Shown here: positions 1-64,000 of the stretch, piece by piece
Layout of the letters: each line of letters opens with the position of its first letter
Position numbering within the stretch: position 1 is the first letter of the stretch
Virus record (IMG/VR): IMGVR_UViG_2882674194_000007
Location: 1 to 64,000 of that record
Length of the DNA: 64,000 bases
DNA from: a virus
Taxonomy: Duplodnaviria; Caudoviricetes
Direction: 5' to 3' (one strand)
The notes under the pieces: generated by a model
Seen by the model: the letters and a program-made list of their open reading frames with translations, nothing else
The model's database searches: none
Told to the model about the DNA's origin: nothing
Position numbers and translations under genes: made by a program

Positions 1-234
1 ATGAAACACAAACCATCATTCCACAACCTACACACCCTATTATCAATACCAGAATCCAGAATACAATTATCAATGTTCACCAGCATACCCATCACCAAGA
101 TAAACAACTGGTTTAGTCCAGATAGTAGGGTAGTACCTAGAGCGGATGAGTTGGTGTTGATGAGTAAATATTTTGGATGTAGTGTGGATTGGTTATTAGA
201 TTTAGATGATGAGAAGGGCATTGGCAAGTTATAA
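1..234 (+). CDS. XRE-family HTH protein (start uncertain at window edge)
   Basis: SRIQLS...INNW...PRADELVLMSKYFGCSVDWLL pattern. Confidence 0.7.
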   Translation: MKHKPSFHNLHTLLSIPESRIQLSMFTSIPITKINNWFSPDSRVVPRADELVLMSKYFGCSVDWLLDLDDEKGIGKL

Positions 235-278
235 AAGAGCCTGACCATTTCTGATCAGGCTCCAATATACTATATGAA

Positions 279-1253
279 TTATAATGATTTAACAATATGG
301 CGCCAGTATTCCAACCGCTGAACCACACTGGTATTTGCCGAGGTGCCCTGTGTAATATATCCCTTATATTCTTCATTTGTATCATAATTAGCAAGGAAAT
401 CTTTGATCGCATCCATAGCCTTTGTCATTCCTTTTTTCTCTTTGATAACCCGACAAATCGCAAAAATAATAAAACTCAGGCTAGTTTTGGGTATCTTCAC
501 ATCTTCATCAAAATTCTCATCAAGTTTATTTAAAGCCTGTTTAATTAATTCAACTTTATCATTCAGGTCTTTATAATTACTATATTCTATGAATTTCTCT
601 TTATCTTTTCTGCTGAAAGAATTAATCTCATAATCTTCGGTTGTTGCACATAACATAAGTATTTCCAAAGCCGTTGCCTGATCCACAGAACTCTTAAACT
701 GAGCGGGCGTCAAAACCTTCTCAAAGAAAGGATGAGACACAATATCAAATATCGCATCACTCATATAATCAGACATATTCGGTGTCATTTTCTGGGTCGT
801 ATTCAAAGGTTTTCCAGAATTGAGCCTGGAGAACATCTCGCGCACATCTTTGTCTGTGTACTCTGTAATCTCATAAACTTGTATCTGAGCATCACAAATT
901 GCATCTTTAACAGGCTGCTCCAACTTTGAAAATTTCAGACCTGCAATTTCATAAGTCATATCTTCAATTTCTACAGGATTCAAATTCTTGTATAGAGAAA
1001 ATCCATCGTTTAGGAAGTCGGAGATAGTTCCAAGCCGCTGTACACCGTCAATTACATATTGCTTACCGCCCTCTGAAATAGTATGGATTGGATTCACAAT
1101 ATAGCCTCTAAGTAATGAGTCTATAAGTAAAGACTTAGATTCTTTGTTCCAGACTCCTTCACGTCTCTGAAGCCTATGCTTCAGTATGATATTACCGCGC
1201 TTTACTTTGTTTGCTAACGTTTGTACAGGCTTATTGCCACTTGATACTTTCAT
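279..1253 (-). CDS. DUF262 (GmrS/ParB-Srx-like) domain protein
   Basis: QR..VW, LIDSLLRG, IDGVQR, FSRLNSG motifs; GGAGG RBS. Confidence 0.85.
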   Translation of the reverse strand: MKVSSGNKPVQTLANKVKRGNIILKHRLQRREGVWNKESKSLLIDSLLRGYIVNPIHTISEGGKQYVIDGVQRLGTISDFLNDGFSLYKNLNPVEIEDMTYEIAGLKFSKLEQPVKDAICDAQIQVYEITEYTDKDVREMFSRLNSGKPLNTTQKMTPNMSDYMSDAIFDIVSHPFFEKVLTPAQFKSSVDQATALEILMLCATTEDYEINSFSRKDKEKFIEYSNYKDLNDKVELIKQALNKLDENFDEDVKIPKTSLSFIIFAICRVIKEKKGMTKAMDAIKDFLANYDTNEEYKGYITQGTSANTSVVQRLEYWRHIVKSL

Positions 1254-1372
1254 TATGCTACCTCCGTTTCAAATTTTATAAAAATTTTGATATTTTTAGA
1301 GTAGCATAATAAGTAAAATTTGTAAATATTTTTCAATAAAAGTGTTTAATATTTTAATCTAAATTTTATTAT

Positions 1373-1400
1373 TTGACAATATTTTCCAATGTGTTACAAT
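1373..1400 (+). promoter_or_regulatory. Sigma-A-type promoter of type I toxin mRNA
   Basis: TTGACA...TGTTACAAT. Confidence 0.6.
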
Positions 1401-1516
1401 ATGATAAAGGGTGCTACCTAAAGTGGTAGGCGGTTAGTCCTCTAATCGTGAGACTGAACTCATGTTTATCTTATAGATATCCTTTCGAGGAAATATTGCG
1501 AAAGGAGGACTGGTAT

Positions 1517-1606
1517 ATGGTTACATACTCGGATATGTTTGCATACACGATAGTAATCTTTACTATTCTTGCGTTTGCGTTTAATTACAAAAACAAAAGA
1601 AAATAA
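1517..1606 (+). CDS. Type I toxin-like small membrane peptide (29 aa, MVTYSDMFAYTIVIFTILAFAFNYKNKRK)
   Basis: AAAGGAGG RBS, single TM helix plus basic tail; 5' UTR GCGGTTAGTCC (1430-1440) pairs with 3' GGACTAACCGC (1661-1671). Confidence 0.8.
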   Translation: MVTYSDMFAYTIVIFTILAFAFNYKNKRK

Positions 1607-1712
1607 CCGCCCTCTCCAAAGTACGGTTATTTTCTAACATTTAGAATCTAATTTAAACTTGGACTAACCGCTTGTCATACGGGTTAGTGCCTTTTGTATT
1701 TGCTTCTTTTTA
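1598..1712 (-). ncRNA. Putative convergent antisense antitoxin RNA
   Basis: - strand promoter TTGACT (1746-1741)/TATACT (1724-1719); terminator AATAACCG...CGGTTATTTT over the toxin stop codon. Confidence 0.65.
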
Positions 1713-1940
1713 CTTGTTAGTATAACACATTCTTGAACGTAGTCAAGTGGTTTATACGTTTTCGCCCTATTTATTGGAGAATTATTTGCTTTCTCCGTTC
1801 AAATCTCCACAATTTTCGGCTTGGAGAAATCCTTACATTATCCTATTTCTTCCTGTGAAAACAGTTGCTATAAAGAAATGGAAGAGCAGTATCACTCTCT
1901 ACTATTTTACCCCAGTCATGGGAAAGTCTTCTTCTCTTTT

Positions 1941-2030
1941 TTATATCAGTACATACAAATAAATGTTCTGTCTATATTTACGTGCTCCTACATGATATAA
2001 TTCCATTACAACATCAAGATTTGATTTCAT
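1941..2030 (-). CDS. Small hypothetical peptide (29 aa, MKSNLDVVMELYHVGARKYRQNIYLYVLI)
   Basis: GGAGGTGG RBS before ATG. Confidence 0.4.
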   Translation of the reverse strand: MKSNLDVVMELYHVGARKYRQNIYLYVLI

Positions 2031-2136
2031 AACCACCTCCAAAACATCTCACTTCCACGGTGAGATAGGCTTGCTCCACACAAGCCACCTAATAGTATGA
2101 TATTTACAACAAAAACAGAATTATCGGAGGTGGCTC

Positions 2137-2355
2137 ATGGAAAACATAATTGAAAGTGTTGTTGAGTGTGGCTCTGCATATGGGATGGTATGTGTATTAG
2201 CAAGCTTTATATTCTTTTACACCACCATTCGATTTGTGTTACCTTACATATATAAAATTATATGTAAAATATGCAACACATTAGTAAAGTACAAAGATGT
2301 CCATGCAAAAGCCAATGTTAAGGATGTCTCATTTGAGACAGAATTACATAGGTAA
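2137..2355 (+). CDS. Small membrane protein (cargo)
   Basis: GGAGGTG RBS, hydrophobic segment, terminator 2359-2390. Confidence 0.7.
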   Translation: MENIIESVVECGSAYGMVCVLASFIFFYTTIRFVLPYIYKIICKICNTLVKYKDVHAKANVKDVSFETELHR

Positions 2356-2399
2356 TTTGGACTACTGGATTCCACTCTGGTAGTCCTTTTATATTTTTA

Positions 2400-2859
2400 T
2401 GTTCGTCTATTCTGGACTCCACTCCAAAATAGATATTCTTATCATCCACGATATGAAAGTAGGAGATAAGGTTCCTACTGAATAATAAACTGTCATATCT
2501 CAGCATAGTACCGAATGTATATTGTTACGGCAGCGTTGCATCTAACCGTCTCTAGCCATTTCATTACAGTGAGGGTTCATCATTATACAAATGAGTATAA
2601 AGAGAGGCTTCCCTGCGGATCTCATTTAGTATCACATTACTGTGACAGGCACAAGATTCCCCGTCCTTGTATTATCACAAAGAGTCTATTCAGACCATAT
2701 CGACCTACATACGAATGAGTATGTATTTTATTTACTATCATGTATCTCATGACAGGCATAGAACCTTCTTGTCTTTGCCACAAGAATCAAAAACTATGCT
2801 GTCGGCACATTCACAACATTTTGGCAGATGTTGATGGCAAACTAATATAATTCAGCCAT
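2400..2859 (-). ncRNA. Group-I-intron-like structured RNA interrupting the tape-measure gene
   Basis: Exon end GTCGGT pairs with GTGCCGAC (2808-2801) with a U-G pair at the junction; P-like GGACGGGGAAT, Q-like ATCCGCAGGGAAG, GAACCCTC; 9-bp closing helix CAGCATAGT/ACTATGCTG. Confidence 0.6.
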
Positions 2860-4851
2860 ACCGACGTTTTTAATGGAGGTAAATAATCCTGCTCCGAGTC
2901 CGATAGATCCAAACAATCCAAGTTTGGAGGTTAATGAGTCAATAACGTTCATAACAGATGTTAAACCGTCAACGACTGTTTTCATGTCATCTCTTTTGAA
3001 GAGATTCTGGGCTACGCCAACAGTGGTTTCTTTAAGACGATTTGTCTTGTATTCTATGGAATCCATAATTACTGACATTTCTTTTTCAGCAGAACCAGCA
3101 CTATTTGCCATGCTATTCATCGCTTTTTCTGCTGCTTCAAAATTATTGATAGTTGCAGCTATAATCTGACCCTGACGTTTACCAGCCAGTGCTTCAAGTA
3201 ATCCTGCTTGATCTTTATCGCTAAGCTGATCATAAATATCACTGATTTCTTTTAATAGCTGATATGTAGATTTATATTCTGTTTTTGTATCATCTGTAAA
3301 TAAACTAATTCCGCCAGGAGTAGAAGCAGTCTTTGTCAGATTTGCAATTTCACCAGATAATTCTTCTACATTTCCAATAAATTCTTCGGTTTCTTCGTCA
3401 TACCCACGTATCCTCATGGATACGGTTTTAAATGCATTACCGACAGACGCATCATCTCTTGTAATTTCTACTGCTGCTGTTTCCAAAGCAATAGTTTCTT
3501 CTAATGTATTATTTGCTTCTTTCATAGCAGAAGATGATCTTGTTAGCATATTAACAATCTCTGCATTGCTAGTAGCGGCAGTATTACCAATAATATTGAT
3601 TTTAGACATGATTCCATCAAGAACTTCGTCAGGATTATCATTGCCGATATCAAATGCTTTCATTACACTGACTAATCCATCTGTAGCTGTGTCAACATTC
3701 ATTCCAGGAGAAATACTTGCAAACATAGAAGAATATTTTGCCATTTTAGATGCAGCTTCTGCGCTTGAATATCCGAGCCGTGACCATGCGGATGCTTGAT
3801 TTATAATTTCAGCAGTAGTGACACCCATCTGTTTAGCAACTTTATTAGCTTCATAATAAAATTTCTCTAGTTCACCATACGTCATGGATGTGGTTTTTCT
3901 TAAATCTACTAAAGCAGTATCAAGTTCCACAATACTTCTAATACCGCCTTTGATAGACTGGATTGCTTTCATAACCAAGAAGGTAGAACTCGTCCAATAA
4001 CTAAACGAACTCATTCCTTCTCTCAAAGTTTGAAAGAATGTCTTACCAAGTTTACCTGTTGCGCGAGCAGCATTTTGAACATCAATAAATCTTTGTTTTA
4101 ATATAGATAACTCTTGATTGCTTAATTTAGCACCTTGTTGGATTTTAGCAAAAATATCTTTTAATTCAGAACCAAACTGAAAAGATTTTACAGTTTTCCC
4201 ATTTTTACTCATAAAATCAACAACCTGATTACGAAATGAAGATATAGCAGAATCTTTTGCTAATTCCGTATTCATAGACCTAACAGAATTTGTAACGGTC
4301 TTGATCTGTTTGTCTAATTCTTTTTCAGATGCAATAAGAGCCTTCTGATGTGCCTCTGTAGGACTATTTGCATAATTATTAGAAGCGGTAGTTAATTGGT
4401 CAAATGCTTTTGACAATTCATTTGTACTGATTCTTGCATTTCCGTTAGCATCAGTCCATTGATTTGTCTTGGCAACCAAAGCATCTACTTTAGATTCATA
4501 AGTTCCGTCACCAATTGAAAGTTGAATTTTATTGACTTGGTTAGCAAGTTTTTGTACTTCTGAATTGACTTTATTACTTGACCTGCTAATACCATCTACT
4601 ATATTTTGCCCGATATTACTACCAATTTGTTGTCCCATTTTAGAATCAATAGCAATATTGGGAATCTTAATCTTTTGACCAAGTGCAGATTCTAATTGTT
4701 TTACAATATTTGATAATGATTTTGGATCAATTTCAACTTGAATCTTTAATTTATCTAGCTGATTTTGAAGTTCTTTAATATTTGCATTGACATTTTCTTT
4801 TGACTTTGTTTCATCTAATTTTGCTTGGAGCAATATCAAAAATTCGTCCAT
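2842..4851 (-). CDS. Tail tape measure protein, TP901-type core; N-terminal part (putative 5' exon ends at 2860)
   Basis: LDTALVDLRKT, WSRLGY, VGNAFKTVSMRIRG, LAGKRQ motifs; GGAGG RBS before MDEF; ends abruptly at SIKNVG-MAELY. Confidence 0.9.
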   Translation of the reverse strand: MDEFLILLQAKLDETKSKENVNANIKELQNQLDKLKIQVEIDPKSLSNIVKQLESALGQKIKIPNIAIDSKMGQQIGSNIGQNIVDGISRSSNKVNSEVQKLANQVNKIQLSIGDGTYESKVDALVAKTNQWTDANGNARISTNELSKAFDQLTTASNNYANSPTEAHQKALIASEKELDKQIKTVTNSVRSMNTELAKDSAISSFRNQVVDFMSKNGKTVKSFQFGSELKDIFAKIQQGAKLSNQELSILKQRFIDVQNAARATGKLGKTFFQTLREGMSSFSYWTSSTFLVMKAIQSIKGGIRSIVELDTALVDLRKTTSMTYGELEKFYYEANKVAKQMGVTTAEIINQASAWSRLGYSSAEAASKMAKYSSMFASISPGMNVDTATDGLVSVMKAFDIGNDNPDEVLDGIMSKINIIGNTAATSNAEIVNMLTRSSSAMKEANNTLEETIALETAAVEITRDDASVGNAFKTVSMRIRGYDEETEEFIGNVEELSGEIANLTKTASTPGGISLFTDDTKTEYKSTYQLLKEISDIYDQLSDKDQAGLLEALAGKRQGQIIAATINNFEAAEKAMNSMANSAGSAEKEMSVIMDSIEYKTNRLKETTVGVAQNLFKRDDMKTVVDGLTSVMNVIDSLTSKLGLFGSIGLGAGLFTSIKNVGMAELY

Positions 4852-4942
4852 ATATGTAATTACCTCCTTTGTTATAGGCATTAAAAATACCGCCGACAAA
4901 GGGCGGTAGTAATTTTCATAGTTATTTAGTTGTTGTAGCGAG

Positions 4943-5404
4943 TTACTTTATTGGGACACCACATTTTTTCAGGTTACTTTTCATGATATATAATATTCCT
5001 GGTTTTAATCCCAATTCTGCTAATGCGTCATCCCATATGCGCATATCTCCTTCAATAGACCATCCGTGAAACTGTTCATTTGCACTTAGCATAATATCTA
5101 ATCCACTGGCTCCACCCATATATTGATAATCTAAATAGTTGGGGTCAATCTCTACAGAACAGGAGAGTGTCCCGTTAGTTTTTACAATATCTGTTTTAAT
5201 TAGCGAATTTAACATTTTGTATGTTCTATCATATATCATGGGAATAGCACTTGTTCCATTTCTAAATACAGGTTCTTTATAGTAGTCTGTTATATGTTGC
5301 TGAATCACTTCAAATATTTCCTGCTGAGTCATCTTTAGTGCCTGTTGTATTCGTGATTCAAGAATCTTTGTTAAATCACTTATTGATCTTATTACTGTAG
5401 CCAT
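4943..5404 (-). CDS. Putative tail/neck-associated protein
   Basis: Upstream of TMP; YDRTY motif. Confidence 0.55.
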   Translation of the reverse strand: MATVIRSISDLTKILESRIQQALKMTQQEIFEVIQQHITDYYKEPVFRNGTSAIPMIYDRTYKMLNSLIKTDIVKTNGTLSCSVEIDPNYLDYQYMGGASGLDIMLSANEQFHGWSIEGDMRIWDDALAELGLKPGILYIMKSNLKKCGVPIK

Positions 5405-5539
5405 ATTTTATCCTTTACACAAAAATACTCCCTCACAGGACAATGAGAGAGCAATAATAATAATTTTTTATATACCAAATATTTCATCTATGTTATAATA
5501 CTCATATCTGTGGCAGCATAGGTAGAGAAAGGAATTGCT

Positions 5540-5629
5540 GTGATAGAGGTAACTTGCTCAATTATCTCTGTGTGTATAGCGGCTTTAGGGTTACTATATA
5601 CGATTTACAGAGACAACAAGAAGAAATAA
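5540..5629 (+). CDS. Second type I toxin-like membrane peptide (29 aa, MIEVTCSIISVCIAALGLLYTIYRDNKKK)
   Basis: AAAGGA RBS, GTG start, TM plus KKK tail; 5' GCAGCATAGG pairs with 3' CCTATGTCTGC (~5734-5744). Confidence 0.7.
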   Translation: MIEVTCSIISVCIAALGLLYTIYRDNKKK

Positions 5630-5821
5630 TGTAACATAAGTACCAAAGATATGAGTATCCGCTTATTCATGTGAATTAGATGAAACGGTAGGAGATTAGC
5701 CACCTTCTACTACACAAAATCATAAACACAAATCCTATGTCTGCATATGTTTCTGAGATATAGCAAGAATAAACGGTGAAAATATCTGCTTGACATCAGA
5801 AATGTCAATGATATAATAAGC

Positions 5822-5961
5822 TATAGAGCAGGTTATGAATGTCACAACTTAATCCTTATCTTAGATCTGCAATTTGGCTAATTGCAAACATTTAAGATCA
5901 TTTCAGGAGGTTAGGGAAATGACGAGAGAATAGCATCGTAGAAATACGGTGCTATTTCTTT
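5822..5961 (+). ncRNA. Putative small rod-shaped RNA
   Basis: TTGACA (5790)/TGnTATAAT (5812) promoter, long interrupted hairpin 5841-5923, terminator 5927-5961, no ORF. Confidence 0.55.
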
Positions 5962-6040
5962 ATCCCTATGAAAGAGACATTTTAAAAGTAAAAGAACCTG
6001 TATTTAAACAGGCTCTTAATTATATTATCTTAATATTATC

Positions 6041-6235
6041 TTACGCAAATTTCGGTTTTGACTTTTTCATCGGTATTAACATCCATTTTATTTGTTCTGG
6101 AGAATGATTTTTAATGTGCTCTACAACATACTTGTGAACATCTTCTAAACTGCCAAGATTTACATCCTCAAGAACTCCATACTCTAATGGATCATGTTCA
6201 CTAACACATACTAATTTAAAATAGTAATTATCCAT
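6041..6235 (-). CDS. Hypothetical protein
   Basis: AGGAGGTG RBS; terminator 5991-6017. Confidence 0.7.
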   Translation of the reverse strand: MDNYYFKLVCVSEHDPLEYGVLEDVNLGSLEDVHKYVVEHIKNHSPEQIKWMLIPMKKSKPKFA

Positions 6236-6311
6236 TTATATCACCTCCTGTAAGTTTACATAAATGAATGTATCATATAATAATGTAAAAATATAGAGGT
6301 AATTATTGGTT

Positions 6312-6497
6312 TTATTTATCTAAATTGTTCTTATTAGATTCATGAATCACTTTAGCTAATGAATCCATAAATTTCTTTTCAAGTTCTTCTGGATTTTTAA
6401 TCAGTTCCATAAGCTGCTTATCTGCGAACTGCCAAAATTCCAGTTTCCATTTCACTTCTTTAGTTTTATATAAATACCATCTAAGTAGTGTAATCAT
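6312..6497 (-). CDS. Hypothetical protein
   Basis: ORF coupled to upstream gene. Confidence 0.65.
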   Translation of the reverse strand: MITLLRWYLYKTKEVKWKLEFWQFADKQLMELIKNPEELEKKFMDSLAKVIHESNKNNLDK

Positions 6498-6697
6498 AAT
6501 TTGTCTTCCTTCCTATATACTTTTATGTTCCAGTAATAATCATCATTAGTCCATATGTGGAAATCATCATTATAAGAATCATATTTTATATGTGTTACTT
6601 GTGGACTTGAATTACATATATGTAAATATATGTCTGAATAAATATTGTAATTATGTAATTTTAATACTTGTTCTATTTCGTAAGAGTACATAATCAA
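6494..6697 (-). CDS. Hypothetical protein
   Basis: Overlapping start/stop coupling. Confidence 0.65.
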   Translation of the reverse strand: MIMYSYEIEQVLKLHNYNIYSDIYLHICNSSPQVTHIKYDSYNDDFHIWTNDDYYWNIKVYRKEDKL

Positions 6698-7203
6698 TCA
6701 CCATACATTTTTATTACAGCATCTCCAATACAAATTGCATCAGCTTCGTCATCACCAACATTTAAATCATAATGCTCTTTTACATATTGAATTGCTTGTT
6801 CTTTTAACTGTTCTCTTTTTACATTTTTGCCCTGCGACATATTTATAACTTTACGCCAAGAAGTTGGTCTTATTGTATTAAATTCACAGTCATGATTTAT
6901 ACACCAAGCGTAGATAACCCCTTGTAATCTTGTTAGAAATCTTTGTGTTTGTGCGTTTCTTAATACAACAGTTTCTTCTACATAAACAATATGTGGTTTA
7001 TATAAATCAAGAATTGTCCATAACCTATGTGACATTTCCTCAAAACGTGAATCCATATTTTTATCTTTACTACAGTCTAATAAATGATGCGCTTTATATT
7101 TACCGTTACAAAAATATGCACATCCAGATTTATTCGTTGATGAATCTATTGTGAGAAGTTTTGCACTTATATTAATCGCTCCTTTACTATGTCCTTCATT
7201 CAA
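6694..7203 (-). CDS. RuvC-like Holliday junction resolvase
   Basis: IDSSTNKSG, VYVEE, PTSWRK, DDEADAICIG acidic catalytic motifs. Confidence 0.85.
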   Translation of the reverse strand: MNEGHSKGAINISAKLLTIDSSTNKSGCAYFCNGKYKAHHLLDCSKDKNMDSRFEEMSHRLWTILDLYKPHIVYVEETVVLRNAQTQRFLTRLQGVIYAWCINHDCEFNTIRPTSWRKVINMSQGKNVKREQLKEQAIQYVKEHYDLNVGDDEADAICIGDAVIKMYGD

Positions 7204-7272
7204 AAAATGTCCTTATAATCAAGGACATAATAAAAGAGCGACTTCACATTGAAATCGCCCTTTTAATACTAT

Positions 7273-7845
7273 CTACATCTGAGAAACTTTTTCCCATGTA
7301 TACATTTCTTTTTGTACAACACTGTGGACAAAACTGTTTTTGCCATCGGCTGACTCATATTCCTCAATCAGATCCTCCAATGCTTCCAGTTCCATGTCAT
7401 TAATTTTACCAAGAGAATGATAATACCTATAAGACTGACTTATTTTATCTTTCAGCTCGGCTCTAATTCGTTTATTATTTTTACGTTCACTTTCCTTGAA
7501 ACGTTCATCTGTATTACGTTGCATATCGTCTATTTTTTGTGAGATGCTAGACAACGATTCAGAAAGCTTATTTTGAGCATCTGTTAGTTCTTTCTGAATA
7601 GCAAATGATTGTTCCCTGTCATGAATGCGATTTTCCATTATTGCTTTAATATCGGTTTGATTATCCTTAATAGTTTGCAGTAGTTCTTCTTTATTTTTCT
7701 TTCTATTGTATAAATCATTAAAAAAATCAGAAATTACTTTCCTGTTTTTAATAGTAATCCAACAGAAAAAAATAAGAAGCACAAGCGCAACAAGTACAAT
7801 CATAGGATTAATATTTTCTAGGTATTTAGTTACTAATTCTTCCAT
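7273..7845 (-). CDS. Membrane-anchored coiled-coil protein of the lysis module (holin-like)
   Basis: N-terminal TM, coiled coil, C-terminal Y..ADGKNSFVH; follows endolysin. Confidence 0.65.
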   Translation of the reverse strand: MEELVTKYLENINPMIVLVALVLLIFFCWITIKNRKVISDFFNDLYNRKKNKEELLQTIKDNQTDIKAIMENRIHDREQSFAIQKELTDAQNKLSESLSSISQKIDDMQRNTDERFKESERKNNKRIRAELKDKISQSYRYYHSLGKINDMELEALEDLIEEYESADGKNSFVHSVVQKEMYTWEKVSQM

Positions 7846-7863
7846 TCATATAATTGCCTTTCC

Positions 7864-9114
7864 TTATAAAATCGTAATGTACTTATTAGATACATATCCA
7901 ACAAGATTATCTTTTGTTTTTACCTGATACCATCCGTTAGCGGCACGACCAATAATTTGTACAGTATCATTAACTAGTAGAATACAAACAACATTATTGC
8001 TTTCAACATTTGGTGTATTACGCATATTCAATTTTGTACAATTAACAACTTTTCCAGTATAGCCAAAGGATGTTACATTAGTTGTAGGAATGGATGCAGG
8101 TTTAAAATTGTCAGGAACTTCAACAGTCCATAAATATTTAACCTGTTTTGCAAACAAATCCCATGTATTTTTAATTCGATTTGCTTTTGTTGACGCTGGA
8201 TCATTGATATATACATACCCATTTTCATATTTGTACAAAAGAATAAAATGCCCAGAACTAGTCCAGTTTCCCTTCCCCATGCAAGCAATCACCCAATTAC
8301 CTTTTCTTAAGGCATTTAATGCTTCCGTGTGAGCAGAAGAAGATGACTTGCCATATAGATTTGACTGGTTTAATCTTTTGCAAGTAATATCATATTGATT
8401 AAACTGTGGCACAAAATATGTATAATATGTTCCTTGATTTAAAGCCTTGTATCCATGTGCCATAGACCATTCTGCTGTAGTTATTGGAGTTACATTCCTA
8501 TCTTTTAATGTCGCAATAACCATAGCGGCGACTGTAACACCACACCCAGCACTGCCAATAGTTTTCTTTTCACCTTTTGCAGAATAATTATGATTTTTCC
8601 ATTTGAGGTCAGTTTGAAGATAACTAATAGGTTTGACAAATTTTACTGTACTAGAGGTAGATGGTGATACGAGAACAGTAGAAGATGATGCTGGTTTATC
8701 AAATAATTCTTTTTCAGCAGCACGTCTCTTTACTAGTCCTTGTAACACTTTACCTCCAGATTTGTTATATGCTGTAATTTTTGAACTAATTTCGGAAATA
8801 GTACGTTGTCCATTATTTAATAATGTTTTCAGATTCCCACTACCACAGTTGAAGGTAAAGCTGACAAGTGCATCAAACTGGTTCTGGTTCCAATTGTATT
8901 TAGTATAACTATTTACAGCTTTTTCTGCACTCGCACAGTCAGATTTTAGATAAGCGTCTGCTTGAGACTGAGTAATGGTTTGCCCCATTTTCACCCCGTT
9001 TGTGTGCCCGAATCCAATTGTTGGAATACCAATACTATCTTTATATGCTGTAAGTTTACAACCTTCAAACTTCTTAATTAGAGTAAGTCCATTATTACTG
9101 ATTGATAAACCCAT
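7864..9114 (-). CDS. Multidomain endolysin: GH24 lysozyme, C39-like peptidase, SH3b
   Basis: FEGC..AYKDS.GIPTIGFGH; GCG...GHF...INDP; LNMRNTP...GYVS. Confidence 0.9.
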   Translation of the reverse strand: MGLSISNNGLTLIKKFEGCKLTAYKDSIGIPTIGFGHTNGVKMGQTITQSQADAYLKSDCASAEKAVNSYTKYNWNQNQFDALVSFTFNCGSGNLKTLLNNGQRTISEISSKITAYNKSGGKVLQGLVKRRAAEKELFDKPASSSTVLVSPSTSSTVKFVKPISYLQTDLKWKNHNYSAKGEKKTIGSAGCGVTVAAMVIATLKDRNVTPITTAEWSMAHGYKALNQGTYYTYFVPQFNQYDITCKRLNQSNLYGKSSSSAHTEALNALRKGNWVIACMGKGNWTSSGHFILLYKYENGYVYINDPASTKANRIKNTWDLFAKQVKYLWTVEVPDNFKPASIPTTNVTSFGYTGKVVNCTKLNMRNTPNVESNNVVCILLVNDTVQIIGRAANGWYQVKTKDNLVGYVSNKYITIL

Positions 9115-9118
9115 GTTA

Positions 9119-9514
9119 TCACATCACTTCCTGTTTCTTATTTTCTTCTACAATATCTCTAAGAGTTACTAACGCTTCATCAATAGTATTATCAATCCAC
9201 TTAATCAGGCTTTCCTGATCAGTTACTTTTGATAAAATAGGATAATTTGCAAATAATTCATCAATAACCTGTGCTCGCTTAATTGAGCCAGCCTGTTTCC
9301 ATTCGTCATAATCTTGCTCTGCGTCACTGATTAATTTCAACATAGTTTCCTGAATCTGTTTCTTTGCGATAGCAATTTTCTCTTCATCAGATTTACTGAA
9401 ATATGTAATCGCCTTTTTAGTAATTGCAATTACAAGTCCAATGATTACAATAATAGTAGTCCAGTTTTCGTTTACTAATTCTAAGAAGTTTTTAATACCA
9501 TCTAAAATACTCAT
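9119..9514 (-). CDS. Holin-like protein
   Basis: N-terminal TM, AEQ..GSIKRAQV motif, adjacent to endolysin. Confidence 0.7.
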   Translation of the reverse strand: MSILDGIKNFLELVNENWTTIIVIIGLVIAITKKAITYFSKSDEEKIAIAKKQIQETMLKLISDAEQDYDEWKQAGSIKRAQVIDELFANYPILSKVTDQESLIKWIDNTIDEALVTLRDIVEENKKQEVM

Positions 9515-9525
9515 AATAATTCCTC

Positions 9526-9909
9526 CTAGCCGACCGCTTCAGGATCATTTATATTTTCCGTTACATTACTTTCGATTTGCTGGTACTTTGTATCAAATAT
9601 TTTTATTCCAGCAAGTCCTAATAATTCTGTTCCAAAGAACCCATACACACAAGTAGTCAAAGTAGGGCTTAACTCTGTCATTGTATATTTTTGCAATAAA
9701 ATAGCCGCAACTGTATAGGAGATAATTGCGACAATGGATAGTAACACGATCAGTTTATTAAATTTTAGTGTTAATCGAAACGGCAGAGACATTTTTATAA
9801 TTTCATATTTCAATCTACGCTCATTTCGTTTCTGTTTAGCAACCTTATATTTAACTGCTAATTCTTGCATTTTTTGCTCATGCGTTTTTAGTTTTCGTTT
9901 CAATTTCAT
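9526..9909 (-). CDS. Two-TM membrane protein (lysis module)
   Basis: Two hydrophobic helices. Confidence 0.65.
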   Translation of the reverse strand: MKLKRKLKTHEQKMQELAVKYKVAKQKRNERRLKYEIIKMSLPFRLTLKFNKLIVLLSIVAIISYTVAAILLQKYTMTELSPTLTTCVYGFFGTELLGLAGIKIFDTKYQQIESNVTENINDPEAVG

Positions 9910-9936
9910 TTAAAATCACCACTTGAAATTGTTGTT

Positions 9937-11061
9937 CTATTGTGTGTTAAAATTTCTGAGACTTTCAACACATTGTTTCAATGTTCTGCATACATATTGT
10001 AATTCTTCTTGTGTTTCTTCTCCACTGAATGTCATTCTGATACAACTGTGAATATCTTTATTATCCATACCAATAGTAGATAGAGTAGTAGAGGGAGTAA
10101 GCGAATTACTGTTGCAGGCAGAACCTGTGCTTACTTGGACTCCGTTCATATCAAGAAGAATCATTAAACTTTCACCCTCGACACCTTTAAAACACATGTA
10201 TAGATTGTGTGGCAATCTATTTTCATTGTTTTCAGAACCTATTATGTAAGTGTCCGTAATATTTTTTTTAATATAATGCCATGCATAATCTCTTGCATAA
10301 GAACTAATTTCTTTATAATTTACCAATTCCACAGCTTTACCAATTGAAGCTATCCCTAATATGTTCTCTGTACCTGAAAATAAACCATTTTCTTGACTAC
10401 CATAAACTAAAGGTTCAAGTTCTATATTTTTCTTCTTATATAAAACTCCACAACCTTTTAGCGCATGAATCTTATGTCCACTAAAGCCAAGCATATCAAC
10501 ATCTAACTTTTTCACATCAATCGGAATCGTTGGTATACTGCCAGTACAATCCAAATAGACAATACCATTATATAAATGTGTAATTTTAATAATCTGTTCT
10601 ATATTTTGAATGGTTCCAATTTCAGAATTGGCATGATCTATTACAACGAATGGAGTATCAATACAGACATCCAAATACTGTTCTAAATCATGTATGTCAA
10701 TAATACCTTCTTTATTTACTTTTAACGGAATACTATTATGGTAAGATTCCACACATTTCAAAATGGATTTATGTGCAATGGGAGAATAGAAGAGAGTACA
10801 ATCGTTCTTCTGGAAATACCCTTTAACTGCTAACGTATTGCTTGCTGATCCGCCACTTGTAAAATAAATATCATCTGAATTTGCATTAATAAATTTTGCT
10901 ACTGACTGTCGTGCGTTTGATATAATTTGTTTAGGCTTCTCTGATAAACTATATAAAGAACTAGGATTTCCGAAATCGTCTAATATAGATATTAAATATT
11001 CTTTTACTGAATCTGTTAATTTAGTAGTAGCCGCATTATCTAAATAGATATTTTTTCCCAC
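9937..11061 (-). CDS. iscS: Cysteine desulfurase (IscS/NifS family, PLP-dependent)
   Basis: YLDNAATT, GNPSS, SGHK (PLP Lys), STGSAC (catalytic Cys). Confidence 0.92.
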   Translation of the reverse strand: MGKNIYLDNAATTKLTDSVKEYLISILDDFGNPSSLYSLSEKPKQIISNARQSVAKFINANSDDIYFTSGGSASNTLAVKGYFQKNDCTLFYSPIAHKSILKCVESYHNSIPLKVNKEGIIDIHDLEQYLDVCIDTPFVVIDHANSEIGTIQNIEQIIKITHLYNGIVYLDCTGSIPTIPIDVKKLDVDMLGFSGHKIHALKGCGVLYKKKNIELEPLVYGSQENGLFSGTENILGIASIGKAVELVNYKEISSYARDYAWHYIKKNITDTYIIGSENNENRLPHNLYMCFKGVEGESLMILLDMNGVQVSTGSACNSNSLTPSTTLSTIGMDNKDIHSCIRMTFSGEETQEELQYVCRTLKQCVESLRNFNTQ

Positions 11062-11073
11062 TTTATCACCAGC

Positions 11074-11301
11074 CTAACATTTGTAATCAGATTTTTGATT
11101 GTTCCAACGTCCAATATATTTTTTGTGATCATCTTTAGTAAATGCAAAAGCCCAACGCTTTGTATCAGGAGATACAGTCATATCTACTGGCTTACAGTTC
11201 CATAAATAATACTGTGCTGCTTGAAGTGCGTTGCCATACCATATTACATCTTCAAGTTCATATTCCTTTCCTGTTAATTCACTTATAGTTTTAATTTCTA
11301 T
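11074..11301 (-). CDS. Unannotated 75-aa protein with probable AUA start (DUF5659-like)
   Basis: AAAGGTAGG RBS then ATA; open frame IEIKTISELTGKEYE...WAFAFTK...RW; in-frame TGA upstream excludes an ATG start. Confidence 0.7.
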   Translation of the reverse strand: MEIKTISELTGKEYELEDVIWYGNALQAAQYYLWNCKPVDMTVSPDTKRWAFAFTKDDHKKYIGRWNNQKSDYKC

Positions 11302-11420
11302 ATATCCTACCTTTCATAAAAATCGTAAAAAATAGGGTGAGAATACTATCTATGATTATGAACAGTATCTCACCCTATAATATTGGATTGATATTTCAAA
11401 ATACTATTCATAATTATTCT

Positions 11421-11813
11421 TTATTCCTCTGATTTTTCAATTTCTTCAGACAAGGATTCATTTTCCATTTTACTTTCTACCTGTACAGGTTTACGCCCAC
11501 GTTGCTTATTAGTGAGTTTTACAGGTTTATCAACAGTGTTTATCATATAAATATCTGATAAGACACTCTTAGCATTATCCTTATATGATTCTTTATCAGA
11601 TAAATCTAAACCAGACAATAATTCCTGCGCTTTTTCTCTGCTAATTACCTTGTTTTTATAATCTCTAAGAACCATAAAAACTTTATAATGTCCAACCGTA
11701 TCTGTTAAAGATCTCCAAGGAGTAATAGTTTTTTCTTTACTACATGAATCGCAAGCATGGTAGCCAATACCGCATAAGGCGCACCAATGGTTTATTTTCT
11801 TATTATGTTCCAT
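11421..11813 (-). CDS. Hypothetical protein with Cys/His cluster
   Basis: CALCG.GYHACDSC; AAGGAG RBS. Confidence 0.75.
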   Translation of the reverse strand: MEHNKKINHWCALCGIGYHACDSCSKEKTITPWRSLTDTVGHYKVFMVLRDYKNKVISREKAQELLSGLDLSDKESYKDNAKSVLSDIYMINTVDKPVKLTNKQRGRKPVQVESKMENESLSEEIEKSEE

Positions 11814-11868
11814 GTAAATACTCCTTCTTTTAATTAGGGCGATACAATACCGCCCTATACAAAGTACA

Positions 11869-12633
11869 TTATTCTGCTACGATGACACTAAACAGGTCTA
11901 CGTCTTCGTCACAATAATCCTTCATGAAGTCAATATCAAAACTATGCTTACCAGTACCAGTAAGTGCTGTTTCAATGGAAGAAGGATCAATCTTACCCTT
12001 TGCGGCTTTAATGACACCTGCATACTTAATATTCTCGTTACACATGTCCTTAAAGATAGCGAAAATCTTAACACCAACAGCTTCAGGAAACTTATCGGTA
12101 CTATTGGAAACGCGAACAGCAGAAGTAGACTCATATTCGTATTCCACATAAATACGTCCAGTTGCACCAGTAGGAACAGTAATTTCCTTACCGTTAATCT
12201 CAAAATCAGTAGCACTAGCGGCTGTACCAACAGTAAATTTCTTGGCAAGCTGACCATTCTCAAGCTGATAGATATACTTGATTTCGCCAAGTGGATCATG
12301 TCCAAGAGTAACTTTACCATCGGCAACAGTAAGAATTTCCTCTACAGGAACAACAATTTTGTTTGTATCATCAGCAATTTCCTTATCAGCACCATACTGT
12401 AAAGCAAGCAAATCCATGCTAAACAAAGAGTTGGTTGCACTAAATTTACCAGTTTTTGCTCTGAAAATCTTACTAATCAATGCGCCCTGTGCGTCTGTAA
12501 TCTCTTCGCCTTCTGCGGCAGTCTGTAAACTAGGGTCTTCCAGTTTTGTCAAACGACCAATTACGGAACCATCAGAAAGGTCAGTAAAAATAAGACTACG
12601 AACCTTATCAAGAATCAGTTCATTTACATTCAT
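11869..12633 (-). CDS. Putative major tail (tube) protein
   Basis: Acidic, beta-rich, position after neck genes, followed by a terminator. Confidence 0.6.
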   Translation of the reverse strand: MNVNELILDKVRSLIFTDLSDGSVIGRLTKLEDPSLQTAAEGEEITDAQGALISKIFRAKTGKFSATNSLFSMDLLALQYGADKEIADDTNKIVVPVEEILTVADGKVTLGHDPLGEIKYIYQLENGQLAKKFTVGTAASATDFEINGKEITVPTGATGRIYVEYEYESTSAVRVSNSTDKFPEAVGVKIFAIFKDMCNENIKYAGVIKAAKGKIDPSSIETALTGTGKHSFDIDFMKDYCDEDVDLFSVIVAE

Positions 12634-12690
12634 TATGTAATTCCTCCGTTCATTTTTTTGAATTTTTATATATAAAAAAAGAACTTGAAA

Positions 12691-13449
12691 CTAATCAAGT
12701 TCTCCCATATAATTGAGTGCGTTTTTATCAATTTTCTTTAAATCTACGCCAAATCCAGAATATCCACTTTGTAATAACAATTCTGCATTTTTTATCTTGT
12801 TCACACGAGCAACACTGTCCATAAAAGCTCTCATTCGCATATCAAATACGGTCGTATCATCTCGCTTAAACCCTTCTGAATTTACCATAGTTGATATTAA
12901 TGGCATTAGATATGATTTAATCGGTTTATCTTTGTTTTCTTCGTGTTCTTCTCGCGCATCTTCGATTAATGCTTGACGAGTCAATTCATTACCAGGCATT
13001 TCATCATTTCGCTTCATCTTATGTATCTTACGCAATATATTTACGATAGAAGAGTATATAAATCTGTCTATAATAATTTGCTTTTCTGAATTTACAAATT
13101 GTACAAGAATATGATCCTGAATATCTTCTTTATACTGAATTTTCATTTGTGAAAAATCTAAAACATCACCAAATAATATTTTTGTATCTTCTTTTGTATA
13201 TCGCCTACATAAAATAGAACAAAACAATTCATAGTCAGATACTTTGGTGTAGTCTTGACCAATATCATCAAGTTGCCATTTTAAATCTGCTCCAACAGAA
13301 CACAAAGTATGAACCATGCCAAAATATTTCTTTTCGCCATAATCCCTAATTTCACCCAAAGTTGGCTGTCTGATAGATATATCATCATTTACTTTATAAC
13401 TGTTACCACCATATATCTGAAGCTCATCAAACTCATTTAGAATTTCCAT
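12691..13449 (-). CDS. Phage structural-module protein
   Basis: Long ORF in morphogenesis operon. Confidence 0.65.
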   Translation of the reverse strand: MEILNEFDELQIYGGNSYKVNDDISIRQPTLGEIRDYGEKKYFGMVHTLCSVGADLKWQLDDIGQDYTKVSDYELFCSILCRRYTKEDTKILFGDVLDFSQMKIQYKEDIQDHILVQFVNSEKQIIIDRFIYSSIVNILRKIHKMKRNDEMPGNELTRQALIEDAREEHEENKDKPIKSYLMPLISTMVNSEGFKRDDTTVFDMRMRAFMDSVARVNKIKNAELLLQSGYSGFGVDLKKIDKNALNYMGELD

Positions 13450-13463
13450 ATCGTATCACCTGC

Positions 13464-13973
13464 CTATTCATACTCACAAAAAGATTTGTTTAAATCAACA
13501 GTCTCAAATAGCATGTGACGATATAGAAAATCTTTATTGTATGCGCCTTCTTCGTTTAGTGACAATTTTAATTCACCAATACCACCATATTCAGCTGAGC
13601 CATTAAACATATTGTCAATAAGCATGGAGATATAATCGCAACGATTATCTTTAGTGATTTCTCTATCCATCTGCATATGCTTGAAATGTGAATAAATATA
13701 GAATTCAAGTCTTGGTATAACAAAAGTTTTATTTCTATCGTACCTACTGTCAAATACTTTTGTATGTACCATAATAGTCATATAGGTTGAAACTGTCTCA
13801 ACAGTATCGGGGATTTTATTGTATGTTAAAATGTGTGTCCCTATTAAATCTCCACCATTTTCATATTTATCCTTATCAGCACCGAAAGCATAAAAAATTG
13901 TGTCATCATGCGTGATCGCATCTACTACATTTTTTTTGAAGTCTGAAATACTTGTACTGTTCGCCATATGCAA
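13464..13973 (-). CDS. Putative tail completion/neck protein
   Basis: Position and size. Confidence 0.5.
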   Translation of the reverse strand: MHMANSTSISDFKKNVVDAITHDDTIFYAFGADKDKYENGGDLIGTHILTYNKIPDTVETVSTYMTIMVHTKVFDSRYDRNKTFVIPRLEFYIYSHFKHMQMDREITKDNRCDYISMLIDNMFNGSAEYGGIGELKLSLNEEGAYNKDFLYRHMLFETVDLNKSFCEYE

Positions 13974-13982
13974 TCACCTCCA

Positions 13983-15020
13983 TCACTCAACAATATTTAC
14001 TTTTATCTCAGATAAGACAGCCCCACCAATGATAATTTGTACAAAAAAAGAACCTCCAATAAGGTTCTCATCATTAACAGAAACAGTTATTTTATTATCT
14101 GTAATAGTTTGTTTGACATCAAAATCTGATTTTACATTCCACTGATAATCTACATCCTGCCAGTCAACAGTATTTTCGTCATTATCTGAAAAAGTTACAG
14201 TAAATTTACGATAATATCCATTTTTCAGATTTGTATTCCCAGAAATCACGCACCTTAAATCTGTCGTTTCATTGGGTTCTGATGGGGTGGGTGGGAGAGG
14301 AGTGGTATTTTTATTATAATCACATATCCTCAATTCCTGATTATCGTCATTTGGATTGAATTCTGTTTTATCAGCTATGAAACTTAACAAGGAACCCATA
14401 TTACCAGAATTATACAGAACATCGTCACTACGAGTAATTTTGAACACCTTAGTAGGCTTAGTTGGCTTCATATCAATGAATACTCGTTTGCCTTCCAGTT
14501 CAAAACCTTCTTCACAATATCCAATAAGGATAGTATAGTTGTTAGAACTCAGCACAAGCGTACTATTACCTGTCTCTCCAACATCATACTTGGATGCAGA
14601 AACTATATTAGAATAACGCTCTATAATTTCCCCATTTGCAAGCTGCCATTTTAGAAGATAATTGCACTGAATCATTTTCCCTTCATAATGCACATCATTG
14701 ACATTGAAAGAATTATATATAAGCCAGTATGTATCATCTTTCGTATCGTGCATATACTCACCAATCTTAATAGGATTGTCATATGTGGTTAGAAAATTCT
14801 GATAGTTTCCATTTAGCGAACTATATTTCCGTTTATATATTCTGACTTTTGCAGGTCTGTCATCACATCCCAACACTGGATTCCAGAAATACATAGTAGG
14901 AGAGTAAGACGAATCATGTTCTAACTCTTCTTTTAATAGATTCTGTCCATCAATTATCATTTCCTCTCGTGCCGTAGAACCACTATGTTTGATTCGCTCT
15001 TTCATAAGTTGAAGGCTCAT
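13983..15020 (-). CDS. Putative head-tail joining protein with C-terminal Ig-like domain
   Basis: CNY.LKW motif, Pro-rich linker, beta-rich C-terminus. Confidence 0.55.
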   Translation of the reverse strand: MSLQLMKERIKHSGSTAREEMIIDGQNLLKEELEHDSSYSPTMYFWNPVLGCDDRPAKVRIYKRKYSSLNGNYQNFLTTYDNPIKIGEYMHDTKDDTYWLIYNSFNVNDVHYEGKMIQCNYLLKWQLANGEIIERYSNIVSASKYDVGETGNSTLVLSSNNYTILIGYCEEGFELEGKRVFIDMKPTKPTKVFKITRSDDVLYNSGNMGSLLSFIADKTEFNPNDDNQELRICDYNKNTTPLPPTPSEPNETTDLRCVISGNTNLKNGYYRKFTVTFSDNDENTVDWQDVDYQWNVKSDFDVKQTITDNKITVSVNDENLIGGSFFVQIIIGGAVLSEIKVNIVE

Positions 15021-15023
15021 ACA

Positions 15024-15485
15024 TTACACCTTCTTCCTATTTGTAACTAAGTCAAACAACTTGGAATTTCTGTATGATTTATTGATTGCAAGTTGATCAT
15101 TCTCTTTCATAAGTTCAGAACGTAATTCTTTTGCTTTTGTAAGCATATCTTTGTTATCAATCTTATGAAAATCAGCAGTAGACATACGAGCCTTTAATGC
15201 TTCCCTTGTCAAAATAAATTCACTTGTAAGCCATTCTATCGTCATATAGTTACACAACAGAATAAATGTATCATCTGTCAATCGAAAATTAAATTGTCCA
15301 AGTTCATCGTCTCTTTGTGATAGATCCTGTTTGCATGACTGAAATTTAACGATGGCTGGTCTGATATAGCCAATAACAATGTCATAAGCCATTTCTTCTG
15401 ATATATCACAAAAAGAACGATCTTTTATACTGCGGAAAACAGCATCGGCAAGTTCTTTGTATGTAGTATTAGCCATATCCATCAC
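15024..15485 (-). CDS. Putative head-tail adaptor
   Basis: Position after head genes. Confidence 0.5.
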   Translation of the reverse strand: MMDMANTTYKELADAVFRSIKDRSFCDISEEMAYDIVIGYIRPAIVKFQSCKQDLSQRDDELGQFNFRLTDDTFILLCNYMTIEWLTSEFILTREALKARMSTADFHKIDNKDMLTKAKELRSELMKENDQLAINKSYRNSKLFDLVTNRKKV

Positions 15486-15496
15486 CTGCCTTTATA

Positions 15497-16264
15497 TTAT
15501 TCACTTAAAATATCAAAATGTAATTTATCCTGTAACAGTCGAAGTACATTGACATCAACTAATTTTCTTGTCTTATACATCTGTCTTACCTTGCTAATAA
15601 GAATATCTCGCATATTTACACGCAAAGCATCATCTACGACCTTGCTAATTGTAGCCAAATCAGAATTAAAAACTGATTTAAGATTGTTTAGCTTTGCAAC
15701 ATTCTCATATACAGGAGTAAGCCTGAATTTTTTAACAGCACGTTCGTCCATAAGAATAACCAATGGTTTATTAAGGAAATCGCTACTGTAATTATTCATT
15801 TCATTCAGTTCTGCAACCGTCATGTATTGAATTTCACCAATCTGTTTCCATCTGATTACAGCGTTTGTTGTCCTAGATTTATATGTAAGACCGCCAAATG
15901 TAATAGATTTAACTGGAATAGAAGTATCAAGGTCTAATTTATCTTCGTAATCGTCTTTATCGTCAGCGGATTCATCTAAATCGTCAATGGTTTCAGAAAT
16001 AGCATCCAACAAAGACACTGGTTTAGTATCTTCCGATACTTCATCCTGTGATTTTTCTACATCTTTTGGTACATTGTTCTGTTCTACAGTCTGCGTCATA
16101 TCTACGTTTTCTGCTAAATCATCGTCTTCAGCAGAAACAGCAGTATATGCGTCATTTTCTTTCAATTTTGCAATCAATTTATCTTTGCCAATATTACCTA
16201 CTTTAAGACCTCTTGACTTTGCTAATTCTTTTAATTCGTCAAGTTCCATTTTTGTATAATCCAT
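15497..16264 (-). CDS. Head-module protein with N-terminal Rho-N/SAP-like helix-extension-helix
   Basis: ELKELAKSRGLK...KDKLI. Confidence 0.6.
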   Translation of the reverse strand: MDYTKMELDELKELAKSRGLKVGNIGKDKLIAKLKENDAYTAVSAEDDDLAENVDMTQTVEQNNVPKDVEKSQDEVSEDTKPVSLLDAISETIDDLDESADDKDDYEDKLDLDTSIPVKSITFGGLTYKSRTTNAVIRWKQIGEIQYMTVAELNEMNNYSSDFLNKPLVILMDERAVKKFRLTPVYENVAKLNNLKSVFNSDLATISKVVDDALRVNMRDILISKVRQMYKTRKLVDVNVLRLLQDKLHFDILSE

Positions 16265-16266
16265 GT

Positions 16267-16476
16267 TTATAATTCCTCCATCTTTGATTTTTCTTTTAAC
16301 TCATTCCAAGTGTTAATTGTCTTATTTAATTCTTCTGATTTCTCAAAAGTGAAATAAGTCAAATTATTAGTCTTGTTTTTAGACTTTTTAATGTAATTAA
16401 AACCTTGTGATTTTAAGAAATGATATAAGTTAAAAGAGTAGCAATGGAAAAATGAATTTTTCTGTTCTTTTTCCAT
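16267..16476 (-). CDS. Small DUF5659-like protein
   Basis: FHCYS..L..FL...GF.Y...YF.FEKSEEL...W. Confidence 0.65.
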   Translation of the reverse strand: MEKEQKNSFFHCYSFNLYHFLKSQGFNYIKKSKNKTNNLTYFTFEKSEELNKTINTWNELKEKSKMEEL

Positions 16477-16566
16477 ATATTTACCTCATTGATTTATTTT
16501 CAGCACCAATTTAGGCATAAAAATAACACCTTAGTCGGTGCTGAATAAAATTTATATATCTACTAA

Positions 16567-17583
16567 TTAAGATACGGCATATTTGCCCATAAGATTGCTA
16601 AACACAATGCCGGTTCCTAATTTTGTCTGCACCTGACTGTCGTAGGTCTGATCGTTCGTATCCTGTGCCGTAAGGTCTCTTGCCCTTGTATCACCCTCGA
16701 AGTACATCTTAATAGGTTTCTCTGCATCAGGCAGAACATAGATAGACTTATTATCTACTTTGAAATCATAAGTACCACGAACAAATGTCTGAGGAATCAT
16801 GATTGCACTTACACCAAGACCAGTCAAATTCAGAATACAACCATTAGTTGCAAATTCTTCTTTCTGAGAATTGGAAATAAGTTTTGTGTCCATACCTTCT
16901 GCAATCTGCGCAAGAGCAGTACGAGTACCAGCAAGAACTACATTTTTCTGAGAAGCAACCTGTACCTTCTCAATCAGATTTGCCATAGTAGTTCTATCAT
17001 AAGAACCAGACTCCTGAAATGCGGAAGGAAGATATGTACCAGCACCATTGAAAGCAGTATAGATACGTGCATCAATTTCATTTTGGAAACCTTTCTGCAA
17101 CTTAGCAAGCATTTCAGGAAGAGTAACAGTACCCTTCAGGAATCTCTCTAATTCATCATAAATATGAATGTAAATCCATTCCGTAGATACACCAAAACTC
17201 TTTTTGCCCTGTAACTTCGTTCTGTCAGTAGACCAGTAATTACCAGCAAATTTTGTTGCAACAAGAACGGAATTGTCCTCAACTACAAACTCATTCTTAT
17301 CGCCTAATGCACCGTTCTTCACTTCTACGAACTGCTCATAGAAAGGAGAACCTTCCCATGCAAGAGGCAGATTGGTTGTAAGTACATTTTCCATGACAGT
17401 AAAGATTTCATTCTTATGGTTTCTCCAACCCTGCCAAGTAAGTTTATCTTCACCAAGAATATCAAAGAACGCCTCTCTTATAGCCTGATCCGTAAACTTT
17501 TCTGCACCTTCTGCAAACAGACCAACTCTGCCAGTAAGAGAATCATTCATCAAATTTGTTAATTCAACAAGATAGTTTCCCAT
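16567..17583 (-). CDS. Major capsid protein (YonB-like)
   Basis: Size, high-expression codon use, position after scaffold/decoration genes, strong RBS. Confidence 0.75.
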   Translation of the reverse strand: MGNYLVELTNLMNDSLTGRVGLFAEGAEKFTDQAIREAFFDILGEDKLTWQGWRNHKNEIFTVMENVLTTNLPLAWEGSPFYEQFVEVKNGALGDKNEFVVEDNSVLVATKFAGNYWSTDRTKLQGKKSFGVSTEWIYIHIYDELERFLKGTVTLPEMLAKLQKGFQNEIDARIYTAFNGAGTYLPSAFQESGSYDRTTMANLIEKVQVASQKNVVLAGTRTALAQIAEGMDTKLISNSQKEEFATNGCILNLTGLGVSAIMIPQTFVRGTYDFKVDNKSIYVLPDAEKPIKMYFEGDTRARDLTAQDTNDQTYDSQVQTKLGTGIVFSNLMGKYAVS

Positions 17584-17602
17584 ATTTTATATACCTCCCT
17601 AA

Positions 17603-18205
17603 TTAGACATTCTTAATAACTTCAATAGTTACTTTGGTTACTCTTGTATCAGCGGAATATCCCATACCAACAGCGGAATCACCAGAACCGATAACAACAT
17701 TTTGACCAATAGAACCAATGCAGTAAGGGAATCCAATTTCCTCAACGGCAATTACCTTACCAACAAAACCAGAAGTAGGCTTTGTAGCAACTGCTTTAGG
17801 CTTATTTGTAGAGCCATCAACAGTGATATACTGACCAACTGCTACAGGTACATCTTTTGTTTCGCTTTCTTTTGTTTCAGTAATGGGTGTAATACCAGTG
17901 CTATAAGTCTTGAACTTATTATCTTTCTTTAACTGATAAACTCTAAAAGGCACACCAGCCTTGTTAATATAATTCTCTTCATTCTGATCGGTTGCTCGAT
18001 TGTTGTCATAAGACCATGCAGGATTTGCCACAAGATATACTTCATCAGAAGTAGTAGGAACAGAAGCAGTATAAATATCTGTTTCACCAGTTACTAAATC
18101 ACCCTTTGCAACTAACATTCCATTTTCAATATCAGAAGTTGCCTGAAAAGACAGACACTTTGCGCCCCACATATTTGTGGTTTCGACTACATTATAATTT
18201 GCCAT
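17603..18205 (-). CDS. Head decoration/structural protein (YonC-like)
   Basis: IENG motif, position before capsid gene. Confidence 0.6.
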   Translation of the reverse strand: MANYNVVETTNMWGAKCLSFQATSDIENGMLVAKGDLVTGETDIYTASVPTTSDEVYLVANPAWSYDNNRATDQNEENYINKAGVPFRVYQLKKDNKFKTYSTGITPITETKESETKDVPVAVGQYITVDGSTNKPKAVATKPTSGFVGKVIAVEEIGFPYCIGSIGQNVVIGSGDSAVGMGYSADTRVTKVTIEVIKNV

Positions 18206-18220
18206 ATTTAAAAACCCTCC

Positions 18221-19684
18221 TTATTTTCTGTGCTTGTCCAATAAATGACCATATCTATTAGTCAATTCATCATCTTTTTTAGAAGCTACATTTGTTTCCT
18301 GTGGCTGATAAGAGAAAGAAGCAGATTTACTTACCATTTCCTGACCTGCCATCAGTGTTAAGTCGTGCATAACCTGTTCTGTTGTTACTTCATCAGCATT
18401 AAGTTTTGCTTTGTAAACTAAGAATTTTGGACTTCTGCCAATCTTCTTTGCAAAGTCAGCAACGATTGTGTCAATCTCATTCTTATGTGCAAGACGTTTT
18501 GCCTCTGTATCAGCACTTTCATACTCAGAAAGCCTTGTGACAGCTTTGGTGTACTTATCATTTAACTCAGCGTAAGCGGTATCTCTAGCTTCAATATCCT
18601 CATTAAATGTTGCAGTAAGTTCCTCCGTAATAGAAAATGCTTTTTCTTCTGCACACCTATCTATAACTTTGTTAAAGTCAATTAAATCGTTCATAGATAC
18701 TGCATTTTCAGTTTCAAAATCTACTACAGAAAATTTCTTTTCTACTTTTCCATCCCAATCAGCAGCAATGTTACCATCGTCATCAAGTGCAAATTCAACG
18801 GTATAAACTTTAAGACAATCATGCTTATCCATAACCGTAAAAGAATTTTCAGTTGCGTCAATAAACGCATACTGCTCGGTTGCATTTTCACTTTCGCCAA
18901 CTGTAAAAGTAGAAAGAAAAGATTTCAACTTTTCTAAATCCATAAATTTCTTTTCCTCCTTATTAGGTTCGTTTGTTACATTATTTTGAACAGCGGTAGT
19001 AGTACCATCTGATTCATACTGTTTTAATTTTTCTAACATCAGCTCAAAGTTCTGTTTGAATTTATCTGTATCAATAGAAAAAGCCTTCACCCTGGAAGAC
19101 TCAAAACAAGGTTCTATATTTTCATTTGCGTCCATACTACGCCTTAGCAAACATAATGCAGACATAGAGAAGTCATTAACTACAACATAGTCGTTATCAT
19201 AGTTGTAATCTTCAAAGAAAATTTCCATTGATTGATTGAAATATATTTCATCACTATAAGCTGCCTCCATAATTGGATAACGATGTGTCCATAAGATAAT
19301 ATCAACTGAAAAATATTTACGTTGTTCTCCTGAACGCTCTGTAATTAAATCCATAGACGGATTACAGTCTTCTGGAATTACGCCAAACGGCACACATTCA
19401 TTAACAAGTTCAATTCCATTATTATCTATGATAATTTTAGAATCATGACCGCCGATATAATAATTTCCATCATCATCTTTCATAAGATGTGCAACAACAG
19501 GAACATTTGCATAACCTTTTCTTGCAATAAATTTTTGTAATGCTTCTTCTGTTATATCAGAATAATTTCTATTACGTCCTGTGTAAAAGACATTACATCT
19601 ACATCGAGTAAAATCTTTATTGATGACTTGAAAATTAGTAAATTTTGCAGTCATATCAATATTTTTTAATTCTGTATTTGGCAA
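18221..19684 (-). CDS. Prohead protease/scaffold (YonD-like)
   Basis: NRN.S, GGHD, QSMEI, ALCLL..IEPCFE motifs, coiled C-terminus. Confidence 0.75.
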   Translation of the reverse strand: MPNTELKNIDMTAKFTNFQVINKDFTRCRCNVFYTGRNRNYSDITEEALQKFIARKGYANVPVVAHLMKDDDGNYYIGGHDSKIIIDNNGIELVNECVPFGVIPEDCNPSMDLITERSGEQRKYFSVDIILWTHRYPIMEAAYSDEIYFNQSMEIFFEDYNYDNDYVVVNDFSMSALCLLRRSMDANENIEPCFESSRVKAFSIDTDKFKQNFELMLEKLKQYESDGTTTAVQNNVTNEPNKEEKKFMDLEKLKSFLSTFTVGESENATEQYAFIDATENSFTVMDKHDCLKVYTVEFALDDDGNIAADWDGKVEKKFSVVDFETENAVSMNDLIDFNKVIDRCAEEKAFSITEELTATFNEDIEARDTAYAELNDKYTKAVTRLSEYESADTEAKRLAHKNEIDTIVADFAKKIGRSPKFLVYKAKLNADEVTTEQVMHDLTLMAGQEMVSKSASFSYQPQETNVASKKDDELTNRYGHLLDKHRK

Positions 19685-19708
19685 TCTACATCCTCCTTCC
19701 CCAAATTT

Positions 19709-19897
19709 TTACAAGCAAACATTCGGATTAAATAAAAAAGAACCTTGCTCAAACTTTGAGTTCAGTTCCTTCATCAATTCATTTGTTTGTATAAACACAA
19801 ACACTTCTTTATTATCAATGTTTCTTTTTGTATATTTGAAACCAATCGACTGTAATATATCTGCCTTTACTTGGTCTAAAATCAACACCTCACCCAT
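19709..19897 (-). CDS. Small DUF5659-like protein
   Basis: ATG after GGTGA RBS; GFKY...VFVF. Confidence 0.55.
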   Translation of the reverse strand: MGEVLILDQVKADILQSIGFKYTKRNIDNKEVFVFIQTNELMKELNSKFEQGSFLFNPNVCL

Positions 19898-19916
19898 ATA
19901 TTCAATCACCAACTTT

Positions 19917-21482
19917 CTATATACGATTATCCGTATTGTTTGAATCGTTGCCACGCTGCGTATCTGTAGAAGGAGCCAAATCAGTATCATCATTCATTGG
20001 TCTACCACCTTCTGATCCATCATTAGCAGTAGTGTATGATGTTTTTAATACTTCCCACTTATCATAAATATCTTCTTTGAACATCTGCTCCATAAATGAA
20101 TTTCCAAGCATTTTTGCGGTGTTTACACCAGTTGCGGCTAATAATTCTCCTTTAACTGGTAGAGATGCCTGTGCCAATTTTAATTTCTTTTCTATATAGT
20201 CATCTACGTCAAAGATAGTAACTGGTAAAATTCGATAGACAAATTGATAATCATCATGGATGTGACCACGAAGTTTCATTTGTAAATCCATCCATGATTC
20301 AAGTTGACGATATATACGATAAATATCAGAGGAATCCACTTTCATAGAAAGTTTTAATTCAGAACCGCTAGAAGCAGAAGATATAAGTGCTTTAGATACA
20401 CCAGCTTCTCCATAATAGTTTTCGACAGCCTGTTCAACCTTATTTTTATCATCTGATATAGTAGATTTTGACTCAATAAGTTGCAAATCCATAGGCGAAG
20501 GCACAACGCCAAATCGGTCAGGTAGGATGGATTTTGCCATTTCAACGAATGGATAGATTAACTCATCCCCCATAGTTATATGACCTTCATCATCAACTGG
20601 TATCTTAAAATAAACCAATTTGTATGCGTCTGCTTCTGATTTTGCTTTTACCAAATCTTTTATATCATCTATGTCAAGTATTGAGGCTATCAAAGGAAAG
20701 AATGGACTATACAAATATGTAAAATCATTATTATATTTTAAGCACAATGAATTTTCATATGGAACCATAACCATATTATTCAGAGATAGTTCCTTTGATT
20801 GTTCTAATAATGCTTGTAATTCTAATGGAAGTGTTTGTAAATATGAATTATTCATCAAACTTCGATTGATAGCATATTGATAAATTGAACCATTAGAAAG
20901 TTTCTTGATTTCACAATATCTTGGATCTATAAAAAATATAGAAATATCAGTATCATTTTCTGTTACAAATCCAAAACAAGCATCTTCAAGGAAAAGTTTT
21001 TTCATAATGTCAGTAATCCGATTGTCTAACTTGAATTTGTTTGCTTGCGCTGTGAATTTGACATAATTCTTTTTGAAATCTTTCTGATATTGTTCCTTTG
21101 CTTTATCGGTTTTAGTGGTACAAAACATTTTGTCTTGCTTTATCTCTGTATCAACAGTCCAATTAATAACAGCCATATTAACAAAATAATCAATAAGCCG
21201 TTTGTAATAACCACTTTTCAGATACATATATTGTGATAAACGAATTATAGAACTTCCATACTGTTCAGGATTTTGAACGATACGAAGAATTTGACTTCTT
21301 GTGAATCCACAAATACGATTATATTTAAAAACACCTTTATATGCCAACTCTGATAATGCCAACCGCTTTAAACTTGTAAAGTTGAAAGTCGGTGATTTAC
21401 CATTTAGAAAATCGCTTACGTTATTTTTATCTTCTTGAAACTGTTCTTTTATTGCTCCATTATTATTTGTATTTTCTTCGAT
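19917..21482 (-). CDS. Portal protein (YonE-like), probable AUC start
   Basis: Follows terminase; frame open 40 codons upstream of the TTG at 21362 to an ATC preceded by AGGCGGTGA. Confidence 0.8.
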   Translation of the reverse strand: MEENTNNNGAIKEQFQEDKNNVSDFLNGKSPTFNFTSLKRLALSELAYKGVFKYNRICGFTRSQILRIVQNPEQYGSSIIRLSQYMYLKSGYYKRLIDYFVNMAVINWTVDTEIKQDKMFCTTKTDKAKEQYQKDFKKNYVKFTAQANKFKLDNRITDIMKKLFLEDACFGFVTENDTDISIFFIDPRYCEIKKLSNGSIYQYAINRSLMNNSYLQTLPLELQALLEQSKELSLNNMVMVPYENSLCLKYNNDFTYLYSPFFPLIASILDIDDIKDLVKAKSEADAYKLVYFKIPVDDEGHITMGDELIYPFVEMAKSILPDRFGVVPSPMDLQLIESKSTISDDKNKVEQAVENYYGEAGVSKALISSASSGSELKLSMKVDSSDIYRIYRQLESWMDLQMKLRGHIHDDYQFVYRILPVTIFDVDDYIEKKLKLAQASLPVKGELLAATGVNTAKMLGNSFMEQMFKEDIYDKWEVLKTSYTTANDGSEGGRPMNDDTDLAPSTDTQRGNDSNNTDNRI

Positions 21483-21499
21483 GTTTGATCACCGCCTTT

Positions 21500-23347
21500 C
21501 TAATGAGAATATAATTTTGGTTTTCGTGCAAGAGCAGTGAGAGAGGAGACGTTAGTTTTAGGTTCAGGTCTTTGTACTAATTGCCCTTTTCTTAATTGGG
21601 CAAGAAACCAACATAATAATCCATAAACAAATACCCTATCATCATGCATTGTATTTCTTTTCTCTGGAGGGAAATCATATCTTACATTTCCACCAGAGGT
21701 ATATTTACACATAGTGATGATTTCTGTTTTCATTAAATCAATCTGCGCAAGAGATTCTTTTTCATCAGCATTCAGATCGTATTTATGTTCGTTCCCCTCA
21801 TCATCAATAGATAAGATATAATCCTTTCCATCAAAATCAGCAGGAAATGTTACTATACCTAGTTTAGTCATCCGTTCAGCAGCATCAAATATTTCATTTC
21901 TATGTGCTTTGGGATCTACTAATTTCATAATATCGATTGCATCTTTAAATCTTTTGGAAGATGCTTCATTTGCTTTATGGCTTCTATCAATAATCCCTTT
22001 ATGGGGTTTTCCGTCTTTACCAACCCAGTTATCAAGCATATAGTCTGAAACACCACCAACCATCTGTCCGCCTGCTCCGGAATCACAAATTACGCCTTTG
22101 ATATTTTCATAATCCAGTTTCTTTTTATCATATCCGTTGTAATCCAATAATAAATCCTGAAATCTTTTTACCTGATCTGGCAATATCATGGGTGTTTTAT
22201 TTTTGGTAGCTATATCTACTAAACTTACAACATTACATATATCCATACACCATCCACGTTCAGGATCATCAAAGTATTCTGCTATACCAATCACACTGTT
22301 ATCGTTCAACCTTGCAGAGTCCCATGCTAGTCCGAATAATCTGTTTCCAGTATCATTAAGTAGAAGCGGAGGGGTTAATTTGGTATATTGCATGATTTCA
22401 CGTCTAGTAAGAATCTGTCCTTCATGGGAATCAGCACTAAACTTGTTATATAATTCTCTTAATGCTTTATCTCTGTTATCGCCCATAGCTTTATCAACTT
22501 TATCTTGGCTGATAAGTGCAGGATATGGTTCTCCGTTGTATTTCGCTTTCATAACCATATCAATATTGAAATTGCAGACAAAATACTTTTGGTCGCCCAT
22601 TAGCATTCGTTCTGAGAAATATCTAAATTTTTTATAATATTCAGATGAGGTATCTGAAGCAGAAGATGCGTATAATAATTGCCTTGGTATTCCTTTTGGC
22701 TCCAATGTAATATCCACGTTTCCACCAAGTTTAAAGTTTTCATCCTGGTTTACAAAGTTCTCAGCCTGTACAAACAATTCATCCGAAAACCATCCGGCTT
22801 CATCAAAGCATACTAAGTTTGCACGTTTACCTTTGATATTTGTGATGTCACTGTTTAGAGTATTAATTTCTGCACCATTGAAGAGAGTACATGTAAAGGA
22901 AGCTGGATTATGTACAAATCCATCAGAGTTAACCCCATTTTTTCTTAGTTCATTAAAGAAGATATCAGTGCATCCAGCAAAAGACTCAATTTCTTTCTTG
23001 GCTATTTTTTCAACTTTCTTATAAACTTCCTTTGCCTGATCGCCTGTATTACCAAGGAAATATGTAACATGAAATGGAAATAGAAGAGAGCGTGTCATAG
23101 TATAAACAGCCAGCTTAGTTGTTTTTCCAGCATTTCGACTTTCAAGCCATAAAACGAAGTCTCGTGACCATGAATTATAGAATGCATATTTCTGCATATC
23201 TAACAGTTCAATTCCCATGAACCGGCTTGTAAATTCTACTGGATAGGCACGTCCCCATTGAATAATTTTGGAGTATTTATCATATGTTTCAAGTTTTCGC
23301 TGAGATATTTCTTTTTGGGAAGGTTTATTTATTATGGTTATCGCCAT
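21500..23347 (-). CDS. terL: Terminase large subunit
   Basis: Walker A SRNAGKT, Walker B VCFDEAG, nuclease WDSAR and HDDR. Confidence 0.9.
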   Translation of the reverse strand: MAITIINKPSQKEISQRKLETYDKYSKIIQWGRAYPVEFTSRFMGIELLDMQKYAFYNSWSRDFVLWLESRNAGKTTKLAVYTMTRSLLFPFHVTYFLGNTGDQAKEVYKKVEKIAKKEIESFAGCTDIFFNELRKNGVNSDGFVHNPASFTCTLFNGAEINTLNSDITNIKGKRANLVCFDEAGWFSDELFVQAENFVNQDENFKLGGNVDITLEPKGIPRQLLYASSASDTSSEYYKKFRYFSERMLMGDQKYFVCNFNIDMVMKAKYNGEPYPALISQDKVDKAMGDNRDKALRELYNKFSADSHEGQILTRREIMQYTKLTPPLLLNDTGNRLFGLAWDSARLNDNSVIGIAEYFDDPERGWCMDICNVVSLVDIATKNKTPMILPDQVKRFQDLLLDYNGYDKKKLDYENIKGVICDSGAGGQMVGGVSDYMLDNWVGKDGKPHKGIIDRSHKANEASSKRFKDAIDIMKLVDPKAHRNEIFDAAERMTKLGIVTFPADFDGKDYILSIDDEGNEHKYDLNADEKESLAQIDLMKTEIITMCKYTSGGNVRYDFPPEKRNTMHDDRVFVYGLLCWFLAQLRKGQLVQRPEPKTNVSSLTALARKPKLYSH

Positions 23348-24479
23348 CAATATCACCTTCCAGTTCTATTTTTAGATTTTCATTCTCAGTTTTAAGAGAT
23401 TTGATTTCGATTTTCTGTAAGCGAACACTTTCTTCCAGCTTCATTATCTTATCTTGTAAGGTAATCATCTCCTGAGATTGTACGGCAACCATATGTGCAT
23501 ATTCGTCAGAAGTGATATTCAATTCATCAAATAATGCTTTTGCATTATCTGCAGCTATTTCCTGATAAGATTTAGAAAGTTTAATATCCACAAGATTAAC
23601 TTTGATTTCTTCAAAACCATTTTCGCCCATTTCTTTCATAATATTGGTCAAGGTAGTGCTTCCACGACCGCCTTTACCAGAACCTTTTGCTGATAATCCA
23701 TTTTCACTTGCGGATGAATTAATGGTTCTTTCCAACTTATCTTTTATATCTGTCAAAGATTTAATTAGAGTATTATCAGGTATCTTTTTACGCAATTCAA
23801 TATTGATTAATTTATCAATACTATCTAGCTGTAAGGTGGTTTTGACTAAAGAAATTACCCGTTGCATTTTATGTGGATCTTCCAAAACATCGTCTGTAAG
23901 ATAATCTGCCATTGTATTAAATAGAAATTTTCTATTTCCATCTGTATAACCTTCATCAGTAAAACAATCATATCCAACAGACTGTAAGACATATGTTTTA
24001 TTTTTCAAATCAGAAGCACTCCATTTTGCCTCCTCGTTTTCTCTCATTTCGTCAATGGTTTTAAGTCCATCTTTTAATATAGTTACAAGATATGTGGTAA
24101 AATTTTTTGCTTTATATTGTTGCCCGTTAAGAAGTTTTGCATAGTTTCCTAAAGAAAAATTTGCATTATCTCTTGTTTTTTCATATAGTTCATCTGAAAA
24201 AAACAAATCAAGATAATGACACATGATAATAAGTGCTATTTTTTCGTCTTTATATTTATATTTATTTTCCTCAAACAGTTCATTAGCACAGTCAAAACAA
24301 ATACTTGTATATAATTCATTAGCAGTATACAAAGGACTTGTTTTTGACATAAAGAAATAGCCTTTTGGATCATCTAATGATTTTCCACATCTTGTACATT
24401 TATAAGCGGTAGTGCAAGTATCACTACGCTTCTTGCTGTTGGGAGATTTTGTTCTTGCTGCGGCGATACTAAGCACCAT
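23325..24479 (-). CDS. YonG-like protein (possible terminase small subunit) with Zn finger
   Basis: CTRC...CFDC, directly upstream of terL. Confidence 0.6.
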   Translation of the reverse strand: MVLSIAAARTKSPNSKKRSDTCTTAYKCTRCGKSLDDPKGYFFMSKTSPLYTANELYTSICFDCANELFEENKYKYKDEKIALIIMCHYLDLFFSDELYEKTRDNANFSLGNYAKLLNGQQYKAKNFTTYLVTILKDGLKTIDEMRENEEAKWSASDLKNKTYVLQSVGYDCFTDEGYTDGNRKFLFNTMADYLTDDVLEDPHKMQRVISLVKTTLQLDSIDKLINIELRKKIPDNTLIKSLTDIKDKLERTINSSASENGLSAKGSGKGGRGSTTLTNIMKEMGENGFEEIKVNLVDIKLSKSYQEIAADNAKALFDELNITSDEYAHMVAVQSQEMITLQDKIMKLEESVRLQKIEIKSLKTENENLKIELEGDIDGDNHNK

Positions 24480-24510
24480 CCTTTCATTTTTTAAAATTAT
24501 TTGTTAAATT

Positions 24511-24536
24511 AAAAAAGACAGTCGTGATGACTGTCT
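24511..24536 (-). terminator. Intrinsic terminator
   Basis: AGACAGTC/GACTGTCT hairpin plus U tract. Confidence 0.6.
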
Positions 24537-24539
24537 GAA

Positions 24540-24607
24540 AACACATAGAGAGAATCAAACTCCCATTATTCGAGTTGGCGAATGTCTTACAATTAGACGA
24601 TATGTGT
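24540..24607 (-). ncRNA. tRNA-like RNA with 6-nt anticodon loop
   Basis: ACACATA/TATGTGT acceptor, GTCT/AGAC D stem, ATTCG-CCAACT-CGAAT, GGGAG-TTTGATT-CTCTC T arm. Confidence 0.6.
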
Positions 24608-24695
24608 AGGTAAAGTATGTGAGAAACAAAAATATAAAGTTTTGTAAAAATAAGTCGATATATAATATTATAGATAAAAGTGTAGGTGTATTCAT

Positions 24696-25607
24696 ATGAT
24701 ATTTGTAAATTATATTATTCCTATTATTTCCGTTATAGCATCTATTCTTTCAGCGATATTCGCATACAAAGCTAATACCAAAGCAAAAGAAGCAAATGAG
24801 ATTTCAAAAGATGCGAAAAATATTTCAGAGAAAGCTAATACCATTTCTGAAGAATCTAATATTATAGCAATGAAAGCATTAGATTTACAAATGGCTCCGG
24901 AAATTCGATTAACCAAATTAGAATTAGATCCTCAAAAAGTTAAGGTTTTTGGTGGAAATAACATTGCATGGATTGGAAAAAATGAACTAACAGACGAATT
25001 ATATAAAATTATTTCAGAATCAGCCAGAACAGATTCTATTATAGTTATTAACAATAAAGAATATTTACTAATTAATCTATGTTATGAAACCACATCAAAA
25101 ACTGATGTTGGTATAATTCTTGATGCATTTTGTTTTGAAGCAGAATGTACAAAAAATTCTATTACTGAATTATCAATTTTAAAAGCATATTCATTATTAA
25201 ATCCAACTATTCCATTTGAACCAGACATAAAATTAAATATACATATTGATATTAATACATCTACAATTACAATACCAATAGCATATGCATGTCCTTCAAA
25301 TCTTTATTCATCATTAAACCTCGGTAGTATAGCAAAAATTGCAAAAGAATTTACTGAAAAAATAAATTTAATCAATACTCCAGATATGGCTGGAAAAATC
25401 ATAGGTTTTGTAGAGACAGCATATTTAATAAAATGTATAACACCAAATAATGATGAATTTCTATATACTCTTTATATAAAAAGAGATGAATATGGGAGAT
25501 TAAAGACACCTCATATATATAGAGGAGAAGAAAAATATAATCAATATTATAATATAGCAAAAGATCGCATAGGAAAAGAAATACAGGCTATTGATAACAC
25601 CCAATGA
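24696..25607 (+). CDS. AT-rich cargo protein, N-terminal TM plus short coiled repeat
   Basis: Opposite strand, TM helix, A(K/N)EANEIS-type repeats. Confidence 0.75.
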   Translation: MIFVNYIIPIISVIASILSAIFAYKANTKAKEANEISKDAKNISEKANTISEESNIIAMKALDLQMAPEIRLTKLELDPQKVKVFGGNNIAWIGKNELTDELYKIISESARTDSIIVINNKEYLLINLCYETTSKTDVGIILDAFCFEAECTKNSITELSILKAYSLLNPTIPFEPDIKLNIHIDINTSTITIPIAYACPSNLYSSLNLGSIAKIAKEFTEKINLINTPDMAGKIIGFVETAYLIKCITPNNDEFLYTLYIKRDEYGRLKTPHIYRGEEKYNQYYNIAKDRIGKEIQAIDNTQ

Positions 25608-25638
25608 AACAATTCTTCTATCTAAGGAGTAGATAAAA

Positions 25639-26532
25639 TTGAATACAAAAAAGATAACTACATTATTATTTAGTCAGAATAAAGCTACATTTATCATACA
25701 AACAGTTATACCATTTATTATACCTTTTATTTTTGAAATCCCAAGTGTATTACTTTCTATTTGGATAAAAATTCCAATTTTTATTCTATTAACGTATATT
25801 GATTTAAAATTAATTTTCTTAATAGAACAACAAAACAATAATGAAGCAAAGCAAAGTATTTATAATCAAGCTGCTAGATATGCATATTCAAATGCATATG
25901 AATTAAACGAAAGAAAAAGAGATTATTTAATGAAATCATCATATAAAAAAGATTTTTCTGTTTCAAAAAATGTATTTCCATATGATATTCATGAATATAT
26001 TTCTGAAATATGCAAATCTTTTAAAAATGTCGTGTCACAAATTACTAAAATTGATAAAGAGCATATATCTATTTCGTTTATTTATAGATATAGATACACT
26101 GAAGCAAATAATGAAGATTTAAATTGGCGTTGGATAACGGGTAAAGAATTAACTATGAAAATGAAATTAAATGATTTTGTTAAATTAGAAAATTCAGTTT
26201 ATTATTTTCTAATTAATGGAGCAAATACAGTTGTATTTTGTAATGATAAAGTAGAATTAGAAAAAGAAAACCATTATTATATGAGTATCAAGGATAATAG
26301 ACACAATAATATTGGATCAATTTTTTCTATAAAAGTAATGTTTAGCAATAACGAACAAAGTTTTGCTGAAGGAATACTTACTATTTCTACATATGGTGAA
26401 AGATTTGTTAAAAATAATAATATCCAAAAGATAAATCAATTAAGATGTTTATTAATAGATGATTTATTTCCATATTATCAAAGATTATTAGAAACAGAAT
26501 TAGGTATGTTATATTTAAAACACATAAGTTAA
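25639..26532 (+). CDS. AT-rich cargo protein, two N-terminal TMs plus soluble domain
   Basis: AAGGAG RBS, TTG start. Confidence 0.75.
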   Translation: MNTKKITTLLFSQNKATFIIQTVIPFIIPFIFEIPSVLLSIWIKIPIFILLTYIDLKLIFLIEQQNNNEAKQSIYNQAARYAYSNAYELNERKRDYLMKSSYKKDFSVSKNVFPYDIHEYISEICKSFKNVVSQITKIDKEHISISFIYRYRYTEANNEDLNWRWITGKELTMKMKLNDFVKLENSVYYFLINGANTVVFCNDKVELEKENHYYMSIKDNRHNNIGSIFSIKVMFSNNEQSFAEGILTISTYGERFVKNNNIQKINQLRCLLIDDLFPYYQRLLETELGMLYLKHIS

Positions 26533-26564
26533 ACTTAAGATCCCAATAAAATGCTTATTTGAAG

Positions 26565-26658
26565 CGGTGACGGTAGGATTTGAACCCACAGGTCATGTTT
26601 TCCATGACACATCAGATTTCAAGTCTGCGCCGTTATAACCAGATTTCGGTACGTCACC
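26565..26658 (-). tRNA. tRNA-Ser(UGA)
   Basis: GGTGACG/CGTCACC acceptor, loop CTTGAAA, long variable arm, G73; CCA not encoded. Confidence 0.88.
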
Positions 26659-26663
26659 AGAAA

Positions 26664-26746
26664 CGCAAAGCAGAACAATCGAAGTCCATTCCTTTCAGAA
26701 CACATCCGTTAGCAGCGGAGTCCCAAACCTTATGGGTTTACTTTGC
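26664..26746 (-). tRNA. tRNA-Ser(GCU), atypical T stem
   Basis: GCAAAGT/GCTTTGC acceptor, loop CTGCTAA, variable arm, TTCGATT loop closed by C-G. Confidence 0.7.
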
Positions 26747-26785
26747 AAATAATAGGAGAGCAGTGTTTGACTGCTCTCCGTAATT

Positions 26786-26896
26786 TTACACATTATCGGA
26801 ATTCCAAAGTAAATCTACATCATATTCCTCTAATGATACAGGAACAATTTCGGTTCTATTGTATGTATTCAGAAGTTCAAAAAATAACTTATGCAT
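26786..26896 (-). CDS. Possible 36-aa peptide
   Basis: ATG overlaps the 3' end of the upstream gene; weak support. Confidence 0.3.
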   Translation of the reverse strand: MHKLFFELLNTYNRTEIVPVSLEEYDVDLLWNSDNV

Positions 26897-28565
26897 ACTC
26901 TATATTTTTAGAAATACTGTTTAAATAATCTTCATAATACATCCATCTTAATGATTCTCCTGTTGTTGGATCCTTTCCAGCACTTTTTACAAGACCACTA
27001 CAACACTGCGATAAACCACTCATACTTTTTAATTTAACAAAATTTTGAGCTTCTAATAAGTTATTAAAAATCTGTTTATTATTTAGACAAATAACTTTTT
27101 TATTAATATTCATTCTTTTGACTTCTTTTCTGCTGTTTTGTAATTTTATATATTCTTTCACGTCTTCGTTTGTTTTAAATCTTTCTTTATATTCATTTAA
27201 AAACATCCAACACAATTTTTCTTTTTTATTATTTTTTGTAATATAACCTGCATGTTTTATTTTATGAGAACAGCATTTACCAACAGAATTAATATTAATA
27301 TAATTGTAATCATCAACTATAGATTGAATAGAATTATATACTTTTTGCGTATTTAAACATATTACTTTAACTTCTCGTAATTTTGAATTTTTAATATAAG
27401 AATTATGAATAGTGTAATCACACCAGCCAAGTTCTTTACCAAGTTTCAGATACTTGACAATTGTAGATCTATCTAATTTATAATACTCTGCAATTTGCCT
27501 TGTACTTAAATTTGTATTTACATTATAATAATTACATACTTGTTTTACTAAAGAACTAAATATTTTAGAATTTATTGATTTTTCATCTATTGACGAAAAA
27601 TCAAATATATTAATCAAAATACTGTTCTTTATATTTTCCATAATATAATTAAAGTCGCTTTTTTGACTATCAATTCTTATCATTATATAATTATTTTCTT
27701 TTGCTAATATATCCTTTTTCTTGTCAATAATTCTTATATCTTCTGTAGAAAATTTTGAATCTTTATATGCTTTTTTATGAAATCCACCATCCATTTCTAT
27801 AAGGTATTTCATATTCCCATTTTTAAAATATATATCATATATTGGTTTATAATCTCTATTTTTAAAACTAAATGATTTGTCTTTTATCTGATATTGAGGA
27901 ATATAATTTACATTTAAATCATCTAAAATACTAATCATCATTTTTTCTGGATAACTAAAACCATCACTACATCGTGGACAATTGAATAGTTGATATTTGC
28001 ACATAGAAAAAATAGTTGTGTATTTTTCAAATCCACAATCAGGACATTTCAACCAAACTTTTTGCCCAGATCCATAAGAATATTTATAAGCGTCTTCTTT
28101 ATGTTTAAAATATTTTATTAAATGTGGGTGAGTAGTAGCTATATCATTAATACCCTTAATTATAATTTTATTTGTACATACTGCACAATGATGTTTTTTA
28201 TTTAAATCATATTCTAATATCAACCTAATATATCCACATTTTGCACATTTTACTTGGTAGTATTTAGAACCATTTATTCTTTCTTGTGAAAGAATTATAT
28301 TATTGTTTATGGTTTCGTTTGTTTTGAATAAAAAATCTTTTGATATAATTTTATATATTTTACCATCTTTAAAACTTTTTCTGCGAGTTATATAATCTTG
28401 ACCATTATATGAAACAATAATATTCTGTGCATTTGCATCAAGCGACTTTATGGTGAATAAATATTCCTTGTCATTATATAAGACTTTTACATTTTTACCT
28501 ATATTCTTGCTCCATATTATTTTATTTGCCGCTTTGATTAAATTATCGTCTATTAATTTATTCAT
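26889..28565 (-). CDS. Free-standing homing-endonuclease-like protein (zinc ribbons, Vsr/DUF559-like nuclease, NUMOD1 repeats)
   Basis: NDIATTHP...VWLKCPDCG; YDIYF...LIEMDGGFH; two KVICLN..K..N repeats; very AT-rich. Confidence 0.75.
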   Translation of the reverse strand: MNKLIDDNLIKAANKIIWSKNIGKNVKVLYNDKEYLFTIKSLDANAQNIIVSYNGQDYITRRKSFKDGKIYKIISKDFLFKTNETINNNIILSQERINGSKYYQVKCAKCGYIRLILEYDLNKKHHCAVCTNKIIIKGINDIATTHPHLIKYFKHKEDAYKYSYGSGQKVWLKCPDCGFEKYTTIFSMCKYQLFNCPRCSDGFSYPEKMMISILDDLNVNYIPQYQIKDKSFSFKNRDYKPIYDIYFKNGNMKYLIEMDGGFHKKAYKDSKFSTEDIRIIDKKKDILAKENNYIMIRIDSQKSDFNYIMENIKNSILINIFDFSSIDEKSINSKIFSSLVKQVCNYYNVNTNLSTRQIAEYYKLDRSTIVKYLKLGKELGWCDYTIHNSYIKNSKLREVKVICLNTQKVYNSIQSIVDDYNYININSVGKCCSHKIKHAGYITKNNKKEKLCWMFLNEYKERFKTNEDVKEYIKLQNSRKEVKRMNINKKVICLNNKQIFNNLLEAQNFVKLKSMSGLSQCCSGLVKSAGKDPTTGESLRWMYYEDYLNSISKNIEYA

Positions 28566-28595
28566 AATTCCCTACTCCTTAATTCATTTACTTAT

Positions 28596-28784
28596 TTATT
28601 CTCTGTTTGAATAATAATCAGATAATAATTCAAACAATCTTTTTTCCTTTTTAAATTTCCAAGTTGTTATTCCGTTTTTATCTGTTTTTGCAAACAAAAA
28701 AGAGATTCCGTTATCAATTAGATAAAACATCTCTTTTCTATCTTGAGTCCCATATTCCCTATCTATTTTTTTCAAATAATACAC
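28596..28784 (-). CDS. Small DUF5659-like protein
   Basis: AAGGAG RBS; YL..NGISF...WKFKK...LF..L. Confidence 0.65.
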   Translation of the reverse strand: MYYLKKIDREYGTQDRKEMFYLIDNGISFLFAKTDKNGITTWKFKKEKRLFELLSDYYSNRE

Positions 28785-28799
28785 TACTCCTTAATTATT

Positions 28800-29264
28800 T
28801 TATAATGTTTCTTCAGTTACAACCTCAAAATCATTAACATTACTACGAGCAATTTCAAGCAATTCCTTGATTCGATTTTTAACTTTTGTTTCAAAAAGAA
28901 TAATTTGTGCCTGAGCATATAACTGTTTTGTAGTTAGCATAGTAGAATCCAATAAACCATCGGCAACTTTTGTTGCATCAATTTCAAGAGAAATCTCTAA
29001 ATTTTCATCAATTACGAATTCTTTATTATTAATATTATCAATAGTAACTACAACTGCGTTCTCGTCTTCACTAAGAATTGGATTTCCATTAGATACAATA
29101 AAACTTCCTTTAAATTCGATATCTGAGTATCTTAGAATCTGTGGCGTGTCTGCTAACATATCAATTTCCTGCTGTGCTGTTCTGATACTGTCACCCATCT
29201 CTAATGGTCTAATAACTGTTTTATATTTATTATCTAAAATACTTCTTTCTGGTAAAATTTTCAT
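28800..29264 (-). CDS. Hypothetical protein
   Basis: ORF coupled to upstream gene. Confidence 0.7.
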   Translation of the reverse strand: MKILPERSILDNKYKTVIRPLEMGDSIRTAQQEIDMLADTPQILRYSDIEFKGSFIVSNGNPILSEDENAVVVTIDNINNKEFVIDENLEISLEIDATKVADGLLDSTMLTTKQLYAQAQIILFETKVKNRIKELLEIARSNVNDFEVVTEETL

Positions 29265-29557
29265 GTTTCTTGTTCCTCTCTTTCATTTGAAACTACTTGG
29301 TTGTATGCATTTTTTATCTGAATTGTGAGATCATATAATACATCTTCATTTATCGTACAATCTAAATTTGACATATCAATATTAGGATCTGAAATTGTAA
29401 ATTCTAAGGTGCCATTATTTTTTGGTACAAATAAAACTTCAACATTGTTACTTAATAGAAGAGTAATAGAATCAATTTTCTTTCCGTTGTTGGATTTTAT
29501 AGTTCGCACTTGTCCAACTTTTAGACGTTCTTCTTCAATAGATAATCTACTTGCCAT
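29261..29557 (-). CDS. Hypothetical protein
   Basis: GGTGA RBS. Confidence 0.7.
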   Translation of the reverse strand: MASRLSIEEERLKVGQVRTIKSNNGKKIDSITLLLSNNVEVLFVPKNNGTLEFTISDPNIDMSNLDCTINEDVLYDLTIQIKNAYNQVVSNEREEQET

Positions 29558-29598
29558 TTATTCACCAACTTTCTTTTAGTAATTTCAAATTTGTATAA

Positions 29599-29681
29599 TG
29601 GGCAGAAGAGGATTCGAACCTCTGATGTTTCTAATGTACCTGATTTACAGTCAGGTGCAGTCGCCACTGTGCCACCTACCC
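29599..29681 (-). tRNA. tRNA-Tyr(GUA)
   Basis: GGGTAGG/TCTGCCC acceptor, CCTGA-CTGTAAA-TCAGG, AGAGG-TTCGAAT-CCTCT, A73. Confidence 0.92.
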
Positions 29682-29770
29682 ATGAAAATAGGAGAGTTCC
29701 GAAGACTCTCCTGAATATTCTGTCTTTCCAGAACGCCAGACTGTACTACAGTTCATTTGTTAATTATATA

Positions 29771-29864
29771 TTTCAATGCGCTGCGCAAGCCATATCAGGA
29801 ATCGAACCTGTAATTTCACCGTTAAGTGATGTTATGTCCATTTAACTAATGACACGCATTGAAA
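29771..29864 (-). ncRNA. tRNA-like RNA with shortened anticodon loop inside a 10-bp closing stem
   Basis: GTTA/TAAC D stem, TCAC-TTAACG-GTGA, CAGG-TTCGATT-CCTG; flanks TTTCAATGCG/CGCATTGAAA. Confidence 0.55.
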
Positions 29865-30029
29865 ATTAAAAGTCATCATTAATGCAGATGAGTACAAACA
29901 TCTCAACACTTATTATGGCAGTTGTCGTCCTGTTACGGAATTGGTTATTGCCGTTGATGCTTGTAAATAATAATTAATGTCTTTTCATATGCAAATAATT
30001 ATAATATAATATAAAGGGAGATTTAAAAT

Positions 30030-30641
30030 ATGAAAGAAATAATTATTTTTTGTAAAAACAATATAGATATCATATCAGCTATTCTGTCAGCAGCTATAAC
30101 TAGTTTAGCAGGATTTTTCGTTGCAAAATATACACATAATAAAAGTATCCAATTAGATAAATTAGAATACGTGTATGATGAAGTATATTATCCAATATAT
30201 AAATTTATTAATGATAAAAATAATTGCAATAATATATATTTAATAAAAAATTCAATAAAAATATATTTTGATGCGTACGAAAAATACTTAGATTTTTCCA
30301 CAATTAAAATTTACAAGGAATTATGCAATTGCTCTACTGAATCAAAACAAAAAAGGATATATAAAAGATTCTATAATAATATATATGATATGAACATATA
30401 TCTTAGAAAAAGACTTGGATATTTAGAACCTAATATATTCCAATTATATAAATATAGTTCCGCAAAAGATAAAGCACTATTTAACACAATTATTACATTA
30501 GCAATTACATACATCTTAATGATTTTTAGTGCTACTTTTTTTAAATTTTTGTCTTCTATTGCAGTTACATTCTTACTTATTTTTATAATTTTGCTTTTTA
30601 TTTGGTTTGTATTATTTTTATATGATAAATTTATCTCATAG
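30030..30641 (+). CDS. AT-rich cargo membrane protein
   Basis: N-terminal TM and two C-terminal TMs, opposite strand. Confidence 0.75.
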   Translation: MKEIIIFCKNNIDIISAILSAAITSLAGFFVAKYTHNKSIQLDKLEYVYDEVYYPIYKFINDKNNCNNIYLIKNSIKIYFDAYEKYLDFSTIKIYKELCNCSTESKQKRIYKRFYNNIYDMNIYLRKRLGYLEPNIFQLYKYSSAKDKALFNTIITLAITYILMIFSATFFKFLSSIAVTFLLIFIILLFIWFVLFLYDKFIS

Positions 30642-30682
30642 ATTTTTGACATAATATTTTGAATAAAATTGGAGTTTCAAGA

Positions 30683-31636
30683 CTAGAAAGTGAATTTATC
30701 TTTATTGTCCTTAACCTTCTTCTTATTAACAGTCAAATAATGTTTAACAGTAGTTTCTGTACTTTCATGATGTAAAAGTTCAGCAATGTCCTGAATATCC
30801 ATACCTAATTCCTTCAAGATATTACTACCTGAGTGGCGCAAGTCGTGATTATGGAGTGTGGGTACACCAATCATTTCACCAGCTTTTTTACACCAATCAT
30901 TAAGAGTACCATTGTTAATACATTCTTCTTCTGTAATATATGGTGTATACCATACCCATCCGTAGTCATTAATTTGCTTTTCTTCACGTTCTGATTTCAT
31001 TTTTCTCAAAAGTTCTTCGACTTCTTTAGAAAAATATAAATCTACGATTTTGCCTTCTTTTTCAAGCACATCTATACAAGTTCTTTCGTCTAAATCAACC
31101 TGTTCCCATCTCAGATGAGCCATAGCATTAACTCTTGCCATAGTAGATAAACCAAAGAAAATATATGTTTGAAGTTGAGTATCACCATATTCTGCTAATT
31201 TTTCTCGTAATTTATTTACTTGATCTACATTCAAAAATGTTTGTTTGATAACAGGCTGTCCTTGTTTTGGTCTTTCCAAAAATTCAGTAGGAGATTCTTT
31301 TATCAATTTCTTTTTCCTCAAAAATTTATAGAAAGCAGATATAGAAGACATAACACGTCTTTGTCTGGCAACGTTATTGCCTTCTTGCTTCCTAAAATAA
31401 AAATACTCATTCAAATCATCATCGGTTGCTTCCAATACAGATAAATTAAATTGATTATCATACATATAAACAAACCATTGATATAAATCTGATGTATATT
31501 GTTTTATGCTATTTGGTGATAGATCACGAATAGACATGTCTATTTGATATTTCTGAAATAATTTTAAAGTTTCAGGATTTGTATGTTCAATCTTTTCTTT
31601 GTCATATAAACAAATTCGTTTACTGCGTTCCGCCAT
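30683..31636 (-). CDS. Tyrosine recombinase (YomM/XerD-like)
   Basis: Catalytic R (MARVN), K (KEGK), HDLRH, LHH, Y (KHY). Confidence 0.9.
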   Translation of the reverse strand: MAERSKRICLYDKEKIEHTNPETLKLFQKYQIDMSIRDLSPNSIKQYTSDLYQWFVYMYDNQFNLSVLEATDDDLNEYFYFRKQEGNNVARQRRVMSSISAFYKFLRKKKLIKESPTEFLERPKQGQPVIKQTFLNVDQVNKLREKLAEYGDTQLQTYIFFGLSTMARVNAMAHLRWEQVDLDERTCIDVLEKEGKIVDLYFSKEVEELLRKMKSEREEKQINDYGWVWYTPYITEEECINNGTLNDWCKKAGEMIGVPTLHNHDLRHSGSNILKELGMDIQDIAELLHHESTETTVKHYLTVNKKKVKDNKDKFTF

Positions 31637-31792
31637 CTATTTCTCACTTCCTTCCGTCCAATAAGTAACCAGCCCCTTCACTGGTGGGTAAGTAATTTCA
31701 CTCCTTACAATTCTCTGAAAAGACTTGTTGCCGATGAAAGCGACAAGCCCTGCTTTATAAACTCTGATTAAGTATCTAACACTATATTTACA

Positions 31793-32416
31793 CTACCAAA
31801 AGAATCTCAATGGCAATGGACGATATGGAATACCCAACATATCAGACAATTCTCTCTGAAAATTCCTCCTCATATCACGAATAATCTTTTCTGCTTCATC
31901 AGTATCTAAACCGACTTTTACAGTAATACTATATCCAGAATCATCCAACTCATCTTCGGGGTCAGTTTCATTTAAATTTGTTTCGACATCATTATCATCT
32001 TCGTTGATACCCTCTAATTCTTCATTACCAATAGCAAACCAATCATGCTCTCCTAATGGCATACACTCATTATTCTGCATATCAATAAGTGCTTTACTAT
32101 TTACATCTTCATGAAATAATACATAACCCTCTGTAGCTACATATTTTTGCTTTTCAGGAAGATAACATTTTTCTACATTAACGTGCCAATTATCAGATTC
32201 CGCATCGTCGAATAATGATACAATATATTCTCTATCGTATTCTTCTTCATAATCAATATCGCAGCTATTGAGAATTACATTTTTATAATTGAGTAATTCA
32301 ACCATGATATCAGTAATCATCTGCTTATTTGCAATTACAGATACAAGGTTATTCTCATTGCCTAAATTGGCAAACATGTGAGATACTAAATCTTCAATAT
32401 TTTCAAAATTTAACAT
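31793..32416 (-). CDS. Acidic hypothetical protein
   Basis: AGGTGA RBS. Confidence 0.7.
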   Translation of the reverse strand: MLNFENIEDLVSHMFANLGNENNLVSVIANKQMITDIMVELLNYKNVILNSCDIDYEEEYDREYIVSLFDDAESDNWHVNVEKCYLPEKQKYVATEGYVLFHEDVNSKALIDMQNNECMPLGEHDWFAIGNEELEGINEDDNDVETNLNETDPEDELDDSGYSITVKVGLDTDEAEKIIRDMRRNFQRELSDMLGIPYRPLPLRFFW

Positions 32417-32438
32417 ATATATCACCTACCAATTCAGA

Positions 32439-32714
32439 TTAAGCCTTTACAGCTTCCTTCAATGCTTTACCAGCCTTAAATTTGGGAGATTTAGATGCTG
32501 CAATGGTAATTGCTTCCCCTGTAGCCGGATTTCGCCCCTGACGTTCTGCACGTTCTGTAACTTCAAATGTACCAAAACCTGTAATGGAAACTTTATCTCC
32601 GTCAACCAATGTATCAGCAACGATATTAGTAAAGGTAGTCAGTGCCTTTTCTGCATCCTTTTTAGAAAGTTCTGCTTTCTCAGCCATAGCTGAGATCAAT
32701 TCTGTTTTGTTCAT
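32439..32714 (-). CDS. hup: DNA-binding protein HU
   Basis: MNKTELI...GFGTF...GRNPATG...PKFKAGKALK. Confidence 0.95.
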   Translation of the reverse strand: MNKTELISAMAEKAELSKKDAEKALTTFTNIVADTLVDGDKVSITGFGTFEVTERAERQGRNPATGEAITIAASKSPKFKAGKALKEAVKA

Positions 32715-32912
32715 ATATTTTAATTTCCTTTCGTTTTCAATACTATTTTTAGTTAATGCGACATGGTAGTGACACCATATCGCTTCATCAAAACGGACTA
32801 CTCAAAAGTAGAAGAGTAGTCCTGTTCTCCATAGTCACTTATGCACATATAAAATAGAAAAACTGTGTCACTCGTACACAGTCTACTTTGTCATGAAATT
32901 AGTATTTTGTTG

Positions 32913-34157
32913 CTAATTCAAAATAAATTTGTATGTTTCTATGTGTCCGTATGTACTATCAAATCCATATATTTTAACAGCAGCTTTGCTACCTTTCATA
33001 ATAGAATCACTATAAGGATCGCTACCAACGAAAGAAGGACTTACCAATATTTCCGTATCATTACAACATCCTTCAAAACTAGGAATTTCCTTACCAGAAT
33101 GAAAATGTCCTAATAATAGATAATCAATAAAGCTTCGTCTCATCATACTTAAATCACGTATAGAATTTTCTATATTTTTTAACTGATGTCCATGCATAGC
33201 AATAATTTCATTTCCCATAATTGGAATTTCTATGTATTGTTTGCCTTCTTCAGCCAAATGAACAGAAATTCTTTTATTACCAATACATAAGTCTTTTATA
33301 TAATTTCCAATAAGATATTCTAAATCCTCATCTGCAATTTCACTTGCTTTAGTTCCTAATGGACGTAATTGACTATGATTTGCCGAAGGGGTATGATAGT
33401 ATTCAATTTTTGTATACACAGATAATTCTCTTAAAAATAATGCGATTAACCTACTAATCTCCACAGTAGATCTAACAATGGTAGAATCGTTAATTTTTAA
33501 ATCACTAACACGTAAAATTCCCTGTACCATATCGCCCAATGAAGCTATATGAAGTTTTGTTACTTTATGTTTTTGAATGAATTCAATAACATATCCAGAT
33601 AAATTTTCAAATCGTTCTTTTACGATTTCTGGTGAATATTCATTATTTTCACTTTTAAATTTTGCACCATAATGGATGTCTGCAAGAGACATGATATATC
33701 CTAATTCGTTTCCTGCTGAATCATAATATAGTGGCTGAAATTCTGGAAGTGGAAGAGCGGTACAAACATTACCAACATATTCATAATACATTTCTTGACG
33801 AGATTCATTTCTATCTACACGGTTCCGCTCTATATTGGCAGTCTGCAATTTCATACGTTCTTTTCGCATATCTGCAATTTTCTTATCTAATTCTTTCTCT
33901 CTTGAAAATTCTTCTGGATTGGTATAGATTTGATTTTTAAGATATTCTGTTCTAAACTGACCGCCAAAGATAGTAGAAGATGCCTTGCGAATTGTATCTG
34001 AATTGCAGGTAATATTATATTTTGCTTGGATCTCTGCCCAATCAAGATCGTTATTTCCTTCTAATTTATCAGAAATATCCTTACATACCTTTTCATATGT
34101 ATCAGTAGTTAATCCATACTTTGCTAATTCTTCATTAAAATTATACAGAGTAGTCAC
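32913..34157 (-). CDS. Calcineurin-like metallophosphoesterase (YonJ-like)
   Basis: DIHYG, LGD, ANH, HGH, GHFH motifs. Confidence 0.85.
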   Translation of the reverse strand: MTTLYNFNEELAKYGLTTDTYEKVCKDISDKLEGNNDLDWAEIQAKYNITCNSDTIRKASSTIFGGQFRTEYLKNQIYTNPEEFSREKELDKKIADMRKERMKLQTANIERNRVDRNESRQEMYYEYVGNVCTALPLPEFQPLYYDSAGNELGYIMSLADIHYGAKFKSENNEYSPEIVKERFENLSGYVIEFIQKHKVTKLHIASLGDMVQGILRVSDLKINDSTIVRSTVEISRLIALFLRELSVYTKIEYYHTPSANHSQLRPLGTKASEIADEDLEYLIGNYIKDLCIGNKRISVHLAEEGKQYIEIPIMGNEIIAMHGHQLKNIENSIRDLSMMRRSFIDYLLLGHFHSGKEIPSFEGCCNDTEILVSPSFVGSDPYSDSIMKGSKAAVKIYGFDSTYGHIETYKFILN

Positions 34158-34164
34158 CTACTTT

Positions 34165-34377
34165 CTATTCTTCATCAAACATCGAACTAGAAATTGGAGC
34201 AGCTCCACCTAATTTAAGATCAATAGCCTGTCCAACATACTGTTTAAACATATTTACAATACTAATAGGAGCGTCAAATGCTTCCTCATTCACTAAAACT
34301 AATTCGCCATTGATTTCCTCAACTCTTGCACCTACAATATTTTCAATTGTTTGGTGTGTATTATCTAATTTTGCCAT
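34165..34377 (-). CDS. YonK-like small protein
   Basis: Size and position upstream of YonJ-like gene. Confidence 0.5.
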   Translation of the reverse strand: MAKLDNTHQTIENIVGARVEEINGELVLVNEEAFDAPISIVNMFKQYVGQAIDLKLGGAAPISSSMFDEE

Positions 34378-34497
34378 TTGAAATCTTCCTTTCATTTATG
34401 CTTTTTTATTATCAATTTGTTATATGTTTACATATGGTGGGCTATTGACGATGAGCCTAGCAACGGAGGACTGTTTGTACTAAACAGACAAAATGAA

Positions 34498-34580
34498 TTG
34501 CTGAAAGCACAGGAGTCGAACCTGCTATCACAAAGGTTATGAGCCTTGTATGGTTTATATATCCGTTCCACTCGCCAGCA
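34498..34580 (-). tRNA. Degenerate tRNA with CAU anticodon (Met or Ile2)
   Basis: Loop CTCATAA, GCAGG-TTCGACT-CCTGT; long D loop, acceptor mismatch and extra nucleotides. Confidence 0.6.
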
Positions 34581-34581
34581 G

Positions 34582-34656
34582 TTGGGAATCAGGGACTTGA
34601 ACCCTGGACAAACATGCTTTATAAGAACACCGCTCTACCAACTGAGCTAATTCCCA
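34582..34656 (-). tRNA. tRNA-Ile(UAU)
   Basis: TGGGAAT/ATTCCCA acceptor, GCTC/GAGC D stem, loop CT-TAT-AA (anticodon 34621-34623), CAGGG-TTCAAGT-CCCTG, A73. Confidence 0.85.
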
Positions 34657-35247
34657 AAAGAACAAATGACGATACTGCTAGAATAGCAGCACCGCCACCT
34701 GTGACAGAAATGAGAAATAAAATTATGAAATAAAGAATTCTCAAATATCAGATGCTTAAAACAGAACTGGAATATCTTCTGTAATCTCAATCAATTTGTT
34801 ATCAGTAAAATACTGATATGAATTAAATCTATAATTTGAAATTATATTGTTCAAAAATTTTCTTTTACCACTAAAGAAATAATATTTTCAGCTTTCTACT
34901 CATTTAAGAGATAAAGAATTTTCAGTTCTAATAAAATTAGCATACAAAAACTCCGATTTAATGCCACTACAGGGCAAACTTAGTATGCTGGCATTTGTGC
35001 GATGCAATATACACACCCTTATGCATTCTTATTTACACAAACAAGTTTTTTACCACAGCCTCATGTGTGTAATTATTATTGGCTGAGGCTTATGACGAAG
35101 TAATTGTGTGCAACAGGACAGTATTCTCAAATCCTGTAATTGACAAAATAGAATAGAAGATAAATTTTATTGACACATTACTTTGTTTTCCATACTTGAT
35201 ATATAACACCATAAAAATGTCTATAAATACTAAGATTACAATAAAAA

Positions 35248-36120
35248 CTAAGATTTTTTATTTTCTCGCTTCCTATCTTTATACTTTTTATCTGACTTTC
35301 TATTTGATTCTTTTTTAGATAGTTCTGCACATTTATCACAATATAATCGCTTATTTCCTGTTTTTTCTATTAAAGAGCCACATTGTTTACAACGAGAATA
35401 AATATTTCCATGTCCACGCCTTACACCATAGTATTCCTTTTGGTAATTTTTAAAGTAGTTCTCCAATGTTCTGCATATATATCCAACATAGAAGTGATCC
35501 TCAGTTAAAAAATCCAACATTGTATTTATCTTGGTCTTATCTTCATATTCTCCAATAAGTTTGCAATTATCAAAGCATCTCTTCAAAAATTCTTCAACAA
35601 CATTTTTATATTCATTCCAAGACAAAGACATTTTTTCTTTTTGCAACTTTATTTTAACTTTTTGAGCATTATCTATTGCATTATCTATAAGTTCTGTAAC
35701 AGTATAAGTATCCATATCAATTCCAGAAATCCATTGATAATACAATTTTTTTGGTGTCTTTAATAAATCCATATATTCTTTGCTTAAAATAACTTCTTTA
35801 TCAAAGTATCGAGTGTATATATTATTTATCTTTTGTCTGATAATAGAGCACCAATTTTCATCTTTTGTCATTGATTTATAATATGTATATTCAATATCTG
35901 ACCAAGCATCAAAAGCTTGTCCAAGTTCTGTTTGTAACAAATCTTTTCTAACATTAAACCTTATTGACTTTTTATATATTCTCCGTTTATTATCAGAAGA
36001 CCAGATAGAAGAGCAGAATGAGTGAAAAATCTCATTCTTTTCTTCTTCTGTTTTGGTTTCTTTATAATTTTCTATGATTTCATATAAAAATGAATCATCA
36101 CATTCGTATATATGTATCAC
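35248..36120 (-). CDS. Hypothetical protein with C-terminal zinc ribbon, coupled to the RNAP gene
   Basis: CKQCG...YCDKC plus basic tail; overlaps YonO-like gene end. Confidence 0.75.
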   Translation of the reverse strand: MIHIYECDDSFLYEIIENYKETKTEEEKNEIFHSFCSSIWSSDNKRRIYKKSIRFNVRKDLLQTELGQAFDAWSDIEYTYYKSMTKDENWCSIIRQKINNIYTRYFDKEVILSKEYMDLLKTPKKLYYQWISGIDMDTYTVTELIDNAIDNAQKVKIKLQKEKMSLSWNEYKNVVEEFLKRCFDNCKLIGEYEDKTKINTMLDFLTEDHFYVGYICRTLENYFKNYQKEYYGVRRGHGNIYSRCKQCGSLIEKTGNKRLYCDKCAELSKKESNRKSDKKYKDRKRENKKS

Positions 36121-38788
36121 CTACCTCAAATTCATAATATTTACCAAGATATTCATAAGAATCATTGGTTTTATATGGAACCTCTTGTATTGAAACATTT
36201 CTTTTTGGATTTGTATTAATCCTTAAATTATCAATGATATAATCACCATAACCAGCCCATGCGAAGGATTTACTGATAGAAATAGAAGAGTACGAAACTT
36301 TAATTACATAGTTTGCAATCAATTCTTCATCTATTTGTAATTCATTTAATATACGCTTTCTATATTCTGTAACAATAGCATTCATATTAAACTTATGATT
36401 CTCATCATCTGACTTTTCTCTACGAAGCTTTATGTGCCTTCTAATTTCATCAGCATATTGATTAATATATCTTCTACATATCTTCATTATTTTTTTATCA
36501 GATAAATCCAGATCATTATTGATAATCAAGCATCGGGTATCAACCAAGTTATTTACATCATTATCCCAAAGAATATTTTTCTTCTCCCATGTGCAAATAT
36601 AGTCACATAATTCATTCATAGGAGAGGGAGAGTGATAAGCATTTAATTTTACTTTATCCTCTTTATTCTCTGTCTGCTTATTTTTTTCTAATAAAGTCTT
36701 ATATGTTTTAAGCTTTGAAGGATAATTGTAAAGCAAAAAATATGGAAGTTGCTTTAAATGTTTTCTCAATCCGCTGTTCATGTGCCAACGAAATCCCGTT
36801 TTTAAAAAGTCGATTTCTTTTCCTTGGTAGCATCTAAGTAATGAAGCATAGTTAGAATACAAAGTCTTTATCTCTTCATTGGTTGTATATCTGTTTTCAA
36901 TACTTGTCGCTACATTAGTAATTTCTCCGATCCTGTTATCTCTTGTCATAACCTCATATTCTATAATATTTTCTTTTGTGTATGGTTTTGATTGTGCTGT
37001 TACTTTATCCTCTATATCAAGAATGATATGTTTTTCAATCTTAGATTCAATAATTATGGGTTCATCACATAATAAAAATATATCTCCGTCACAGTCGGCT
37101 CCTCCTTGTTGTGGAAGAGATACATCATACATATTGAACATCACAATATCCTGATCTTTGAAATATCCAAACCATCTGTTGATAATATCATTCTTGACAA
37201 TTTTAACTTTGTTTACCTCTGAAGGATCTACTAATGGGGAGCGAAGTGAAATAATATCTCCACAATCAAAATTACCACTATATATTTCTCTTTCACCCAA
37301 ACAACCAACAGGTTTCATATCAACGGCATATTGTAAATATCCAATCATATCGCCAACACCTGTGTGATAAAATCCTGAACAATAAATTTTCCCGACTTTT
37401 GCCTCGTCAATGGATTTCTTCAGCTTTCGATATATAAACTGTTTTACTGCTGGATCTTTTAACATGACATCATTGATTAAGGCAGCTTCAAGATATTTAC
37501 TTTCTGGCTCATAACCATAAGTATCCATAATTCCCATGAACTTATAAGTATAAAATTTATCCCCTTTTATTATTTTTTCAAATAGAGAAGTAGTATACTT
37601 TGCTAAAGTCACAATTTTACCATCATTATTACTGTCAAGGATATCATAGTTGCCCACAGATTTATTTTCATAAGCATCAATGTACTTTTGATTCCATAAA
37701 TCCAAGCATTGTAAATACTGGAAATTCATCCTTGTATATTTGTTTAGATGTTTTACATGATGACTATATTTGCTGATCCCCAATTTAAACTTATATTTCC
37801 TAACGGTATTCATATATTCAACCCAAGCATTATCACCATACTTTTCTTTAAAAATCTTGTGACCTTTGAACATAGAAATATTCCAAATACAATCAACCAT
37901 ACTGATATGGTGCTTTGTACCATAAATATCTGTAATGTATTCGTATCCCCATTCTTTAAGAATCTGCCTAAATGGAACATAAACAGAATACCCTTTAACA
38001 AATGGTAAACGTACCTGTGTCCCGATAACATTATAATCAAGCCCTAATTGTGCGCTGACATTTTCCATAAAACCATGCTCATGACAACCACACCCGTCAA
38101 AAGGAGAAATTTTTAAATCTTTATATCCTTCTTCGATTTCTCTTGACTTATATTTTTTTGTTTTGCCAGTTTCCTTATCTACAAATTCTTTTTCCCTTTC
38201 GACAACATACTTGATTAATTGGTTCTGAAGAGTTTTCTCGTACTCTCTAATAATTACGATATTTGGCATATAATCTCTGATAAGAGTACAGGAGCTAAAT
38301 GGTAAACATCTTTGTGCTTCATACTTTGAGATTACACACTCATCAATTTCGATATCCATCTGTGTAATCATATATAATTCATCAAAAATTGAATCACATA
38401 CAAAAGCAGTAATTCCATCTTTACCTTGTGAAGCTGATTTTCCAAAACGAGTATAATGAATACCGTTATATGTAAAACCTTTATCTAAAATATGTCTCAA
38501 ATCTTTTTCTTGCTTTGGATTTTTCTTAGCTACAACAAGAATAATTTCGTCTATATGTGAAGAAAATTTTCCACGCAATCTCTCAATTTGATCAAATAAA
38601 GGGGAAGCACCTTGAGCGATAAGATATTCTTCTTTTATTTCTTTTTCTCTGCTGACAATTGCACTAAAGTTTTGCTTGATAAGTTCCCTGATTGGAATTT
38701 TTACAAGTGTATATTGAGTTGTTTCTATCTCACGTTCCTCCTCACTAAACATATTTAATTGCTTCATTATAAAAGTCTTTTGCGACAT
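36098..38788 (-). CDS. yonO: YonO-like single-subunit RNA polymerase (double-psi barrel, QDE-1/RdRP-related)
   Basis: DGCG, QVR..FVKG, LRSP, GGADCDGD (DxDGD), IDFLKTG motifs; SPbeta-like context. Confidence 0.88.
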   Translation of the reverse strand: MSQKTFIMKQLNMFSEEEREIETTQYTLVKIPIRELIKQNFSAIVSREKEIKEEYLIAQGASPLFDQIERLRGKFSSHIDEIILVVAKKNPKQEKDLRHILDKGFTYNGIHYTRFGKSASQGKDGITAFVCDSIFDELYMITQMDIEIDECVISKYEAQRCLPFSSCTLIRDYMPNIVIIREYEKTLQNQLIKYVVEREKEFVDKETGKTKKYKSREIEEGYKDLKISPFDGCGCHEHGFMENVSAQLGLDYNVIGTQVRLPFVKGYSVYVPFRQILKEWGYEYITDIYGTKHHISMVDCIWNISMFKGHKIFKEKYGDNAWVEYMNTVRKYKFKLGISKYSHHVKHLNKYTRMNFQYLQCLDLWNQKYIDAYENKSVGNYDILDSNNDGKIVTLAKYTTSLFEKIIKGDKFYTYKFMGIMDTYGYEPESKYLEAALINDVMLKDPAVKQFIYRKLKKSIDEAKVGKIYCSGFYHTGVGDMIGYLQYAVDMKPVGCLGEREIYSGNFDCGDIISLRSPLVDPSEVNKVKIVKNDIINRWFGYFKDQDIVMFNMYDVSLPQQGGADCDGDIFLLCDEPIIIESKIEKHIILDIEDKVTAQSKPYTKENIIEYEVMTRDNRIGEITNVATSIENRYTTNEEIKTLYSNYASLLRCYQGKEIDFLKTGFRWHMNSGLRKHLKQLPYFLLYNYPSKLKTYKTLLEKNKQTENKEDKVKLNAYHSPSPMNELCDYICTWEKKNILWDNDVNNLVDTRCLIINNDLDLSDKKIMKICRRYINQYADEIRRHIKLRREKSDDENHKFNMNAIVTEYRKRILNELQIDEELIANYVIKVSYSSISISKSFAWAGYGDYIIDNLRINTNPKRNVSIQEVPYKTNDSYEYLGKYYEFEVGDTYIRM

Positions 38789-39197
38789 TTCTTAGTGCTT
38801 TTGTTGATATTTCATTTCTAATCCAATTCCAGATATTCATTAGTAAATCATCAAAACATGCATCCATAGACGGATTGGTTATATATTTAACTTGTTTTTT
38901 ACCAAACCAGTAATCGAAGATGTTTGTAAACCATAATATTACTAAGAAACATTCATCATCATATGATGATCCTTCAAGTGTAACAACTTTACCAGAAGAC
39001 TCTTCTGGATATTTCATATCAATTTCAGAATTTCTAATTTTCATCATATTTAACACGTTGTTAACATCTCTATCGCTATTGACATTCCATAATGTATATC
39101 CGTGTGGAATAGGTGGTAATCCTCTAACAATACCACTAATAGACCGCATTTCTGTATTTAACAAATAGTTTCCAAATATTCCATACATACTAAACAT
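38745..39197 (-). CDS. Hypothetical protein
   Basis: AAGGAG RBS. Confidence 0.65.
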   Translation of the reverse strand: MFSMYGIFGNYLLNTEMRSISGIVRGLPPIPHGYTLWNVNSDRDVNNVLNMMKIRNSEIDMKYPEESSGKVVTLEGSSYDDECFLVILWFTNIFDYWFGKKQVKYITNPSMDACFDDLLMNIWNWIRNEISTKALRNVAKDFYNEAIKYV

Positions 39198-39232
39198 ATT
39201 ATCATCTCCTTCTCTCCAATGAAATTTCTATT

Positions 39233-39352
39233 CTATCTAATTCGACAATTCCAATCGTTCTTATCAATAAACCACTCGCTATTCCACCAACATATATAAA
39301 TACATTGTGGTAGATTATGTATTATTGGAATAATCCATTTTGGTTTCATCAT
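39233..39352 (-). CDS. Small Trp-rich hypothetical peptide (39 aa)
   Basis: GGGAG RBS; fills gap in operon. Confidence 0.45.
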   Translation of the reverse strand: MMKPKWIIPIIHNLPQCIYICWWNSEWFIDKNDWNCRIR

Positions 39353-39356
39353 GACT

Positions 39357-39557
39357 TTATTCTCCCATAGTCTTAATATCAAATCCTAGCCACTCCAATA
39401 AATCCCTCATACCATGAAAACATTCATAGTGACGATACTCACCGTCCAAGTTTTTAATATATTCTTCTCCATCGTAAATTCCATCACCACAAGAAGCGCA
39501 GTAGTGTAATGTTTTTCTAGGTGTGTAATTTGGGCACATGGAATGACAAGGATTCAT
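39357..39557 (-). CDS. Small Cys-rich (zinc-binding) protein
   Basis: CASCG...HYEC; start may lie a few codons upstream. Confidence 0.65.
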   Translation of the reverse strand: MNPCHSMCPNYTPRKTLHYCASCGDGIYDGEEYIKNLDGEYRHYECFHGMRDLLEWLGFDIKTMGE

Positions 39558-39574
39558 TTTACATATCTCACAGA

Positions 39575-40009
39575 TTAAGCAACACCTCCAACACCATATT
39601 TCTCTATTCGTTCATGTACATATCCGTCATTGGTTGTATAGTAAATATCTTTAATTCCTAAATCTTTTATAGCTGCCATGCAAGAAGGACATGGACGAGA
39701 TAGTCCAAACGGTTGATCCTTGCGAATCCTATATATGTATAACTTGACTTTTGAAAAGTTAATATTCAAATGTCTGATAGAATTTATACAGTTAATTTCT
39801 GCGTGTAACTTTGGTAACATATTTTCCGATGGCTTTCGATACTTATTATATTTTTTCTGTATTGGATGAGTCTTATTACAGTTGCAACCGATGCCAATGA
39901 TATTGCCTTGATAAACGGCCACACATCCAATGTGGGTTTTATAATAATCAGATATACTGGCAGTTTGTCTTGCCTTGTCAAAATATCTATAATCACTTTT
40001 GGTCAACAT
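39575..40009 (-). CDS. Zn-dependent nucleoside/nucleotide deaminase (CDA/dCMP/TadA-like fold)
   Basis: HAE and PCPSC motifs. Confidence 0.85.
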   Translation of the reverse strand: MLTKSDYRYFDKARQTASISDYYKTHIGCVAVYQGNIIGIGCNCNKTHPIQKKYNKYRKPSENMLPKLHAEINCINSIRHLNINFSKVKLYIYRIRKDQPFGLSRPCPSCMAAIKDLGIKDIYYTTNDGYVHERIEKYGVGGVA

Positions 40010-40411
40010 TTATCCTGCCAGTCTTTCCTGTTCAAATAACTCATTACCACGTTCAAAACACGCAAGTTCATATTCGTATCTTTCTACAAAGTAATCAAAA
40101 TATTTTTTGCCGTTTCCCTTATTAGTGACAGTGGCACAATGATGTACAATTCGGCAGATATTCTCTGTAATGGACTCTCTAGTTCCTGATATGTATTGTG
40201 TATCAACCTTCTTAGAAGATAACTTCATCCGATCCTCCAAATCGGTACGATTTAACCACATAGAAAGAGCATATTTATCTTCATGTTTATCAAAGTGATA
40301 CGCACATTCAACAATATAGTTCTCATATCCAAAATTAGATAATTCAATCGTAATTGTGTTGCCTTTAAATTGGGGTTGCATCAGTTCTTTTAAGCTTCTC
40401 TTCATTAACAT
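40010..40411 (-). CDS. Hypothetical protein
   Basis: GGAGG RBS before MLMKRS. Confidence 0.7.
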   Translation of the reverse strand: MLMKRSLKELMQPQFKGNTITIELSNFGYENYIVECAYHFDKHEDKYALSMWLNRTDLEDRMKLSSKKVDTQYISGTRESITENICRIVHHCATVTNKGNGKKYFDYFVERYEYELACFERGNELFEQERLAG

Positions 40412-40548
40412 TTTTAAACATCCTCCATATTTTAAGTTGTACATTAGATTTTTAGTATAAAATTTCACAGTCGATAACTTTATCAACAAGTGTGTTAGAA
40501 TTTTCTACGCTAATGTACACCATTTGATTCCTGACAAATAACGGTATC

Positions 40549-40908
40549 TCAGTTGTGTTTACTTGCCTGATATTTTCTCATACGTTCACCAGCAGCAATT
40601 TTCTGTTCTTCAGATAGTTCTCTTTTCTTTGCTCTGAAACTGATCAGAGTCTTATCTTCAACACGATACGTTTTCCCTCTACCAGTATCAGCGATGAGAG
40701 AGTACATATCTGGACTTGTTTTACATAATTTATCTAATTTAGTCATATATGTAGTATCTGAGGTATAGATTGTGGCATAATCTTCATCTCTCATAAAATT
40801 GATACATACTTCTTGCTCTGAAACGGATACTGAATTTGATAGTTTTGGTTCTTCAATAGTTATTTCTTCATTTTCATCAATGTTTATGTATCCAGATTTA
40901 CTTGCCAT
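40549..40908 (-). CDS. Hypothetical protein
   Basis: EQEVCINF...ELSEEQK..AGERM, a common phage pattern. Confidence 0.7.
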   Translation of the reverse strand: MASKSGYINIDENEEITIEEPKLSNSVSVSEQEVCINFMRDEDYATIYTSDTTYMTKLDKLCKTSPDMYSLIADTGRGKTYRVEDKTLISFRAKKRELSEEQKIAAGERMRKYQASKHN

Positions 40909-41116
40909 AATTTTTATTCCTTTCAATACCTTCTCGATTTTTCTTCCAAAGTTTTTCTTCTCTTTGCTTATCTGCTTCTATACGACTTGCTATCTGAGAT
41001 CCGTTTGTATTATCTTTCCCTCGATAATCTGTATTGAAATCTGATGGAAAAATTAATCCTCCGAATTTTGTGTGATCTACTTCATAAATTCCATATCTGT
41101 TAGTTTTGTGTGTCAT
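40898..41116 (-). CDS. Hypothetical protein
   Basis: AAGGAG RBS. Confidence 0.6.
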   Translation of the reverse strand: MTHKTNRYGIYEVDHTKFGGLIFPSDFNTDYRGKDNTNGSQIASRIEADKQREEKLWKKNREGIERNKNYGK

Positions 41117-41274
41117 TAGTTACTGTAAATTCTCCTTTTCTGTTTGATAAAATTTTGGTTGTTAATGTTGTCTTCTTTGTCGTCATGGTTTTCGATTCTC
41201 CTTTTTTGGTGGTATGATAGTGGTGATGATGGATATTGATTCATGTTTACAATACTTATTTCTGTGTTTTGGAA

Positions 41275-42129
41275 TTAATTTTGATAGAATTTTTTACTTA
41301 CATAATTCTGATTTCTCAAAAATAAAATCCCATATTCTAATTCCTTCTCATAGTTATATTCTTCTTTTGTACATTGAACTATTTGATTATTTCTCCATAT
41401 ATACCGATAAGGACAGATATAAATAATATCATCAGTGTGCCAATTATCATTGGAATCTTTATATCTTGGCATCCTATGGGTTTTTATTAAACCAAGTTGT
41501 TCTAATACTTCTGTTGCTTTTGCAATCATTTTTCTATCACTACCTATAAAAGCAGCTATAGACTGAAACTGTGAATAAAATATTTCTGGTTTATTCTTCT
41601 TAGATTTTTCAGAATGTCCAGATGATTCATTCGTTCTGATCCAAGTAAATGCCTTTATATAAGATAACAGAAGATATAGTATACTTTTATTTAATGGTTT
41701 GTATGGTGACTGATACTTATTGATTGTTTCTACTTCAAAGTCATATAAAATACCAAAATTGTTTTTTGGATTCATTTTTTCCATATTAATCAATGATGAC
41801 TGAAAGGTATTCTGTATATATTTCTCTTTATCAAAGTCAATGATGTATCCATTTTCAAAGAACCAATCCATGCAATCTCTAAACTTGGTAAAAATATTTT
41901 TTTCAGTACCCCTATGCCAGTTTGGTTTATACTTACACCACTGAATCATATAAATAGGAGAGTAGTGAACAACGTTTTCCCATGTTTGGTTATAATTTAA
42001 ATAGAGCAAAGCCGATAATCTGTGTTCTGGTAAAGTATTTGCCAAAATTACTTCTTTTGGAATCTTTACAAAACGATTTACTGTATCTGGTAATTCTAAT
42101 GTAGCTGTTGGTGATTTATTATTCTCTAT
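41275..42129 (-). CDS. wHTH DNA-binding protein (possible replication initiator), probable AUA start
   Basis: AAAGGAGG then ATA, frame open 28 codons before the TTG at 42045; IAAFIG.DRK.I.KA..VLEQLGLI. Confidence 0.65.
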   Translation of the reverse strand: MENNKSPTATLELPDTVNRFVKIPKEVILANTLPEHRLSALLYLNYNQTWENVVHYSPIYMIQWCKYKPNWHRGTEKNIFTKFRDCMDWFFENGYIIDFDKEKYIQNTFQSSLINMEKMNPKNNFGILYDFEVETINKYQSPYKPLNKSILYLLLSYIKAFTWIRTNESSGHSEKSKKNKPEIFYSQFQSIAAFIGSDRKMIAKATEVLEQLGLIKTHRMPRYKDSNDNWHTDDIIYICPYRYIWRNNQIVQCTKEEYNYEKELEYGILFLRNQNYVSKKFYQN

Positions 42130-42148
42130 GTAAAAAACGCCTCCTTTC

Positions 42149-43000
42149 TTATACCCACTTAGTTTTTCTGTTTTTTACACGATCATACTCTGTTTGTAAT
42201 ATTTGTTTTCTCTCTTCGTATGAGTAAATTTCCTGAGAAATAATTAACTGTGCATCATATCGTTCTAATCTTTCTACATCATCTAATTGATCTTCAGAAA
42301 AATAATTTCGTATCTGTTCATTAGAAGATATATTATGTTCTTTGCGATACTGTGTTGCAGACATTCCAAGTATTACAGTATTTAGTAATGAAAACTCAAT
42401 AGAGTATAAATTGCCATTAGTAATCCATTCAGGAACACCATTAAGTAATTCTTCTCTTTTTGTGATTAAAGCACCACGCAATTCTTTGCAATTAATTAAG
42501 GTGTTTTTGCGGTTTGTATTCCAGTTTGTACGATTTTTAAATGCTTTTTCTATAGCGATAAAATATTTTCTCACTAACTTGGACATTTTCTTTAGCTCTT
42601 CGGATGTACGTCCACCTTTAGAACCGGCAAGCATTGCAATTTCCTTTGCATCGCTGAGCTTTAACTGATAATCAACTAATCCACTCCCCTTTAAAGGTGA
42701 ATCAATAAAATAATCTATGTTTTTAACTAGTTCCAAATCTTCAATTTGTTGTTTGATCCAAGTTGAAAAATCTCGACTAACTTTTAATTGATTATGTAGT
42801 TCTTTTGCGCTAATTGTATTATTTTCATTTTCTTGTAAAATAGGCAAAAGTGACTGATATTCAAGGATTGTGGCTATTTCATTATCAGATAGTCCATATT
42901 GTTTTAATTCTTCTTCAGTAAATTGACCATCTTTGAATGACTCGCTTTCATATACTTTTTCTTTTCTTGGTTTTGTGGTATTTTTGTTTGTAATTCTCAT
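42149..43000 (-). CDS. AntA/AntB-family antirepressor
   Basis: ISAKELH.QL.V.RDFSTWIK, AKEIAM, VRKYFI.IEK. Confidence 0.85.
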   Translation of the reverse strand: MRITNKNTTKPRKEKVYESESFKDGQFTEEELKQYGLSDNEIATILEYQSLLPILQENENNTISAKELHNQLKVSRDFSTWIKQQIEDLELVKNIDYFIDSPLKGSGLVDYQLKLSDAKEIAMLAGSKGGRTSEELKKMSKLVRKYFIAIEKAFKNRTNWNTNRKNTLINCKELRGALITKREELLNGVPEWITNGNLYSIEFSLLNTVILGMSATQYRKEHNISSNEQIRNYFSEDQLDDVERLERYDAQLIISQEIYSYEERKQILQTEYDRVKNRKTKWV

Positions 43001-43034
43001 GATTTTATTCCTTTCTTTTATCTTAATTTTTAAT

Positions 43035-43193
43035 GTATATCACATCAGAGTGTGACATACTTGAAGAAAAAATGACAAAGTATATCACACCACAGTGTGC
43101 AGAATCAGCCGTCTTTTTATAAATAAAGACTAATTATATAAATAAAGACTACTATCGTAATGAATTATTCGCATACGCTTCATAATTCATTAC
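43035..43193. repeat. Direct and inverted repeats (iteron/operator-like)
   Basis: GTATATCACAyCAsAGTGTG x2 (43035, 43080); TATAAATAAAGACTA x2 (43118, 43137); 12-bp IR 43157-43193. Confidence 0.7.
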
Positions 43194-44428
43194 TCTCTTA
43201 AAAACTTTTTGATTGTTGATGGTTGGTGATGTTTGGTAGTTACAGGTGGTATAAATTACAAGTTGTAAGATAGAGTAGCAGTGTCTATTTACATATTCTC
43301 TTTCTTTGGATATAAAATTCCTTGTATGTATTAGATCTACAATAGAAAATGCCTTGGATAAAATTAATCAAAGTATTCAAGGACTTCAGCAAAAATAGCT
43401 GTTAAGTCCTTTTTAATTTCTGCTTTGTTAGCTTTAAAGGCATCTATATCTATGGTTAAAATGTAAATTTTTGAGGTATTATTTTAGGGTTTGTCATAGT
43501 TCATGTCTCCTTTATGTAAAATTTTGTATTTACTATTTGTTATTTCTACATTCTGATTTTGATAATGTTATAAATTTTAAATCTGTATTTTGAGCCAATA
43601 GGAGAGTATATGGACAGTAAATAATAAAATATGTAAAATATACCCCCTATGTATATATGGATTAGATTTTTGATTGATATGTTGGATATTTAATATTTCT
43701 CTATTTGAAATGATAATTACGATGAAATATATGGTGTATATTTTATGAGTTCGGTGATGAAGTAATTCTGATATAGCAATGGAATGTAAAAGTACTGATT
43801 TTACTGGATATTTTAAGATTCTTGTGAATGATTTTTAAATGTGATTTTATATATGATTTCTTTTCTTGAGTGCAATTTTAGAGTTAATTCGGGATAATGC
43901 TTATTTTTCAAGGGGTTTAGAAGTTTTTTTGGTTGTATTTTTGTGGTTTGGTAATAGATTTGAATTGTCAGAAAATTTATATTGTATTGATTTATAAGGA
44001 TTTTTGAGAAATGACACCGAATAGGATTCCGAATTGTTTTTACGAATTGTTTGTGTTTCGGACACAATTTTTAAAGGTGATGTGTGAATAGAACAGATAG
44101 GGGCTTTCTGGTAATTACTGATCAATTTCAAAATGTAAACATACCCCTGTATAGTGTTATTGCATATTTTAAGTTACACTTTGCCCATTTTTGCAACCGA
44201 ATGAAAATATATATTCTGTCAAGTAAAAATACTTTACAATGATATTATCCGGCATTTGTCAAGTAATTTTGCTTGACATGTTCGATGTATAAAGCAAAAT
44301 ATATCAAAATGCTATTTTTATATACCATAATACTACATCTATATTATCCAGCAACATCATAATATCACAACTCAAAATATATCATAATGCTATCTAATAT
44401 ACCAAAATGCCACATAACCATCCTTCTA

Positions 44429-44635
44429 TCAATCCTCTTTCCCCTGAATATATCCATCTCTTTCCAACTTTTCCACAATAGCGGTAGTAGTCCATCTATT
44501 CCGGTTCATTCCACTATCAGCCATAGCTTTTTCAACTTCCCGATATATCTCAATAGGGTATTTTACACTGTATTGTTTCATGTTCTCAGCGTCATATTTT
44601 GCTTGATATTCGCTCTGTTTTTTTCTATCTGACAT
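44429..44635 (-). CDS. Small ribbon-helix-helix-like regulator
   Basis: KQYSVKYP..IY..V..A....GMNRN.W...AI.EKL. Confidence 0.7.
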   Translation of the reverse strand: MSDRKKQSEYQAKYDAENMKQYSVKYPIEIYREVEKAMADSGMNRNRWTTTAIVEKLERDGYIQGKED

Positions 44636-44671
44636 TTTATACCATCCTTTTTAAAAACCATCTTAAATTGC

Positions 44672-44812
44672 ATTTTAACACGTATTACCTAAGTTGTCAA
44701 TCAATTAGCAAACTGCACAAAAATAACTAGGTAATACCTAAAATAATTATGTATTATTTTGCTATAAAAAACTAGGTATTACGTTGACAATCTAGGTATT
44801 ACGTGTTATAAT
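44672..44812. promoter_or_regulatory. Divergent promoters with four TAGGTAWTAC operators
   Basis: TTGACA-17-TATAAT (44784-44812), leftward TTGACA (44700-44695); operators at about 44682, 44728, 44773, 44793. Confidence 0.75.
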
Positions 44813-44908
44813 CTATACATAAGTTAAAGATAAAGTGTCACACCAAAACAAAGAAGTATATAGCAACAACTACACACAAACAACCACAATGAAAGACAGG
44901 TACACAAT

Positions 44909-45133
44909 ATGAGAATACATTTAAACAATGCAACAGTTAGAGTATCAGGTTTTGAAAACAAAGAAACATTTAATCACACATATCACAATGTTACTTGTAT
45001 TGAAGAAGTAACAGCAAAAGAGATTGAAAAAGAATGTGGCGAAAAAATAGGTGCTTGCATTAGATTACATTTTGAAGATGGTAAAACAGCTACGTTTTCT
45101 AAAAAGTCAAAATTAGATTATGAAGTATTATAA
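44909..45133 (+). CDS. Hypothetical early protein
   Basis: First ORF after the strong promoter. Confidence 0.7.
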   Translation: MRIHLNNATVRVSGFENKETFNHTYHNVTCIEEVTAKEIEKECGEKIGACIRLHFEDGKTATFSKKSKLDYEVL

Positions 45134-45192
45134 ATCCCCTGATGAGCAACGGTGAGAGCCGGCGAAACTACCCAAACAAGGGTAGTCGGGAT
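45134..45192 (+). ncRNA. Hammerhead ribozyme, type I
   Basis: Stem I ATCCC/GGGAT, CUGAUGA 45139-45145, stem II with GAGA loop, GAAA, stem III CTACCC/GGGTAG, GUC cleavage triplet 45185-45187. Confidence 0.92.
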
Positions 45193-45314
45193 ATCAACAC
45201 AACCCAAATAAGCACCACAAAGCACTTTGATAATTGAATAGACTTTGCATCTAAGTTGTGATATACTAACAGTATCAGCCATACATACAATCACAACAAA
45301 AAGGCGGTGATCAT

Positions 45315-45545
45315 ATGACAGATAGTGAAAAACTTGATCTGATTCTTGAAAAAGTAATAACACTTGACAGGAAAGTGACAGACATTGAAAAAGATATGAT
45401 TGATGTTAAGGCCGATTTAAAACAAACTGAACGTGTCTTAAAAAATGAGATACGGAAAGAATGCGGATTAGTGCTCGATGAGATTGAAAGAGTACACGAT
45501 ATCTTAGATAAGCACAAAGAAGATAAAGCAGCACATACAGCATAA
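45315..45545 (+). CDS. Coiled-coil hypothetical protein
   Basis: AGGCGGTGA RBS, own promoter, terminator 45574-45614. Confidence 0.7.
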   Translation: MTDSEKLDLILEKVITLDRKVTDIEKDMIDVKADLKQTERVLKNEIRKECGLVLDEIERVHDILDKHKEDKAAHTA

Positions 45546-45623
45546 GCAACAACATACATATATCACATACCACGGTGTAAAGTCTATTGAATTATTAAGG
45601 CTTTACACCTTTTTAATTTTGTT

Positions 45624-45875
45624 CTAAGGTCTTGTATATGAAGGGCAATTTTGTCCTTTGCAAAGGGCTCCATTGTTTAAAGAAAAAGGACTTTTACAAG
45701 TGCCTACATTATTACAATATTTACATTTTTTATATTTTCTTGATTTGTTATATTCGTAAATATAACCTTTACTATGTATTATATTTGAACCATCGTTATG
45801 GTTAATATCATGGTTCAATCTAGTGTTATAATCTTTTATAATATTTTCAGCCGATTTATTTTTCTTTTTGCTCAT
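45624..45875 (-). CDS. Basic Cys-rich hypothetical protein
   Basis: C-terminal Cys cluster. Confidence 0.5.
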   Translation of the reverse strand: MSKKKNKSAENIIKDYNTRLNHDINHNDGSNIIHSKGYIYEYNKSRKYKKCKYCNNVGTCKSPFSLNNGALCKGQNCPSYTRP

Positions 45876-45951
45876 AAATATCACAACCTTTTACTTTTTA
45901 TTGTAGAATAAATGTGATAGAATATCAATAGTAAAGGAAGGTGAATATTTA

Positions 45952-46152
45952 ATGATTGCTTATTATAAGTTATTAGATATGCTTAATAAAAGAGATATGA
46001 CAAAAGAGCAATTAAGATTAAAAGCTGGACTTGCTTCTGGCACAATGACAAAAATTTCAAAAGGTGAACCTGTAAATTTAAAAACGATTGATCTTATTTG
46101 TAAAGCATTACAAGTACAACCTGGAGATATTCTTGAATATATAGAAAAATAA
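45952..46152 (+). CDS. Cro/C1-type HTH regulator
   Basis: Y.KL..ML...MTKEQLR...TIDLICKAL.VQPGDILEY. Confidence 0.9.
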   Translation: MIAYYKLLDMLNKRDMTKEQLRLKAGLASGTMTKISKGEPVNLKTIDLICKALQVQPGDILEYIEK

Positions 46153-46188
46153 AATCTCACGAAAATAGAAAAAATCTCTAATAAAGTG

Positions 46189-46217
46189 TTGACAAGTAAA
46201 ACGCAATATGCTATTAT
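46189..46217 (+). promoter_or_regulatory. Sigma-A-type promoter
   Basis: TTGACA-17-TATTAT with upstream TG. Confidence 0.7.
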
Positions 46218-46224
46218 ATACTTG

Positions 46225-47015
46225 TAAGGAACACAAGGGAATATAAATCGGTATCACGGCAGTGTCAATAAGACCTGATACATTCTCAACATGGCAGCGT
46301 CAATAAGTCCAGGAGCGATAAAAAGAAAAATCCCAGTTCCAAACGAAACCGGGAAATTTCAAGTAAGTGTGTAAAACTCTTACCCTAAGCAAGTAGAGTA
46401 TAACACAATTCTTGATAATCTGTCAATCGGCAGAAATTTCCCAAAACAAAGTAACTATTAACGTCCTGTCAAGTGGAGTGCTAACAGGATCGTAACTAAG
46501 GCAAAGCAACAAGAGATTGCAAACGAGGTTAGAGAAAAGATAATTGATTCATTAAATTTCCGCAACCTAACGGGAAAACGTGACAGATAGCAGCGTAAAA
46601 ATGTTATCCGTGTTGACTGGACACGCTGACTACATCGGAGACGTGATAGTTCATATCATATCAGACGTAGCAGGGAATACCATCCCAAACCAGAAAATCT
46701 ATGAATATGTGTGAATGCGAGTAGGCAGAAACAAGAGTTTTGCGGTGACTGATTCTGAAACCGTGACCTGTGGGGTGTGGTAGCCGTAACGGGAACGAGA
46801 GACAATCTACTATAATATAGATGGCTCTTTTGATGATAATTTATCGCTGTAGAGGATGGACGGGGAGAAAACACAAAACGATAGACTATATAAAATGGTA
46901 GTTGTAAACCGTGGTTATGGAAGGCTGAGAAATACGTCTTCCAACCGCTAATAAGCGGTATATAAATATACATAAGAACCTTTAGAGAGTGTCAAGAACC
47001 TTTGGCACTCTCTTT
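46225..47015 (+). ncRNA. Putative large structured RNA or leader (~790 nt)
   Basis: Promoter, no + ORF, GC-richer with many hairpins, terminator AGAGAGTGTCAA...TTGGCACTCTCTTTT. Confidence 0.55.
46320..46390 (-). ncRNA. Putative short antisense RNA
   Basis: TTGACA (46426-46421)/TGnTATACT (46402-46397), terminator TCCCGGTT...AACTGGGA plus U tract. Confidence 0.55.
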
Positions 47016-47024
47016 TATATTAAA

Positions 47025-47652
47025 AGCGGTCAACTGCTTTTCAAAAGAAATGTGATGTTCAAGCGAGAAGGAAAAGAGAAATAAGTATTACATCCTGTAA
47101 GGGCTGCCCATGTGGTCATAAGTGCATATATCAGGCACAAGGAAAAGTGATAACCCGTGACACAAGCTTTTTTACATTTGAAAGATTGCACGTATAAAGA
47201 AGGAAGTAAAAATGTAGCGCAAGATAAGGGCGTTAAACTTTCAATCGCTCAAGATCGGCAATGCGATTAATAAATTGTGCCGGCATTGTGTGAAAGCAGG
47301 TATCACACTTACAATGATTACCGCCACAAAGATTTGAGTGTAATAAAATCTGAAAAGTCAGTAAAAGGCGTGGGACTACTGGAGAAGATAATAAACACGA
47401 CAGGCGAACCCCTGAAAAGGAAGAAGGTTATACTATAACTGTAAACTTAAAAAGCTGCTGTCTGGATGCCTGACATATACGGCATATTACATAATTTTAT
47501 TATTTATCATGCCCATAAAAACAGAATCAAACGTGAGGCGGTGCGGAAAGCTGGTGAACCACTCAATACAATGAGGACATAGCCATAAAGCCGGATGCAT
47601 TTAGCCATATCCTTTGAAAAGTCTCTTTTGTGGGCATGGATAAGTAATAAAA
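47025..47652 (+). ncRNA. Second putative large structured RNA region
   Basis: ORF-free, multiple hairpins, ~27-bp stem 47496-47521/47626-47652. Confidence 0.45.
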
Positions 47653-47683
47653 GATATGATAATATAGATGTGGAGGAAAAAAT

Positions 47684-48310
47684 ATGAAATCATATGTAAA
47701 ATATGTTGAATGTGCAGATTGTGGAAGAAAAATTCCTATTTGCAACGCCCATTACATCAACGGAAAACCTTATGGATATGGTTGCTATAAAAAGCAGGTT
47801 GCATTACTCTATAAGCGATGGGAAGACGAAAAAAACGCCGAATATTCTGTAAAATGTTTCGCTGCTATGCAAGTGTTTCAAGATAAAAAAAGTAATTCCT
47901 TTCATGATTCTATATGTAAGCAATGGAACGAGTGCAAAAAACTAACTGCTAAACAGTTAAATTGCATCATAAACGGATTTACTGATCAGGAAAATATAAA
48001 TTTCTGGATAATATGGCAACAACTTACAAATGACGAATGCTTAAAATGGAGTATTCCGTTATGGGTAGAAAACACCATTTATAAAAATAAAAAAGGTTTT
48101 GCTGATTATATGGAAAATGAGGCGGTTATAAATTGTTTGCTTTATGATCGCACATATAATAAACAAGGTTTTTATTTTTCCCATGATTTAGAAATTGATC
48201 CAGAAAGAGTTTGTATAATGAAAAATGGTAAAAATAATATTTATCTTCAGGAAGATATAGAAGATGAATATATAGAAGTATTAAAAGTAGTTGAGGGCAT
48301 ACGGAAATAA
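47684..48310 (+). CDS. Hypothetical protein with N-terminal Zn finger
   Basis: CADCG...GC; GGAGG RBS. Confidence 0.75.
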   Translation: MKSYVKYVECADCGRKIPICNAHYINGKPYGYGCYKKQVALLYKRWEDEKNAEYSVKCFAAMQVFQDKKSNSFHDSICKQWNECKKLTAKQLNCIINGFTDQENINFWIIWQQLTNDECLKWSIPLWVENTIYKNKKGFADYMENEAVINCLLYDRTYNKQGFYFSHDLEIDPERVCIMKNGKNNIYLQEDIEDEYIEVLKVVEGIRK

Positions 48311-48343
48311 TGTATGTCCTCTTTAAATGGAGGTAGATATTAT

Positions 48344-48490
48344 ATGGAAACAATATGGATTGAGCACGACAATGGGATCAAGGGGCAACATGGATTTTCC
48401 GAAGAAGAAATTTCCTCTGAAGTTGAAATTGATGCTTTGATCAAAAGCTATGAGGATTGCGGGATTGTGGTTTATGGATGGATATATTAA
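48344..48490 (+). CDS. Small acidic protein (48 aa)
   Basis: GGAGG RBS. Confidence 0.6.
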   Translation: METIWIEHDNGIKGQHGFSEEEISSEVEIDALIKSYEDCGIVVYGWIY

Positions 48491-48522
48491 GCAATGAAAC
48501 AATTATTTGAAGGGAGAAAACT

Positions 48523-48690
48523 ATGATCGAATTATGTTATGCAATATCTGATAAAAAGACAGGTGAAGAAGTTCATAGGAATTATGGGAAATTTGATTCC
48601 TTAGATGAATTTTATTCGTATATGAAGTTTAGATTCGGCTACACAAGTAGAAATTATAGCTTTTTGCTTAGTGGAATAGAAATCCAGTAA
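48523..48690 (+). CDS. Small hypothetical protein (55 aa)
   Basis: GGGAG RBS. Confidence 0.6.
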   Translation: MIELCYAISDKKTGEEVHRNYGKFDSLDEFYSYMKFRFGYTSRNYSFLLSGIEIQ

Positions 48691-48808
48691 TCCAGTAAAA
48701 AATATTCTGTCACCACAATAATACTAATATACGGGAAGAGACGAGCTACGCGCCGTCTCTTTTTGTATGGGTTGAGTATGACAGAAGATGAGGAGGACAA
48801 CACTTAAA

Positions 48809-48919
48809 ATGAAACGAATTACCACATATGCAGAATTTCAGGCATTAAAAGCCATTTACAAAGAAGCAAAAGTTGTAAGCGTATCAGATTATGGCGCACT
48901 TATTTTTATAAGAAAATAA
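48809..48919 (+). CDS. Small hypothetical peptide (36 aa)
   Basis: GAGGAGG upstream. Confidence 0.45.
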   Translation: MKRITTYAEFQALKAIYKEAKVVSVSDYGALIFIRK

Positions 48920-48979
48920 AACAGAATGGAGAAGTAGTTATTGATACTGATACATAGACAATCAAAGAAAGGTTAAACG

Positions 48980-50662
48980 GTGGAAATTATGTCAAATTAT
49001 TATGATTATAGAGAAGTAAAGGTTATGATCGCTCACAAACTTATGTCTATGGAAGGCTGGAAAGTATACGGCTATAAAGAAGACAGAAGCGACAGTATGA
49101 CCGATTATTATGATCCTGCTAATTGGGACGGAGTAGCAGAAAAGAACGGCTATATTTTATGCGTAGATGTTTACGGCGCAGCAGAACCGCAGGAAATCAG
49201 AAAATATAATTACTCTGGTTTTACATATGATCGCAGCATAGCGGAAAAAATCAAAAAGTTGGAAGCTATGACCGTTGAACGTGGAGCTTCTGAAGCAGAG
49301 GAAGCAAGCGCAAAATTATCTATTGAACGTTTGCAGAAAAAAGCAGAAGAAGCAACGGAAAACGCAAATAAATATATTGTTGTTGGTACAGTTCCCGGAC
49401 ATATGGCACACCCTCCAAAAATGAATTGGCATATTGAAAAAGATGGGATCATCATTGCAAAGGGTAACGGCATTTTGAAATTTGCCCATATCTGGAAATA
49501 TTACAATTATAACCGTGATATGGAATGGTTAAACGAATATAAGAAGGACAAAAAAGCATATACCGATAAGCACACACAAGACCTTGTAAACCGTGGATAT
49601 TATGACAGTAAGGAAGACGCAAGAAAGAATACAGAAAGACATATTGAGGATTTAGAGGAAGATATTAAGCTGATAGATAAGTTTGAGACATTCATCAATA
49701 AAATTGATACTTCTTGTGGCGGTTTAATTGGAGAAGGTGACGGCACTATCTACGAAAAAGTTACCGTTACAGAATACAAAAAAGAAAATAAAGTTGTAGA
49801 AGATACGACTGGAAGCATTAAAGAGGGTCAGCTTTTCATTCTGAAATCTAATTTTAATTATGGATGTTATAAAGGGCTTGTATATCGTATCCATGAAACA
49901 GAGAGAAACGGACAGAAACATTTTCATGCTTATAAACTAAATGGAAAACTTACAAAGGAATGTACAGGAAACGCAAGCCGTAATAACTATTGGTTTGTTG
50001 GTAGTGGTGATTCTGAATGCCTCACAAAATGGATTGAAAAGGGTTCTATTGCATGGTGTCATATTGAAGAGGTAAAAACGCCATATGAGGTGGAAAAGGT
50101 TGTAAAAAAGACTATTAAAGCAGAAAAGAAAAATACGACATCTACCACAACGGAAACGGCACAAACAGAGGAAACAGACGTAAACGCCTATGCATATGAA
50201 GTATCAGAAGACACGGACACACGTACAGGAGAAAAAATATATCTTGTGAAGGTTGCGGAAAAATTGAGCCGTGAAGAGTATATAACCGTAAACAAGTATA
50301 TTAAATCTTTGGGCGGTTATTACTCGAAATTTAAACACGCCTTCTTATTTAAGGAAAATCCGGCAGAAAAGTTGAACACAACTATAGTGGAAACTACACA
50401 GACGGCAGAACCGGCACAGGAAGCACAAAGCACAAGGGAAGAACCAGAAGCGAAAAAAGAAAGTATTTCCTATACAATTATAGAAGATCAGCACACGCAA
50501 ACACACGCGAAAATCTGGATTGTAAAGCCTGAAAAGGAATTAAACAAGACGGATTTTGCAGAGGTTAAGCGGAAACTTGCAACGCTACAAGGCTACTATA
50601 GCACATTCAAACACGGATTTATTTTTAAATATAATCCAAAGGAAGTATTACAGACTGGATAA
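48980..50662 (+). CDS. Multidomain early protein (DUF2786-like segment, two C-terminal repeated domains; polyvalent-protein-like)
   Basis: KIKKLEAM...GASEAEE; tandem (G/Q)GYYS.FKH.F.FK domains. Confidence 0.75.
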   Translation: MEIMSNYYDYREVKVMIAHKLMSMEGWKVYGYKEDRSDSMTDYYDPANWDGVAEKNGYILCVDVYGAAEPQEIRKYNYSGFTYDRSIAEKIKKLEAMTVERGASEAEEASAKLSIERLQKKAEEATENANKYIVVGTVPGHMAHPPKMNWHIEKDGIIIAKGNGILKFAHIWKYYNYNRDMEWLNEYKKDKKAYTDKHTQDLVNRGYYDSKEDARKNTERHIEDLEEDIKLIDKFETFINKIDTSCGGLIGEGDGTIYEKVTVTEYKKENKVVEDTTGSIKEGQLFILKSNFNYGCYKGLVYRIHETERNGQKHFHAYKLNGKLTKECTGNASRNNYWFVGSGDSECLTKWIEKGSIAWCHIEEVKTPYEVEKVVKKTIKAEKKNTTSTTTETAQTEETDVNAYAYEVSEDTDTRTGEKIYLVKVAEKLSREEYITVNKYIKSLGGYYSKFKHAFLFKENPAEKLNTTIVETTQTAEPAQEAQSTREEPEAKKESISYTIIEDQHTQTHAKIWIVKPEKELNKTDFAEVKRKLATLQGYYSTFKHGFIFKYNPKEVLQTG

Positions 50663-50716
50663 TATAAAGGCGGTTGAAATATACCGACTTGCATAATGAA
50701 AGGAATGATTTTTTAT

Positions 50717-52357
50717 ATGTTTACAGGTAATAAAGACTTTTACCCTACACCACAAAATATTATTGACAAGATGCTTTTTGATTTAGATTTTACAATGATA
50801 AAAAGTATTTTGGAACCATCGGCGGGTAAGGGGGATATAGTTGAGACATTAAAGAAGAAAGAAGGAAACCATAATAAATATTATGGCAAACAATACTATC
50901 AGTTTGATATTGATTGTATAGAAGCTGATCAGAATCTGCAGCATATTCTTAAAGGGAAAAATTTCCGTGTTGTTTATAATGATTTTCTTACATATAACAC
51001 GATGAAGGAATACGATCTAATTATTATGAATCCGCCTTTTTCTAACGGTTGCAAACATCTTTTAAAGGCTTTAGAAATGCAACAAAGAAATGGCGGTGCG
51101 GTTGTGTGTCTTCTCAATGCGGAAACTTTAAAAAATCTATGTACAAATGATAGGCAGTATTTACAGCGTAAACTCACAGAATATAACGCAAAAATTGAGT
51201 TTATACAAAATGCTTTTCTGGATGCGGAACGGAAAACGGCGGTTGAAATTGCGCTTGTAAAGGTTCAGCTTCCAGAGGTGCAAAGAGAATCTTTTATATT
51301 GGAAAGATTAAGAAAAGCAAAAGATCAAAAAGAATTTCAGGCAGAGGAAAGCACAAAACTAATTGATAGTGATTTTTTCAAGGCTATTGTAAAACAATAT
51401 CAGTTAGAAGTGGAAGCAGGAATAAAATTGATTAAAGAATATTATGCAATGCAGCCGTTTATTTTGTCACAGTTTGGAAAAGACGAAAAGACAGGGGAAA
51501 CGATACAAAAAGGCGGCTGTATTATCTCCATGACTTGTAGTAAAAATGGGCTTTCTGTTAATGAATATATAAAAATGGTGCGGAGTAAATATTGGAATGC
51601 ACTTTTTGAAAATAAAAGATTTATAGGGCAGCTTACAAATAATCTGCAAAGAGATTTTTATAATAAAGTGGAAGAATTAAGTAACTATGATTTTTCACTT
51701 TATAATATCTACCAGTTAAAAATTGATATACAGAAAAAAGTTGTTAAAGGAATAGAGGATACCATAATAGATCTTTTTGATGAATTAAGTTATAAATACC
51801 ATTGGCTTGATGAAACGTCAAAAAACATTCACTATTACAATGGATGGAAAACAAACAAGGGATGGATAATCAATAAAAAAGTGATTATTCCTTTAAATGG
51901 TTTTTATGACCTTAATTATTCATGGGGAGGATTCAGACCGTCAAGGCATGATGTTGTAAGTAAATTACAGGATATAGAAAAATGTTTTAACTATCTTGAT
52001 GGAGGGCTAACAGAAGCGGTTGATCTGGAAGAATCCCTAAAGTTTGCAGAGGAATACGGAGAGACAAAGAATATACAGTTAAAGTATTTTACTGTCACAT
52101 TCTACAAAAAAGGTACATGTCATATTGTATTTAACAATGACGAGTTACTGAAAAAATTTAATATATTTGGTTCTCAGCACAAAGGATGGTTGCCACCTTC
52201 CTACGGAAAGAAGGATTATAAAAATATGACAGCAGAAGAAAAAGCAGTTGTAAATGAGTTTGAAGGAGAAAAAGAGTATAGCAAAGTTATTTCTAATAAA
52301 GAGTATTACTTGTTTGATGGAAATAATCTGAATTTACTGGAAGAGAAAACGGCATAA
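50717..52357 (+). CDS. N6-adenine DNA methyltransferase with DUF4942 domain
   Basis: DFYPTP, LEPSAGKG, MNPPF, FYKKGTCHI. Confidence 0.85.
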   Translation: MFTGNKDFYPTPQNIIDKMLFDLDFTMIKSILEPSAGKGDIVETLKKKEGNHNKYYGKQYYQFDIDCIEADQNLQHILKGKNFRVVYNDFLTYNTMKEYDLIIMNPPFSNGCKHLLKALEMQQRNGGAVVCLLNAETLKNLCTNDRQYLQRKLTEYNAKIEFIQNAFLDAERKTAVEIALVKVQLPEVQRESFILERLRKAKDQKEFQAEESTKLIDSDFFKAIVKQYQLEVEAGIKLIKEYYAMQPFILSQFGKDEKTGETIQKGGCIISMTCSKNGLSVNEYIKMVRSKYWNALFENKRFIGQLTNNLQRDFYNKVEELSNYDFSLYNIYQLKIDIQKKVVKGIEDTIIDLFDELSYKYHWLDETSKNIHYYNGWKTNKGWIINKKVIIPLNGFYDLNYSWGGFRPSRHDVVSKLQDIEKCFNYLDGGLTEAVDLEESLKFAEEYGETKNIQLKYFTVTFYKKGTCHIVFNNDELLKKFNIFGSQHKGWLPPSYGKKDYKNMTAEEKAVVNEFEGEKEYSKVISNKEYYLFDGNNLNLLEEKTA

Positions 52358-52391
52358 AGCCGATGAAATTGTAATTTGAAGGGAAAAACAC

Positions 52392-52595
52392 ATGAACACA
52401 ATACCACGATATATGAAAGAGTATGCTAATGCGCAGCGCAAAAGCTATATGAACAATGAATTAATGCAGAAAAAGTACAAAGATGCAGCCGTGGAAATTA
52501 TAGAACGTATTTTAAAAAATGTGGAGCATGGATTCATTACAATAGATGAGGGGATGAAAGCGTTATGTGATCCGCTTGATGGAATAGTTTTGTAG
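52392..52595 (+). CDS. Hypothetical protein
   Basis: RBS, early operon. Confidence 0.7.
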   Translation: MNTIPRYMKEYANAQRKSYMNNELMQKKYKDAAVEIIERILKNVEHGFITIDEGMKALCDPLDGIVL

Positions 52596-52680
52596 GCAGT
52601 TAGAACGGCTATTGAGAATATAAGGATATAGCCGTTTTATAGTGCTTATAAATTTCATAATAAGTAGAGAGGAAAACACT

Positions 52681-53103
52681 ATGAAGAAAATAACTAAGAC
52701 TATTTTAAAAATTGCAGTTATCGGAACCATGCTTGCTAGTGCTTATCTGTTAGGCACTACACGCACAGAGACTGTCATAGAGACACAGAAAGTCATTGAG
52801 ATGGTGGAAGTTATACCAGATGGTTATATCGGCTTAAATGAGGCTATACCACTGGAAGATGTGGCTTGCTGGTTCATGGATGGATATGACTACCCATGTT
52901 TTGAACTGAAAGACGTGGCTACACAGTACAACGCAGATAATACGCGATCATATGCGGATATTCTGGAAACATTACCAGACCATACAGCCGAATTTCAAGA
53001 AAATTTCATTGATATGCGAATGGTGGATGACTTTGTAGCCACGGAAAACGGCTTACACCTCTATTTTGAGGATGGAACAGGCCACTACATAGAAATAGAT
53101 TAA
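52681..53103 (+). CDS. Secreted/membrane-anchored hypothetical protein
   Basis: Signal-like N-terminus MKKITK... Confidence 0.7.
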   Translation: MKKITKTILKIAVIGTMLASAYLLGTTRTETVIETQKVIEMVEVIPDGYIGLNEAIPLEDVACWFMDGYDYPCFELKDVATQYNADNTRSYADILETLPDHTAEFQENFIDMRMVDDFVATENGLHLYFEDGTGHYIEID

Positions 53104-53134
53104 GAAAGTACATAGAGGAGGGCAAAAAAGGGAA

Positions 53135-53368
53135 ATGATGGCACAATTCAAATATACAGAAATTACAACGCGATCTGGTAATACGAAAGTATGTGTCTTT
53201 CGGAAAGTAAAAACAATGTCACCGTATAAAAAACGATGGCTTATACAGAAAATCCTAGGCGCTGTGCTGATTGTTGCTTGTGTAGCCGGATGTTGTAACA
53301 TGCCAGAAGATTGCGGAGGTTTTATTGTAGGTGGATTAATGGGGATAGTAAGGGTTGTTTGTGATTAA
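53135..53368 (+). CDS. Small membrane protein
   Basis: Two hydrophobic segments. Confidence 0.65.
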   Translation: MMAQFKYTEITTRSGNTKVCVFRKVKTMSPYKKRWLIQKILGAVLIVACVAGCCNMPEDCGGFIVGGLMGIVRVVCD

Positions 53369-53394
53369 CAATAGTAGAAGGGAGATTTTGAACT

Positions 53395-53637
53395 ATGACT
53401 AAAATAGAATATAGTAAATGTGTGAAACTTATGGAAGAAGCCATCTGGAAAGCCAATAATTCTAATGAGGATTATAGGGCATATGAGCGTTTGAAAAAAG
53501 AAGGGAAAAGTGTTGATGCAGAATGTAAGTTACGTGTAGCAGATCAAGAAATTGGATATGCAGAAGGAATAAATCAGGCACTTGCTACACTTGGCTTTAA
53601 ACATGACAGAATGAAGGAATTATCTGAGTTGCTGTAA
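53395..53637 (+). CDS. Hypothetical protein
   Basis: RBS. Confidence 0.7.
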   Translation: MTKIEYSKCVKLMEEAIWKANNSNEDYRAYERLKKEGKSVDAECKLRVADQEIGYAEGINQALATLGFKHDRMKELSELL

Positions 53638-53665
53638 ATCGTGTATTTCATTGGAGGGAATAAAG

Positions 53666-53935
53666 GTGGAAAGGGTTTTAATTTTTAAATATCCGATTGA
53701 ATTTTCGGATAAAGTAAAGCAAATAAAAGAAGCATTTAAAATTCATAACATAGAGTTTATATGTTATGAATCAAACGGATATTATGATCATGAATTTATG
53801 GTCAGAAAGTCAGGTAAAAGATGGAATGATATATATACTATTATTAATTCTGTTAGACCAGCAAAGTATGAGTTTAAGAAGACTTGTATTGAAGTGATAA
53901 ATGGAGAATTAAAAGAGATAGTATATTGTCAATGA
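53666..53935 (+). CDS. Hypothetical protein
   Basis: GGAGG RBS then GTG. Confidence 0.65.
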   Translation: MERVLIFKYPIEFSDKVKQIKEAFKIHNIEFICYESNGYYDHEFMVRKSGKRWNDIYTIINSVRPAKYEFKKTCIEVINGELKEIVYCQ

Positions 53936-53967
53936 AACTACTGATTCAACCATAGAAGGGATAAAGC

Positions 53968-54153
53968 ATGAAAAAATATGGATTCAAAAAATTAAATAAT
54001 GGATGGCGTTTCAAAATCGGTGGAACGTCTGGAGAAGCGTTTGGAATTACACTAAGATATTTTAATAAATGTGGCTTTCGGCTTCTAATAAATTTTAATA
54101 CGGATTTTCTTATAAATCTTTTTGGATTCAATCAAAAGATTATTGGTGTTTGA
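53968..54153 (+). CDS. Hypothetical protein
   Basis: RBS. Confidence 0.55.
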   Translation: MKKYGFKKLNNGWRFKIGGTSGEAFGITLRYFNKCGFRLLINFNTDFLINLFGFNQKIIGV

Positions 54154-54334
54154 AAGCTCCTACAAGTCCATTTAAAGCCTTAAATCAGCGCATATGCAAA
54201 TATGTATGTGCGTTGCATTAAGTCCTTAAATAAGGCAAATAAACAGTATAGAAAGAGAAGTATAGAGCAAGTGACAAGTGGAAATGTTGCTTGCTTTTAT
54301 TATTGGAAAATCAAATAGAATGGAGGAAATTTTT

Positions 54335-54979
54335 ATGCGTACAGTAACAGAAACTTACAATGTGTATACTTATCCTGAGTTGTCGGAGGAAGCAAAAGAA
54401 AAAGTTAATCAGTGGTATCTTGATGATCCGTGCAGAAATGACGAATTTTCGGAAATTTACACAGAGGATTTACACAATCTTTTCCCGGGAAGTGATTTAA
54501 AGATGCAATATTCATTATCATATTGTCAGGGAGACGGTTTAAATATTTACGGAGAACTTGACTTGATGGATGTATTTAAGGCAATCCGGAACAAGTTATA
54601 TTGTGGTGAAACATTCAAGGATTTTTGGGATTATATGACGGAACATGAGCAGAAGACCATAGAGGCATATATGGAAGTTTGTGGAAGAACTGTTACATTG
54701 CCTTATAATGACGGACATTATAATTATTGCGTATCTGATAAGACGGATTTTGCTGAAGGTTGGATATATGATCTTGAATATCAGCAGTATAAAAATATTC
54801 AGGTTGACACAATCCGAAAAATGGAAAAATTAGTTGCTGATATGTTTGTAATGCTTTCTAAACAATATGAAGAATACGGCTATAAATATTTTTATGAAGC
54901 GGATGAAGAAGAAGTAACAGAAACTTGTGAAGCTAATGGATGGGAATTTTTAGAAGATGGAACATTCTATGCAGCATAA
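54335..54979 (+). CDS. Acidic hypothetical phage protein
   Basis: GGAGG RBS; ELSEEAKEK...QGDG...EF.EDG. Confidence 0.75.
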   Translation: MRTVTETYNVYTYPELSEEAKEKVNQWYLDDPCRNDEFSEIYTEDLHNLFPGSDLKMQYSLSYCQGDGLNIYGELDLMDVFKAIRNKLYCGETFKDFWDYMTEHEQKTIEAYMEVCGRTVTLPYNDGHYNYCVSDKTDFAEGWIYDLEYQQYKNIQVDTIRKMEKLVADMFVMLSKQYEEYGYKYFYEADEEEVTETCEANGWEFLEDGTFYAA

Positions 54980-54991
54980 GGAGGGCAAGAC

Positions 54992-55222
54992 ATGAGCACA
55001 AACGACTACATAAGGCAATCAGCAAATAAATACCATTGGCACAAATATTATTCTGTTATGCGTCCTGTAAGTATCGGAACGCATCCTAAAAATGGAATGA
55101 TGGATTTTATCAACTATGATTGCAGAACGGAAGTAAATGGGCGTATGGTATGGGCTGAGTTGTACTATAACCGGGAATTGACACAGAATGAAATGGAAGA
55201 ATTTGAGATGATCAGAGGATAG
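54992..55222 (+). CDS. DarA C-terminal-like domain protein (anti-restriction-associated)
   Basis: RPVSIGTHPK...WAELYYNRELT..EMEEFEM. Confidence 0.6.
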   Translation: MSTNDYIRQSANKYHWHKYYSVMRPVSIGTHPKNGMMDFINYDCRTEVNGRMVWAELYYNRELTQNEMEEFEMIRG

Positions 55223-55234
55223 GGAGGAGATAAC

Positions 55235-55456
55235 ATGAAACATAAAGAACTTTATGATGCTATTACAGATTTTCGGATAAAATATGGTAGCCGGAAATTT
55301 AATGATGATGAAAATATGACAGCATATAGAAATCTTGTTGATATGTCTATTAAGTGTGGAATTATACCAGAATGTAATAGGAAAGAATATTCTACACATG
55401 GGAGATTAATGGCAGCTATCACATATGAAGGTAATAGAATAGCATTTTGCCAATGA
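55235..55456 (+). CDS. Hypothetical protein
   Basis: GGAGG RBS. Confidence 0.7.
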   Translation: MKHKELYDAITDFRIKYGSRKFNDDENMTAYRNLVDMSIKCGIIPECNRKEYSTHGRLMAAITYEGNRIAFCQ

Positions 55457-55483
55457 AAGAATCGTTTGAACGGAGGAAAATTT

Positions 55484-55729
55484 ATGAGTAAAACAACAGA
55501 ATGTAAATTAGTGAGCGTAATTACGGAATATTGGTTTAAATGCATTTCGAAAGAAGATGACAGACAAGCAGATAGAGATATAAATAATTTGCTTGAAATT
55601 TTTGTAAGAGATTGTAATGTGTCATATTATTATGATGATTTAGATAGAACGATTTTTAATCTTACAAATTCACAGAAGCGCAAATTATATAAGAATATGT
55701 TAAATAGTGGTATTCTTGAAAGACAATAA
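55484..55729 (+). CDS. Hypothetical protein
   Basis: GGAGG RBS. Confidence 0.7.
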   Translation: MSKTTECKLVSVITEYWFKCISKEDDRQADRDINNLLEIFVRDCNVSYYYDDLDRTIFNLTNSQKRKLYKNMLNSGILERQ

Positions 55730-55844
55730 ATTGTATTTATAACCAGTTAGAAGGCATTAGCGGAAATATTCGTTAGTGCCTTCTATAGTGGATATAAACA
55801 CAGAATAAATGGAGAAATAGAGAGTGGAAAGGATGGTTTTTACT

Positions 55845-56369
55845 ATGGGAAACAAAACATTATTAGAAAGATTTACAGAGCTTGCAAACAATAGAAAAGC
55901 GGAAATTATAGAATTACAAAATATGTACTTACTGAAACAGATTGAAAATGAAATGGTTCAGGAACGATTTAAGGAAGTAGATAATAAAGTATTAGCAGAG
56001 AATCCCTTTTACTCTAACCGTGATTGCGAACGGAGCGAAAGCGGAAATAAAATTTCTAAAGGTGATAGGATTCTTTCAAGTGACGATCAGTGGCTTATGA
56101 ATATAGAGGATTATGATAAATTTCTGGAAATTTGCAAAAAAGAGAATTATGTTGTTGGTCTTACTGATGAAGAAGGAAGATATACAGAGGAAACTAATAC
56201 GGAAAATCAGTTAAAAGATATTAAGGAAAAGCTGATCCGTTTGTCAGTGGAAATTTTACCAGAGGATTTTCCTAACAAAAAGTTGTTAGAGGATGCTATT
56301 GAGTATAAGGGATGTCAGTCTTATAAAACACGAGAAACACTTTTTGAATTTGTTATGAAATTGAGATAA
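55845..56369 (+). CDS. Hypothetical protein
   Basis: RBS, helical. Confidence 0.7.
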   Translation: MGNKTLLERFTELANNRKAEIIELQNMYLLKQIENEMVQERFKEVDNKVLAENPFYSNRDCERSESGNKISKGDRILSSDDQWLMNIEDYDKFLEICKKENYVVGLTDEEGRYTEETNTENQLKDIKEKLIRLSVEILPEDFPNKKLLEDAIEYKGCQSYKTRETLFEFVMKLR

Positions 56370-56404
56370 ACGGATGAATCAATGGATTCATGGAAGGAGA
56401 AGTT

Positions 56405-56569
56405 ATGAGAGGGATCAAGAATCCGAATGTGGATATTAAAACAGACGGAAATGATATTATTGTAACAGATGGAAAGACGGAATATTTTCGGAAACCAAAA
56501 ACGAAACAGACAGTTGCTATTGCACATGATATTTATTTTGCAGAAAAGTATATGGATTTGGAGGAATGA
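56405..56569 (+). CDS. Small hypothetical protein (54 aa)
   Basis: AAGGAG RBS, ATGA coupling to next gene. Confidence 0.6.
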   Translation: MRGIKNPNVDIKTDGNDIIVTDGKTEYFRKPKTKQTVAIAHDIYFAEKYMDLEE

Positions 56570-56817
56570 TCATGAAAAAATATTCATATGCGGTGGAAAA
56601 CCATTTCCAAAACGTCATTAAAAAATCGTGGAGTTGGGGAAAATTGACAAAGGAAGAACGCCAACGATTTATTGATATGAATGTATTTGACAAGATAAAA
56701 GGAAACGATCAGACAAGAATAGAGTGGTTAAATACTATATATCAATCTTTCTTGGCTGCATTGGATTTTAAACCTATCGGATGGAGAGAAGAGGAAAAAG
56801 ATATTCCTCAATTTTAA
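56566..56817 (+). CDS. Hypothetical protein
   Basis: GGAGG RBS. Confidence 0.7.
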   Translation: MIMKKYSYAVENHFQNVIKKSWSWGKLTKEERQRFIDMNVFDKIKGNDQTRIEWLNTIYQSFLAALDFKPIGWREEEKDIPQF

Positions 56818-56867
56818 GTAACAAAAGGCAAGGAAATAATGATTTTAAGTAGAAAGAGAGGAAAACT

Positions 56868-57392
56868 ATGAAAAACAGAGTTATGAATTATAAAGGATAT
56901 GTTATCAGTACAGAAGAAGGAATAGAAAAGGGATTATTTTTTAGGAATCCATTACAGGAAGCTAGTTTTGATGCTTATTATGATGAACCTAAAATGTCGG
57001 CATGGAAATATTTGTATGATATTAAAAATCCTTTTAGAAGGGTTTTTGAAATCCTGATCGGCAATGGAAACATTGTTAAAAATATCAAAGAATGGTCTAA
57101 TGATGCGGATTGGGGAGGATTTACAGGAAATATTTTGTGTTGCCCGATTTATTTCAAGAGAGAATACAGGCGGTTAAACGCCGTATCAAGTGGAAGTGAC
57201 AACATTCAGGAAATTAATTCTTATGGATATGAGGGCGAATTTGAAATTTGTGCTGGGCATTGTAAGACGGAAAAAACTGTCATTAAAATGAAGAATGGAA
57301 AGAAGATCAGAATTAAAAGAGGTAAATCATATCATTTCACATATGAACATTTTGTAAAAGAAATTATTGATACGGGTGTTATCAGCGAATAA
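56868..57392 (+). CDS. Hypothetical protein
   Basis: GAGG RBS. Confidence 0.7.
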   Translation: MKNRVMNYKGYVISTEEGIEKGLFFRNPLQEASFDAYYDEPKMSAWKYLYDIKNPFRRVFEILIGNGNIVKNIKEWSNDADWGGFTGNILCCPIYFKREYRRLNAVSSGSDNIQEINSYGYEGEFEICAGHCKTEKTVIKMKNGKKIRIKRGKSYHFTYEHFVKEIIDTGVISE

Positions 57393-57426
57393 AAGTCAAT
57401 AAAAACACAATTTTGAGGAGGAATAT

Positions 57427-57597
57427 ATGATTAAGGCTGGGATAATTAGATAATTTGATGATCTTGGAAGAATTGTAATTCCTAGATCGGTAAGACAGGA
57501 AGTTTTTGGAACAAGTAAAAATGAAGGGAAATCAATGAAAATTTTTTATGAAAAAGATGGAACAATTATACTTAAACCAATAAAAGTGGAGGGATAA
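57427..57597 (+). pseudogene. AbrB/SpoVT-family regulator with in-frame TAA at codon 9
   Basis: MIKAGIIR*FDDLGRIVIPRSVR...; strong GAGGAGG RBS; stop at 57451-57453. Confidence 0.8.
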
Positions 57598-57601
57598 TAA
57601 T

Positions 57602-57844
57602 ATGGCTCAATATGGAATAAGTGTAAGGGAAATTTTGAAGAGAACTGTTATTGTAGAAGCGGAAAGTCTTGAGGAAGCAATACAGAAAGTAGAAGATGCT
57701 GTGGAACGTGAGGAAATCATTCTGGATGTAGATGATTATGACGATCGGGAAATTGTACCGTCTGAATATTTTGGTAACGGCTCAGGAGAAGTTCCTGAAG
57801 GGGAAGATGTTAGTTCCTATTGGCACATTGGAGAAGATAATTGA
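57602..57844 (+). CDS. DpnD/PcfM-like protein
   Basis: Y.ISVRE.L.RTVIVEAESLEEA...IILD.DD. Confidence 0.7.
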   Translation: MAQYGISVREILKRTVIVEAESLEEAIQKVEDAVEREEIILDVDDYDDREIVPSEYFGNGSGEVPEGEDVSSYWHIGEDN

Positions 57845-57878
57845 GTACTTAGATTCAGGATTTTGTGAGGGAATAAAT

Positions 57879-58157
57879 ATGTGTAAATATTGTGAAAGAG
57901 AAATATGTGAATCATGTACAACGAATAGAGGATCTACTAATTGTTTACATTGCGAGCAACATGACGAGTATACATTCAAATGGAATTATTGTCCTATGTG
58001 TGGCGAATTATATAGAACTTGGGAAAATGGGCATGAATATGTAAGAAATCATTATTTAGATTTGGATAAAATTCGTGCGTATGAATCAAAAACAGCACCA
58101 CATAAAGTACATATTCTTTTGATTGATGAAAATGGGAATAAAGAATTTACTTTTTAA
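57879..58157 (+). CDS. Cys-rich zinc-binding protein
   Basis: MCKYC...NYCPMCG. Confidence 0.7.
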   Translation: MCKYCEREICESCTTNRGSTNCLHCEQHDEYTFKWNYCPMCGELYRTWENGHEYVRNHYLDLDKIRAYESKTAPHKVHILLIDENGNKEFTF

Positions 58158-58209
58158 TGTTTTGAAATCGGAATTTCAATGGCAAATAAAGAAAAGAGAG
58201 GATATTAAA

Positions 58210-58938
58210 ATGAAAGAATTTAGAGTAGCAAAGTGTTTAGGAAATGACGGTGTACAGGAATATGCGATTTTTGCGGACGGATCAAGAAAGAAGCGCATTT
58301 ATATTGACGAACAGTACGGAAAGTATTTTGAGGTTGACAATGAACTCAATACGGATTGTAAAACGTGTTTAAAATATAGCTTTTCTGGAAGAATCAAAGA
58401 TGCTATTGACACAATTAAAAGTGGGAATGGTGATTGCATCAAGCAGATTAATTTTTTCGGAAAACATGATAAAGTTTTATACTTCATTGATCGGAAGGTT
58501 GGAGAAGAACTGAGACAAAAGTCACTTGAAGGATGGAAAGATACAAAGTTTGCATGGGCAGTAGAATGTGGGAATAAGAATAGTTTTTCTGGATATGCTC
58601 CAATTAATTTAAAAGGAGAAAGAATTTCAATGTTTGATGAAGAAAGAACTGTTAAAACATTTGACACAAAAGATAAGGCAGAAGAGTATGTTAAAGGTTT
58701 GTTGGAAAAAGCTGCTTTCTATGCAAAGAGACTGGCAAATAGATATCACGAAGCTGAAGAAGATGAAAAAGAAAATGTAATTGATCAGACAATTAAAGAT
58801 ATAAATGAATTTGCTGGAACTCAGTTTAGTGTTTTGAGTGACTTTGTATTCGATATGCTTACAGGAGATTGCGAACTTAAATCTTTTGAGTGTACGCTTG
58901 ATGAATATGGATATAAGATTATTCAGTGCATTGCATAA
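58210..58938 (+). CDS. Hypothetical protein
   Basis: GAGG RBS before MKEF. Confidence 0.7.
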   Translation: MKEFRVAKCLGNDGVQEYAIFADGSRKKRIYIDEQYGKYFEVDNELNTDCKTCLKYSFSGRIKDAIDTIKSGNGDCIKQINFFGKHDKVLYFIDRKVGEELRQKSLEGWKDTKFAWAVECGNKNSFSGYAPINLKGERISMFDEERTVKTFDTKDKAEEYVKGLLEKAAFYAKRLANRYHEAEEDEKENVIDQTIKDINEFAGTQFSVLSDFVFDMLTGDCELKSFECTLDEYGYKIIQCIA

Positions 58939-58964
58939 TAGGCAACGAAAGGAAGGTAAATAGT

Positions 58965-59165
58965 GTGAAATATATTAAAGGTAAAGGAATATTAGTTGGA
59001 ACATATAATGAAAATGATTTGAAAAATGGTAAAGATAAAATCGATGTATTGAATATATCTAAAGAAACAGGATTTAACTATACAAATAATGAGTTTGTAA
59101 AAAGAAATGGAAAAATTGTTGGAATTAAAATTTATGTTTGTAAAATAGAAGATTTTAAAATATAG
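58965..59165 (+). CDS. Hypothetical protein
   Basis: GGAAGG RBS, GTG start. Confidence 0.6.
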   Translation: MKYIKGKGILVGTYNENDLKNGKDKIDVLNISKETGFNYTNNEFVKRNGKIVGIKIYVCKIEDFKI

Positions 59166-59343
59166 GGTAGAAATCGTGGAAACATATAGAAGATATGTGG
59201 AAGTGGAAGCACAGGACGAAGATGCAGCTTATCAGGATATAGATGATAAGATTGCAGAAGGTGAGATTGATCTTTCTTGTGATGGAGAAGATTATAAGTA
59301 TGATAGAGAATTGTTTGTGTTGGAAGTTAAAGAAAATGAGTGA
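59158..59343 (+). pseudogene. Second DpnD/PcfM-like ORF lacking a clear start
   Basis: KYRVEIVETYRRYVEVEAQDEDAAY... Confidence 0.55.
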
Positions 59344-59357
59344 TTGGAGGAAATAAA

Positions 59358-59633
59358 ATGAAGATAACAGAAGATATGGTAACGGTTTTTAATCAAACTT
59401 TGGAAAATTTGAATTGTGGATTCAGATTAAAGTTTGAAAATGGAATGTGCGGGAATGGGCAGTGTGTAGTTGTTCCCTCAAATGATATGTTTATTCAAAG
59501 TTCAATCATTAATCTTACAGAGGAATTTTACACGGTTTTGGAAGAGTTCTTTAGCAAAAGAGGTATAGAACTGTCTTACAATAATGATGGTTCTATATTT
59601 TGGAGTAAAGATGGCTGGAAAGACGTTGTGTAA
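59358..59633 (+). CDS. Hypothetical protein
   Basis: GGAGG RBS. Confidence 0.7.
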   Translation: MKITEDMVTVFNQTLENLNCGFRLKFENGMCGNGQCVVVPSNDMFIQSSIINLTEEFYTVLEEFFSKRGIELSYNNDGSIFWSKDGWKDVV

Positions 59634-59679
59634 AACATACAATGAATTTCGCATTTCAAAGCTAAAATGGGAGGTTATT

Positions 59680-60636
59680 ATGACACAAAAGGAATATATG
59701 CTTACAAGAGACATGGGAAATTGGTTATTCTATGCGATGTATACGCTTGGGATGAAAGCAAATGAAGCCACTCTCATGTGGAATAATAAAAACAATGTTG
59801 GTAAAAAACTGATTTGTGAGTGTATAGGTGAAGAAAACAATAAACCAGGAACACGACTTTTTATTCGCAATGTAACAAATATTTTTGTAGATGCTCATAA
59901 GAAAAACGGATGGTGGAATACATTTACTCTTTCTAAAGAAAAAGTTGAGAAGGGTTTATGGCTTGCTGAAGTTATTAGTTATCGCCTTGATAGAAATGGA
60001 TATCTTAATTCAGAAGTAAAAGTTATTATGCCAGTAAATGATATTGCCTTCCATACATTGTTTTCTGAGAAAAAAGGTACTTGGAATAGTAGCGCATGGT
60101 GGCTTATGATGGTAGTTTCTAATGCATTTTTGAGAGAATATGATTTCTCGACACATAGAATAAATCATAAACCAAATTTTGGTGAATTGAAAAAGAGATT
60201 CCCTATATTTGATGGACTATCTGCAAAAGAAATTGGAGAAAAAGCACTCTATATGTATCTCAATAGTAAAATTACTATAGAGGAAATCGAAGATTGTTTA
60301 GACACTCCTAATGATTGGGAAAAACTTATTTCAAATGTATCTTCTGCTGTATTGCGTGGCGATGCCGAAAGGTTATATGGGGATAAATATCCTCTATTCG
60401 CAAAAAAGGTATCTCATAATGTAGAAGATGGATATTCTGATTTTACAGAATGCAATACGGAAAATTATATCAGAAGGCAGATGGATTATTATGATGAACT
60501 GCTGAAAGATGGAAAAATAGAACCAATTGTTGGAGATGTGCTTGATATTGTGGAAACTGCACTTGCTTATAGAAAGTCATTGAAAGATGCTGAAAAAGCA
60601 GAAAAGAAGAGTCAAAAGAAAAATAAAGCAGTTTGA
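59680..60636 (+). CDS. Hypothetical protein
   Basis: GGAGG RBS before MTQKE. Confidence 0.75.
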   Translation: MTQKEYMLTRDMGNWLFYAMYTLGMKANEATLMWNNKNNVGKKLICECIGEENNKPGTRLFIRNVTNIFVDAHKKNGWWNTFTLSKEKVEKGLWLAEVISYRLDRNGYLNSEVKVIMPVNDIAFHTLFSEKKGTWNSSAWWLMMVVSNAFLREYDFSTHRINHKPNFGELKKRFPIFDGLSAKEIGEKALYMYLNSKITIEEIEDCLDTPNDWEKLISNVSSAVLRGDAERLYGDKYPLFAKKVSHNVEDGYSDFTECNTENYIRRQMDYYDELLKDGKIEPIVGDVLDIVETALAYRKSLKDAEKAEKKSQKKNKAV

Positions 60637-60747
60637 TAGGCAATGAAATGTACCTTTTTAGTCCTTTTAATCGGACACATATAATAGTATAATGGAAACA
60701 TAAACGAACAGATCAAAGTCCTACATAGTAGGCAGAAAGGAAAATAT

Positions 60748-60951
60748 ATGGAAACTTTAATTGGATTGGCTGTTATCTTTTGTGTATGCTTTTTACCTGG
60801 AATCATCACAAATATTAAATTTGATAATCGGATGCCACCGGCAGGATATAAAACAGATTACGGTACAATGAGCCATGATTTAGCAATGGGAAAATCTAAG
60901 AATGAAGTGATGAGTAAAGCTAATCGGGGCGGTTATGATGTTAAAAAGTAA
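60748..60951 (+). CDS. Small membrane protein
   Basis: N-terminal TM, own -10 box. Confidence 0.7.
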   Translation: METLIGLAVIFCVCFLPGIITNIKFDNRMPPAGYKTDYGTMSHDLAMGKSKNEVMSKANRGGYDVKK

Positions 60952-61034
60952 ATATGGAAGCGAATAGAAAGCCACTGGAAAATAATCTGGTGGCTTTTAT
61001 AGTGGAGAAAATAAGGAAAGAAGGACAAAATAGA

Positions 61035-61208
61035 ATGGATAAGAATACATACACACTTGGAAAGAAATTTGAATGTTGCGGAAAGACTATGGTAACTGTT
61101 ATAATTAAAGGCAGAGCAGCTTGTGTAATGACAGAGTTGGAATATAACAGGATTATTGAGACAGAGAGGAAATATTTACGGAATAATAGATTAAGAAGAT
61201 CAGCATAG
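61035..61208 (+). CDS. Hypothetical protein
   Basis: AAGGA RBS before MDKN. Confidence 0.6.
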   Translation: MDKNTYTLGKKFECCGKTMVTVIIKGRAACVMTELEYNRIIETERKYLRNNRLRRSA

Positions 61209-61251
61209 ACAGAAAAGGATTATTTCATTGAGAAAATTGGAGGGTTAAAAT

Positions 61252-61578
61252 ATGAGATATACAGAAAGCATTGAAGTTTGTGATGTATGTGGAAAAAGAT
61301 TTTTTGGTTCATCAATAAATATTCATGGTTCATATGATTATATTAATCATACAAATTTTTCAAATAATATAGGAACATTATTTGCTTGGACTAAAGAACT
61401 TTCTGGAAGTGAAAGAGTAGATGCAATCGTAGAAGAATTTTTTAATGACGATGAGCAAATTAGTAAGGAGGATGCTATTGAATTTTTAGAATGCTTTAAA
61501 CACTATAATTATCCTGATAGACAGTTATTAAATGAAGTGTTTAAGAAAATACAAGATAGAATTGATAATATGGATTGA
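61252..61578 (+). CDS. Hypothetical protein
   Basis: GGAGG RBS. Confidence 0.7.
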   Translation: MRYTESIEVCDVCGKRFFGSSINIHGSYDYINHTNFSNNIGTLFAWTKELSGSERVDAIVEEFFNDDEQISKEDAIEFLECFKHYNYPDRQLLNEVFKKIQDRIDNMD

Positions 61579-61644
61579 AATGATTGTTCTATTTGGAAGT
61601 TGATAAAAATATATAATATGAAAAATGGGAAAGAAGGGAAAATA

Positions 61645-62193
61645 ATGGTTGAAGTTATTCAGAATCCAGGCGCAGAAAAGAGTTTTGGGAGTATAGAATT
61701 GGCAGAAAATAATATTAAAAAATTTATTGAAGATTCAGGAATTTATTTTGAATATGAATATAGTGGTCAGAGATTAAACGGAAGATTTGTATTTAATCTT
61801 ATTCATAAAAATATATCCTATGAAATAGGAATGGTGGGAGAAAATATTGAGTCTGTAAGATATATTGATGGGTATACACAAAATATTTGGGATTATCCTA
61901 GATTATATGTCAATGGAAATTCTTATGTATGGTTGTATGCCTTGAAAAATGTTACAGGAGAAACAGAAAAAGAATTATTATTTAGGCTTGGAGTCAATTA
62001 TGATAGAGTATGCAAATTCCAGAAAGTATTGCAAATTGCAAAAGAATGTGGTGCTTGTCCTAAAAGTAAAATGAGTTTTAATGAAATAAAGAAAAAAGTA
62101 GTGGCAGATGAACAAGCGTTGTATAATTATTGTGTTTCAGAATTTCCATGTGAATCCAATAAGTGTGAAATGGATCTTTATTTATTAAAATAA
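61645..62193 (+). CDS. Hypothetical protein
   Basis: Open frame; start uncertain. Confidence 0.65.
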   Translation: MVEVIQNPGAEKSFGSIELAENNIKKFIEDSGIYFEYEYSGQRLNGRFVFNLIHKNISYEIGMVGENIESVRYIDGYTQNIWDYPRLYVNGNSYVWLYALKNVTGETEKELLFRLGVNYDRVCKFQKVLQIAKECGACPKSKMSFNEIKKKVVADEQALYNYCVSEFPCESNKCEMDLYLLK

Positions 62194-62274
62194 AATATTC
62201 ATATAATAGTAATTTGTGTGTGGTTAGAAGGCATTAGTTATAGGAATTAATGCCTTTTATAGTACACACAGATA

Positions 62275-62292
62275 GCAACTATTTATAGTTGC
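62275..62292. promoter_or_regulatory. Palindromic operator of the hicAB promoter
   Basis: GCAACTAT-TT-ATAGTTGC overlapping the -35 box. Confidence 0.6.
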
Positions 62293-62337
62293 ATATTTTC
62301 TCGCAGAGTGGTATATTATATCTAAAGGAGAAATGTC

Positions 62338-62589
62338 ATGAGTAAGAAAGATAAATTGATAGATAGATTACTGAAGAAACCGAAAGACTTTACTTTTGAT
62401 GAAATGGAATCCTTGCTGTCATATTTTGGGTATGAATTAAAACAGGGTGGAACTGGGTCGGGAGTAAAATTTATAAAAGATGGAAGTAATGAAGCAATAA
62501 ACTTCCATAAACCGCATCCAAGTGGAATATTAAAGAGGTATGTGTTGGATCAGGTAATAGAGAAATTAAGAAAGGATGGTTCGCTATGA
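62338..62589 (+). CDS. hicA: HicA-family toxin
   Basis: GTGS...NFHKPHP...LK.Y. Confidence 0.88.
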   Translation: MSKKDKLIDRLLKKPKDFTFDEMESLLSYFGYELKQGGTGSGVKFIKDGSNEAINFHKPHPSGILKRYVLDQVIEKLRKDGSL

Positions 62590-62921
62590 GTAATTTGTTA
62601 TCATATAAGAATTACAACGGTACAGTAGAGTATTCAAAAGAAGATAGTTGCCTTTTCGGAAAGGTAGTTGGAATAAAATCTTTATTGTCTTATGAAGGAA
62701 ATTCTGTACAGGAATTAGAACAAGATTTTCAGAATGTGATTGATGAATACTTAGAGGACTGTAAGGAACGGAATGTAGAGCCTGAACAGCCTTACAAGGG
62801 AACATTTAATGTCAGGATCAGTCCAGAACTTCATCGGAATATTGCCGTATATGCTATTGAACACGGTAAGAGTCTAAATGCTGCTGTTGAGGAAGCTATT
62901 GGAAATATGGTTAGAGCGTAG
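62586..62921 (+). CDS. hicB: HicB-family antitoxin
   Basis: YKNY.G.VEYS...KGTFNVRISPELH...SLN. Confidence 0.9.
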   Translation: MSNLLSYKNYNGTVEYSKEDSCLFGKVVGIKSLLSYEGNSVQELEQDFQNVIDEYLEDCKERNVEPEQPYKGTFNVRISPELHRNIAVYAIEHGKSLNAAVEEAIGNMVRA

Positions 62922-62932
62922 GGAGGTTCTTT

Positions 62933-63229
62933 ATGGAACAATATGAATATGATGATGTATTTTGTGTTGATTGTAATGGATATAGAAGACAAATATTAGC
63001 TGGGGAAAACATATATGATGGAATGTTGAGATACATTTGTACAGAATGTGGATGTGAAAACAACGTAGAAGATAAAGAATATAAAAATATGATTGATACC
63101 TTGAAAAATATTGGAGAAAAAGGTATGTCAGAAAGCAATATTTCTTTAACAGAATATTCTGAAATGCTAAAAGTGTTATGTAATAAATATGGAGAGGAAA
63201 AAGTTAAAAAAGATTTAGGAATGAAATAA
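62933..63229 (+). CDS. Zinc-ribbon hypothetical protein
   Basis: CVDC...CTECG. Confidence 0.7.
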   Translation: MEQYEYDDVFCVDCNGYRRQILAGENIYDGMLRYICTECGCENNVEDKEYKNMIDTLKNIGEKGMSESNISLTEYSEMLKVLCNKYGEEKVKKDLGMK

Positions 63230-63303
63230 TAGTTTTAACTGATGAAACGTATATTTAGTTGCAAAATGGATATATCTATGGTAAAGTGTAAAAGAGGTGA
63301 TAT

Positions 63304-63775
63304 TATGGCAGAAAAAATGTTTAAAATAGAAAATAACCAAAAGGTTTGGAATTTCTTCTTTGAAAGTGCAATGGAGGAATGGGATGCTGAGAATAAAGAA
63401 AAACTAGAAGCAATTATTTGGACAGACAAAGAAAAAGAGTTATATAGTCAGAAGACACATGGAGATATATCTCCACAAAATATTACTCCTTATAGATATG
63501 AAAGTAAAAAGAGAAGAATGTGCCTACAACAATATAAACCTATTGTTTTGGAATTTGAGGAATTTGTTAATAAATCTTTTGATGAAATTACGGCAGATGA
63601 TATTGATAAATTTTCTGGTGTTACAAGTAAGAAAAATAAACTCAATCATCTTAATGCATTCTTGTTAAGTGGAATTAAAAGTGGGATAATAAAGAATACA
63701 AATAAAGATTTTTTGATTAGTTTGTTACCAGATCTATATAGAGAAATTGGAAGAAAAATAGCAGAAATTGAATAG
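63304..63775 (+). CDS. Hypothetical protein (integrase SAM-like core-binding resemblance)
   Basis: KSFDEITADDIDKF; GAGGTG RBS. Confidence 0.55.
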
Positions 63776-64000
63776 AGGACAGGATGGAAAAGAGAAATAT
63801 TATAAGAGATAAATGGATGGGGAAACATACAAAAGAGTTTTATAAAACATATTGGGTAGATAGAGGAAAATATCAAGAGAATAATAATAGAATCAAGAAA
63901 CTTCTTAAAGGGTCTTCTTCTGGATATAGTGAAAACAAATATATAAATCTATTTATTGCAACATGGAAAGTTTATTATTATATCCACAATACCTATGCTT

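What the first reader, a model, noticed from the sequence alone, without database searches (positions are those of the whole stretch)
1..2865. Tape-measure gene split by a group-I-intron-like RNA that appears to enclose cargo genes
Seen: the TMP frame stops after ~669 aa at SIKNVG-MAELY, far short of SPbeta-type TMPs (YomI is over 2000 aa). On the - strand the exon end GUCGGU|AU (2865-2858) pairs over 8 bp with GUGCCGAC (2808-2801), placing a U-G wobble exactly at the codon boundary after Gly. This is the group I 5' splice-site signature. Downstream lie P-like GGACGGGGAAU (2666-2656), a P5 stem with GUAA tetraloop, Q-like AUCCGCAGGGAAG (2620-2608) and GAACCCUC (P6 partner). Extra helices occupy the junctions, and I cannot assign a canonical P7, P9 or terminal G. 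No TMP continuation appears in the remaining ~2.4 kb, which holds a type I TA, DUF262, an HTH and small genes. Inference: a derived giant or split (trans-splicing) group I ribozyme lets an essential virion gene act as a cargo hotspot. Group I introns in phage genes are known; this cargo-bearing atypical form would be new to me.
Basis: partly seen in the sequence, partly recalled or inferred. Interest (0 to 1): 0.9.

Follow-up and report, generated by a model that had tools for sequence, protein, structure and literature searches.

The report
Giant cargo-carrying intron in tape-measure gene
A prophage's essential tail-length gene is split by a 7.5-kb group I (self-splicing type) intron whose ribozyme occupies only the first ~420 bases and whose long tail holds about a dozen defence- and regulator-like genes, so an essential gene seems to double as a safe storage bay; splicing is inferred from comparison, not yet seen in RNA.

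Summary
The tape-measure (TMP) frame stops 5 codons after KNVG. The missing 1,858-aa C-terminal half lies on contig C91, which overlaps the window's contig by 54 nt. The insert is therefore one 7,502-nt piece. Its first ~420 nt (window 2859-2438, minus strand) fold as a canonical group I core. A contiguous guide sequence (2818-2801) pairs with the last 6 nt of exon 1, with U·G at the splice site, and with the first 12 nt of the distant exon 2. The insert ends in G, preceded by 8 nt that pair with J7/9 (P9.0). In relatives the insert at this site ranges from 741 nt to 10,378 nt. P1, P10, P9.0 and the core helices all covary: 87% of cells paired against 30-43% in slid controls, and 44 of 79 pairs have compensatory changes. 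A covariance model built without window-type sequences finds the window core (E 5e-11). Rfam's group I model does not detect it. The cargo includes DUF262/NsnA-like, NYN, CI-like and toxin-like genes. No RNA data could be obtained, so splicing across 7.5 kb is inferred. This scan has noted the same phenomenon on other genomes. I class it as a new variant of a known kind, closest to IStrons and the hexacoral ND5-717 intron.

The parts
2860..4851 (-). Exon 1: N-terminal part of the tape-measure protein (664 aa from the SD-preceded ATG to Gly of KNVG; the ORF is open from TTG at 4899)
   Evidence: PF10145 PhageMin_Tail, E 1e-17. Homologues of 2,600-3,200 aa read straight through this point.
1..2859 (-). 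5' 2,859 nt of the intron. It continues through 152 nt to the contig end and into contig C91, for a total of 7,502 nt. The last intron base (omega-G) is C91 23070 and exon 2 starts at C91 23069.
   Evidence: exact 54-nt overlap of the contig ends, unique in the genome
2438..2859 (-). Ribozyme core P1-P9.1: P2 2786-2766; P2.1 2753-2737; P3 2705-2702 with 2557-2554; P4 2663-2660 with 2619-2616; P5 2655-2651 with 2625-2621 and a GUAA hairpin at 2646-2631; P6 2614-2611 with 2575-2572; P7 2565-2560 with 2518-2514; P8 2549-2527; J8/7 2523-2519; P9 2503-2490; P9.1 2470-2465 with 2443-2438
2801..2818 (-). Internal guide sequence. 2806-2801 (GCCGAC) pairs with exon 1 GUCGGU. 2818-2807 pairs with the first 12 nt of exon 2 (P10, 11/12).
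2860..2865 (-). P1 5' strand (last 6 nt of exon 1). U2860 forms the U·G wobble at the 5' splice site.
2504..2511 (-). J7/9 strand of P9.0 (GUACUAUG). It pairs over 8 bp with the 8 nt that precede omega-G on C91.
2507..2619 (-). Match to covariance model R1 (P6-P7-P8 core), built only from relatives of the other subclass
   Evidence: 54.6 bits, E 4.8e-11, the only hit in the window; the only hit in the genome
2137..2355 (+). Cargo: 72-aa membrane-type protein, antisense to the intron (possible type I toxin or holin-like). It is conserved in relatives L003, L006 and L133.
   Evidence: no family match
2359..2386 (+). Intrinsic terminator of the 72-aa gene (plus strand only)
1448..1606 (+). Cargo: small hydrophobic ORF (52 aa as listed), antisense; function untested
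279..1253 (-). Cargo: DUF262/GmrSD_N protein (324 aa), sense strand. Best PADLOC match is NsnA. It is the most widely shared cargo gene in relatives.
   Evidence: (NsnA E 3.5e-34)
1..234 (+). Cargo: 77-aa HTH regulator, antisense
   Evidence: PHROG transcriptional regulator or repressor families

Best explanation
The tape-measure gene of this SPbeta-like Lachnospiraceae prophage is interrupted, exactly after the Gly codon of KNVG, by one 7,502-nt group I intron.

Anatomy:
- The complete catalytic core (P1-P9.1) lies in the first ~420 nt.
- The rest is a long 3' tail that has accumulated about 12 genes on both strands: a 72-aa toxin-like gene, a DUF262/NsnA-like gene, two HTH/CI-type repressors, a four-gene operon of unknowns, an NYN nuclease-like gene and an antisense zinc-ribbon gene.
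- The tail ends in a short module: a hairpin, 8 nt that pair with J7/9 (P9.0), and the terminal G.

Proposed mechanism (inferred):
- During late transcription the guide sequence holds the end of exon 1 (P1, U·G wobble).
- After the first step it holds the first 12 nt of exon 2 (P10).
- The extended P9.0 docks the distant terminal G.
- The ribozyme then ligates ...KNVG to IFRTIT..., giving an mRNA for a TMP of about 2,520 aa.
- The cargo genes are expressed from their own promoters in the lysogen without harming the essential gene.

Shown: the anatomy, the homology, the covariation, and the continuity of the two exons. Inferred: that the RNA actually splices, and that it does so in cis.
For: 1. 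The split is real and contiguous.
- The C-terminal half of the TMP (1,859-aa ORF) is at C91 23072-17496 (-).
- C91's last 54 nt are identical to C133's first 54 nt, and this 54-mer occurs nowhere else in the genome.

2. The junction is precise.
- Uninterrupted homologues read KNIG-IFK.., KNVG-LFK.. and RNAG-LFTTID.. with no gap.
- This matches exon 1 ending at U2860 and exon 2 starting right after the G of the terminal AUG.

3. The guide sequence is contiguous.
- P1 is 6/6 with U·G, and P10 is 11/12.
- It is the unique best site in 64 kb on both strands, and 0 of 2,000 shuffles reach it.

4. Helices that involve the far end covary.
- P1: GUCGGU/GCCGAC, GUUGGU/GCCAAC and ACAGGU/GCCUGU. Where the exon ends in C, the guide has A, so a C·A wobble replaces U·G.
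- P10: exon 2 AUAUUCA pairs with UGAAUAU, and exon 2 AUGUUUA with UAAAUAU.
- P9.0: GUAC/GUAU, GUAC/GUAC, AUAC/GUAU and GAAC/GUUC.
- All 12 known 3' ends are G.

5. The core has canonical group I topology, including the P3/P7 pseudoknot.
- On 11 relatives, 87.1% of cells are paired against 30-43% when the partners are slid.
- 44 of 79 pairs have changes on both sides.
- The covariation score is 0.526 against 0.06-0.10, and 0 of 500 shuffles reach it.

6. The window belongs to this family.
- Model R1 was built without window-type sequences. It hits 2619-2507 at E 4.8e-11, the only hit in the window and in the genome.
- It hits every class-A relative about 210-260 nt after the break.
- The window-type P4 covaries (CGGG/UCCG against CUGG/UCAG), and its peripheral hairpins covary among four phages.

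7. The intron forms a size series at the same site.
- Sizes seen are 741, 3,030, 3,351, 3,999, 4,151, 4,301, 4,624, 5,349 and 10,378 nt.
- The 10,378-nt copy has a window-type core and lies on one contiguous 792-kb scaffold.
- The cargo is therefore an expansion of an ordinary intron.

8. Exon 2 has no Shine-Dalgarno sequence, whereas exon 1 has a strong one.

9. All 18 near-identical IMG/VR contigs of the L011 type keep the interruption.
Against: - There is no RNA evidence.
- Rfam RF00028 gives no hit at E<=10 on the window, on L011, on L007 or on the 741-nt minimal member.
- The window's own P3 is only 4 bp with two G·U pairs. Its P5 has two G·U pairs. The fifth pair of P7 is unclear.
- My P7 model places the bulged A on the P3 side, unlike Tetrahymena, so the G-binding pair is not pinned down.
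- A sense-strand terminator-like hairpin sits upstream of the NYN gene, both here (L001 8264-8242) and in L011. Several cargo genes are antisense. Uninterrupted 7.5-kb transcription is therefore not assured.
- The last three intron bases are AUG in most cargo-bearing members, so an independent start of the C-terminal half cannot be excluded.
- An earlier, related finding of this scan was later priced at low odds for the same lack of RNA data.
Confidence: 0.6

Rival explanations
1. Same ribozyme, but splicing occurs in trans. Late transcription from exon 1 ends inside the island. A second transcript, for example one starting at the NYN gene, carries the 3' tail and exon 2. The two RNAs associate through P9.0 (8 bp) and P10 (12 bp), and the exons are then ligated.
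For: A terminator-like hairpin on the sense strand lies just upstream of the NYN gene, both here and in the distant relative L011. Cargo genes lie on both strands. P9.0 and P10 are unusually long in cargo-bearing members (8 + 12 bp here) but shorter in the 741-nt member (4 + 7-9 bp).
Against: No conserved promoter was identified for a 3' fragment, and promoter-like hits do not exceed the shuffled expectation. No natural bacterial or phage trans-splicing group I intron is known to me (own knowledge). IStrons splice as single units.
Confidence: 0.15
2. The intron is an evolutionary relic that no longer splices. The TMP is made as two polypeptides, with the C-terminal half starting at the AUG formed by the intron's last three bases, or this prophage is simply tail-defective.
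For: Most cargo-bearing members end in AUG in frame with exon 2, and gene callers start the C-terminal ORF there. Rfam does not recognise the core. The window's P3 and P5 are weak.
Against: There is no Shine-Dalgarno sequence before that AUG, in a phage whose other genes have one. L112 and L121 end in ACG rather than AUG, yet keep P9.0 and P10. Compensatory changes in P1, P10 and P9.0 across members with 29-90% TMP identity would not be maintained in a dead ribozyme. The break persists in dozens of otherwise intact phage contigs.
Confidence: 0.15
3. The 7.5 kb is a DNA element (integrative island or transposon) that is excised from DNA by a recombinase before late gene expression, as skin-type intervening elements are.
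For: The inserted segment is large, variable and gene-rich. A 5-nt GTATG occurs at both boundaries.
Against: None of the cargo ORFs scanned matches a recombinase, integrase or transposase family. The boundary signals are RNA-type: a wobble pair at the junction, and guide complementarity to both exons that covaries. A 741-nt member has the same boundaries. The interruption is retained in IMG/VR viral contigs.
Confidence: 0.03
4. The phage's own attachment site lies inside the TMP gene, so the two halves sit at opposite prophage ends and the DNA between them is host chromosome.
For: The window starts 152 nt from a contig end, and the two halves are on different contigs.
Against: The contigs overlap directly. 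In relatives both halves lie 0.7-10.4 kb apart on one contig in the same orientation. The intervening DNA is AT-rich phage-like cargo shared between phages.
Confidence: 0.01

Closest known systems
IStrons (CdISt1, BcISt1; Tourasse, Stabell and Kolsto 2014, PMC4227781)
   Same: A Firmicute group I intron with the ribozyme at the 5' end and a foreign gene-bearing segment fused to its 3' end. It splices as one unit, which makes insertion into coding genes harmless.
   Different: IStron cargo is an IS200/IS605-type or other IS element with transposase genes. The elements are about 2-3 kb and scattered in many genes. Here no transposase is present. The cargo is a changeable island of up to about 12 genes (0.7-10.4 kb), always at one codon of a phage TMP gene. 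The core is not detected by Rfam and I could not assign it to IA2.
Group I introns TMP-IVS1/2/3 in tape-measure genes of Bacillus cereus-group prophages (Tourasse and Kolsto 2008, PMC2504315), and the HNH-HEG intron in the TMP gene of vibriophage ICP1, shown spliced by RNA-seq and RT-PCR (PMC10448857)
   Same: A group I-type intron lies in frame inside a phage TMP gene, with a stop codon soon after the 5' splice site. Different intron types have adapted to the same site through a shared guide sequence.
   Different: Those introns are small: a core alone, or a core plus one homing endonuclease gene. This one carries no recognisable homing endonuclease and has kilobases of unrelated cargo.
ND5-717 giant group I intron of hexacoral mitochondria (Chi et al. 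2019, PMC6545197)
   Same: A group I intron of 18-19 kb that encloses many functional genes and is still removed at the RNA level.
   Different: It is organellar. The cargo sits in the P8 loop and consists of essential mitochondrial genes. In corallimorpharians it is removed by back-splicing of a permuted precursor. Here the cargo lies after P9.1 in the 3' tail, it is accessory and defence-like and variable between strains, and the host is a bacteriophage.
Phage T4 nrdD (sunY) intron (from my own knowledge, not checked here)
   Same: The ORF lies downstream of the catalytic core, so the 3' splice site is far from the core and must be brought back by P9.0 and P10.
   Different: That intron has one homing endonuclease ORF of under 1 kb, not a multi-gene island.

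Membership tests
Group I intron | P1 helix between the end of the 5' exon and an internal guide sequence, with a U·G wobble at the splice site | tested here: met
   GUCGGU/GCCGAC with U2860·G2806. There are three compensatory P1 variants in relatives, plus a C·A wobble substitution.
Group I intron | P10: the guide sequence next to the P1 strand pairs with the start of the 3' exon | tested here: met
   Window 2818-2807 against the first 12 nt of exon 2 on C91: 11/12. It covaries in L057. It is the unique best site in the window.
Group I intron | Terminal G (omega-G), and P9.0 pairing of the preceding bases with J7/9 | tested here: met
   12 of 12 known 3' ends are G. P9.0 is 4-8 bp with compensatory changes, and 8 bp here.
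Group I intron | Conserved core topology P3-P4-P5-P6-P7-P3'-P8-P7' with the P3/P7 pseudoknot, supported by covariation | tested here: met
   (87% paired; 44 pairs with changes on both sides; slid controls 30-43%). The window threads onto it. The window's own P3 is weak (4 bp, two G·U).
Group I intron | Guanosine-binding site in P7 (a specific G-C pair next to a bulged base) | tested here: inconclusive
   P7 has invariant G-C pairs flanking a bulged A. The bulge lies on the P3 side, and the binding pair cannot be named from sequence alone.
Group I intron | Match to the curated covariance model Rfam RF00028 (Intron_gpI) | tested here: not met
   No hit at E<=10 on the window, L007, L011 or the minimal L057. 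The model also failed on a second, typical-looking intron in L007 that has a 383-aa ORF inserted, so I weigh this as low sensitivity.
Group I intron | GTP-dependent self-splicing with exon ligation | not testable with these tools
This needs RT-PCR or an in vitro assay.
IStron | IS element with transposase gene(s) fused to the 3' part of the intron | tested here: not met
   No transposase family appears in any of the cargo ORFs scanned here. One relative (L003) has an IS110 inside its cargo, apparently as a passenger.
Mobile (homing) group I intron | Intron-encoded homing endonuclease (LAGLIDADG, GIY-YIG, HNH, His-Cys, PD-(D/E)xK) | tested here: not met
   No such domain was found. The conserved DUF262 gene and the conserved antisense zinc-ribbon gene are candidates of unknown role.
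   The 72-aa membrane-type ORF with its terminator is conserved in relatives, but it matches no family and no antitoxin RNA was sought.

The most novel reading that the evidence does not exclude
A family of bona fide self-splicing group I introns in SPbeta-like gut (Lachnospiraceae) phages has turned one codon of the essential tape-measure gene into a general-purpose slot for accessory genes. The ribozyme tolerates 0.7 to over 10 kb of swappable, two-stranded, defence-like cargo in its 3' tail. It finds its far-away 3' splice site through an extended, co-evolving P9.0/P10 'address'. Splicing, in cis or in trans, may couple tail production to transcription through the island.
Probability: 0.6. 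Interest if true: 0.85.

Novelty: new variant of a known kind. Interest (0 to 1): 0.78.

Why it matters
- If the RNA splices, this is the largest and most gene-rich group I intron known to me in a phage or bacterium, and a new kind of hotspot for accessory genes. The island sits inside an essential virion gene and is made harmless by a ribozyme rather than by intergenic placement.
- It would explain why many gut-phage tape-measure genes are annotated as two ORFs with 'morons' between them.
- It gives a natural system for asking how a ribozyme locates a splice site kilobases away.
- It suggests a selfish logic: cargo cannot be deleted imprecisely without killing the phage.
- It matters for annotation. 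TMP length, and so predicted tail length, is underestimated about fourfold here if the halves are not joined.

Tried and rejected
- Rfam scans at permissive thresholds on the window, L007, L011, L057 and three whole loci found no group I hit. The only gathering-level hit was an unrelated group II fragment at the end of L006.
- blastn of the core against 50,697 phage records found no match.
- dN/dS on exon 2 between three phages was saturated (pS 0.6-0.8) and uninformative.
- A group II intron was rejected: there is no GUGYG start and no reverse-transcriptase gene. The only signal was an E=6.6 domain-V-like hit at 233-268.
- An intein or split intein was rejected: stop codons follow 5 codons after the junction.
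- A prophage attachment site inside the TMP was rejected.
- Recombinase-mediated excision was rejected because no recombinase matched among the cargo ORFs scanned.
- My first guess that GGUCU (2696-2692) was the P4 strand was wrong. It is a local hairpin (GGUCU-GAAU-AGACU), and P4 is CGGG at 2663-2660.
- The automated guide search picked a spurious site in L032 because its P10 strand has one extra base.

Full report
**What is in the window.** On the minus strand an ORF with a Pfam PhageMin_Tail domain runs from 4899/4851 to 2842. It ends ...SIKNVG followed by MAELY and a stop. The window lies 152 nt from the left end of contig C133 of a 4.8-Mb, 155-contig Lachnospiraceae assembly. Homologous tape-measure proteins fall into two sets. 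Many are 2,600-3,200 aa long and read straight through this point (KNIG-LFKTT.., KNIG-IFKKE.., RNAG-LFTTID..). Many others stop 0-40 codons after KN[VIFT][GDA], with unrelated tails. That pattern marks an insertion at one conserved codon.

**The missing half.** A tblastn search with the C-terminal parts of full-length relatives found one locus in the same genome. It is C91 23072-17496 (-), an open 1,859-aa frame starting M-IFRTITDD.., followed by tail genes. No Shine-Dalgarno sequence precedes its ATG, whereas the N-terminal part has AAAGAGGTGA. The last 54 nt of C91 equal the first 54 nt of C133, and this 54-mer occurs nowhere else in the genome. The contigs therefore abut, and the insert is 3,011 + 4,545 - 54 = 7,502 nt.

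**Boundary signals.** The twelve bases immediately 5' of that guide (2818-2807) pair with the first twelve bases of the distant exon 2 (11/12). This is the classical contiguous P10-P1 guide of group I introns. The 18-nt match is the single best among about 128,000 positions of the window, and 0 of 2,000 shuffles reached it. The insert ends in G. The eight bases before that G pair with GUACUAUG (2511-2504), the J7/9 segment right after P7. This is an extended P9.0. Splicing at these sites gives KNVG-IFRTIT.., which is collinear with the uninterrupted homologues.

**Relatives.** I collected about 130 loci from IMG/VR, GTDB genomes and metagenomes.
- Roughly 85 of 119 mapped junctions are interrupted at this codon.
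- At least three unrelated core types occupy the site. The window belongs to 'class A'.
- Where both exons lie on one contig, the insert is 741, 3,030, 3,351, 3,999, 4,151, 4,301, 4,483, 4,624 or 5,349 nt.
- It is 10,378 nt in Lachnospiraceae bacterium A4, which has a window-type core and lies on a contiguous 792-kb scaffold.
- The 741-nt member (L057) is an ordinary-sized intron: a core of about 395 nt, an antisense zinc-ribbon ORF, and a short 3' module. The large versions are therefore expansions of a normal intron between P9.1 and the 3' module.

**Covariation.**
- P1 changes in step: GUUGGU/GCCAAC and ACAGGU/GCCUGU. Where the exon ends in C the guide has A, so a C·A wobble replaces U·G rather than a Watson-Crick pair.
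- P10 follows exon 2: AUGUUUA with UAAAUAU in L057.
- P9.0 follows the 3' end: GAAC/GUUC, GUAC/GUAC and AUAC/GUAU.
- For the core I aligned 11 class-A sequences and imposed P1, P2, P2.1, P3, P4, P5/5a/5b, P6/6a, P7, P8 and P9 with the P3/P7 pseudoknot. The result was 87.1% of cells paired, against 30-43% with the partners slid. 44 of 79 pairs have changes on both sides. The covariation score is 0.526 against 0.06-0.10, and 0 of 500 shuffles reach it.
- Conserved joiners (J3/4 AAUAU, J4/5 AA, a UCACAGA-like J6/7-P7 segment, J8/7 AAUAU) sit where group I introns have them.

**Does the window's own copy belong?** A covariance model of P6-P7-P8 was built only from the other subclass. It hits window 2619-2507 (-) at 54.6 bits, E 4.8e-11. 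This is the only hit in the window and in the whole genome, and the model finds every class-A relative at the expected offset. The window subclass (window, L006, L072, L043/L133, and more distantly L054 and L075) differs in three ways: it has two extra hairpins after J3/4, it has a shortened P5 extension capped by GUAA, and its P4 covaries with the L054/L075 version (CGGG/UCCG against CUGG/UCAG). Its peripheral hairpins show compensatory changes among four phages. The weak points are P3 (4 bp, two G·U), P5 (two G·U) and an unclear fifth pair in P7.

**Cargo, in intron orientation.**
- A 72-aa membrane-type gene (antisense) with its own terminator, and a small hydrophobic ORF.
- A DUF262/GmrSD_N gene, whose best defence-model match is NsnA.
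- An HTH gene.
- On C91: an 87-aa ORF, a CI/LexA-type S24 repressor (antisense), four ORFs of unknown function, an NYN-domain gene (HEC-09-like), and the antisense zinc-ribbon gene next to the 3' splice site.
- No recombinase, transposase, reverse transcriptase or known homing endonuclease was found.
- Relatives carry different sets, with DUF262, NYN and the zinc-ribbon gene recurring. Cores and cargo have recombined: L003 has a class-B core with the window's toxin-like and DUF262 genes, and L021 has a class-B core with the L011-type 3' half.

**What remains open.**
- Rfam's group I model detects none of these. It also missed a second, classical-looking intron with a 383-aa ORF in L007, so I read this as low sensitivity.
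- A sense-strand terminator-like hairpin upstream of the NYN gene is present both here and in L011, which keeps trans-splicing or antitermination in play.
- The terminal AUG keeps a two-polypeptide model alive. The missing ribosome-binding site, the ACG-ending members, and the maintained covariation of P1, P10 and P9.0 argue against that model.

**Comparison with what is known.**
- Group I introns in phage TMP genes are published: B. cereus-group prophages, and ICP1 with RNA proof of splicing.
- IStrons have the same 5'-core/3'-cargo layout and splice as a unit.
- Coral mitochondria have 18-19-kb gene-filled group I introns.
- I found no paper describing a phage group I intron that carries a multi-gene, defence-like island.
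- Other agents of this scan have reported the same phenomenon on other genomes. I used their literature leads and checked the papers myself.

**Verdict.** This is a real group I intron and a new variant of a known kind. The odds are about 0.6 that it is spliced in cis, and about 0.75 that its ribozyme rejoins the gene in some way.

Noticed in passing
L007 3817-5331 and ~15115-16378 (G187 = MGBC136627); L032 just upstream of 10001: Relatives carry further introns in the same TMP gene. One lies after MRIRG (383-aa ORF; P1 GAGGU/GCCUC; R- and S-like elements; ends in G). Another lies after ..FNH (132-aa ORF). The window's TMP is unbroken at both sites.
   Followed up: partly
L003, L021, L023, L034-36, L053, L056 and others (class B); L037-39, L044, L049, L059, L068 and others (class C): At least three unrelated ribozyme core types occupy the same KNxG codon. 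Class B shares the P10 guide UGUUUUGAAUAU and the ...AUAGUAUG 3' end with class A. Cores and cargo modules have recombined between classes.
   Followed up: partly
L001 7160-7516 (+), i.e. C91 23159-23515; L057 10992-11279 (-); L011 ~9433-9920 (-): An antisense zinc-ribbon ORF (95-190 aa) lies next to the 3' splice site in nearly all members, including the 741-nt minimal intron. It has no Pfam or PHROG family. It could be a maturase-like or mobility factor.
   Followed up: partly
C91, ~15-40 nt upstream of the 3' splice site; the same position in L011, L023, L032, L112 and L133: A hairpin has a covarying stem (GUGUAU/AUACAC, ACAAGC/GCUUGU, ACAAGU/ACUUGU, UGUAUAAU/AUUAUACA) and a CCACA or CAAACA loop. 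It may be part of the 3' splice-site module, or the leader of the antisense zinc-ribbon gene.
   Followed up: no
The pairing is 8/9 in L006 and absent in the other subclass. It may be a placeholder for P9.0 until the distant 3' end is transcribed.
   Followed up: partly
L001 8264-8242 (-) and L011 7629-7653 (+): A sense-strand terminator-like hairpin lies immediately upstream of the NYN cargo gene in two distant relatives. This bears on cis- versus trans-splicing.
   Followed up: no
L006 20415-20498: A group II intron fragment (Rfam D1-D4-6, 60.7 bits) lies inside the cargo of a relative, cut off by the contig end.
   Followed up: no
window 5790-5961, 24540-24607, 29771-29864, 34498-34656, 46224-47655: Other first-stage notes on this window describe an sRNA candidate, tRNA-like elements, a tRNA-Ile(UAU), and a 1.4-kb structured leader. 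I did not examine them.
   Followed up: no

Follow-up and report, generated by a model that had tools for sequence, protein, structure and literature searches.

The 6-bp spacers of a 16-bp palindromic core, about 30-35 copies of which lie in the short gaps that separate co-directional genes in the early accessory arm of a ~150 kb prophage (Q), are unique within a genome, common between genomes and colinear. These spacers constitute the main new result of this analysis. In the reading that we favor, to which we give roughly even weight, the motif copies would be core-type sites at which cognate copies in different phages undergo conservative site-specific recombination. A preliminary description of the window (the whole stretch of 64,000 nucleotides that was analyzed) had noted the motif at gene boundaries and proposed an integron-like cassette system; the observation was partly confirmed and the interpretation is partly supported.

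A spaced palindrome specific to the phage

The prophage is giant and SPbeta-like, and its host is a mouse-gut Lachnospiraceae. The motif has the consensus W-TGAAA-N6-TTTCA-W, with TRAAA as half-site and a spacer fixed at 6. Exact copies of TGAAA-N6-TTTCA occur 14 times in the 149-kb phage part of the contig (12 of them intergenic), compared with ~0.7 expected from base composition, while the rest of the assembly (4.67 Mb) has just 13 exact copies and no peak at spacing 6. In an unbiased count of every 4-mer dyad in intergenic DNA across the whole 149-kb phage part, TGAA-N8-TTCA ranked first (16 versus 0.88 expected), GAAA-N6-TTTC second (14 versus 0.82) and TTGA-N10-TCAA third; the three overlap and are all parts of the same 16-bp motif. 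Over five genomes, 66 exact copies were found at N6, whereas each of the other spacings from 0 to 12 gave 2-10. Relatives contain 11, 18, 4, 3 and 19 exact copies (reversed control, 0-1), with 4-19 in each of four related proviruses, and a sister clade has the arm variant RGAAA-N6-TTTCY, with 11-15 copies per genome versus 0-2 for the control. The motif is real and phage-specific.

The preliminary description had given the right arm as TTTGA or TTTCA; the consensus is TTTCA, with TTTGA just a minor variant. The letters that it reported were correct at all 23 listed sites, but many are loose matches to TGAAA-N6-TTTCA, with 0 mismatches at one site, 1 at nine, 2 at eleven and 3 at two. Enrichment, convincing for exact copies in the 149 kb, was marginal for the earlier exact pattern in the window alone (7 matches versus 2.15 expected, with 3 of 100 shuffles reaching 7) and not significant when one mismatch was allowed (58 versus 45.6 expected); the motif is therefore convincing only beyond the window, over the 149-kb phage part. 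The described location on or just after a stop codon and usually before the next RBS was borne out, as most sites lie -3 to +12 nt from the stop codon and 14-34 nt ahead of the next start (Table 1). Both arms had been listed. For 15 of the 16 early-arm sites on that list, the spacer is also present in a site of 1-6 other genomes, but late-arm sites are few and weak: with at most one mismatch allowed, sites mark 31 of 191 junctions in the early arm and 3 of 45 in the late arm. Across the phage clade, the motif marks about one junction in six. No cross-genome spacer match was found for the sites at 5969 and 63243, and the site at 56832 is possibly a chance match because its spacer is AT-rich.

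Table 1. Motif sites and associated genes, in window coordinates
Feature	Position	Strand	Remarks
Late-arm site	21436..21451		1 mismatch; orthologous in G3
Late-arm site	30664..30679		1 mismatch; 4 nt downstream of the recombinase gene's stop codon
Xer/YopP-like tyrosine recombinase, 317 aa, candidate enzyme	30683..31636	-	Pfam Phage_integrase and Phage_int_SAM_1
HU/IHF-family DNA-bending protein, 91 aa, possible accessory factor	32439..32714	-	NCBIfam HU-alpha/beta and IHF models
Exact late-arm site	34379..34394		Near tRNA-Ile; spacer common to G3, left flank identical
Site	48495..48510		Spacer CAATTA; 1 mismatch (TTTGA arm); between stop codon and next RBS
Two conserved methyltransferase-like genes	48980..52357	+	Anchors for fetching relatives
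Site	52364..52379		Spacer TTGTAA; directly 3´ of conserved methyltransferase gene
Site	53635..53650		Spacer CGTGTA, common to 6 other sequences; 2 mismatches (TAAAT arm)
Site	53933..53948		Spacer CTACTG; right arm ATTCA; TGA is the upstream gene's stop codon
Site	55454..55469		Spacer GAATCG; TGA is the upstream gene's stop codon
Site	56375..56390		Spacer CAATGG, common to G1, G5, L010, L022; symmetric arm variant TGAAT/ATTCA
Weak site	56832..56847		Spacer TAATGA, in 3 other sequences; 2 mismatches
Doubtful site (preliminary description)	57400..57415		3 mismatches; same spacer in just one other genome
Doubtful site (preliminary description)	57842..57857		3 mismatches (TGAGT/ATTCA)
Exact site	58163..58178		TTGAAA-tcggaa-TTTCAA
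Site	59643..59658		Spacer TTCGCA, common to 5 sequences; left arm TGAAT
Weak site	60644..60659		Spacer TGTACC, common to G3, G5; 2 mismatches
Site	61212..61227		Spacer GGATTA, common to G1, G3, G5; 2 mismatches
Site	61576..61591		Spacer TGATTG, common to G1, G3, G5; 2 mismatches
Site	63222..63237		Spacer TAATAG, in G5, G3 with unrelated flanks; right arm TTTTA
Site (preliminary description)	63243..63258		2 mismatches; no cross-genome support; probably chance

Spacers are unique within genomes and colinear between them

The 136 sites have 87 distinct spacers, with zero duplicates within any genome. Identical spacers across genomes formed 65 pairs, compared with 2.9 expected (maximum 11 in 2000 permutations), and the order of shared spacers was colinear, with a Kendall tau of 1.00 for each of Q-G1 (n = 13), Q-G5 (n = 16) and G1-G5 (n = 14). 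In 75 further loci, 53 spacer pairs were in consistent order and 0 in inconsistent order, and 454 spacer matches had the same orientation versus 12 in reverse complement. Palindromic spacers were absent (0 of 173 distinct). Where both flanks are homologous, the spacers diverge by 1.1% versus 5.5% for the flanks. Q, G1, G3 and G5 are fairly close (80-97% identity, shared DNA), so some of the shared spacers simply reflect common descent; G2, which is distant, has just 2 shared spacers, about the level of chance.

The conservation of the spacers bears on the binding site for a repressor or nucleoid protein that had been named earlier as the alternative. In this reading, the sites would be MrpR/SPBRE-like operators for a phage-encoded dimeric DNA-binding regulator, for example a lysogeny repressor or a roadblock silencing the long early arm, and recombination would be a by-product of short identical islands or of protein-bound DNA acting as a hotspot. 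We consider this unlikely, though it accommodates a symmetric duplex-DNA site that is phage-specific and almost confined to the early arm and whose spacing is always one helical turn, and the variant arms of the sister clade imply that a protein has co-evolved with them. In a simple operator, however, one would expect the spacer to drift, and here its divergence is five times below that of the flanks, with spacers unique per genome and never palindromic. The sites also do not coincide with promoter-like sequences, and the next start codon is too close for a transcription start in between. The precedent is from the same phage family: MrpR (YopR) of SPbeta has a tyrosine-recombinase fold and has lost the catalytic residues, and the element that it binds, SPBRE, 15 bp, non-palindromic and promoter-associated, is repeated at ~10 intergenic places (PMC10516654). 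Like SPBRE, the present motif is a short element repeated intergenically in the early arm, but the SPBRE core (AATATGTATA-like) is unrelated to it, BLASTP for an MrpR homologue found none, and the internal recombinases of the genomes studied here, unlike MrpR, retain their catalytic residues. In SPbeta itself, the motif is not enriched (9 versus 9 for the control).

Homology breaks fall inside the sites

For 49 of the 65 same-spacer pairs, homology was found in neither neighboring gene. Intervals between shared sites are alignable or else entirely unrelated and of different length, and identity ends 1-2 nt beyond the 16-bp site. Among pairs picked by a single homologous flank, a choice in which the spacer was not used, the spacer was identical in 187 of 199 pairs with a homologous left and an unrelated right flank and in 163 of 186 pairs of the converse class. 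The arm facing the unrelated flank was identical in 54% and 44% of pairs in these two classes, compared with 77-78% for the arm facing the homologous flank, and a related test of arm swap gave an odds ratio of 3.65 (p = 7e-12). Many of the pairs counted in these comparisons are not independent and belong to 49 slots. The breaks in homology lie within the 16-bp site.

Individual sites illustrate these replacements. The spacer TTGTAA is retained in G1, G3, L008, L010 and L022, where the downstream gene is not the same, and recurs between variant arms in G008 and G009 of the sister clade. At 53933, L022 homology starts precisely with the site, and the ATTCA variant of the arm goes with the homologous right flank; at 59643, G3 homology stops directly after the site. 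The 55454 spacer is found in G5, G3 and L022, where the flanks are unrelated and the right arms are of three kinds, the 58163 spacer TCGGAA in G1 and G3 without homology in either flanking gene, and the 48495 spacer in sites of G1, L008 and L010. A mouse-gut DNA contig (run X6) matches the window at 48492-48520 alone, with unrelated flanks, and a joint in an X6 contig resumes at 61213, within the 61212 site. An exact copy of the 30664 site, with the same spacer, is present in G3 at 42378.

The expectation that breakpoints among relatives would fall at the motif held only in part: breaks do occur within sites, but synteny breaks are equally common without it (81 of 108 junctions lacking the motif versus 11 of 12 with it; Fisher p = 0.29). 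The motif is thus not needed for mosaicism in general, and other recombination routes dominate overall mosaicism. A four-gamete configuration was looked for in the 75 loci and found at none of the sites.

The same footprint would result if a crossover took place by short homology within the identical 16-18 bp. Under this linker model, a classical account of modular evolution in phages, the sites would be boundary sequences at which homologous recombination, general or encoded by the phage, acts by single-strand annealing over 16-20 bp of identity and without a dedicated site-specific enzyme. This would suit the 16-20 bp identity islands between unrelated genes and the 29-bp island (48492-48520) with unrelated flanks in another mouse-gut phage contig. 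Such sequences have been discussed for other phages; those of lambdoid phages and mycobacteriophages are short, conserved, rare and heterogeneous and are thought to act by homology (PMC3029335). The present sites likewise lie exactly at mosaic-module junctions, but they have a single palindromic consensus with fixed spacing. We regard the linker model as improbable, since it gives no reason for the same palindromic arms and exact 6-bp spacing across genomes with ~33-40% identical shared proteins, nor for the clade-specific arm variants, and far longer and better homology is on offer in conserved genes.

The motif behaves as duplex DNA

The dominant variants G2>A (40 versus 5.5 background) and C15>T (32 versus 11.8 background) are mirror images with similar enrichment relative to gene direction. 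Positions -1 and +16 are always A or T and are unpaired (52 Watson-Crick pairs versus 78 non-pairs). Covariation was not found beyond the 5-bp arms or in the loop, and most RNA folds have energies of 0 to -2.3 kcal/mol and z-scores close to 0. Given the mirror-symmetric variants, the absence of covariation outside the arms and the weak folds, the motif acts as double-stranded DNA, not as an RNA hairpin. A small intercistronic hairpin in a polycistronic early mRNA, acting in processing, stability or translational coupling or bound by an RNA-binding protein, is accordingly very improbable, despite the position of the sites between the stop codon and next RBS of co-directional genes and the noticeable folds at 56375 (-6.5 kcal/mol) and 58163 (-4.6 kcal/mol). 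Most folds equal those of shuffles, an Rfam search of the sites gave no match, and the A-C mismatch variant of the sense strand is enriched as much as the G-U variant. A hairpin would also leave the unique, conserved and colinear loop sequences unexplained.

Promoter-like sequences are not enriched (89 versus 93.7 expected), the motif was not found to overlap promoter-like or terminator-like sites, and neither a stable stem nor a T-run was found at the sites. These results argue against gene-shuffling regulatory cassettes (early promoter plus terminator stem-loop) of the PeSL type known from T4-type phages, where PeSLs are repeated intergenic motifs of hyperplastic regions, function as sigma-70 promoters and terminators, recombine by homology and have been proposed to mediate modular shuffling between related phages (PMC2839356, PMC4122927). 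The resemblance lies in a repeated intergenic motif within a hyperplastic arm of small novel genes of unknown function, and TTGAAA is similar to a -35 hexamer. The present sites, however, are neither promoters nor terminators, are too close to the next start codon, and have recombinase-core geometry with site-specific centers; we find a PeSL-like role scarcely credible.

A proposed exchange between cognate sites

The core geometry of tyrosine-recombinase sites that had been recognized earlier, inverted arms around a fixed 6-bp asymmetric center, was upheld. In the exchange that we favor, W-TGAAA and TTTCA-W would be two inverted protein-binding arms around a 6-bp asymmetric overlap region, and each copy's own overlap sequence would serve as its address. 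Because each overlap sequence is unique, the sites of one genome could not recombine with each other, and neither deletions nor inversions would arise. The partner would be the same-address site in a related phage, for example when an infecting phage meets a resident prophage. A single exchange would give a hybrid with its left part from one genome and its right part from the other, and two exchanges would swap the gene block between two addresses with gene order kept. Spacer identity would be mechanistically required. Colinear addresses with differing neighbor genes would then be the footprint of fixed swap points for gene cassettes.

If correct, this would be a natural form of recombinase-mediated cassette exchange. 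In engineered heterospecific lox/FRT exchange, sites have the same recombinase arms and differing spacers, only sites with equal spacers recombine, and two molecules trade the segment that lies between a pair of unlike sites with nothing deleted or inverted. The present spacers are similarly unique within a genome and matched between genomes, but the system is natural, each genome has ~30-35 addresses, and the family has at least 170 different spacers; the conserved arms are much shorter, at 5-6 bp rather than 13 bp. Xer/dif systems (XerC/D, XerH, XerS, XerA) share the inverted arms around a 6-bp central region but use one site per replicon for dimer resolution, unlike the dozens of sites with different centers seen here.

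The idea that single-gene cassettes are acquired or shuffled stands as exchange between genomes at and inside the sites, not as excision and insertion of free cassettes: the data point to same-slot exchange between two related phages, with order preserved and spacers matched. A true integron-like system, in which an integron-type integrase would insert cassettes, each bearing an attC-like site, after their excision as circles, is largely refuted. As in integrons, small and mostly unknown genes are parted by putative recombination sites and form a reservoir of accessory genes; the phage also encodes tyrosine recombinases, and the sites recur at gene junctions with a very fluid gene content in between. 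Yet the recombinases score 31.9 and 54.8 bits against an integron-integrase cut-off of 265, and attI, Pc or IntI was not found, including beside the recombinase. Integron attC sites are long (57-141 bp), folded, single-stranded substrates at the cassette 3´ end, whereas these are 16-bp duplex sites that go with either neighbor, with no fixed polarity relative to the cassette and not always at its 3´ end. Integron cassettes move as circles into attI and change order; here site order is conserved, not shuffled.

Candidate recombinases and an accessory protein

The catalyst would be a tyrosine recombinase, probably one of the two in the phage that are conserved and not integrases: the Xer/YopP-like protein of the late arm or a second internal recombinase encoded just outside the window. 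The former, described earlier as intact, has R, HxxR, H and Y aligned in addition to its Pfam domains and is apparently intact. It matches XerA/XerC/XerD models best and has an N-terminal SAM-like core-binding domain, but at 102.8 bits it falls far below the Xer cut-offs (220), and it is closer to SPbeta YopP (23% identical). Homologues are present in G1, G2 and G3, with 62% identity for Q-G2 and just 23% for Q-G1 or Q-G3; the early-arm internal recombinases are of two unrelated types, and no well-conserved recombinase was found among the genomes with identical arms. All ten genomes have at least 2 phage-integrase-family matches, and most have one internal recombinase per arm plus an end integrase. 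The nearby HU/IHF-like protein, which perhaps helps the Xer/YopP-like enzyme, matches its models at E = 1e-23 to 1e-29, below the NCBIfam model cut-offs, and is kept in G1, G2 and G3.

An abundant intergenic dyad with fixed spacing

The preliminary description had listed TGAAA-N6-TTT(C/G)A quasi-palindromes at gene boundaries in the window. All of the letters it gave are present in the sequence, although half of the sites deviate from the consensus W-TGAAA-N6-TTTCA-W at two or three of the ten positions. When all 4-mer dyads with spacings of 3-10 in intergenic DNA were counted without bias, the three overlapping dyads of TTGAAA-N6-TTTCAA ranked first to third (16, 14 and 8 copies compared to ~0.9 expected for each). 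Exact TGAAA-N6-TTTCA is found 14 times in the phage, 12 times between genes, against ~0.7 copies expected from base composition. The enrichment is clear over the whole phage but only marginal within the window alone. A host regulon as the source of the motif was ruled out, given that the rest of the assembly, which is thirty times larger, has 13 exact copies and no peak at spacing 6.

Each of the four related proviruses that we fetched whole (G1, G2, G3 and G5; 96-159 kb) carries 4-19 exact copies, compared to 0-1 for the reversed control. The spacing is rigid, with 66 exact copies at N6 in these genomes and Q, the prophage holding the window, versus 2-10 at any other spacing, and the conserved stretch around the sites is confined to 16-18 bp. 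The claimed placement also held: in the early arm (the plus-strand gene block), most sites are positioned at -3 to +12 nt relative to a preceding stop codon, and the next start follows 14-34 nt later. In a sister clade, the motif takes the form RGAAA-N6-TTTCY (11-15 copies per genome versus 0-2 for the control) and spacers again recur, among them TTGTAA, which in the window lies behind a methyltransferase gene. An arm variant that retains recurring spacers argues for a co-evolving protein. No enrichment was detected in SPbeta, Thomasclavelia phage TR-TP1 or Enterocloster phage PMBT24. A related prophage of the cultured Lachnospiraceae isolate B68 has four exact sites in 21.6 kb, making experiments feasible, and Lacrimispora sp. 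HJ-01 has a relative as well.

The motif has the features of a duplex DNA site

The inverted arms could be imagined to form an RNA hairpin, but several observations led us to reject this explanation. Of the two common variants, one has TAAAA as its left arm and the other TTTTA as its right arm, each mirroring the other. They show similar enrichment relative to the direction of transcription even though, in RNA, one would set A against C as a mismatch while the other would form a G-U pair, which favours a duplex site. On either side, the base next to the arm is invariably A or T, and these two positions do not pair (52 Watson-Crick versus 78 other combinations), and no pairing was found inside the loop or outside the 5-bp arms. 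The hairpins predicted at the sites have weak stems, lack a T-run and are mostly no more stable than those of shuffled sequences, and an Rfam scan of the window returned only three tRNAs, with no match for the sites. Between 45 and 64 kb, no motif copy carries sigma-70 promoter-like or terminator-like sequence. We also rejected a promoter for the phage's YonO-like RNA polymerase, as the motif sits in the arm opposite the late operon; in SPbeta, the late operon is all that YonO transcribes, beginning at one start point (PMC5467207). From these sequence features, we favour a double-stranded site that would be read by a symmetric protein.

Spacers are shared in a fixed order, as possible addresses

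The 136 intergenic sites in the five genomes have 87 different spacers, and none occurs twice in one genome. Identical spacers are nevertheless shared across genomes in 65 pairs, compared to 2.9 expected (maximum of 11 in 2000 permutations), and their order is the same in the three main comparisons (13, 16 and 14 shared sites, Kendall tau 1.00 each). Both neighbouring genes are non-homologous in 49 of the 65 pairs. Stretches bounded by two shared sites are of two kinds: they can be aligned (84-97% identity), or they show no relation at all and differ in length, as seen for the slots CCGAAA>GCGTTC>TTCTTA, which have three unrelated fillings in Q, G1 and G5. Sequence identity stops 1-2 nt beyond the 16 bp. 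Common descent alone accounts for some of the spacer sharing among the closely related Q, G1, G3 and G5; G2, which is distant, shares just two, about the chance level.

A second data set of 75 loci, fetched via another anchor gene, gave the same picture, with no duplicate within a locus, 53 order-consistent spacer pairs and no inconsistent ones, and 454 spacer matches in the same orientation compared to 12 as reverse complements. None of 173 distinct spacers is palindromic.

Homology breaks between the spacer and the far arm

BLAST homology blocks stop directly after a site or start right at one. For a fair test, we examined site pairs that were orthologous by one flank only, chosen blind to the spacer. 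The spacer was identical in 187 of 199 pairs with a homologous left and unrelated right flank and in 163 of 186 pairs of the converse type, many of the pairs being non-independent; pooled, this is 350 of 385, a result that recombination on short homology would also give. Counted by slot, 33 of 49 had only identical spacers and seven had a replaced spacer. On the unrelated side, the arm was identical in just 54% and 44% of pairs, compared to 77-78% on the homologous side, and a related arm-swap test gave an odds ratio of 3.65 (p = 7e-12). Retention of the spacer with a swapped far arm places the discontinuity between the two and indicates that the partners had the same spacer. Among sites with homology on both flanks, divergence is 1.1% in the spacer versus 5.5% in the flanks.

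As read from these alignments, the footprint is the one that strand exchange by a tyrosine recombinase across a 6-bp overlap would leave, while neither a crossover confined to the arms nor one placed randomly in the gap would do so. Recombination on 16-18 bp of identity would yield the same footprint, but leaves the common palindromic arms and the exact spacing unexplained.

Exchange at the sites is supported, but synteny breaks are as common elsewhere. Synteny was broken at 81 of 108 informative junctions without a motif and 11 of 12 with one (p = 0.29, not significant), a comparison that lacks power because the base rate is too high. Gene-level mosaicism is found nearly everywhere, and exchange would use these sites alongside other routes. 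A four-gamete test around nine frequent spacers in the 75 loci gave no quartet. In contigs from public mouse-gut runs (two metatranscriptome and two DNA), co-occurring phages have replaced blocks, with some joints bounded at sites (48492, 48520 and 61213) and many elsewhere; one contig shares only 48492-48520 with the window, corresponding to the site at 48495 and its RBS.

Comparison with known systems

In core sites of the lox, FRT and dif type, a pair of inverted binding arms encloses an asymmetric overlap, 6-8 bp long and constant in length. The present sites have this anatomy, given the strict spacing of 6, the symmetric half-sites, the lack of palindromic spacers and the fixed orientation, and their geometry is that of Xer/dif-type cores. 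By analogy, the heterospecific lox and FRT sites of engineered cassette exchange would be the closest in working. At core sites of this type, strands are exchanged inside the overlap, which has to match in both partners, and the recombinase binds the arms and becomes joined to the DNA through a covalent 3'-phosphotyrosyl intermediate at the spacer borders; the comparative footprint of the present sites would suit such exchange as well as it would suit recombination on short homology.

Integrons differ in their defining features. An attC site is an imperfect palindrome of 57-141 bp, with paired R''/L'' and L'/R' boxes, that is recognised as a folded strand; in our sites, only 16-18 bp are conserved, with no pairing beyond the arms and weak folding. 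In an integron, attI and the Pc promoter adjoin intI at the head of the array and every cassette has a site at its 3´ end, whereas the recombinase in the window is ~17 kb from the array in the opposite strand block, and in the present system a site can accompany the upstream block or the downstream one. The integron integrase model (TIGR02249 integrase_gron, cut-off 265) gave 31.9 bits for the recombinase in the window and 54.8 bits for the integrase at the prophage end, and did not match the early-arm recombinase. The proposal of integron-like cassettes in the preliminary description, whose observation is confirmed in substance, is thus supported in part: exchange at the sites stands, while the integrase, attC and attI/Pc features of integrons are lacking.

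Other elements also differ. The PeSL cassettes of T4-type phages have a strong sigma-70-type promoter joined to a terminator stem-loop, neither of which falls on the motif copies between 45 and 64 kb. Equivalence to SPBRE, the element bound by the SPbeta repressor MrpR (YopR), was rejected on sequence, as the seven MrpR-bound genes inspected have in common an upstream element that is AATATGTATA-like; BLASTP detected no similarity between the early-arm recombinases and YopR. REP/RAYT extragenic palindromes form stable imperfect hairpins with compensatory changes and are associated with an HUH (Y1) transposase, unlike these sites, which show no covariation and fold weakly; the proteins that we scanned included no HUH transposase. 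No description of a system of this kind was found in the literature searched.

A scaffold of orthogonal sites as a possible basis of ordered mosaicism

It is an old question how phage genomes can trade unrelated genes precisely where one gene ends and the next begins and yet remain colinear. Classically, this has been explained in two ways, through short conserved linker sequences or through illegitimate recombination and subsequent selection. In the present phages, the element at the junctions is explicit as well as abundant and conserved, with recombinase-core anatomy and an address for each site, so the question becomes directly testable. We tentatively propose, as a possibility falling somewhat short of an even chance, that a clade of large Lachnospiraceae prophages keeps, genome-wide, dozens of mutually orthogonal sites whose arms are read by one recombinase, with the 6-bp overlap as the address, such that related phages swap accessory blocks slot by slot. 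Swapping of this type would need no homology and would leave gene order unscrambled, and the scaffold of sites would amount to a natural multiplex cassette exchange and a new, enzyme-driven account of ordered phage mosaicism. If true, this would join integrons and shufflons as a third type of natural cassette system, would account for the very rapid turnover of accessory genes across a widespread gut-prophage family, and could supply many naturally orthogonal sites for a single recombinase, of use in multiplex genome engineering.

Candidate recombinases and binding proteins

Each of ten genomes examined has at least two matches to the phage integrase family; in most of them, an end integrase is accompanied by a late-arm Xer-like enzyme and an internal early-arm enzyme (the late arm being the minus-strand block). 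The catalytic set R...HxxR...H/W...Y could be aligned in the late-arm and internal early-arm candidates of all five genomes. The late-arm enzyme of Q has both recombinase domains with aligned R, HxxR, H and Y residues, resembles the XerA, XerC and XerD models with scores below their cut-offs, and shares 23% identity with SPbeta YopP. Two genes away is an HU/IHF-like gene, and a motif site is found 4 nt past the recombinase stop codon. Its orthologues are very divergent (62% identity to G2, 23% to G1 and G3), and the early-arm enzymes are of two types: the short enzyme of Q, with no N-terminal core-binding domain and a ~70-aa tail, is 98% identical in G3, while G1, G2 and G5 have a different, longer recombinase there. 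Given this divergence and the two types, the enzyme assignment is one that we infer, and no recombinase family was found to co-vary cleanly with arm type.

A search for a conserved motif-binding protein yielded leads only. One is a 309-aa protein kept in all five genomes, whose nearest Atlas clusters have 13-20% of members with DUF6551 or ParB_N; its gene contains an exact motif copy that is conserved in G1 and G5. The other is a clade-conserved 211-aa protein with a weak match to a phage sigma factor (PHROG 1740, E = 9e-6).

Organization of the prophage

The window corresponds to bases 153-64152 of a 177-kb contig, C133. G+C content is 32% in the first ~149 kb of the contig and 48-50% in the last 28 kb and the rest of the 4.8-Mb assembly, and the low-GC stretch is a prophage organized like SPbeta. 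Past the right-end integrase, G+C jumps from 32% to 50%, and host genes for a regulator of the AraC type and an alpha-amylase follow; the contig lacks the left prophage end. Relatives were found in Lachnospiraceae genomes and mouse-gut metagenomes. A megablast search with 41 kb of the window gave no match among 50,697 phage records. Using gene calls from an ad hoc caller, BLASTP matched only 32-69 of 254 genes per related genome, the proteins being highly divergent.

Features of the prophage on contig C133 (L001, L002 and L005 are further stretches of the contig)
Feature	Window	C133	Strand	Details
Late arm			-	tail, lysin, portal and terminase genes; YonO-like single-chain RNA polymerase
Lysin	7864-9114		-	three domains: phage lysozyme, C39-like peptidase, SH3
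Class-V aminotransferase	9937-11061		-	IscS/NifS-like cysteine desulfurase
tRNA-Ser (TGA)	26564-26658		-	
HNH/homing-endonuclease-like gene	26889-28565		-	558 aa; PHROG 4538 and 559; DUF4379 zinc finger
tRNA-Tyr (GTA)	29598-29682		-	
Late-arm recombinase (candidate)	30683-31636		-	Xer/YopP-like; 317 aa
tRNA-Ile (TAT)	34581-34656		-	
RdRP-family protein	36098-38788		-	896 aa; eukaryote-type RdRP family; PHROG 8308
Early arm	from 46 kb onward		+	~180 mostly small genes, including DnaB, Pol III alpha subunit, ligase, NrdD/NrdG
Head of early arm	46189-47650			~1.4 kb without sense ORF; no Rfam match
Near-consensus promoter	46189			TTGACA-17-TATTAT, TG upstream
Terminator-like hairpin	46984-47013			strong
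Conserved protein		65385-66314 (L001:1385-2314)		309 aa
Second internal tyrosine recombinase		68519-69379 (L001:4519-5379)		286 aa
Conserved protein		82332-82967 (L001:18332-18967)		211 aa
Fusion protein		98448-100646 (L002:14448-16646)		732 aa; kinase (AAA_33), metallophosphatase, T4-type RNA ligase 1
Right prophage end		147801-149400 (L005:3801-4973)		390-aa integrase, adjoins host DNA

The RdRP-family protein is distantly similar to SPbeta YonO and to genes annotated 'RNA-dependent RNA polymerase' in Thomasclavelia and Enterocloster phages, and is presumably the phage's own late-gene RNA polymerase. The ORF-less head of the early arm, which contains the hairpin, is strongly variable among strains, with several skips or replacements in mouse-gut contigs. 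The cysteine desulfurase, located amid late structural genes, is unusual phage cargo, and the HNH gene lies between tRNA genes. Finally, the 732-aa fusion looks like an RNA-repair enzyme of the type that phages use against anticodon nucleases.

What the first reader, a model, noticed from the sequence alone, without database searches (positions are those of the whole stretch)
46225..47015. Candidate large ornate non-coding RNA (~790 nt, promoter to terminator)
Seen: consensus promoter, no sense ORF, GC above the flanks, dense hairpins (TCCTGT/ACAGGA, TTTCCG/CGGGAA, CGTGT/ACACG, GGTTaTGGAAGGC/GTCTTCCAACC, CCGCT/AGCGG) and an intrinsic terminator. Size and prophage location fit ROOL/GOLLD-class RNAs, but I cannot assign a family by eye, so it may be new.
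Basis: partly seen in the sequence, partly recalled or inferred. Interest (0 to 1): 0.75.

Follow-up and report, generated by a model that had tools for sequence, protein, structure and literature searches.

The report
Phage structured RNA with antisense gate
A temperate phage of mouse-gut Lachnospiraceae carries a roughly 800-base non-coding transcription unit that matches no known RNA family: a conserved leader with a small antisense RNA gene inside it, then a folded ~500-base RNA body that related phages replace with an unrelated folded RNA.

Summary
There is a near-consensus promoter (46189-46217), a 13-bp intrinsic terminator (46984-47013), no sense ORF, raised GC and an unusually stable fold (z -5.1). 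No Rfam family matches, so it is not ROOL, GOLLD, OLE or an intron.

Ten related loci show the unit is composite rather than one conserved ornate RNA:
- **Block A (46226-46450):** a 225-nt leader, 87-95% conserved.
- **Antisense sRNA (46390 to 46321, minus strand):** about 70 nt, with a near-invariant promoter, a terminator pair that is a wobble only on the minus strand, and a 5' hairpin in at least five alleles.
- **Type W body (46451-46950):** about 500 nt and non-coding. It has 17 compensated pairs against 9.0+-2.2 in re-folded shuffles.
- **Type M body:** fills the same slot in sister phages and also covaries (19 against 5.1+-2.2). Covariance models find no W-M similarity.
- **Terminator block:** conserved, with stem changes compensated.

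In two loci block A precedes small protein genes instead.

Function is unknown. My leading guess is a replication-origin-type early transcript, as in lactococcal phage c2; a trans-acting folded RNA and a nut/put-like leader are close rivals. No expression data could be obtained. The scan had noted look-alike regions in another genome (e1-5751065, e1-5751078).

The parts
46189..46217 (+). Sense promoter: TTGACA, 17-nt spacer, TATTAT with TG extension. Predicted start near 46224.
   Evidence: 11 of 12 matches. It is conserved in 7 of 9 distinct loci, with a perfect TATAAT in L027, L028 and L029. Sequence conservation of block A begins at the predicted +1.
46224..47022 (+). Predicted long sense non-coding RNA, about 800 nt (block A plus W body plus terminator).
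   Evidence: Promoter and terminator. No ORF. Fold z -5.1. The consensus structure has 205 pairs in 33 helices, 22 of them compensated. The transcript itself was not observed.
46226..46450 (+). Block A: conserved 225-nt leader module.
   Evidence: 87-95% identical in ten other loci. Column-shuffle z is -4.2 on the plus strand and -1.9 on the minus strand. Its 27-codon ATG frame (46291-46374) is broken by 2-nt indels in relatives.
46255..46310 (+). Tandem 21-nt motif (CAYGGCAGYGTCAATAAGNCC) at 46255-46275 and 46290-46310, 35 nt apart.
   Evidence: family D7. It occurs nowhere else in the window. L029 carries a single copy after a precise 35-nt deletion. Its function is unknown.
46397..46426 (-). 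Promoter of the antisense sRNA: TTGACA (46426-46421), 18-nt spacer, TATACT (46402-46397), with TG.
   Evidence: 11 of 12. It is invariant in every locus except L029, which has TACACT.
46321..46390 (-). Cis-antisense sRNA of about 70 nt: variable 5' stem-loop (46361-46385), conserved terminator hairpin (46331-46354) and U-tract.
   Evidence: Terminator. One terminator pair switches between G.U and U.G on the minus strand and is a mismatch on the plus strand in every variant. All 8 variants fold as two hairpins at -22 to -30 kcal/mol, against -11 to -18 for the plus-strand complement. At least five alleles of the 5' stem-loop all keep a hairpin.
46451..46950 (+). Type W body: structured non-coding RNA. 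46451-46560 is nearly invariant among W copies; 46561-46950 is diverged and covarying.
   Evidence: Homologues are L027 (about 91%) and L028/L029 (about 71-75% over the whole unit). Whole-hairpin compensations are seen. It has 17 compensated pairs against 9.0+-2.2 in re-folded shuffles, 0 of 40 reaching it. Indels are 5, 3, 4, 2, 1 and 11 nt, and substitutions show no codon periodicity, p 0.89.
46984..47013 (+). Intrinsic terminator of the sense RNA.
   Evidence: The stem is conserved and the loop varies among loci. L023 has a different but equally strong stem at the same place. Column-shuffle z is -12 on the plus strand.
47014..47084 (.). Conserved tail of the terminator block, with a second hairpin (about 47020-47040).
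   Evidence: 83-88% identical in loci of W, M and Roseburia type. Role unknown.
47085..47480 (+). Module S: an optional second ORF-free block.
   Evidence: Present in L026 (86%) and partly in L023 (76-90%). Absent from L020, L021, L027, L028 and L029.
47488..47652 (+). Block C: a conserved structured element of about 165 nt just upstream of the first downstream ORF.
   Evidence: 90-96% identical in six loci. One hairpin is replaced compensatorily in L029. The 5' half is missing in Roseburia.

Best explanation
Shown or strongly indicated: the locus holds two RNA genes facing each other.

1. A strong sigma-A-type promoter drives an RNA of about 800 nt. It consists of a conserved 225-nt leader (block A), a folded non-coding body of about 500 nt (type W) and an intrinsic terminator.
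2. Inside block A, a convergent promoter drives a two-hairpin sRNA of about 70 nt. It is fully complementary to about +100 to +167 of the long RNA.

Inferred: the sRNA pairs with the nascent or finished long RNA, and its promoter fires head-on into the sense promoter about 180 bp away. Either effect would gate how much long RNA is made or how it folds. The sRNA's 5' stem-loop is the one hypervariable spot in an otherwise conserved module, so the gate is probably allele-specific, in the manner of phage immunity or plasmid incompatibility RNAs.

Inferred: the W body works as a folded RNA. Its stems covary while its loops and junctions stay constant. Sister phages carry an unrelated folded RNA (type M) in the same slot.

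Most likely role, by my estimate: an early transcript that serves phage DNA replication, like the non-coding PE1-T origin transcript of lactococcal phage c2, whose origin types are likewise conserved within a type and unrelated between types. I put this at about 0.3. A trans-acting scaffold or decoy RNA also gets about 0.3, and a cis-acting leader about 0.2.

The confidence given below is for the two-RNA structured unit, not for the role.
For: - Unit boundaries: promoter and terminator.
- Non-coding: no ORF, indels not multiples of three, no codon periodicity at p 0.89 against 1e-15 for a coding control, and the antisense 105-codon frame is not conserved, falling from 111 to 82 to 70 codons.
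- Structure: fold z -5.1. Whole-hairpin compensations occur between the window and L028. There are 22 compensated pairs against 8.5+-2.3 in shuffles and 2-4 in slid controls, and 17 against 9.0+-2.2 when the structure is re-predicted on column-shuffled alignments.
- Strand: consensus energy z-scores favour the plus strand for block A (-4.2 vs -1.9) and slightly for the W body (-3.0 vs -2.6).
- Antisense sRNA: promoter and terminator, wobble-only covariation valid on the minus strand alone, a 9-15 kcal/mol strand asymmetry in all 8 variants, and alleles that assort independently of body type.
- Type M: it fills the same slot, covaries (20 pairs vs 5.6+-2.0; 19 vs 5.1+-2.2) and shows no similarity to W by covariance model.
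- Precedent: the c2-type origins are non-coding, lie behind the first early promoter, make a non-coding transcript said to be crucial, are more than 90% identical within a type and unrelated between types, and chimeras do not function (PMC7150918).
Against:
- Type W has only two effective lineages, W1 (window, L027) and W2 (L028, L029), so the covariation statistics are thin. The MAFFT alignments are not structure-aware.
- Counts of compensated Watson-Crick pairs are the same on both strands. Strand assignment therefore rests on energies, the promoter and the terminator.
- In Roseburia and COE1, block A is followed by conserved small protein genes. In MGBC and Roseburia it has no promoter of its own. 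The antisense gate is therefore not tied to the W or M bodies.
- Against the origin role: no DnaA-box cluster and no AT-rich unwinding stretch in the unit. The cumulative GC-skew minimum lies at 42.5-43 kb, beside a different AT-rich ORF-poor stretch. There is no sequence similarity to any deposited phage.
Confidence: 0.6

Rival explanations
1. The unit is a cis-acting leader of the early operon, not an RNA in its own right. Block A would be a nut/put-like processive antitermination site or another leader element downstream of the Cro-like gene. It would let polymerase read through the terminators at 46984-47040 and those further along the operon. The antisense sRNA would control that read-through, and the W body would be tolerated spacer or a stability element.
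For: - The order Cro-like HTH, then block A, then terminator, then early genes mirrors the lambda order cro, nutR, tR1 (my own knowledge for lambda; for this locus).
- Block A precedes protein genes in Roseburia and COE1.
- Block A lacks its own promoter in MGBC and Roseburia, so it can sit inside a longer transcript.
- The tandem motif could be a factor-binding site.
- No strong promoter lies between the terminator and the 208-aa gene.
Against: - The W and M bodies keep their helices by compensatory change well above null, which a spacer would not need.
- The terminator is itself maintained by compensation.
- L029 has lost one motif copy.
- No antiterminator gene has been identified.
Confidence: 0.2
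2. The conservation reflects a DNA-level element, such as a replication origin, packaging site or protein-binding array. Its hairpins would matter as DNA, and any transcription would be incidental or merely activating.
For: - Compensated Watson-Crick pairs are equally visible on both strands.
- TGTCAA occurs 4 times against 0.2 expected.
- Conserved sequence continues past the terminator.
- The c2 origin precedent sits in a similar genomic position.
Against: - Strand-specific signals: wobble pairs in the sense terminator and in the antisense sRNA hairpins, and better consensus energies on the plus strand.
- The conservation boundary falls at the predicted +1.
- There are no iterons, no DnaA-box cluster and no AT-rich unwinding region.
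Confidence: 0.1
3. There is no function: the region is decayed coding sequence or neutral filler between early genes that happens to fold well.
For: - Distribution is narrow: about nine distinct loci, all apparently from one phage lineage.
- One open stretch (46461-46590) reads like protein and has two synonymous-looking substitutions.
- The region is modular and prone to recombination.
Against: - Compensatory changes exceed re-folded shuffle nulls in both W and M.
- Loops and junctions are conserved between covarying stems.
- There is no codon periodicity.
- The open stretch has no ATG, GTG or TTG start and is followed by a 5-nt indel.
- The promoter, terminator and antisense gene are all maintained.
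Confidence: 0.07

Closest known systems
ROOL and GOLLD large ornate RNAs of phages and prophages
   Same: It is a phage-borne non-coding RNA of 0.6-0.8 kb with many helices, and its function is unknown. ROOL and GOLLD are described as encoded in prophages and phages, with no known function (PMC12286853).
   Different: - No covariance-model match to either family.
- It is not next to a tRNA island; the window's tRNAs are at least 11 kb away.
- Distribution is very narrow.
- It is composite, with a shared leader, an embedded antisense sRNA gene and an exchangeable body.
- Multimer formation was not tested.
Non-coding origin transcript PE1-T of lactococcal c2-type (Ceduovirus) phages
   Same: It is a non-coding, RBS-free stretch behind an early promoter near the early/late divergence. 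Sequence types are conserved within a type and unrelated between types. The length and structure of the c2 transcript are said to matter (PMC7150918).
   Different: - No sequence similarity to any deposited phage.
- It lies about 1.5 kb inside the early operon, not between the divergent gene blocks.
- It ends at a strong terminator.
- It has an antisense sRNA, which is not described for c2.
- Replication function is untested here, and a separate AT-rich region at 43.0-44.4 kb is an alternative origin.
ColE1 RNA II / RNA I, and other countertranscript controls (R1 CopA, pIP501 RNAIII)
   Same: A long structured RNA has a short, stable, hairpin-rich antisense RNA made from a convergent promoter near its 5' end. 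Allelic variation sits in the antisense stem-loop, which is how incompatibility specificity arises in those plasmids (my own knowledge of those systems).
   Different: - There is no Rfam match to RNAI or any other family.
- The antisense target is at +100 to +167, not the extreme 5' end.
- No RNase H or origin site has been identified.
- The same leader precedes protein genes in two loci.
Phage and plasmid antisense or immunity RNAs with convergent promoters (P22 sar, P1/P7 c4, P4 CI, pCF10 Anti-Q, coliphage 186 pR/pL)
   Same: The promoters are face to face about 180 bp apart in an early regulatory region, with a small terminated antisense RNA. Allelic hairpins suggest specificity groups (my own knowledge; convergent-promoter interference is treated in PMC5001618, listed but not read).
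   Different: No target ribosome-binding site or attenuator terminator lies in or just after the duplex region. Any effect on immunity is untested.
Lambda nutR and HK022 put antitermination sites
   Same: The position is right: downstream of a Cro-like gene and upstream of terminators. One or two hairpin-borne copies of a conserved motif are present.
   Different: No boxA/boxB-like consensus or antiterminator protein has been identified. Motif copy number varies between 1 and 2. None of this was tested functionally.

Membership tests
ROOL RNA (Rfam) | Match to the family covariance model at or above its gathering score. | tested here: not met
   No match at gathering over the whole window. None at E up to 10 over 45500-47800. 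None at E up to 0.1 in L020-L022.
GOLLD RNA (Rfam) | Match to the family covariance model at or above its gathering score. | tested here: not met
   no match.
OLE, HEARO, raiA and group I/II introns (Rfam) | Match to the respective covariance model. | tested here: not met
   only tRNAs reach gathering in the window. The listed sub-threshold hits are chance-level, with E of 0.76 or more.
ROOL/GOLLD kind | Homo-oligomeric RNA-only assembly (PMC12286853). | not testable with these tools
   Needs cryo-EM, native gels or light scattering on the in-vitro transcript.
Cis-encoded antisense sRNA (countertranscript) | Own promoter and intrinsic terminator on the strand opposite a transcribed target. | tested here: met
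   Promoter 46426-46397 (11 of 12 with TG) and terminator 46354-46331 with a U-tract. The promoter is invariant in 8 of 9 loci.
Cis-encoded antisense sRNA (countertranscript) | Structure conserved on the antisense strand specifically. | tested here: met
   A G.U to U.G switch occurs in the terminator stem, and that position is a mismatch on the plus strand. The minus-strand fold is 9-15 kcal/mol more stable in all 8 variants.
Cis-encoded antisense sRNA (countertranscript) | The RNA is expressed and affects its target. | not testable with these tools
   No sequencing runs could be obtained.
c2-type (Ceduovirus) origin with PE1-T transcript | Non-coding, RBS-free region behind an early promoter. 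| tested here: met
   The promoter here is not the first early promoter: a switch promoter lies near 44.8 kb (families D2 and D18; scan note e1-5777678).
c2-type (Ceduovirus) origin with PE1-T transcript | Alternative sequence types, conserved within a type and unrelated between types. | tested here: met
   W against M: 91-96% identity within close sets and no cross-match by covariance model.
c2-type (Ceduovirus) origin with PE1-T transcript | Sequence homology to known c2, bIL67 or 923 origins. | tested here: not met
   blastn with word size 11 against 50,697 phage records: no match.
c2-type (Ceduovirus) origin with PE1-T transcript | The fragment supports replication. | not testable with these tools
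   Needs a plasmid replication assay or origin mapping. Indirect DNA signals are absent: no DnaA boxes, no unwinding stretch, and the skew minimum does not fall in the unit.
Type III toxin-antitoxin pseudo-antitoxin (ToxI/CptI-like repeats) | Tandem repeats resembling the host antitoxin repeats. | tested here: not met
   The host has a ToxN-family locus on contig C109 with two repeats of about 40 nt. They do not resemble the block A motif.

The most novel reading that the evidence does not exclude
One lineage of YonO-type Lachnospiraceae phages has a fixed expression slot: a promoter, a leader with an allele-specific antisense gate, and a terminator. Into this slot it loads interchangeable, mutually unrelated folded RNAs of about 500 nt (W, M). 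These are either alternative RNA-primed replication origins under ColE1-like antisense control in a temperate phage, or a new class of exchangeable large RNAs used for host takeover or counter-defence.
Probability: 0.25. Interest if true: 0.8.

Novelty: new variant of a known kind. Interest (0 to 1): 0.6.

Why it matters
- Structured bacterial or phage RNAs longer than about 500 nt are few, and each one found so far (OLE, GOLLD, ROOL, raiA) has opened a line of structural and functional work.
- This locus offers two unrelated folded RNAs in one genomic slot, which amounts to a natural swap experiment. It also has a built-in antisense regulator whose hypervariable hairpin hints at specificity groups among co-circulating phages.
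- If the body is an origin transcript, this would extend RNA-primed, antisense-controlled replication from plasmids and lytic dairy phages to temperate gut phages.
- If it is trans-acting, it adds a new member to the unexplained class of large phage RNAs.
- Three related prophages come from named cultured strains (Roseburia sp. 1XD42-69, Lachnospiraceae bacterium COE1) or a mouse-gut MAG, so experiments look feasible.

Tried and rejected
- **Rfam membership:** no family matches.
- **Hidden small ORFs:**
  - The 27-codon ATG frame in block A is broken by 2-nt indels.
  - The protein-like open stretch 46461-46590 has no start codon and is followed by a 5-nt indel.
  - The 31-aa and 44-aa sense ORFs are not conserved in W2.
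  - The antisense 105-aa ORF is broken in L027 and L028.
  - There is no codon periodicity.
- **W and M as one diverged family:** pairwise identity is about 43%, and neither covariance model finds the other type. Not shown.
- **Multi-kb purely non-coding arrays in Roseburia and L023:** I held this view. I withdrew it when conserved 63-68-aa genes and small HTH genes were found there.
- **Pseudo-antitoxin for a host type III toxin:** the host repeats are unlike the motif.
- **CsrA-type sponge:** GGA is not enriched, 15 observed against 14.5 expected.
- **DNA signs of an origin in the unit:** none found.
- **L030 and L031:** a chance 23-mer inside a tail-fibre gene.
- **More homologues:** none found with the dual-motif pattern or the block A 5' pattern in viral contigs, the shorter anchor, an M-type pattern, deposited phages or plasmids, 300 genomes of the family sampled from G187, or beyond G187 in the 400 family genomes.
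- **Primary c2 origin papers:** PMC529073 and PMC194990 are not held.

Full report
**1. Observation**

- The promoter at 46189-46217 matches the consensus at 11 of 12 positions and has a TG extension. A 13-bp intrinsic terminator lies at 46984-47013.
- All three sense frames are equally dense in stops, about 7 per 100 codons, and the longest open stretch is 57 codons.
- GC is 0.38-0.44 inside the unit, 0.25-0.32 just upstream, and 0.32 for the whole window.
- The plus strand folds 5 standard deviations better than dinucleotide shuffles. The minus strand is at -4.2.
- The setting is a large temperate-type phage. It has a leftward arm and a rightward early operon, AntA, a Cro/CI-type HTH gene ending at 46152, a tyrosine integrase, three tRNAs and a YonO-like RdRP-fold polymerase.
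- The nearest annotated phages are Thomasclavelia TR-TP1, Enterocloster PMBT24 and the SPbeta group.

**2. No known family**

Rfam gives only tRNAs at gathering scores over the whole window. It gives nothing meaningful at E up to 10 over the region, nor at E up to 0.1 in three related loci. The RNA is therefore not ROOL, GOLLD, OLE, HEARO, raiA or an intron.

**3. Relatives**

The region is single-copy in its genome. No deposited phage or plasmid matches it. Of 400 genomes sampled from the family, only G187 holds a real homologue of the unit.

Pattern scans found these loci:
- Three species genomes, titled an uncultured Lachnospiraceae MAG (MGBC136627), Roseburia sp. 1XD42-69 and Lachnospiraceae bacterium COE1.
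- Five metagenome contigs.
- Two IMG/VR contigs.

That is about nine distinct loci besides the window, so the lineage is narrow.

**4. The unit is composite**

- **Block A (46226-46450)** is 87-95% identical everywhere. In the promoter-bearing loci its conservation starts at the predicted +1.
- **The next ~500 nt** come in unrelated types.
  - Type W is found in the window, L027 (about 91%) and L028/L029 (about 71-75% over the whole unit).
  - Type M is found in MGBC, L023 and L024/L026 (about 95% to each other), and in a 70% copy in Roseburia.
- **A terminator block (about 46950-47084)** is shared by all of them.
- **Module S (47085-47480)** is optional.
- **Block C (47488-47652)** is again conserved.

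In COE1 the locus is cut by an IS256-family transposase.

**5. A correction made along the way**

I first read the long stretches after block A in Roseburia and L023 as non-coding arrays. A protein-level check showed that they hold conserved small genes:
- a 63-68-aa protein with a good ribosome-binding site, 41-51% identical among three loci;
- small HTH proteins.

So block A can precede protein genes. The leader and its antisense gate are not specific to the W and M bodies.

**6. The W and M bodies are non-coding and structured**

Non-coding:
- Indels between the W sub-variants are 5, 3, 4, 2, 1 and 11 nt.
- Substitutions show no codon periodicity: p 0.89 for W and 0.80 for M, against 1e-15 for a coding control.
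- The antisense 105-codon frame is not conserved.

Structured:
- Several hairpins are replaced wholesale while their loops stay constant. Between the window and L028, UGAUA/UAUCA becomes ACAGG/CCUGU, GGGA/UCCC becomes GCGA/UCGC, and CGGU/ACCG becomes CAAG/CUUG around a constant CUGAUUCUGAA loop.
- Against within-pair shuffles, W has 22 compensated pairs where 8.5+-2.3 are expected, and 2-4 in slid controls. M has 20 where 5.6+-2.0 are expected, and 0-2 in slid controls.
- Those structures were derived from the same alignments, so I re-predicted structures on column-shuffled alignments. W still gives 17 against 9.0+-2.2, and M gives 19 against 5.1+-2.2. No shuffle out of 40 reaches the observed value in either case.
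- Consensus-energy z-scores favour the plus strand: block A -4.2 against -1.9, W -3.0 against -2.6, M -4.7 against -2.35.
- Covariance models of the best-supported sub-domain of each type recover their own type at E of 1e-29 or lower and never the other type.

Caveat: W has only two effective lineages, and the alignments are not structure-aware.

**7. The antisense sRNA**

- A minus-strand promoter (46426-46397) and terminator (46354-46331) define an RNA of about 70 nt.
- The promoter is invariant apart from one substitution in L029.
- One terminator pair is G.U in some loci and U.G in others. On the plus strand that position is a mismatch in every case.
- All eight variants fold into the same two hairpins, 9-15 kcal/mol better than their plus-strand complements.
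- The 5' stem-loop is the only hypervariable part of block A. It has at least five alleles, all of them hairpins.
- The alleles assort independently of body type. For example, MGBC (type M) shares its allele with L028 (type W).

This pattern is typical of specificity determinants in antisense-controlled replication or immunity systems (my own knowledge).

**8. Other points about block A**

- A 21-nt motif occurs twice, 35 nt apart, and nowhere else in the window. L029 has one copy.
- The host's type III toxin-antitoxin repeats do not resemble it.
- GGA motifs are not enriched.

**9. How it may work**

Shown: two convergent RNA genes, conserved folds, and exchangeable bodies.

Inferred: the sRNA and its head-on promoter gate the long RNA, and the body acts as a folded RNA.

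For the role, the closest tested precedent is the c2-type lactococcal phage origin. It is non-coding, has no RBS and lies behind an early promoter. Its transcript is reported as crucial. Its types are more than 90% identical within a type and unrelated between types, and chimeras are non-functional (PMC7150918).

Points against an origin role here:
- There are no DnaA boxes and no AT-rich unwinding stretch in the unit.
- The GC-skew minimum lies at 42.5-43 kb, next to another AT-rich ORF-poor stretch.
- Block A is not tied to the W or M bodies.

A trans-acting role like that suspected for ROOL and GOLLD, whose functions are also unknown (PMC12286853), and a nut/put-like leader role are about as likely.

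**10. Verdict**

This is a real, probably new, structured non-coding unit with an embedded antisense sRNA. It is not a member of any curated family, and it is not one monolithic ornate RNA. Expression is unverified and function is open. Earlier notes of this scan describe look-alike regions in another genome.

Noticed in passing
window 47488-47652: Block C is an element of about 165 nt, 90-96% conserved in six loci, closed by a long stem. One internal hairpin is replaced compensatorily in L029, and the 5' half is missing in Roseburia. It sits directly upstream of the first ORF after the non-coding block and has no Rfam match.
   Followed up: partly
window 47085-47480: Module S is a second ORF-free block. 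It is present in L026 (86%) and partly in L023 (76-90%), and absent from five other loci. It behaves as an optional cassette between the terminator block and block C.
   Followed up: partly
window 36098-38788 (minus strand): An 896-aa protein matches Pfam RdRP (E 1.8e-13) and is distantly related to SPbeta YonO, which places the phage among those carrying a YonO-like single-subunit RNA polymerase.
   Followed up: partly
window 43000-44400: An AT-rich (GC 0.24-0.29), ORF-poor stretch of 1.4 kb has strongly positive GC skew and short repeats. It lies next to the cumulative GC-skew minimum at about 42.5-43 kb. It is a candidate origin or attachment region and is conserved in Roseburia (89% over 43739-45271).
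   Followed up: partly
L032 = G000:C109:1-2683, about 600-1210: The host carries a type III toxin-antitoxin-like locus: a promoter, two tandem repeats of about 40 nt, a terminator, then a ToxN-family frame (E 1e-20) with an internal TAA stop.
   Followed up: partly
window 45134-45192: An earlier scan note claimed a hammerhead ribozyme here. Rfam at E up to 1 over 43000-45700 returns no hammerhead match. The surrounding 45163-45271 is nonetheless conserved at 80-90% in several loci.
   Followed up: partly
L022 1727-2989 (minus strand): In Lachnospiraceae bacterium COE1, a Mutator/IS256-family transposase (E 4e-103) sits about 780 nt after block A. It replaces the terminator block and block C, so that prophage's locus is disrupted.
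   Followed up: partly
L020 4354-4898; same genes in L021, L026, L027: Where the window has a 208-aa ORF of unknown family after block C, four sister loci have a DUF4258 (toxin-like) 104-aa gene plus a 75-aa partner.
   Followed up: no
L021 (ext 421-612), L023 (ext 2182-2388), L022 (ext 379-576): A conserved small protein of 63-68 aa (41-51% identical among the three loci, with an AGGAGG ribosome-binding site in Roseburia) follows block A, or lies further down the array, in three loci. It has no counterpart in the window's region.
   Followed up: partly
window 46263, 46421, 46469, 46990: TGTCAA, the reverse complement of the -35 consensus, occurs four times in the 791-nt unit against 0.2 expected. 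One copy is the antisense promoter. Another forms a second promoter-like site on the minus strand (46268-46240, 11 of 12) that points into the sense promoter.
   Followed up: no
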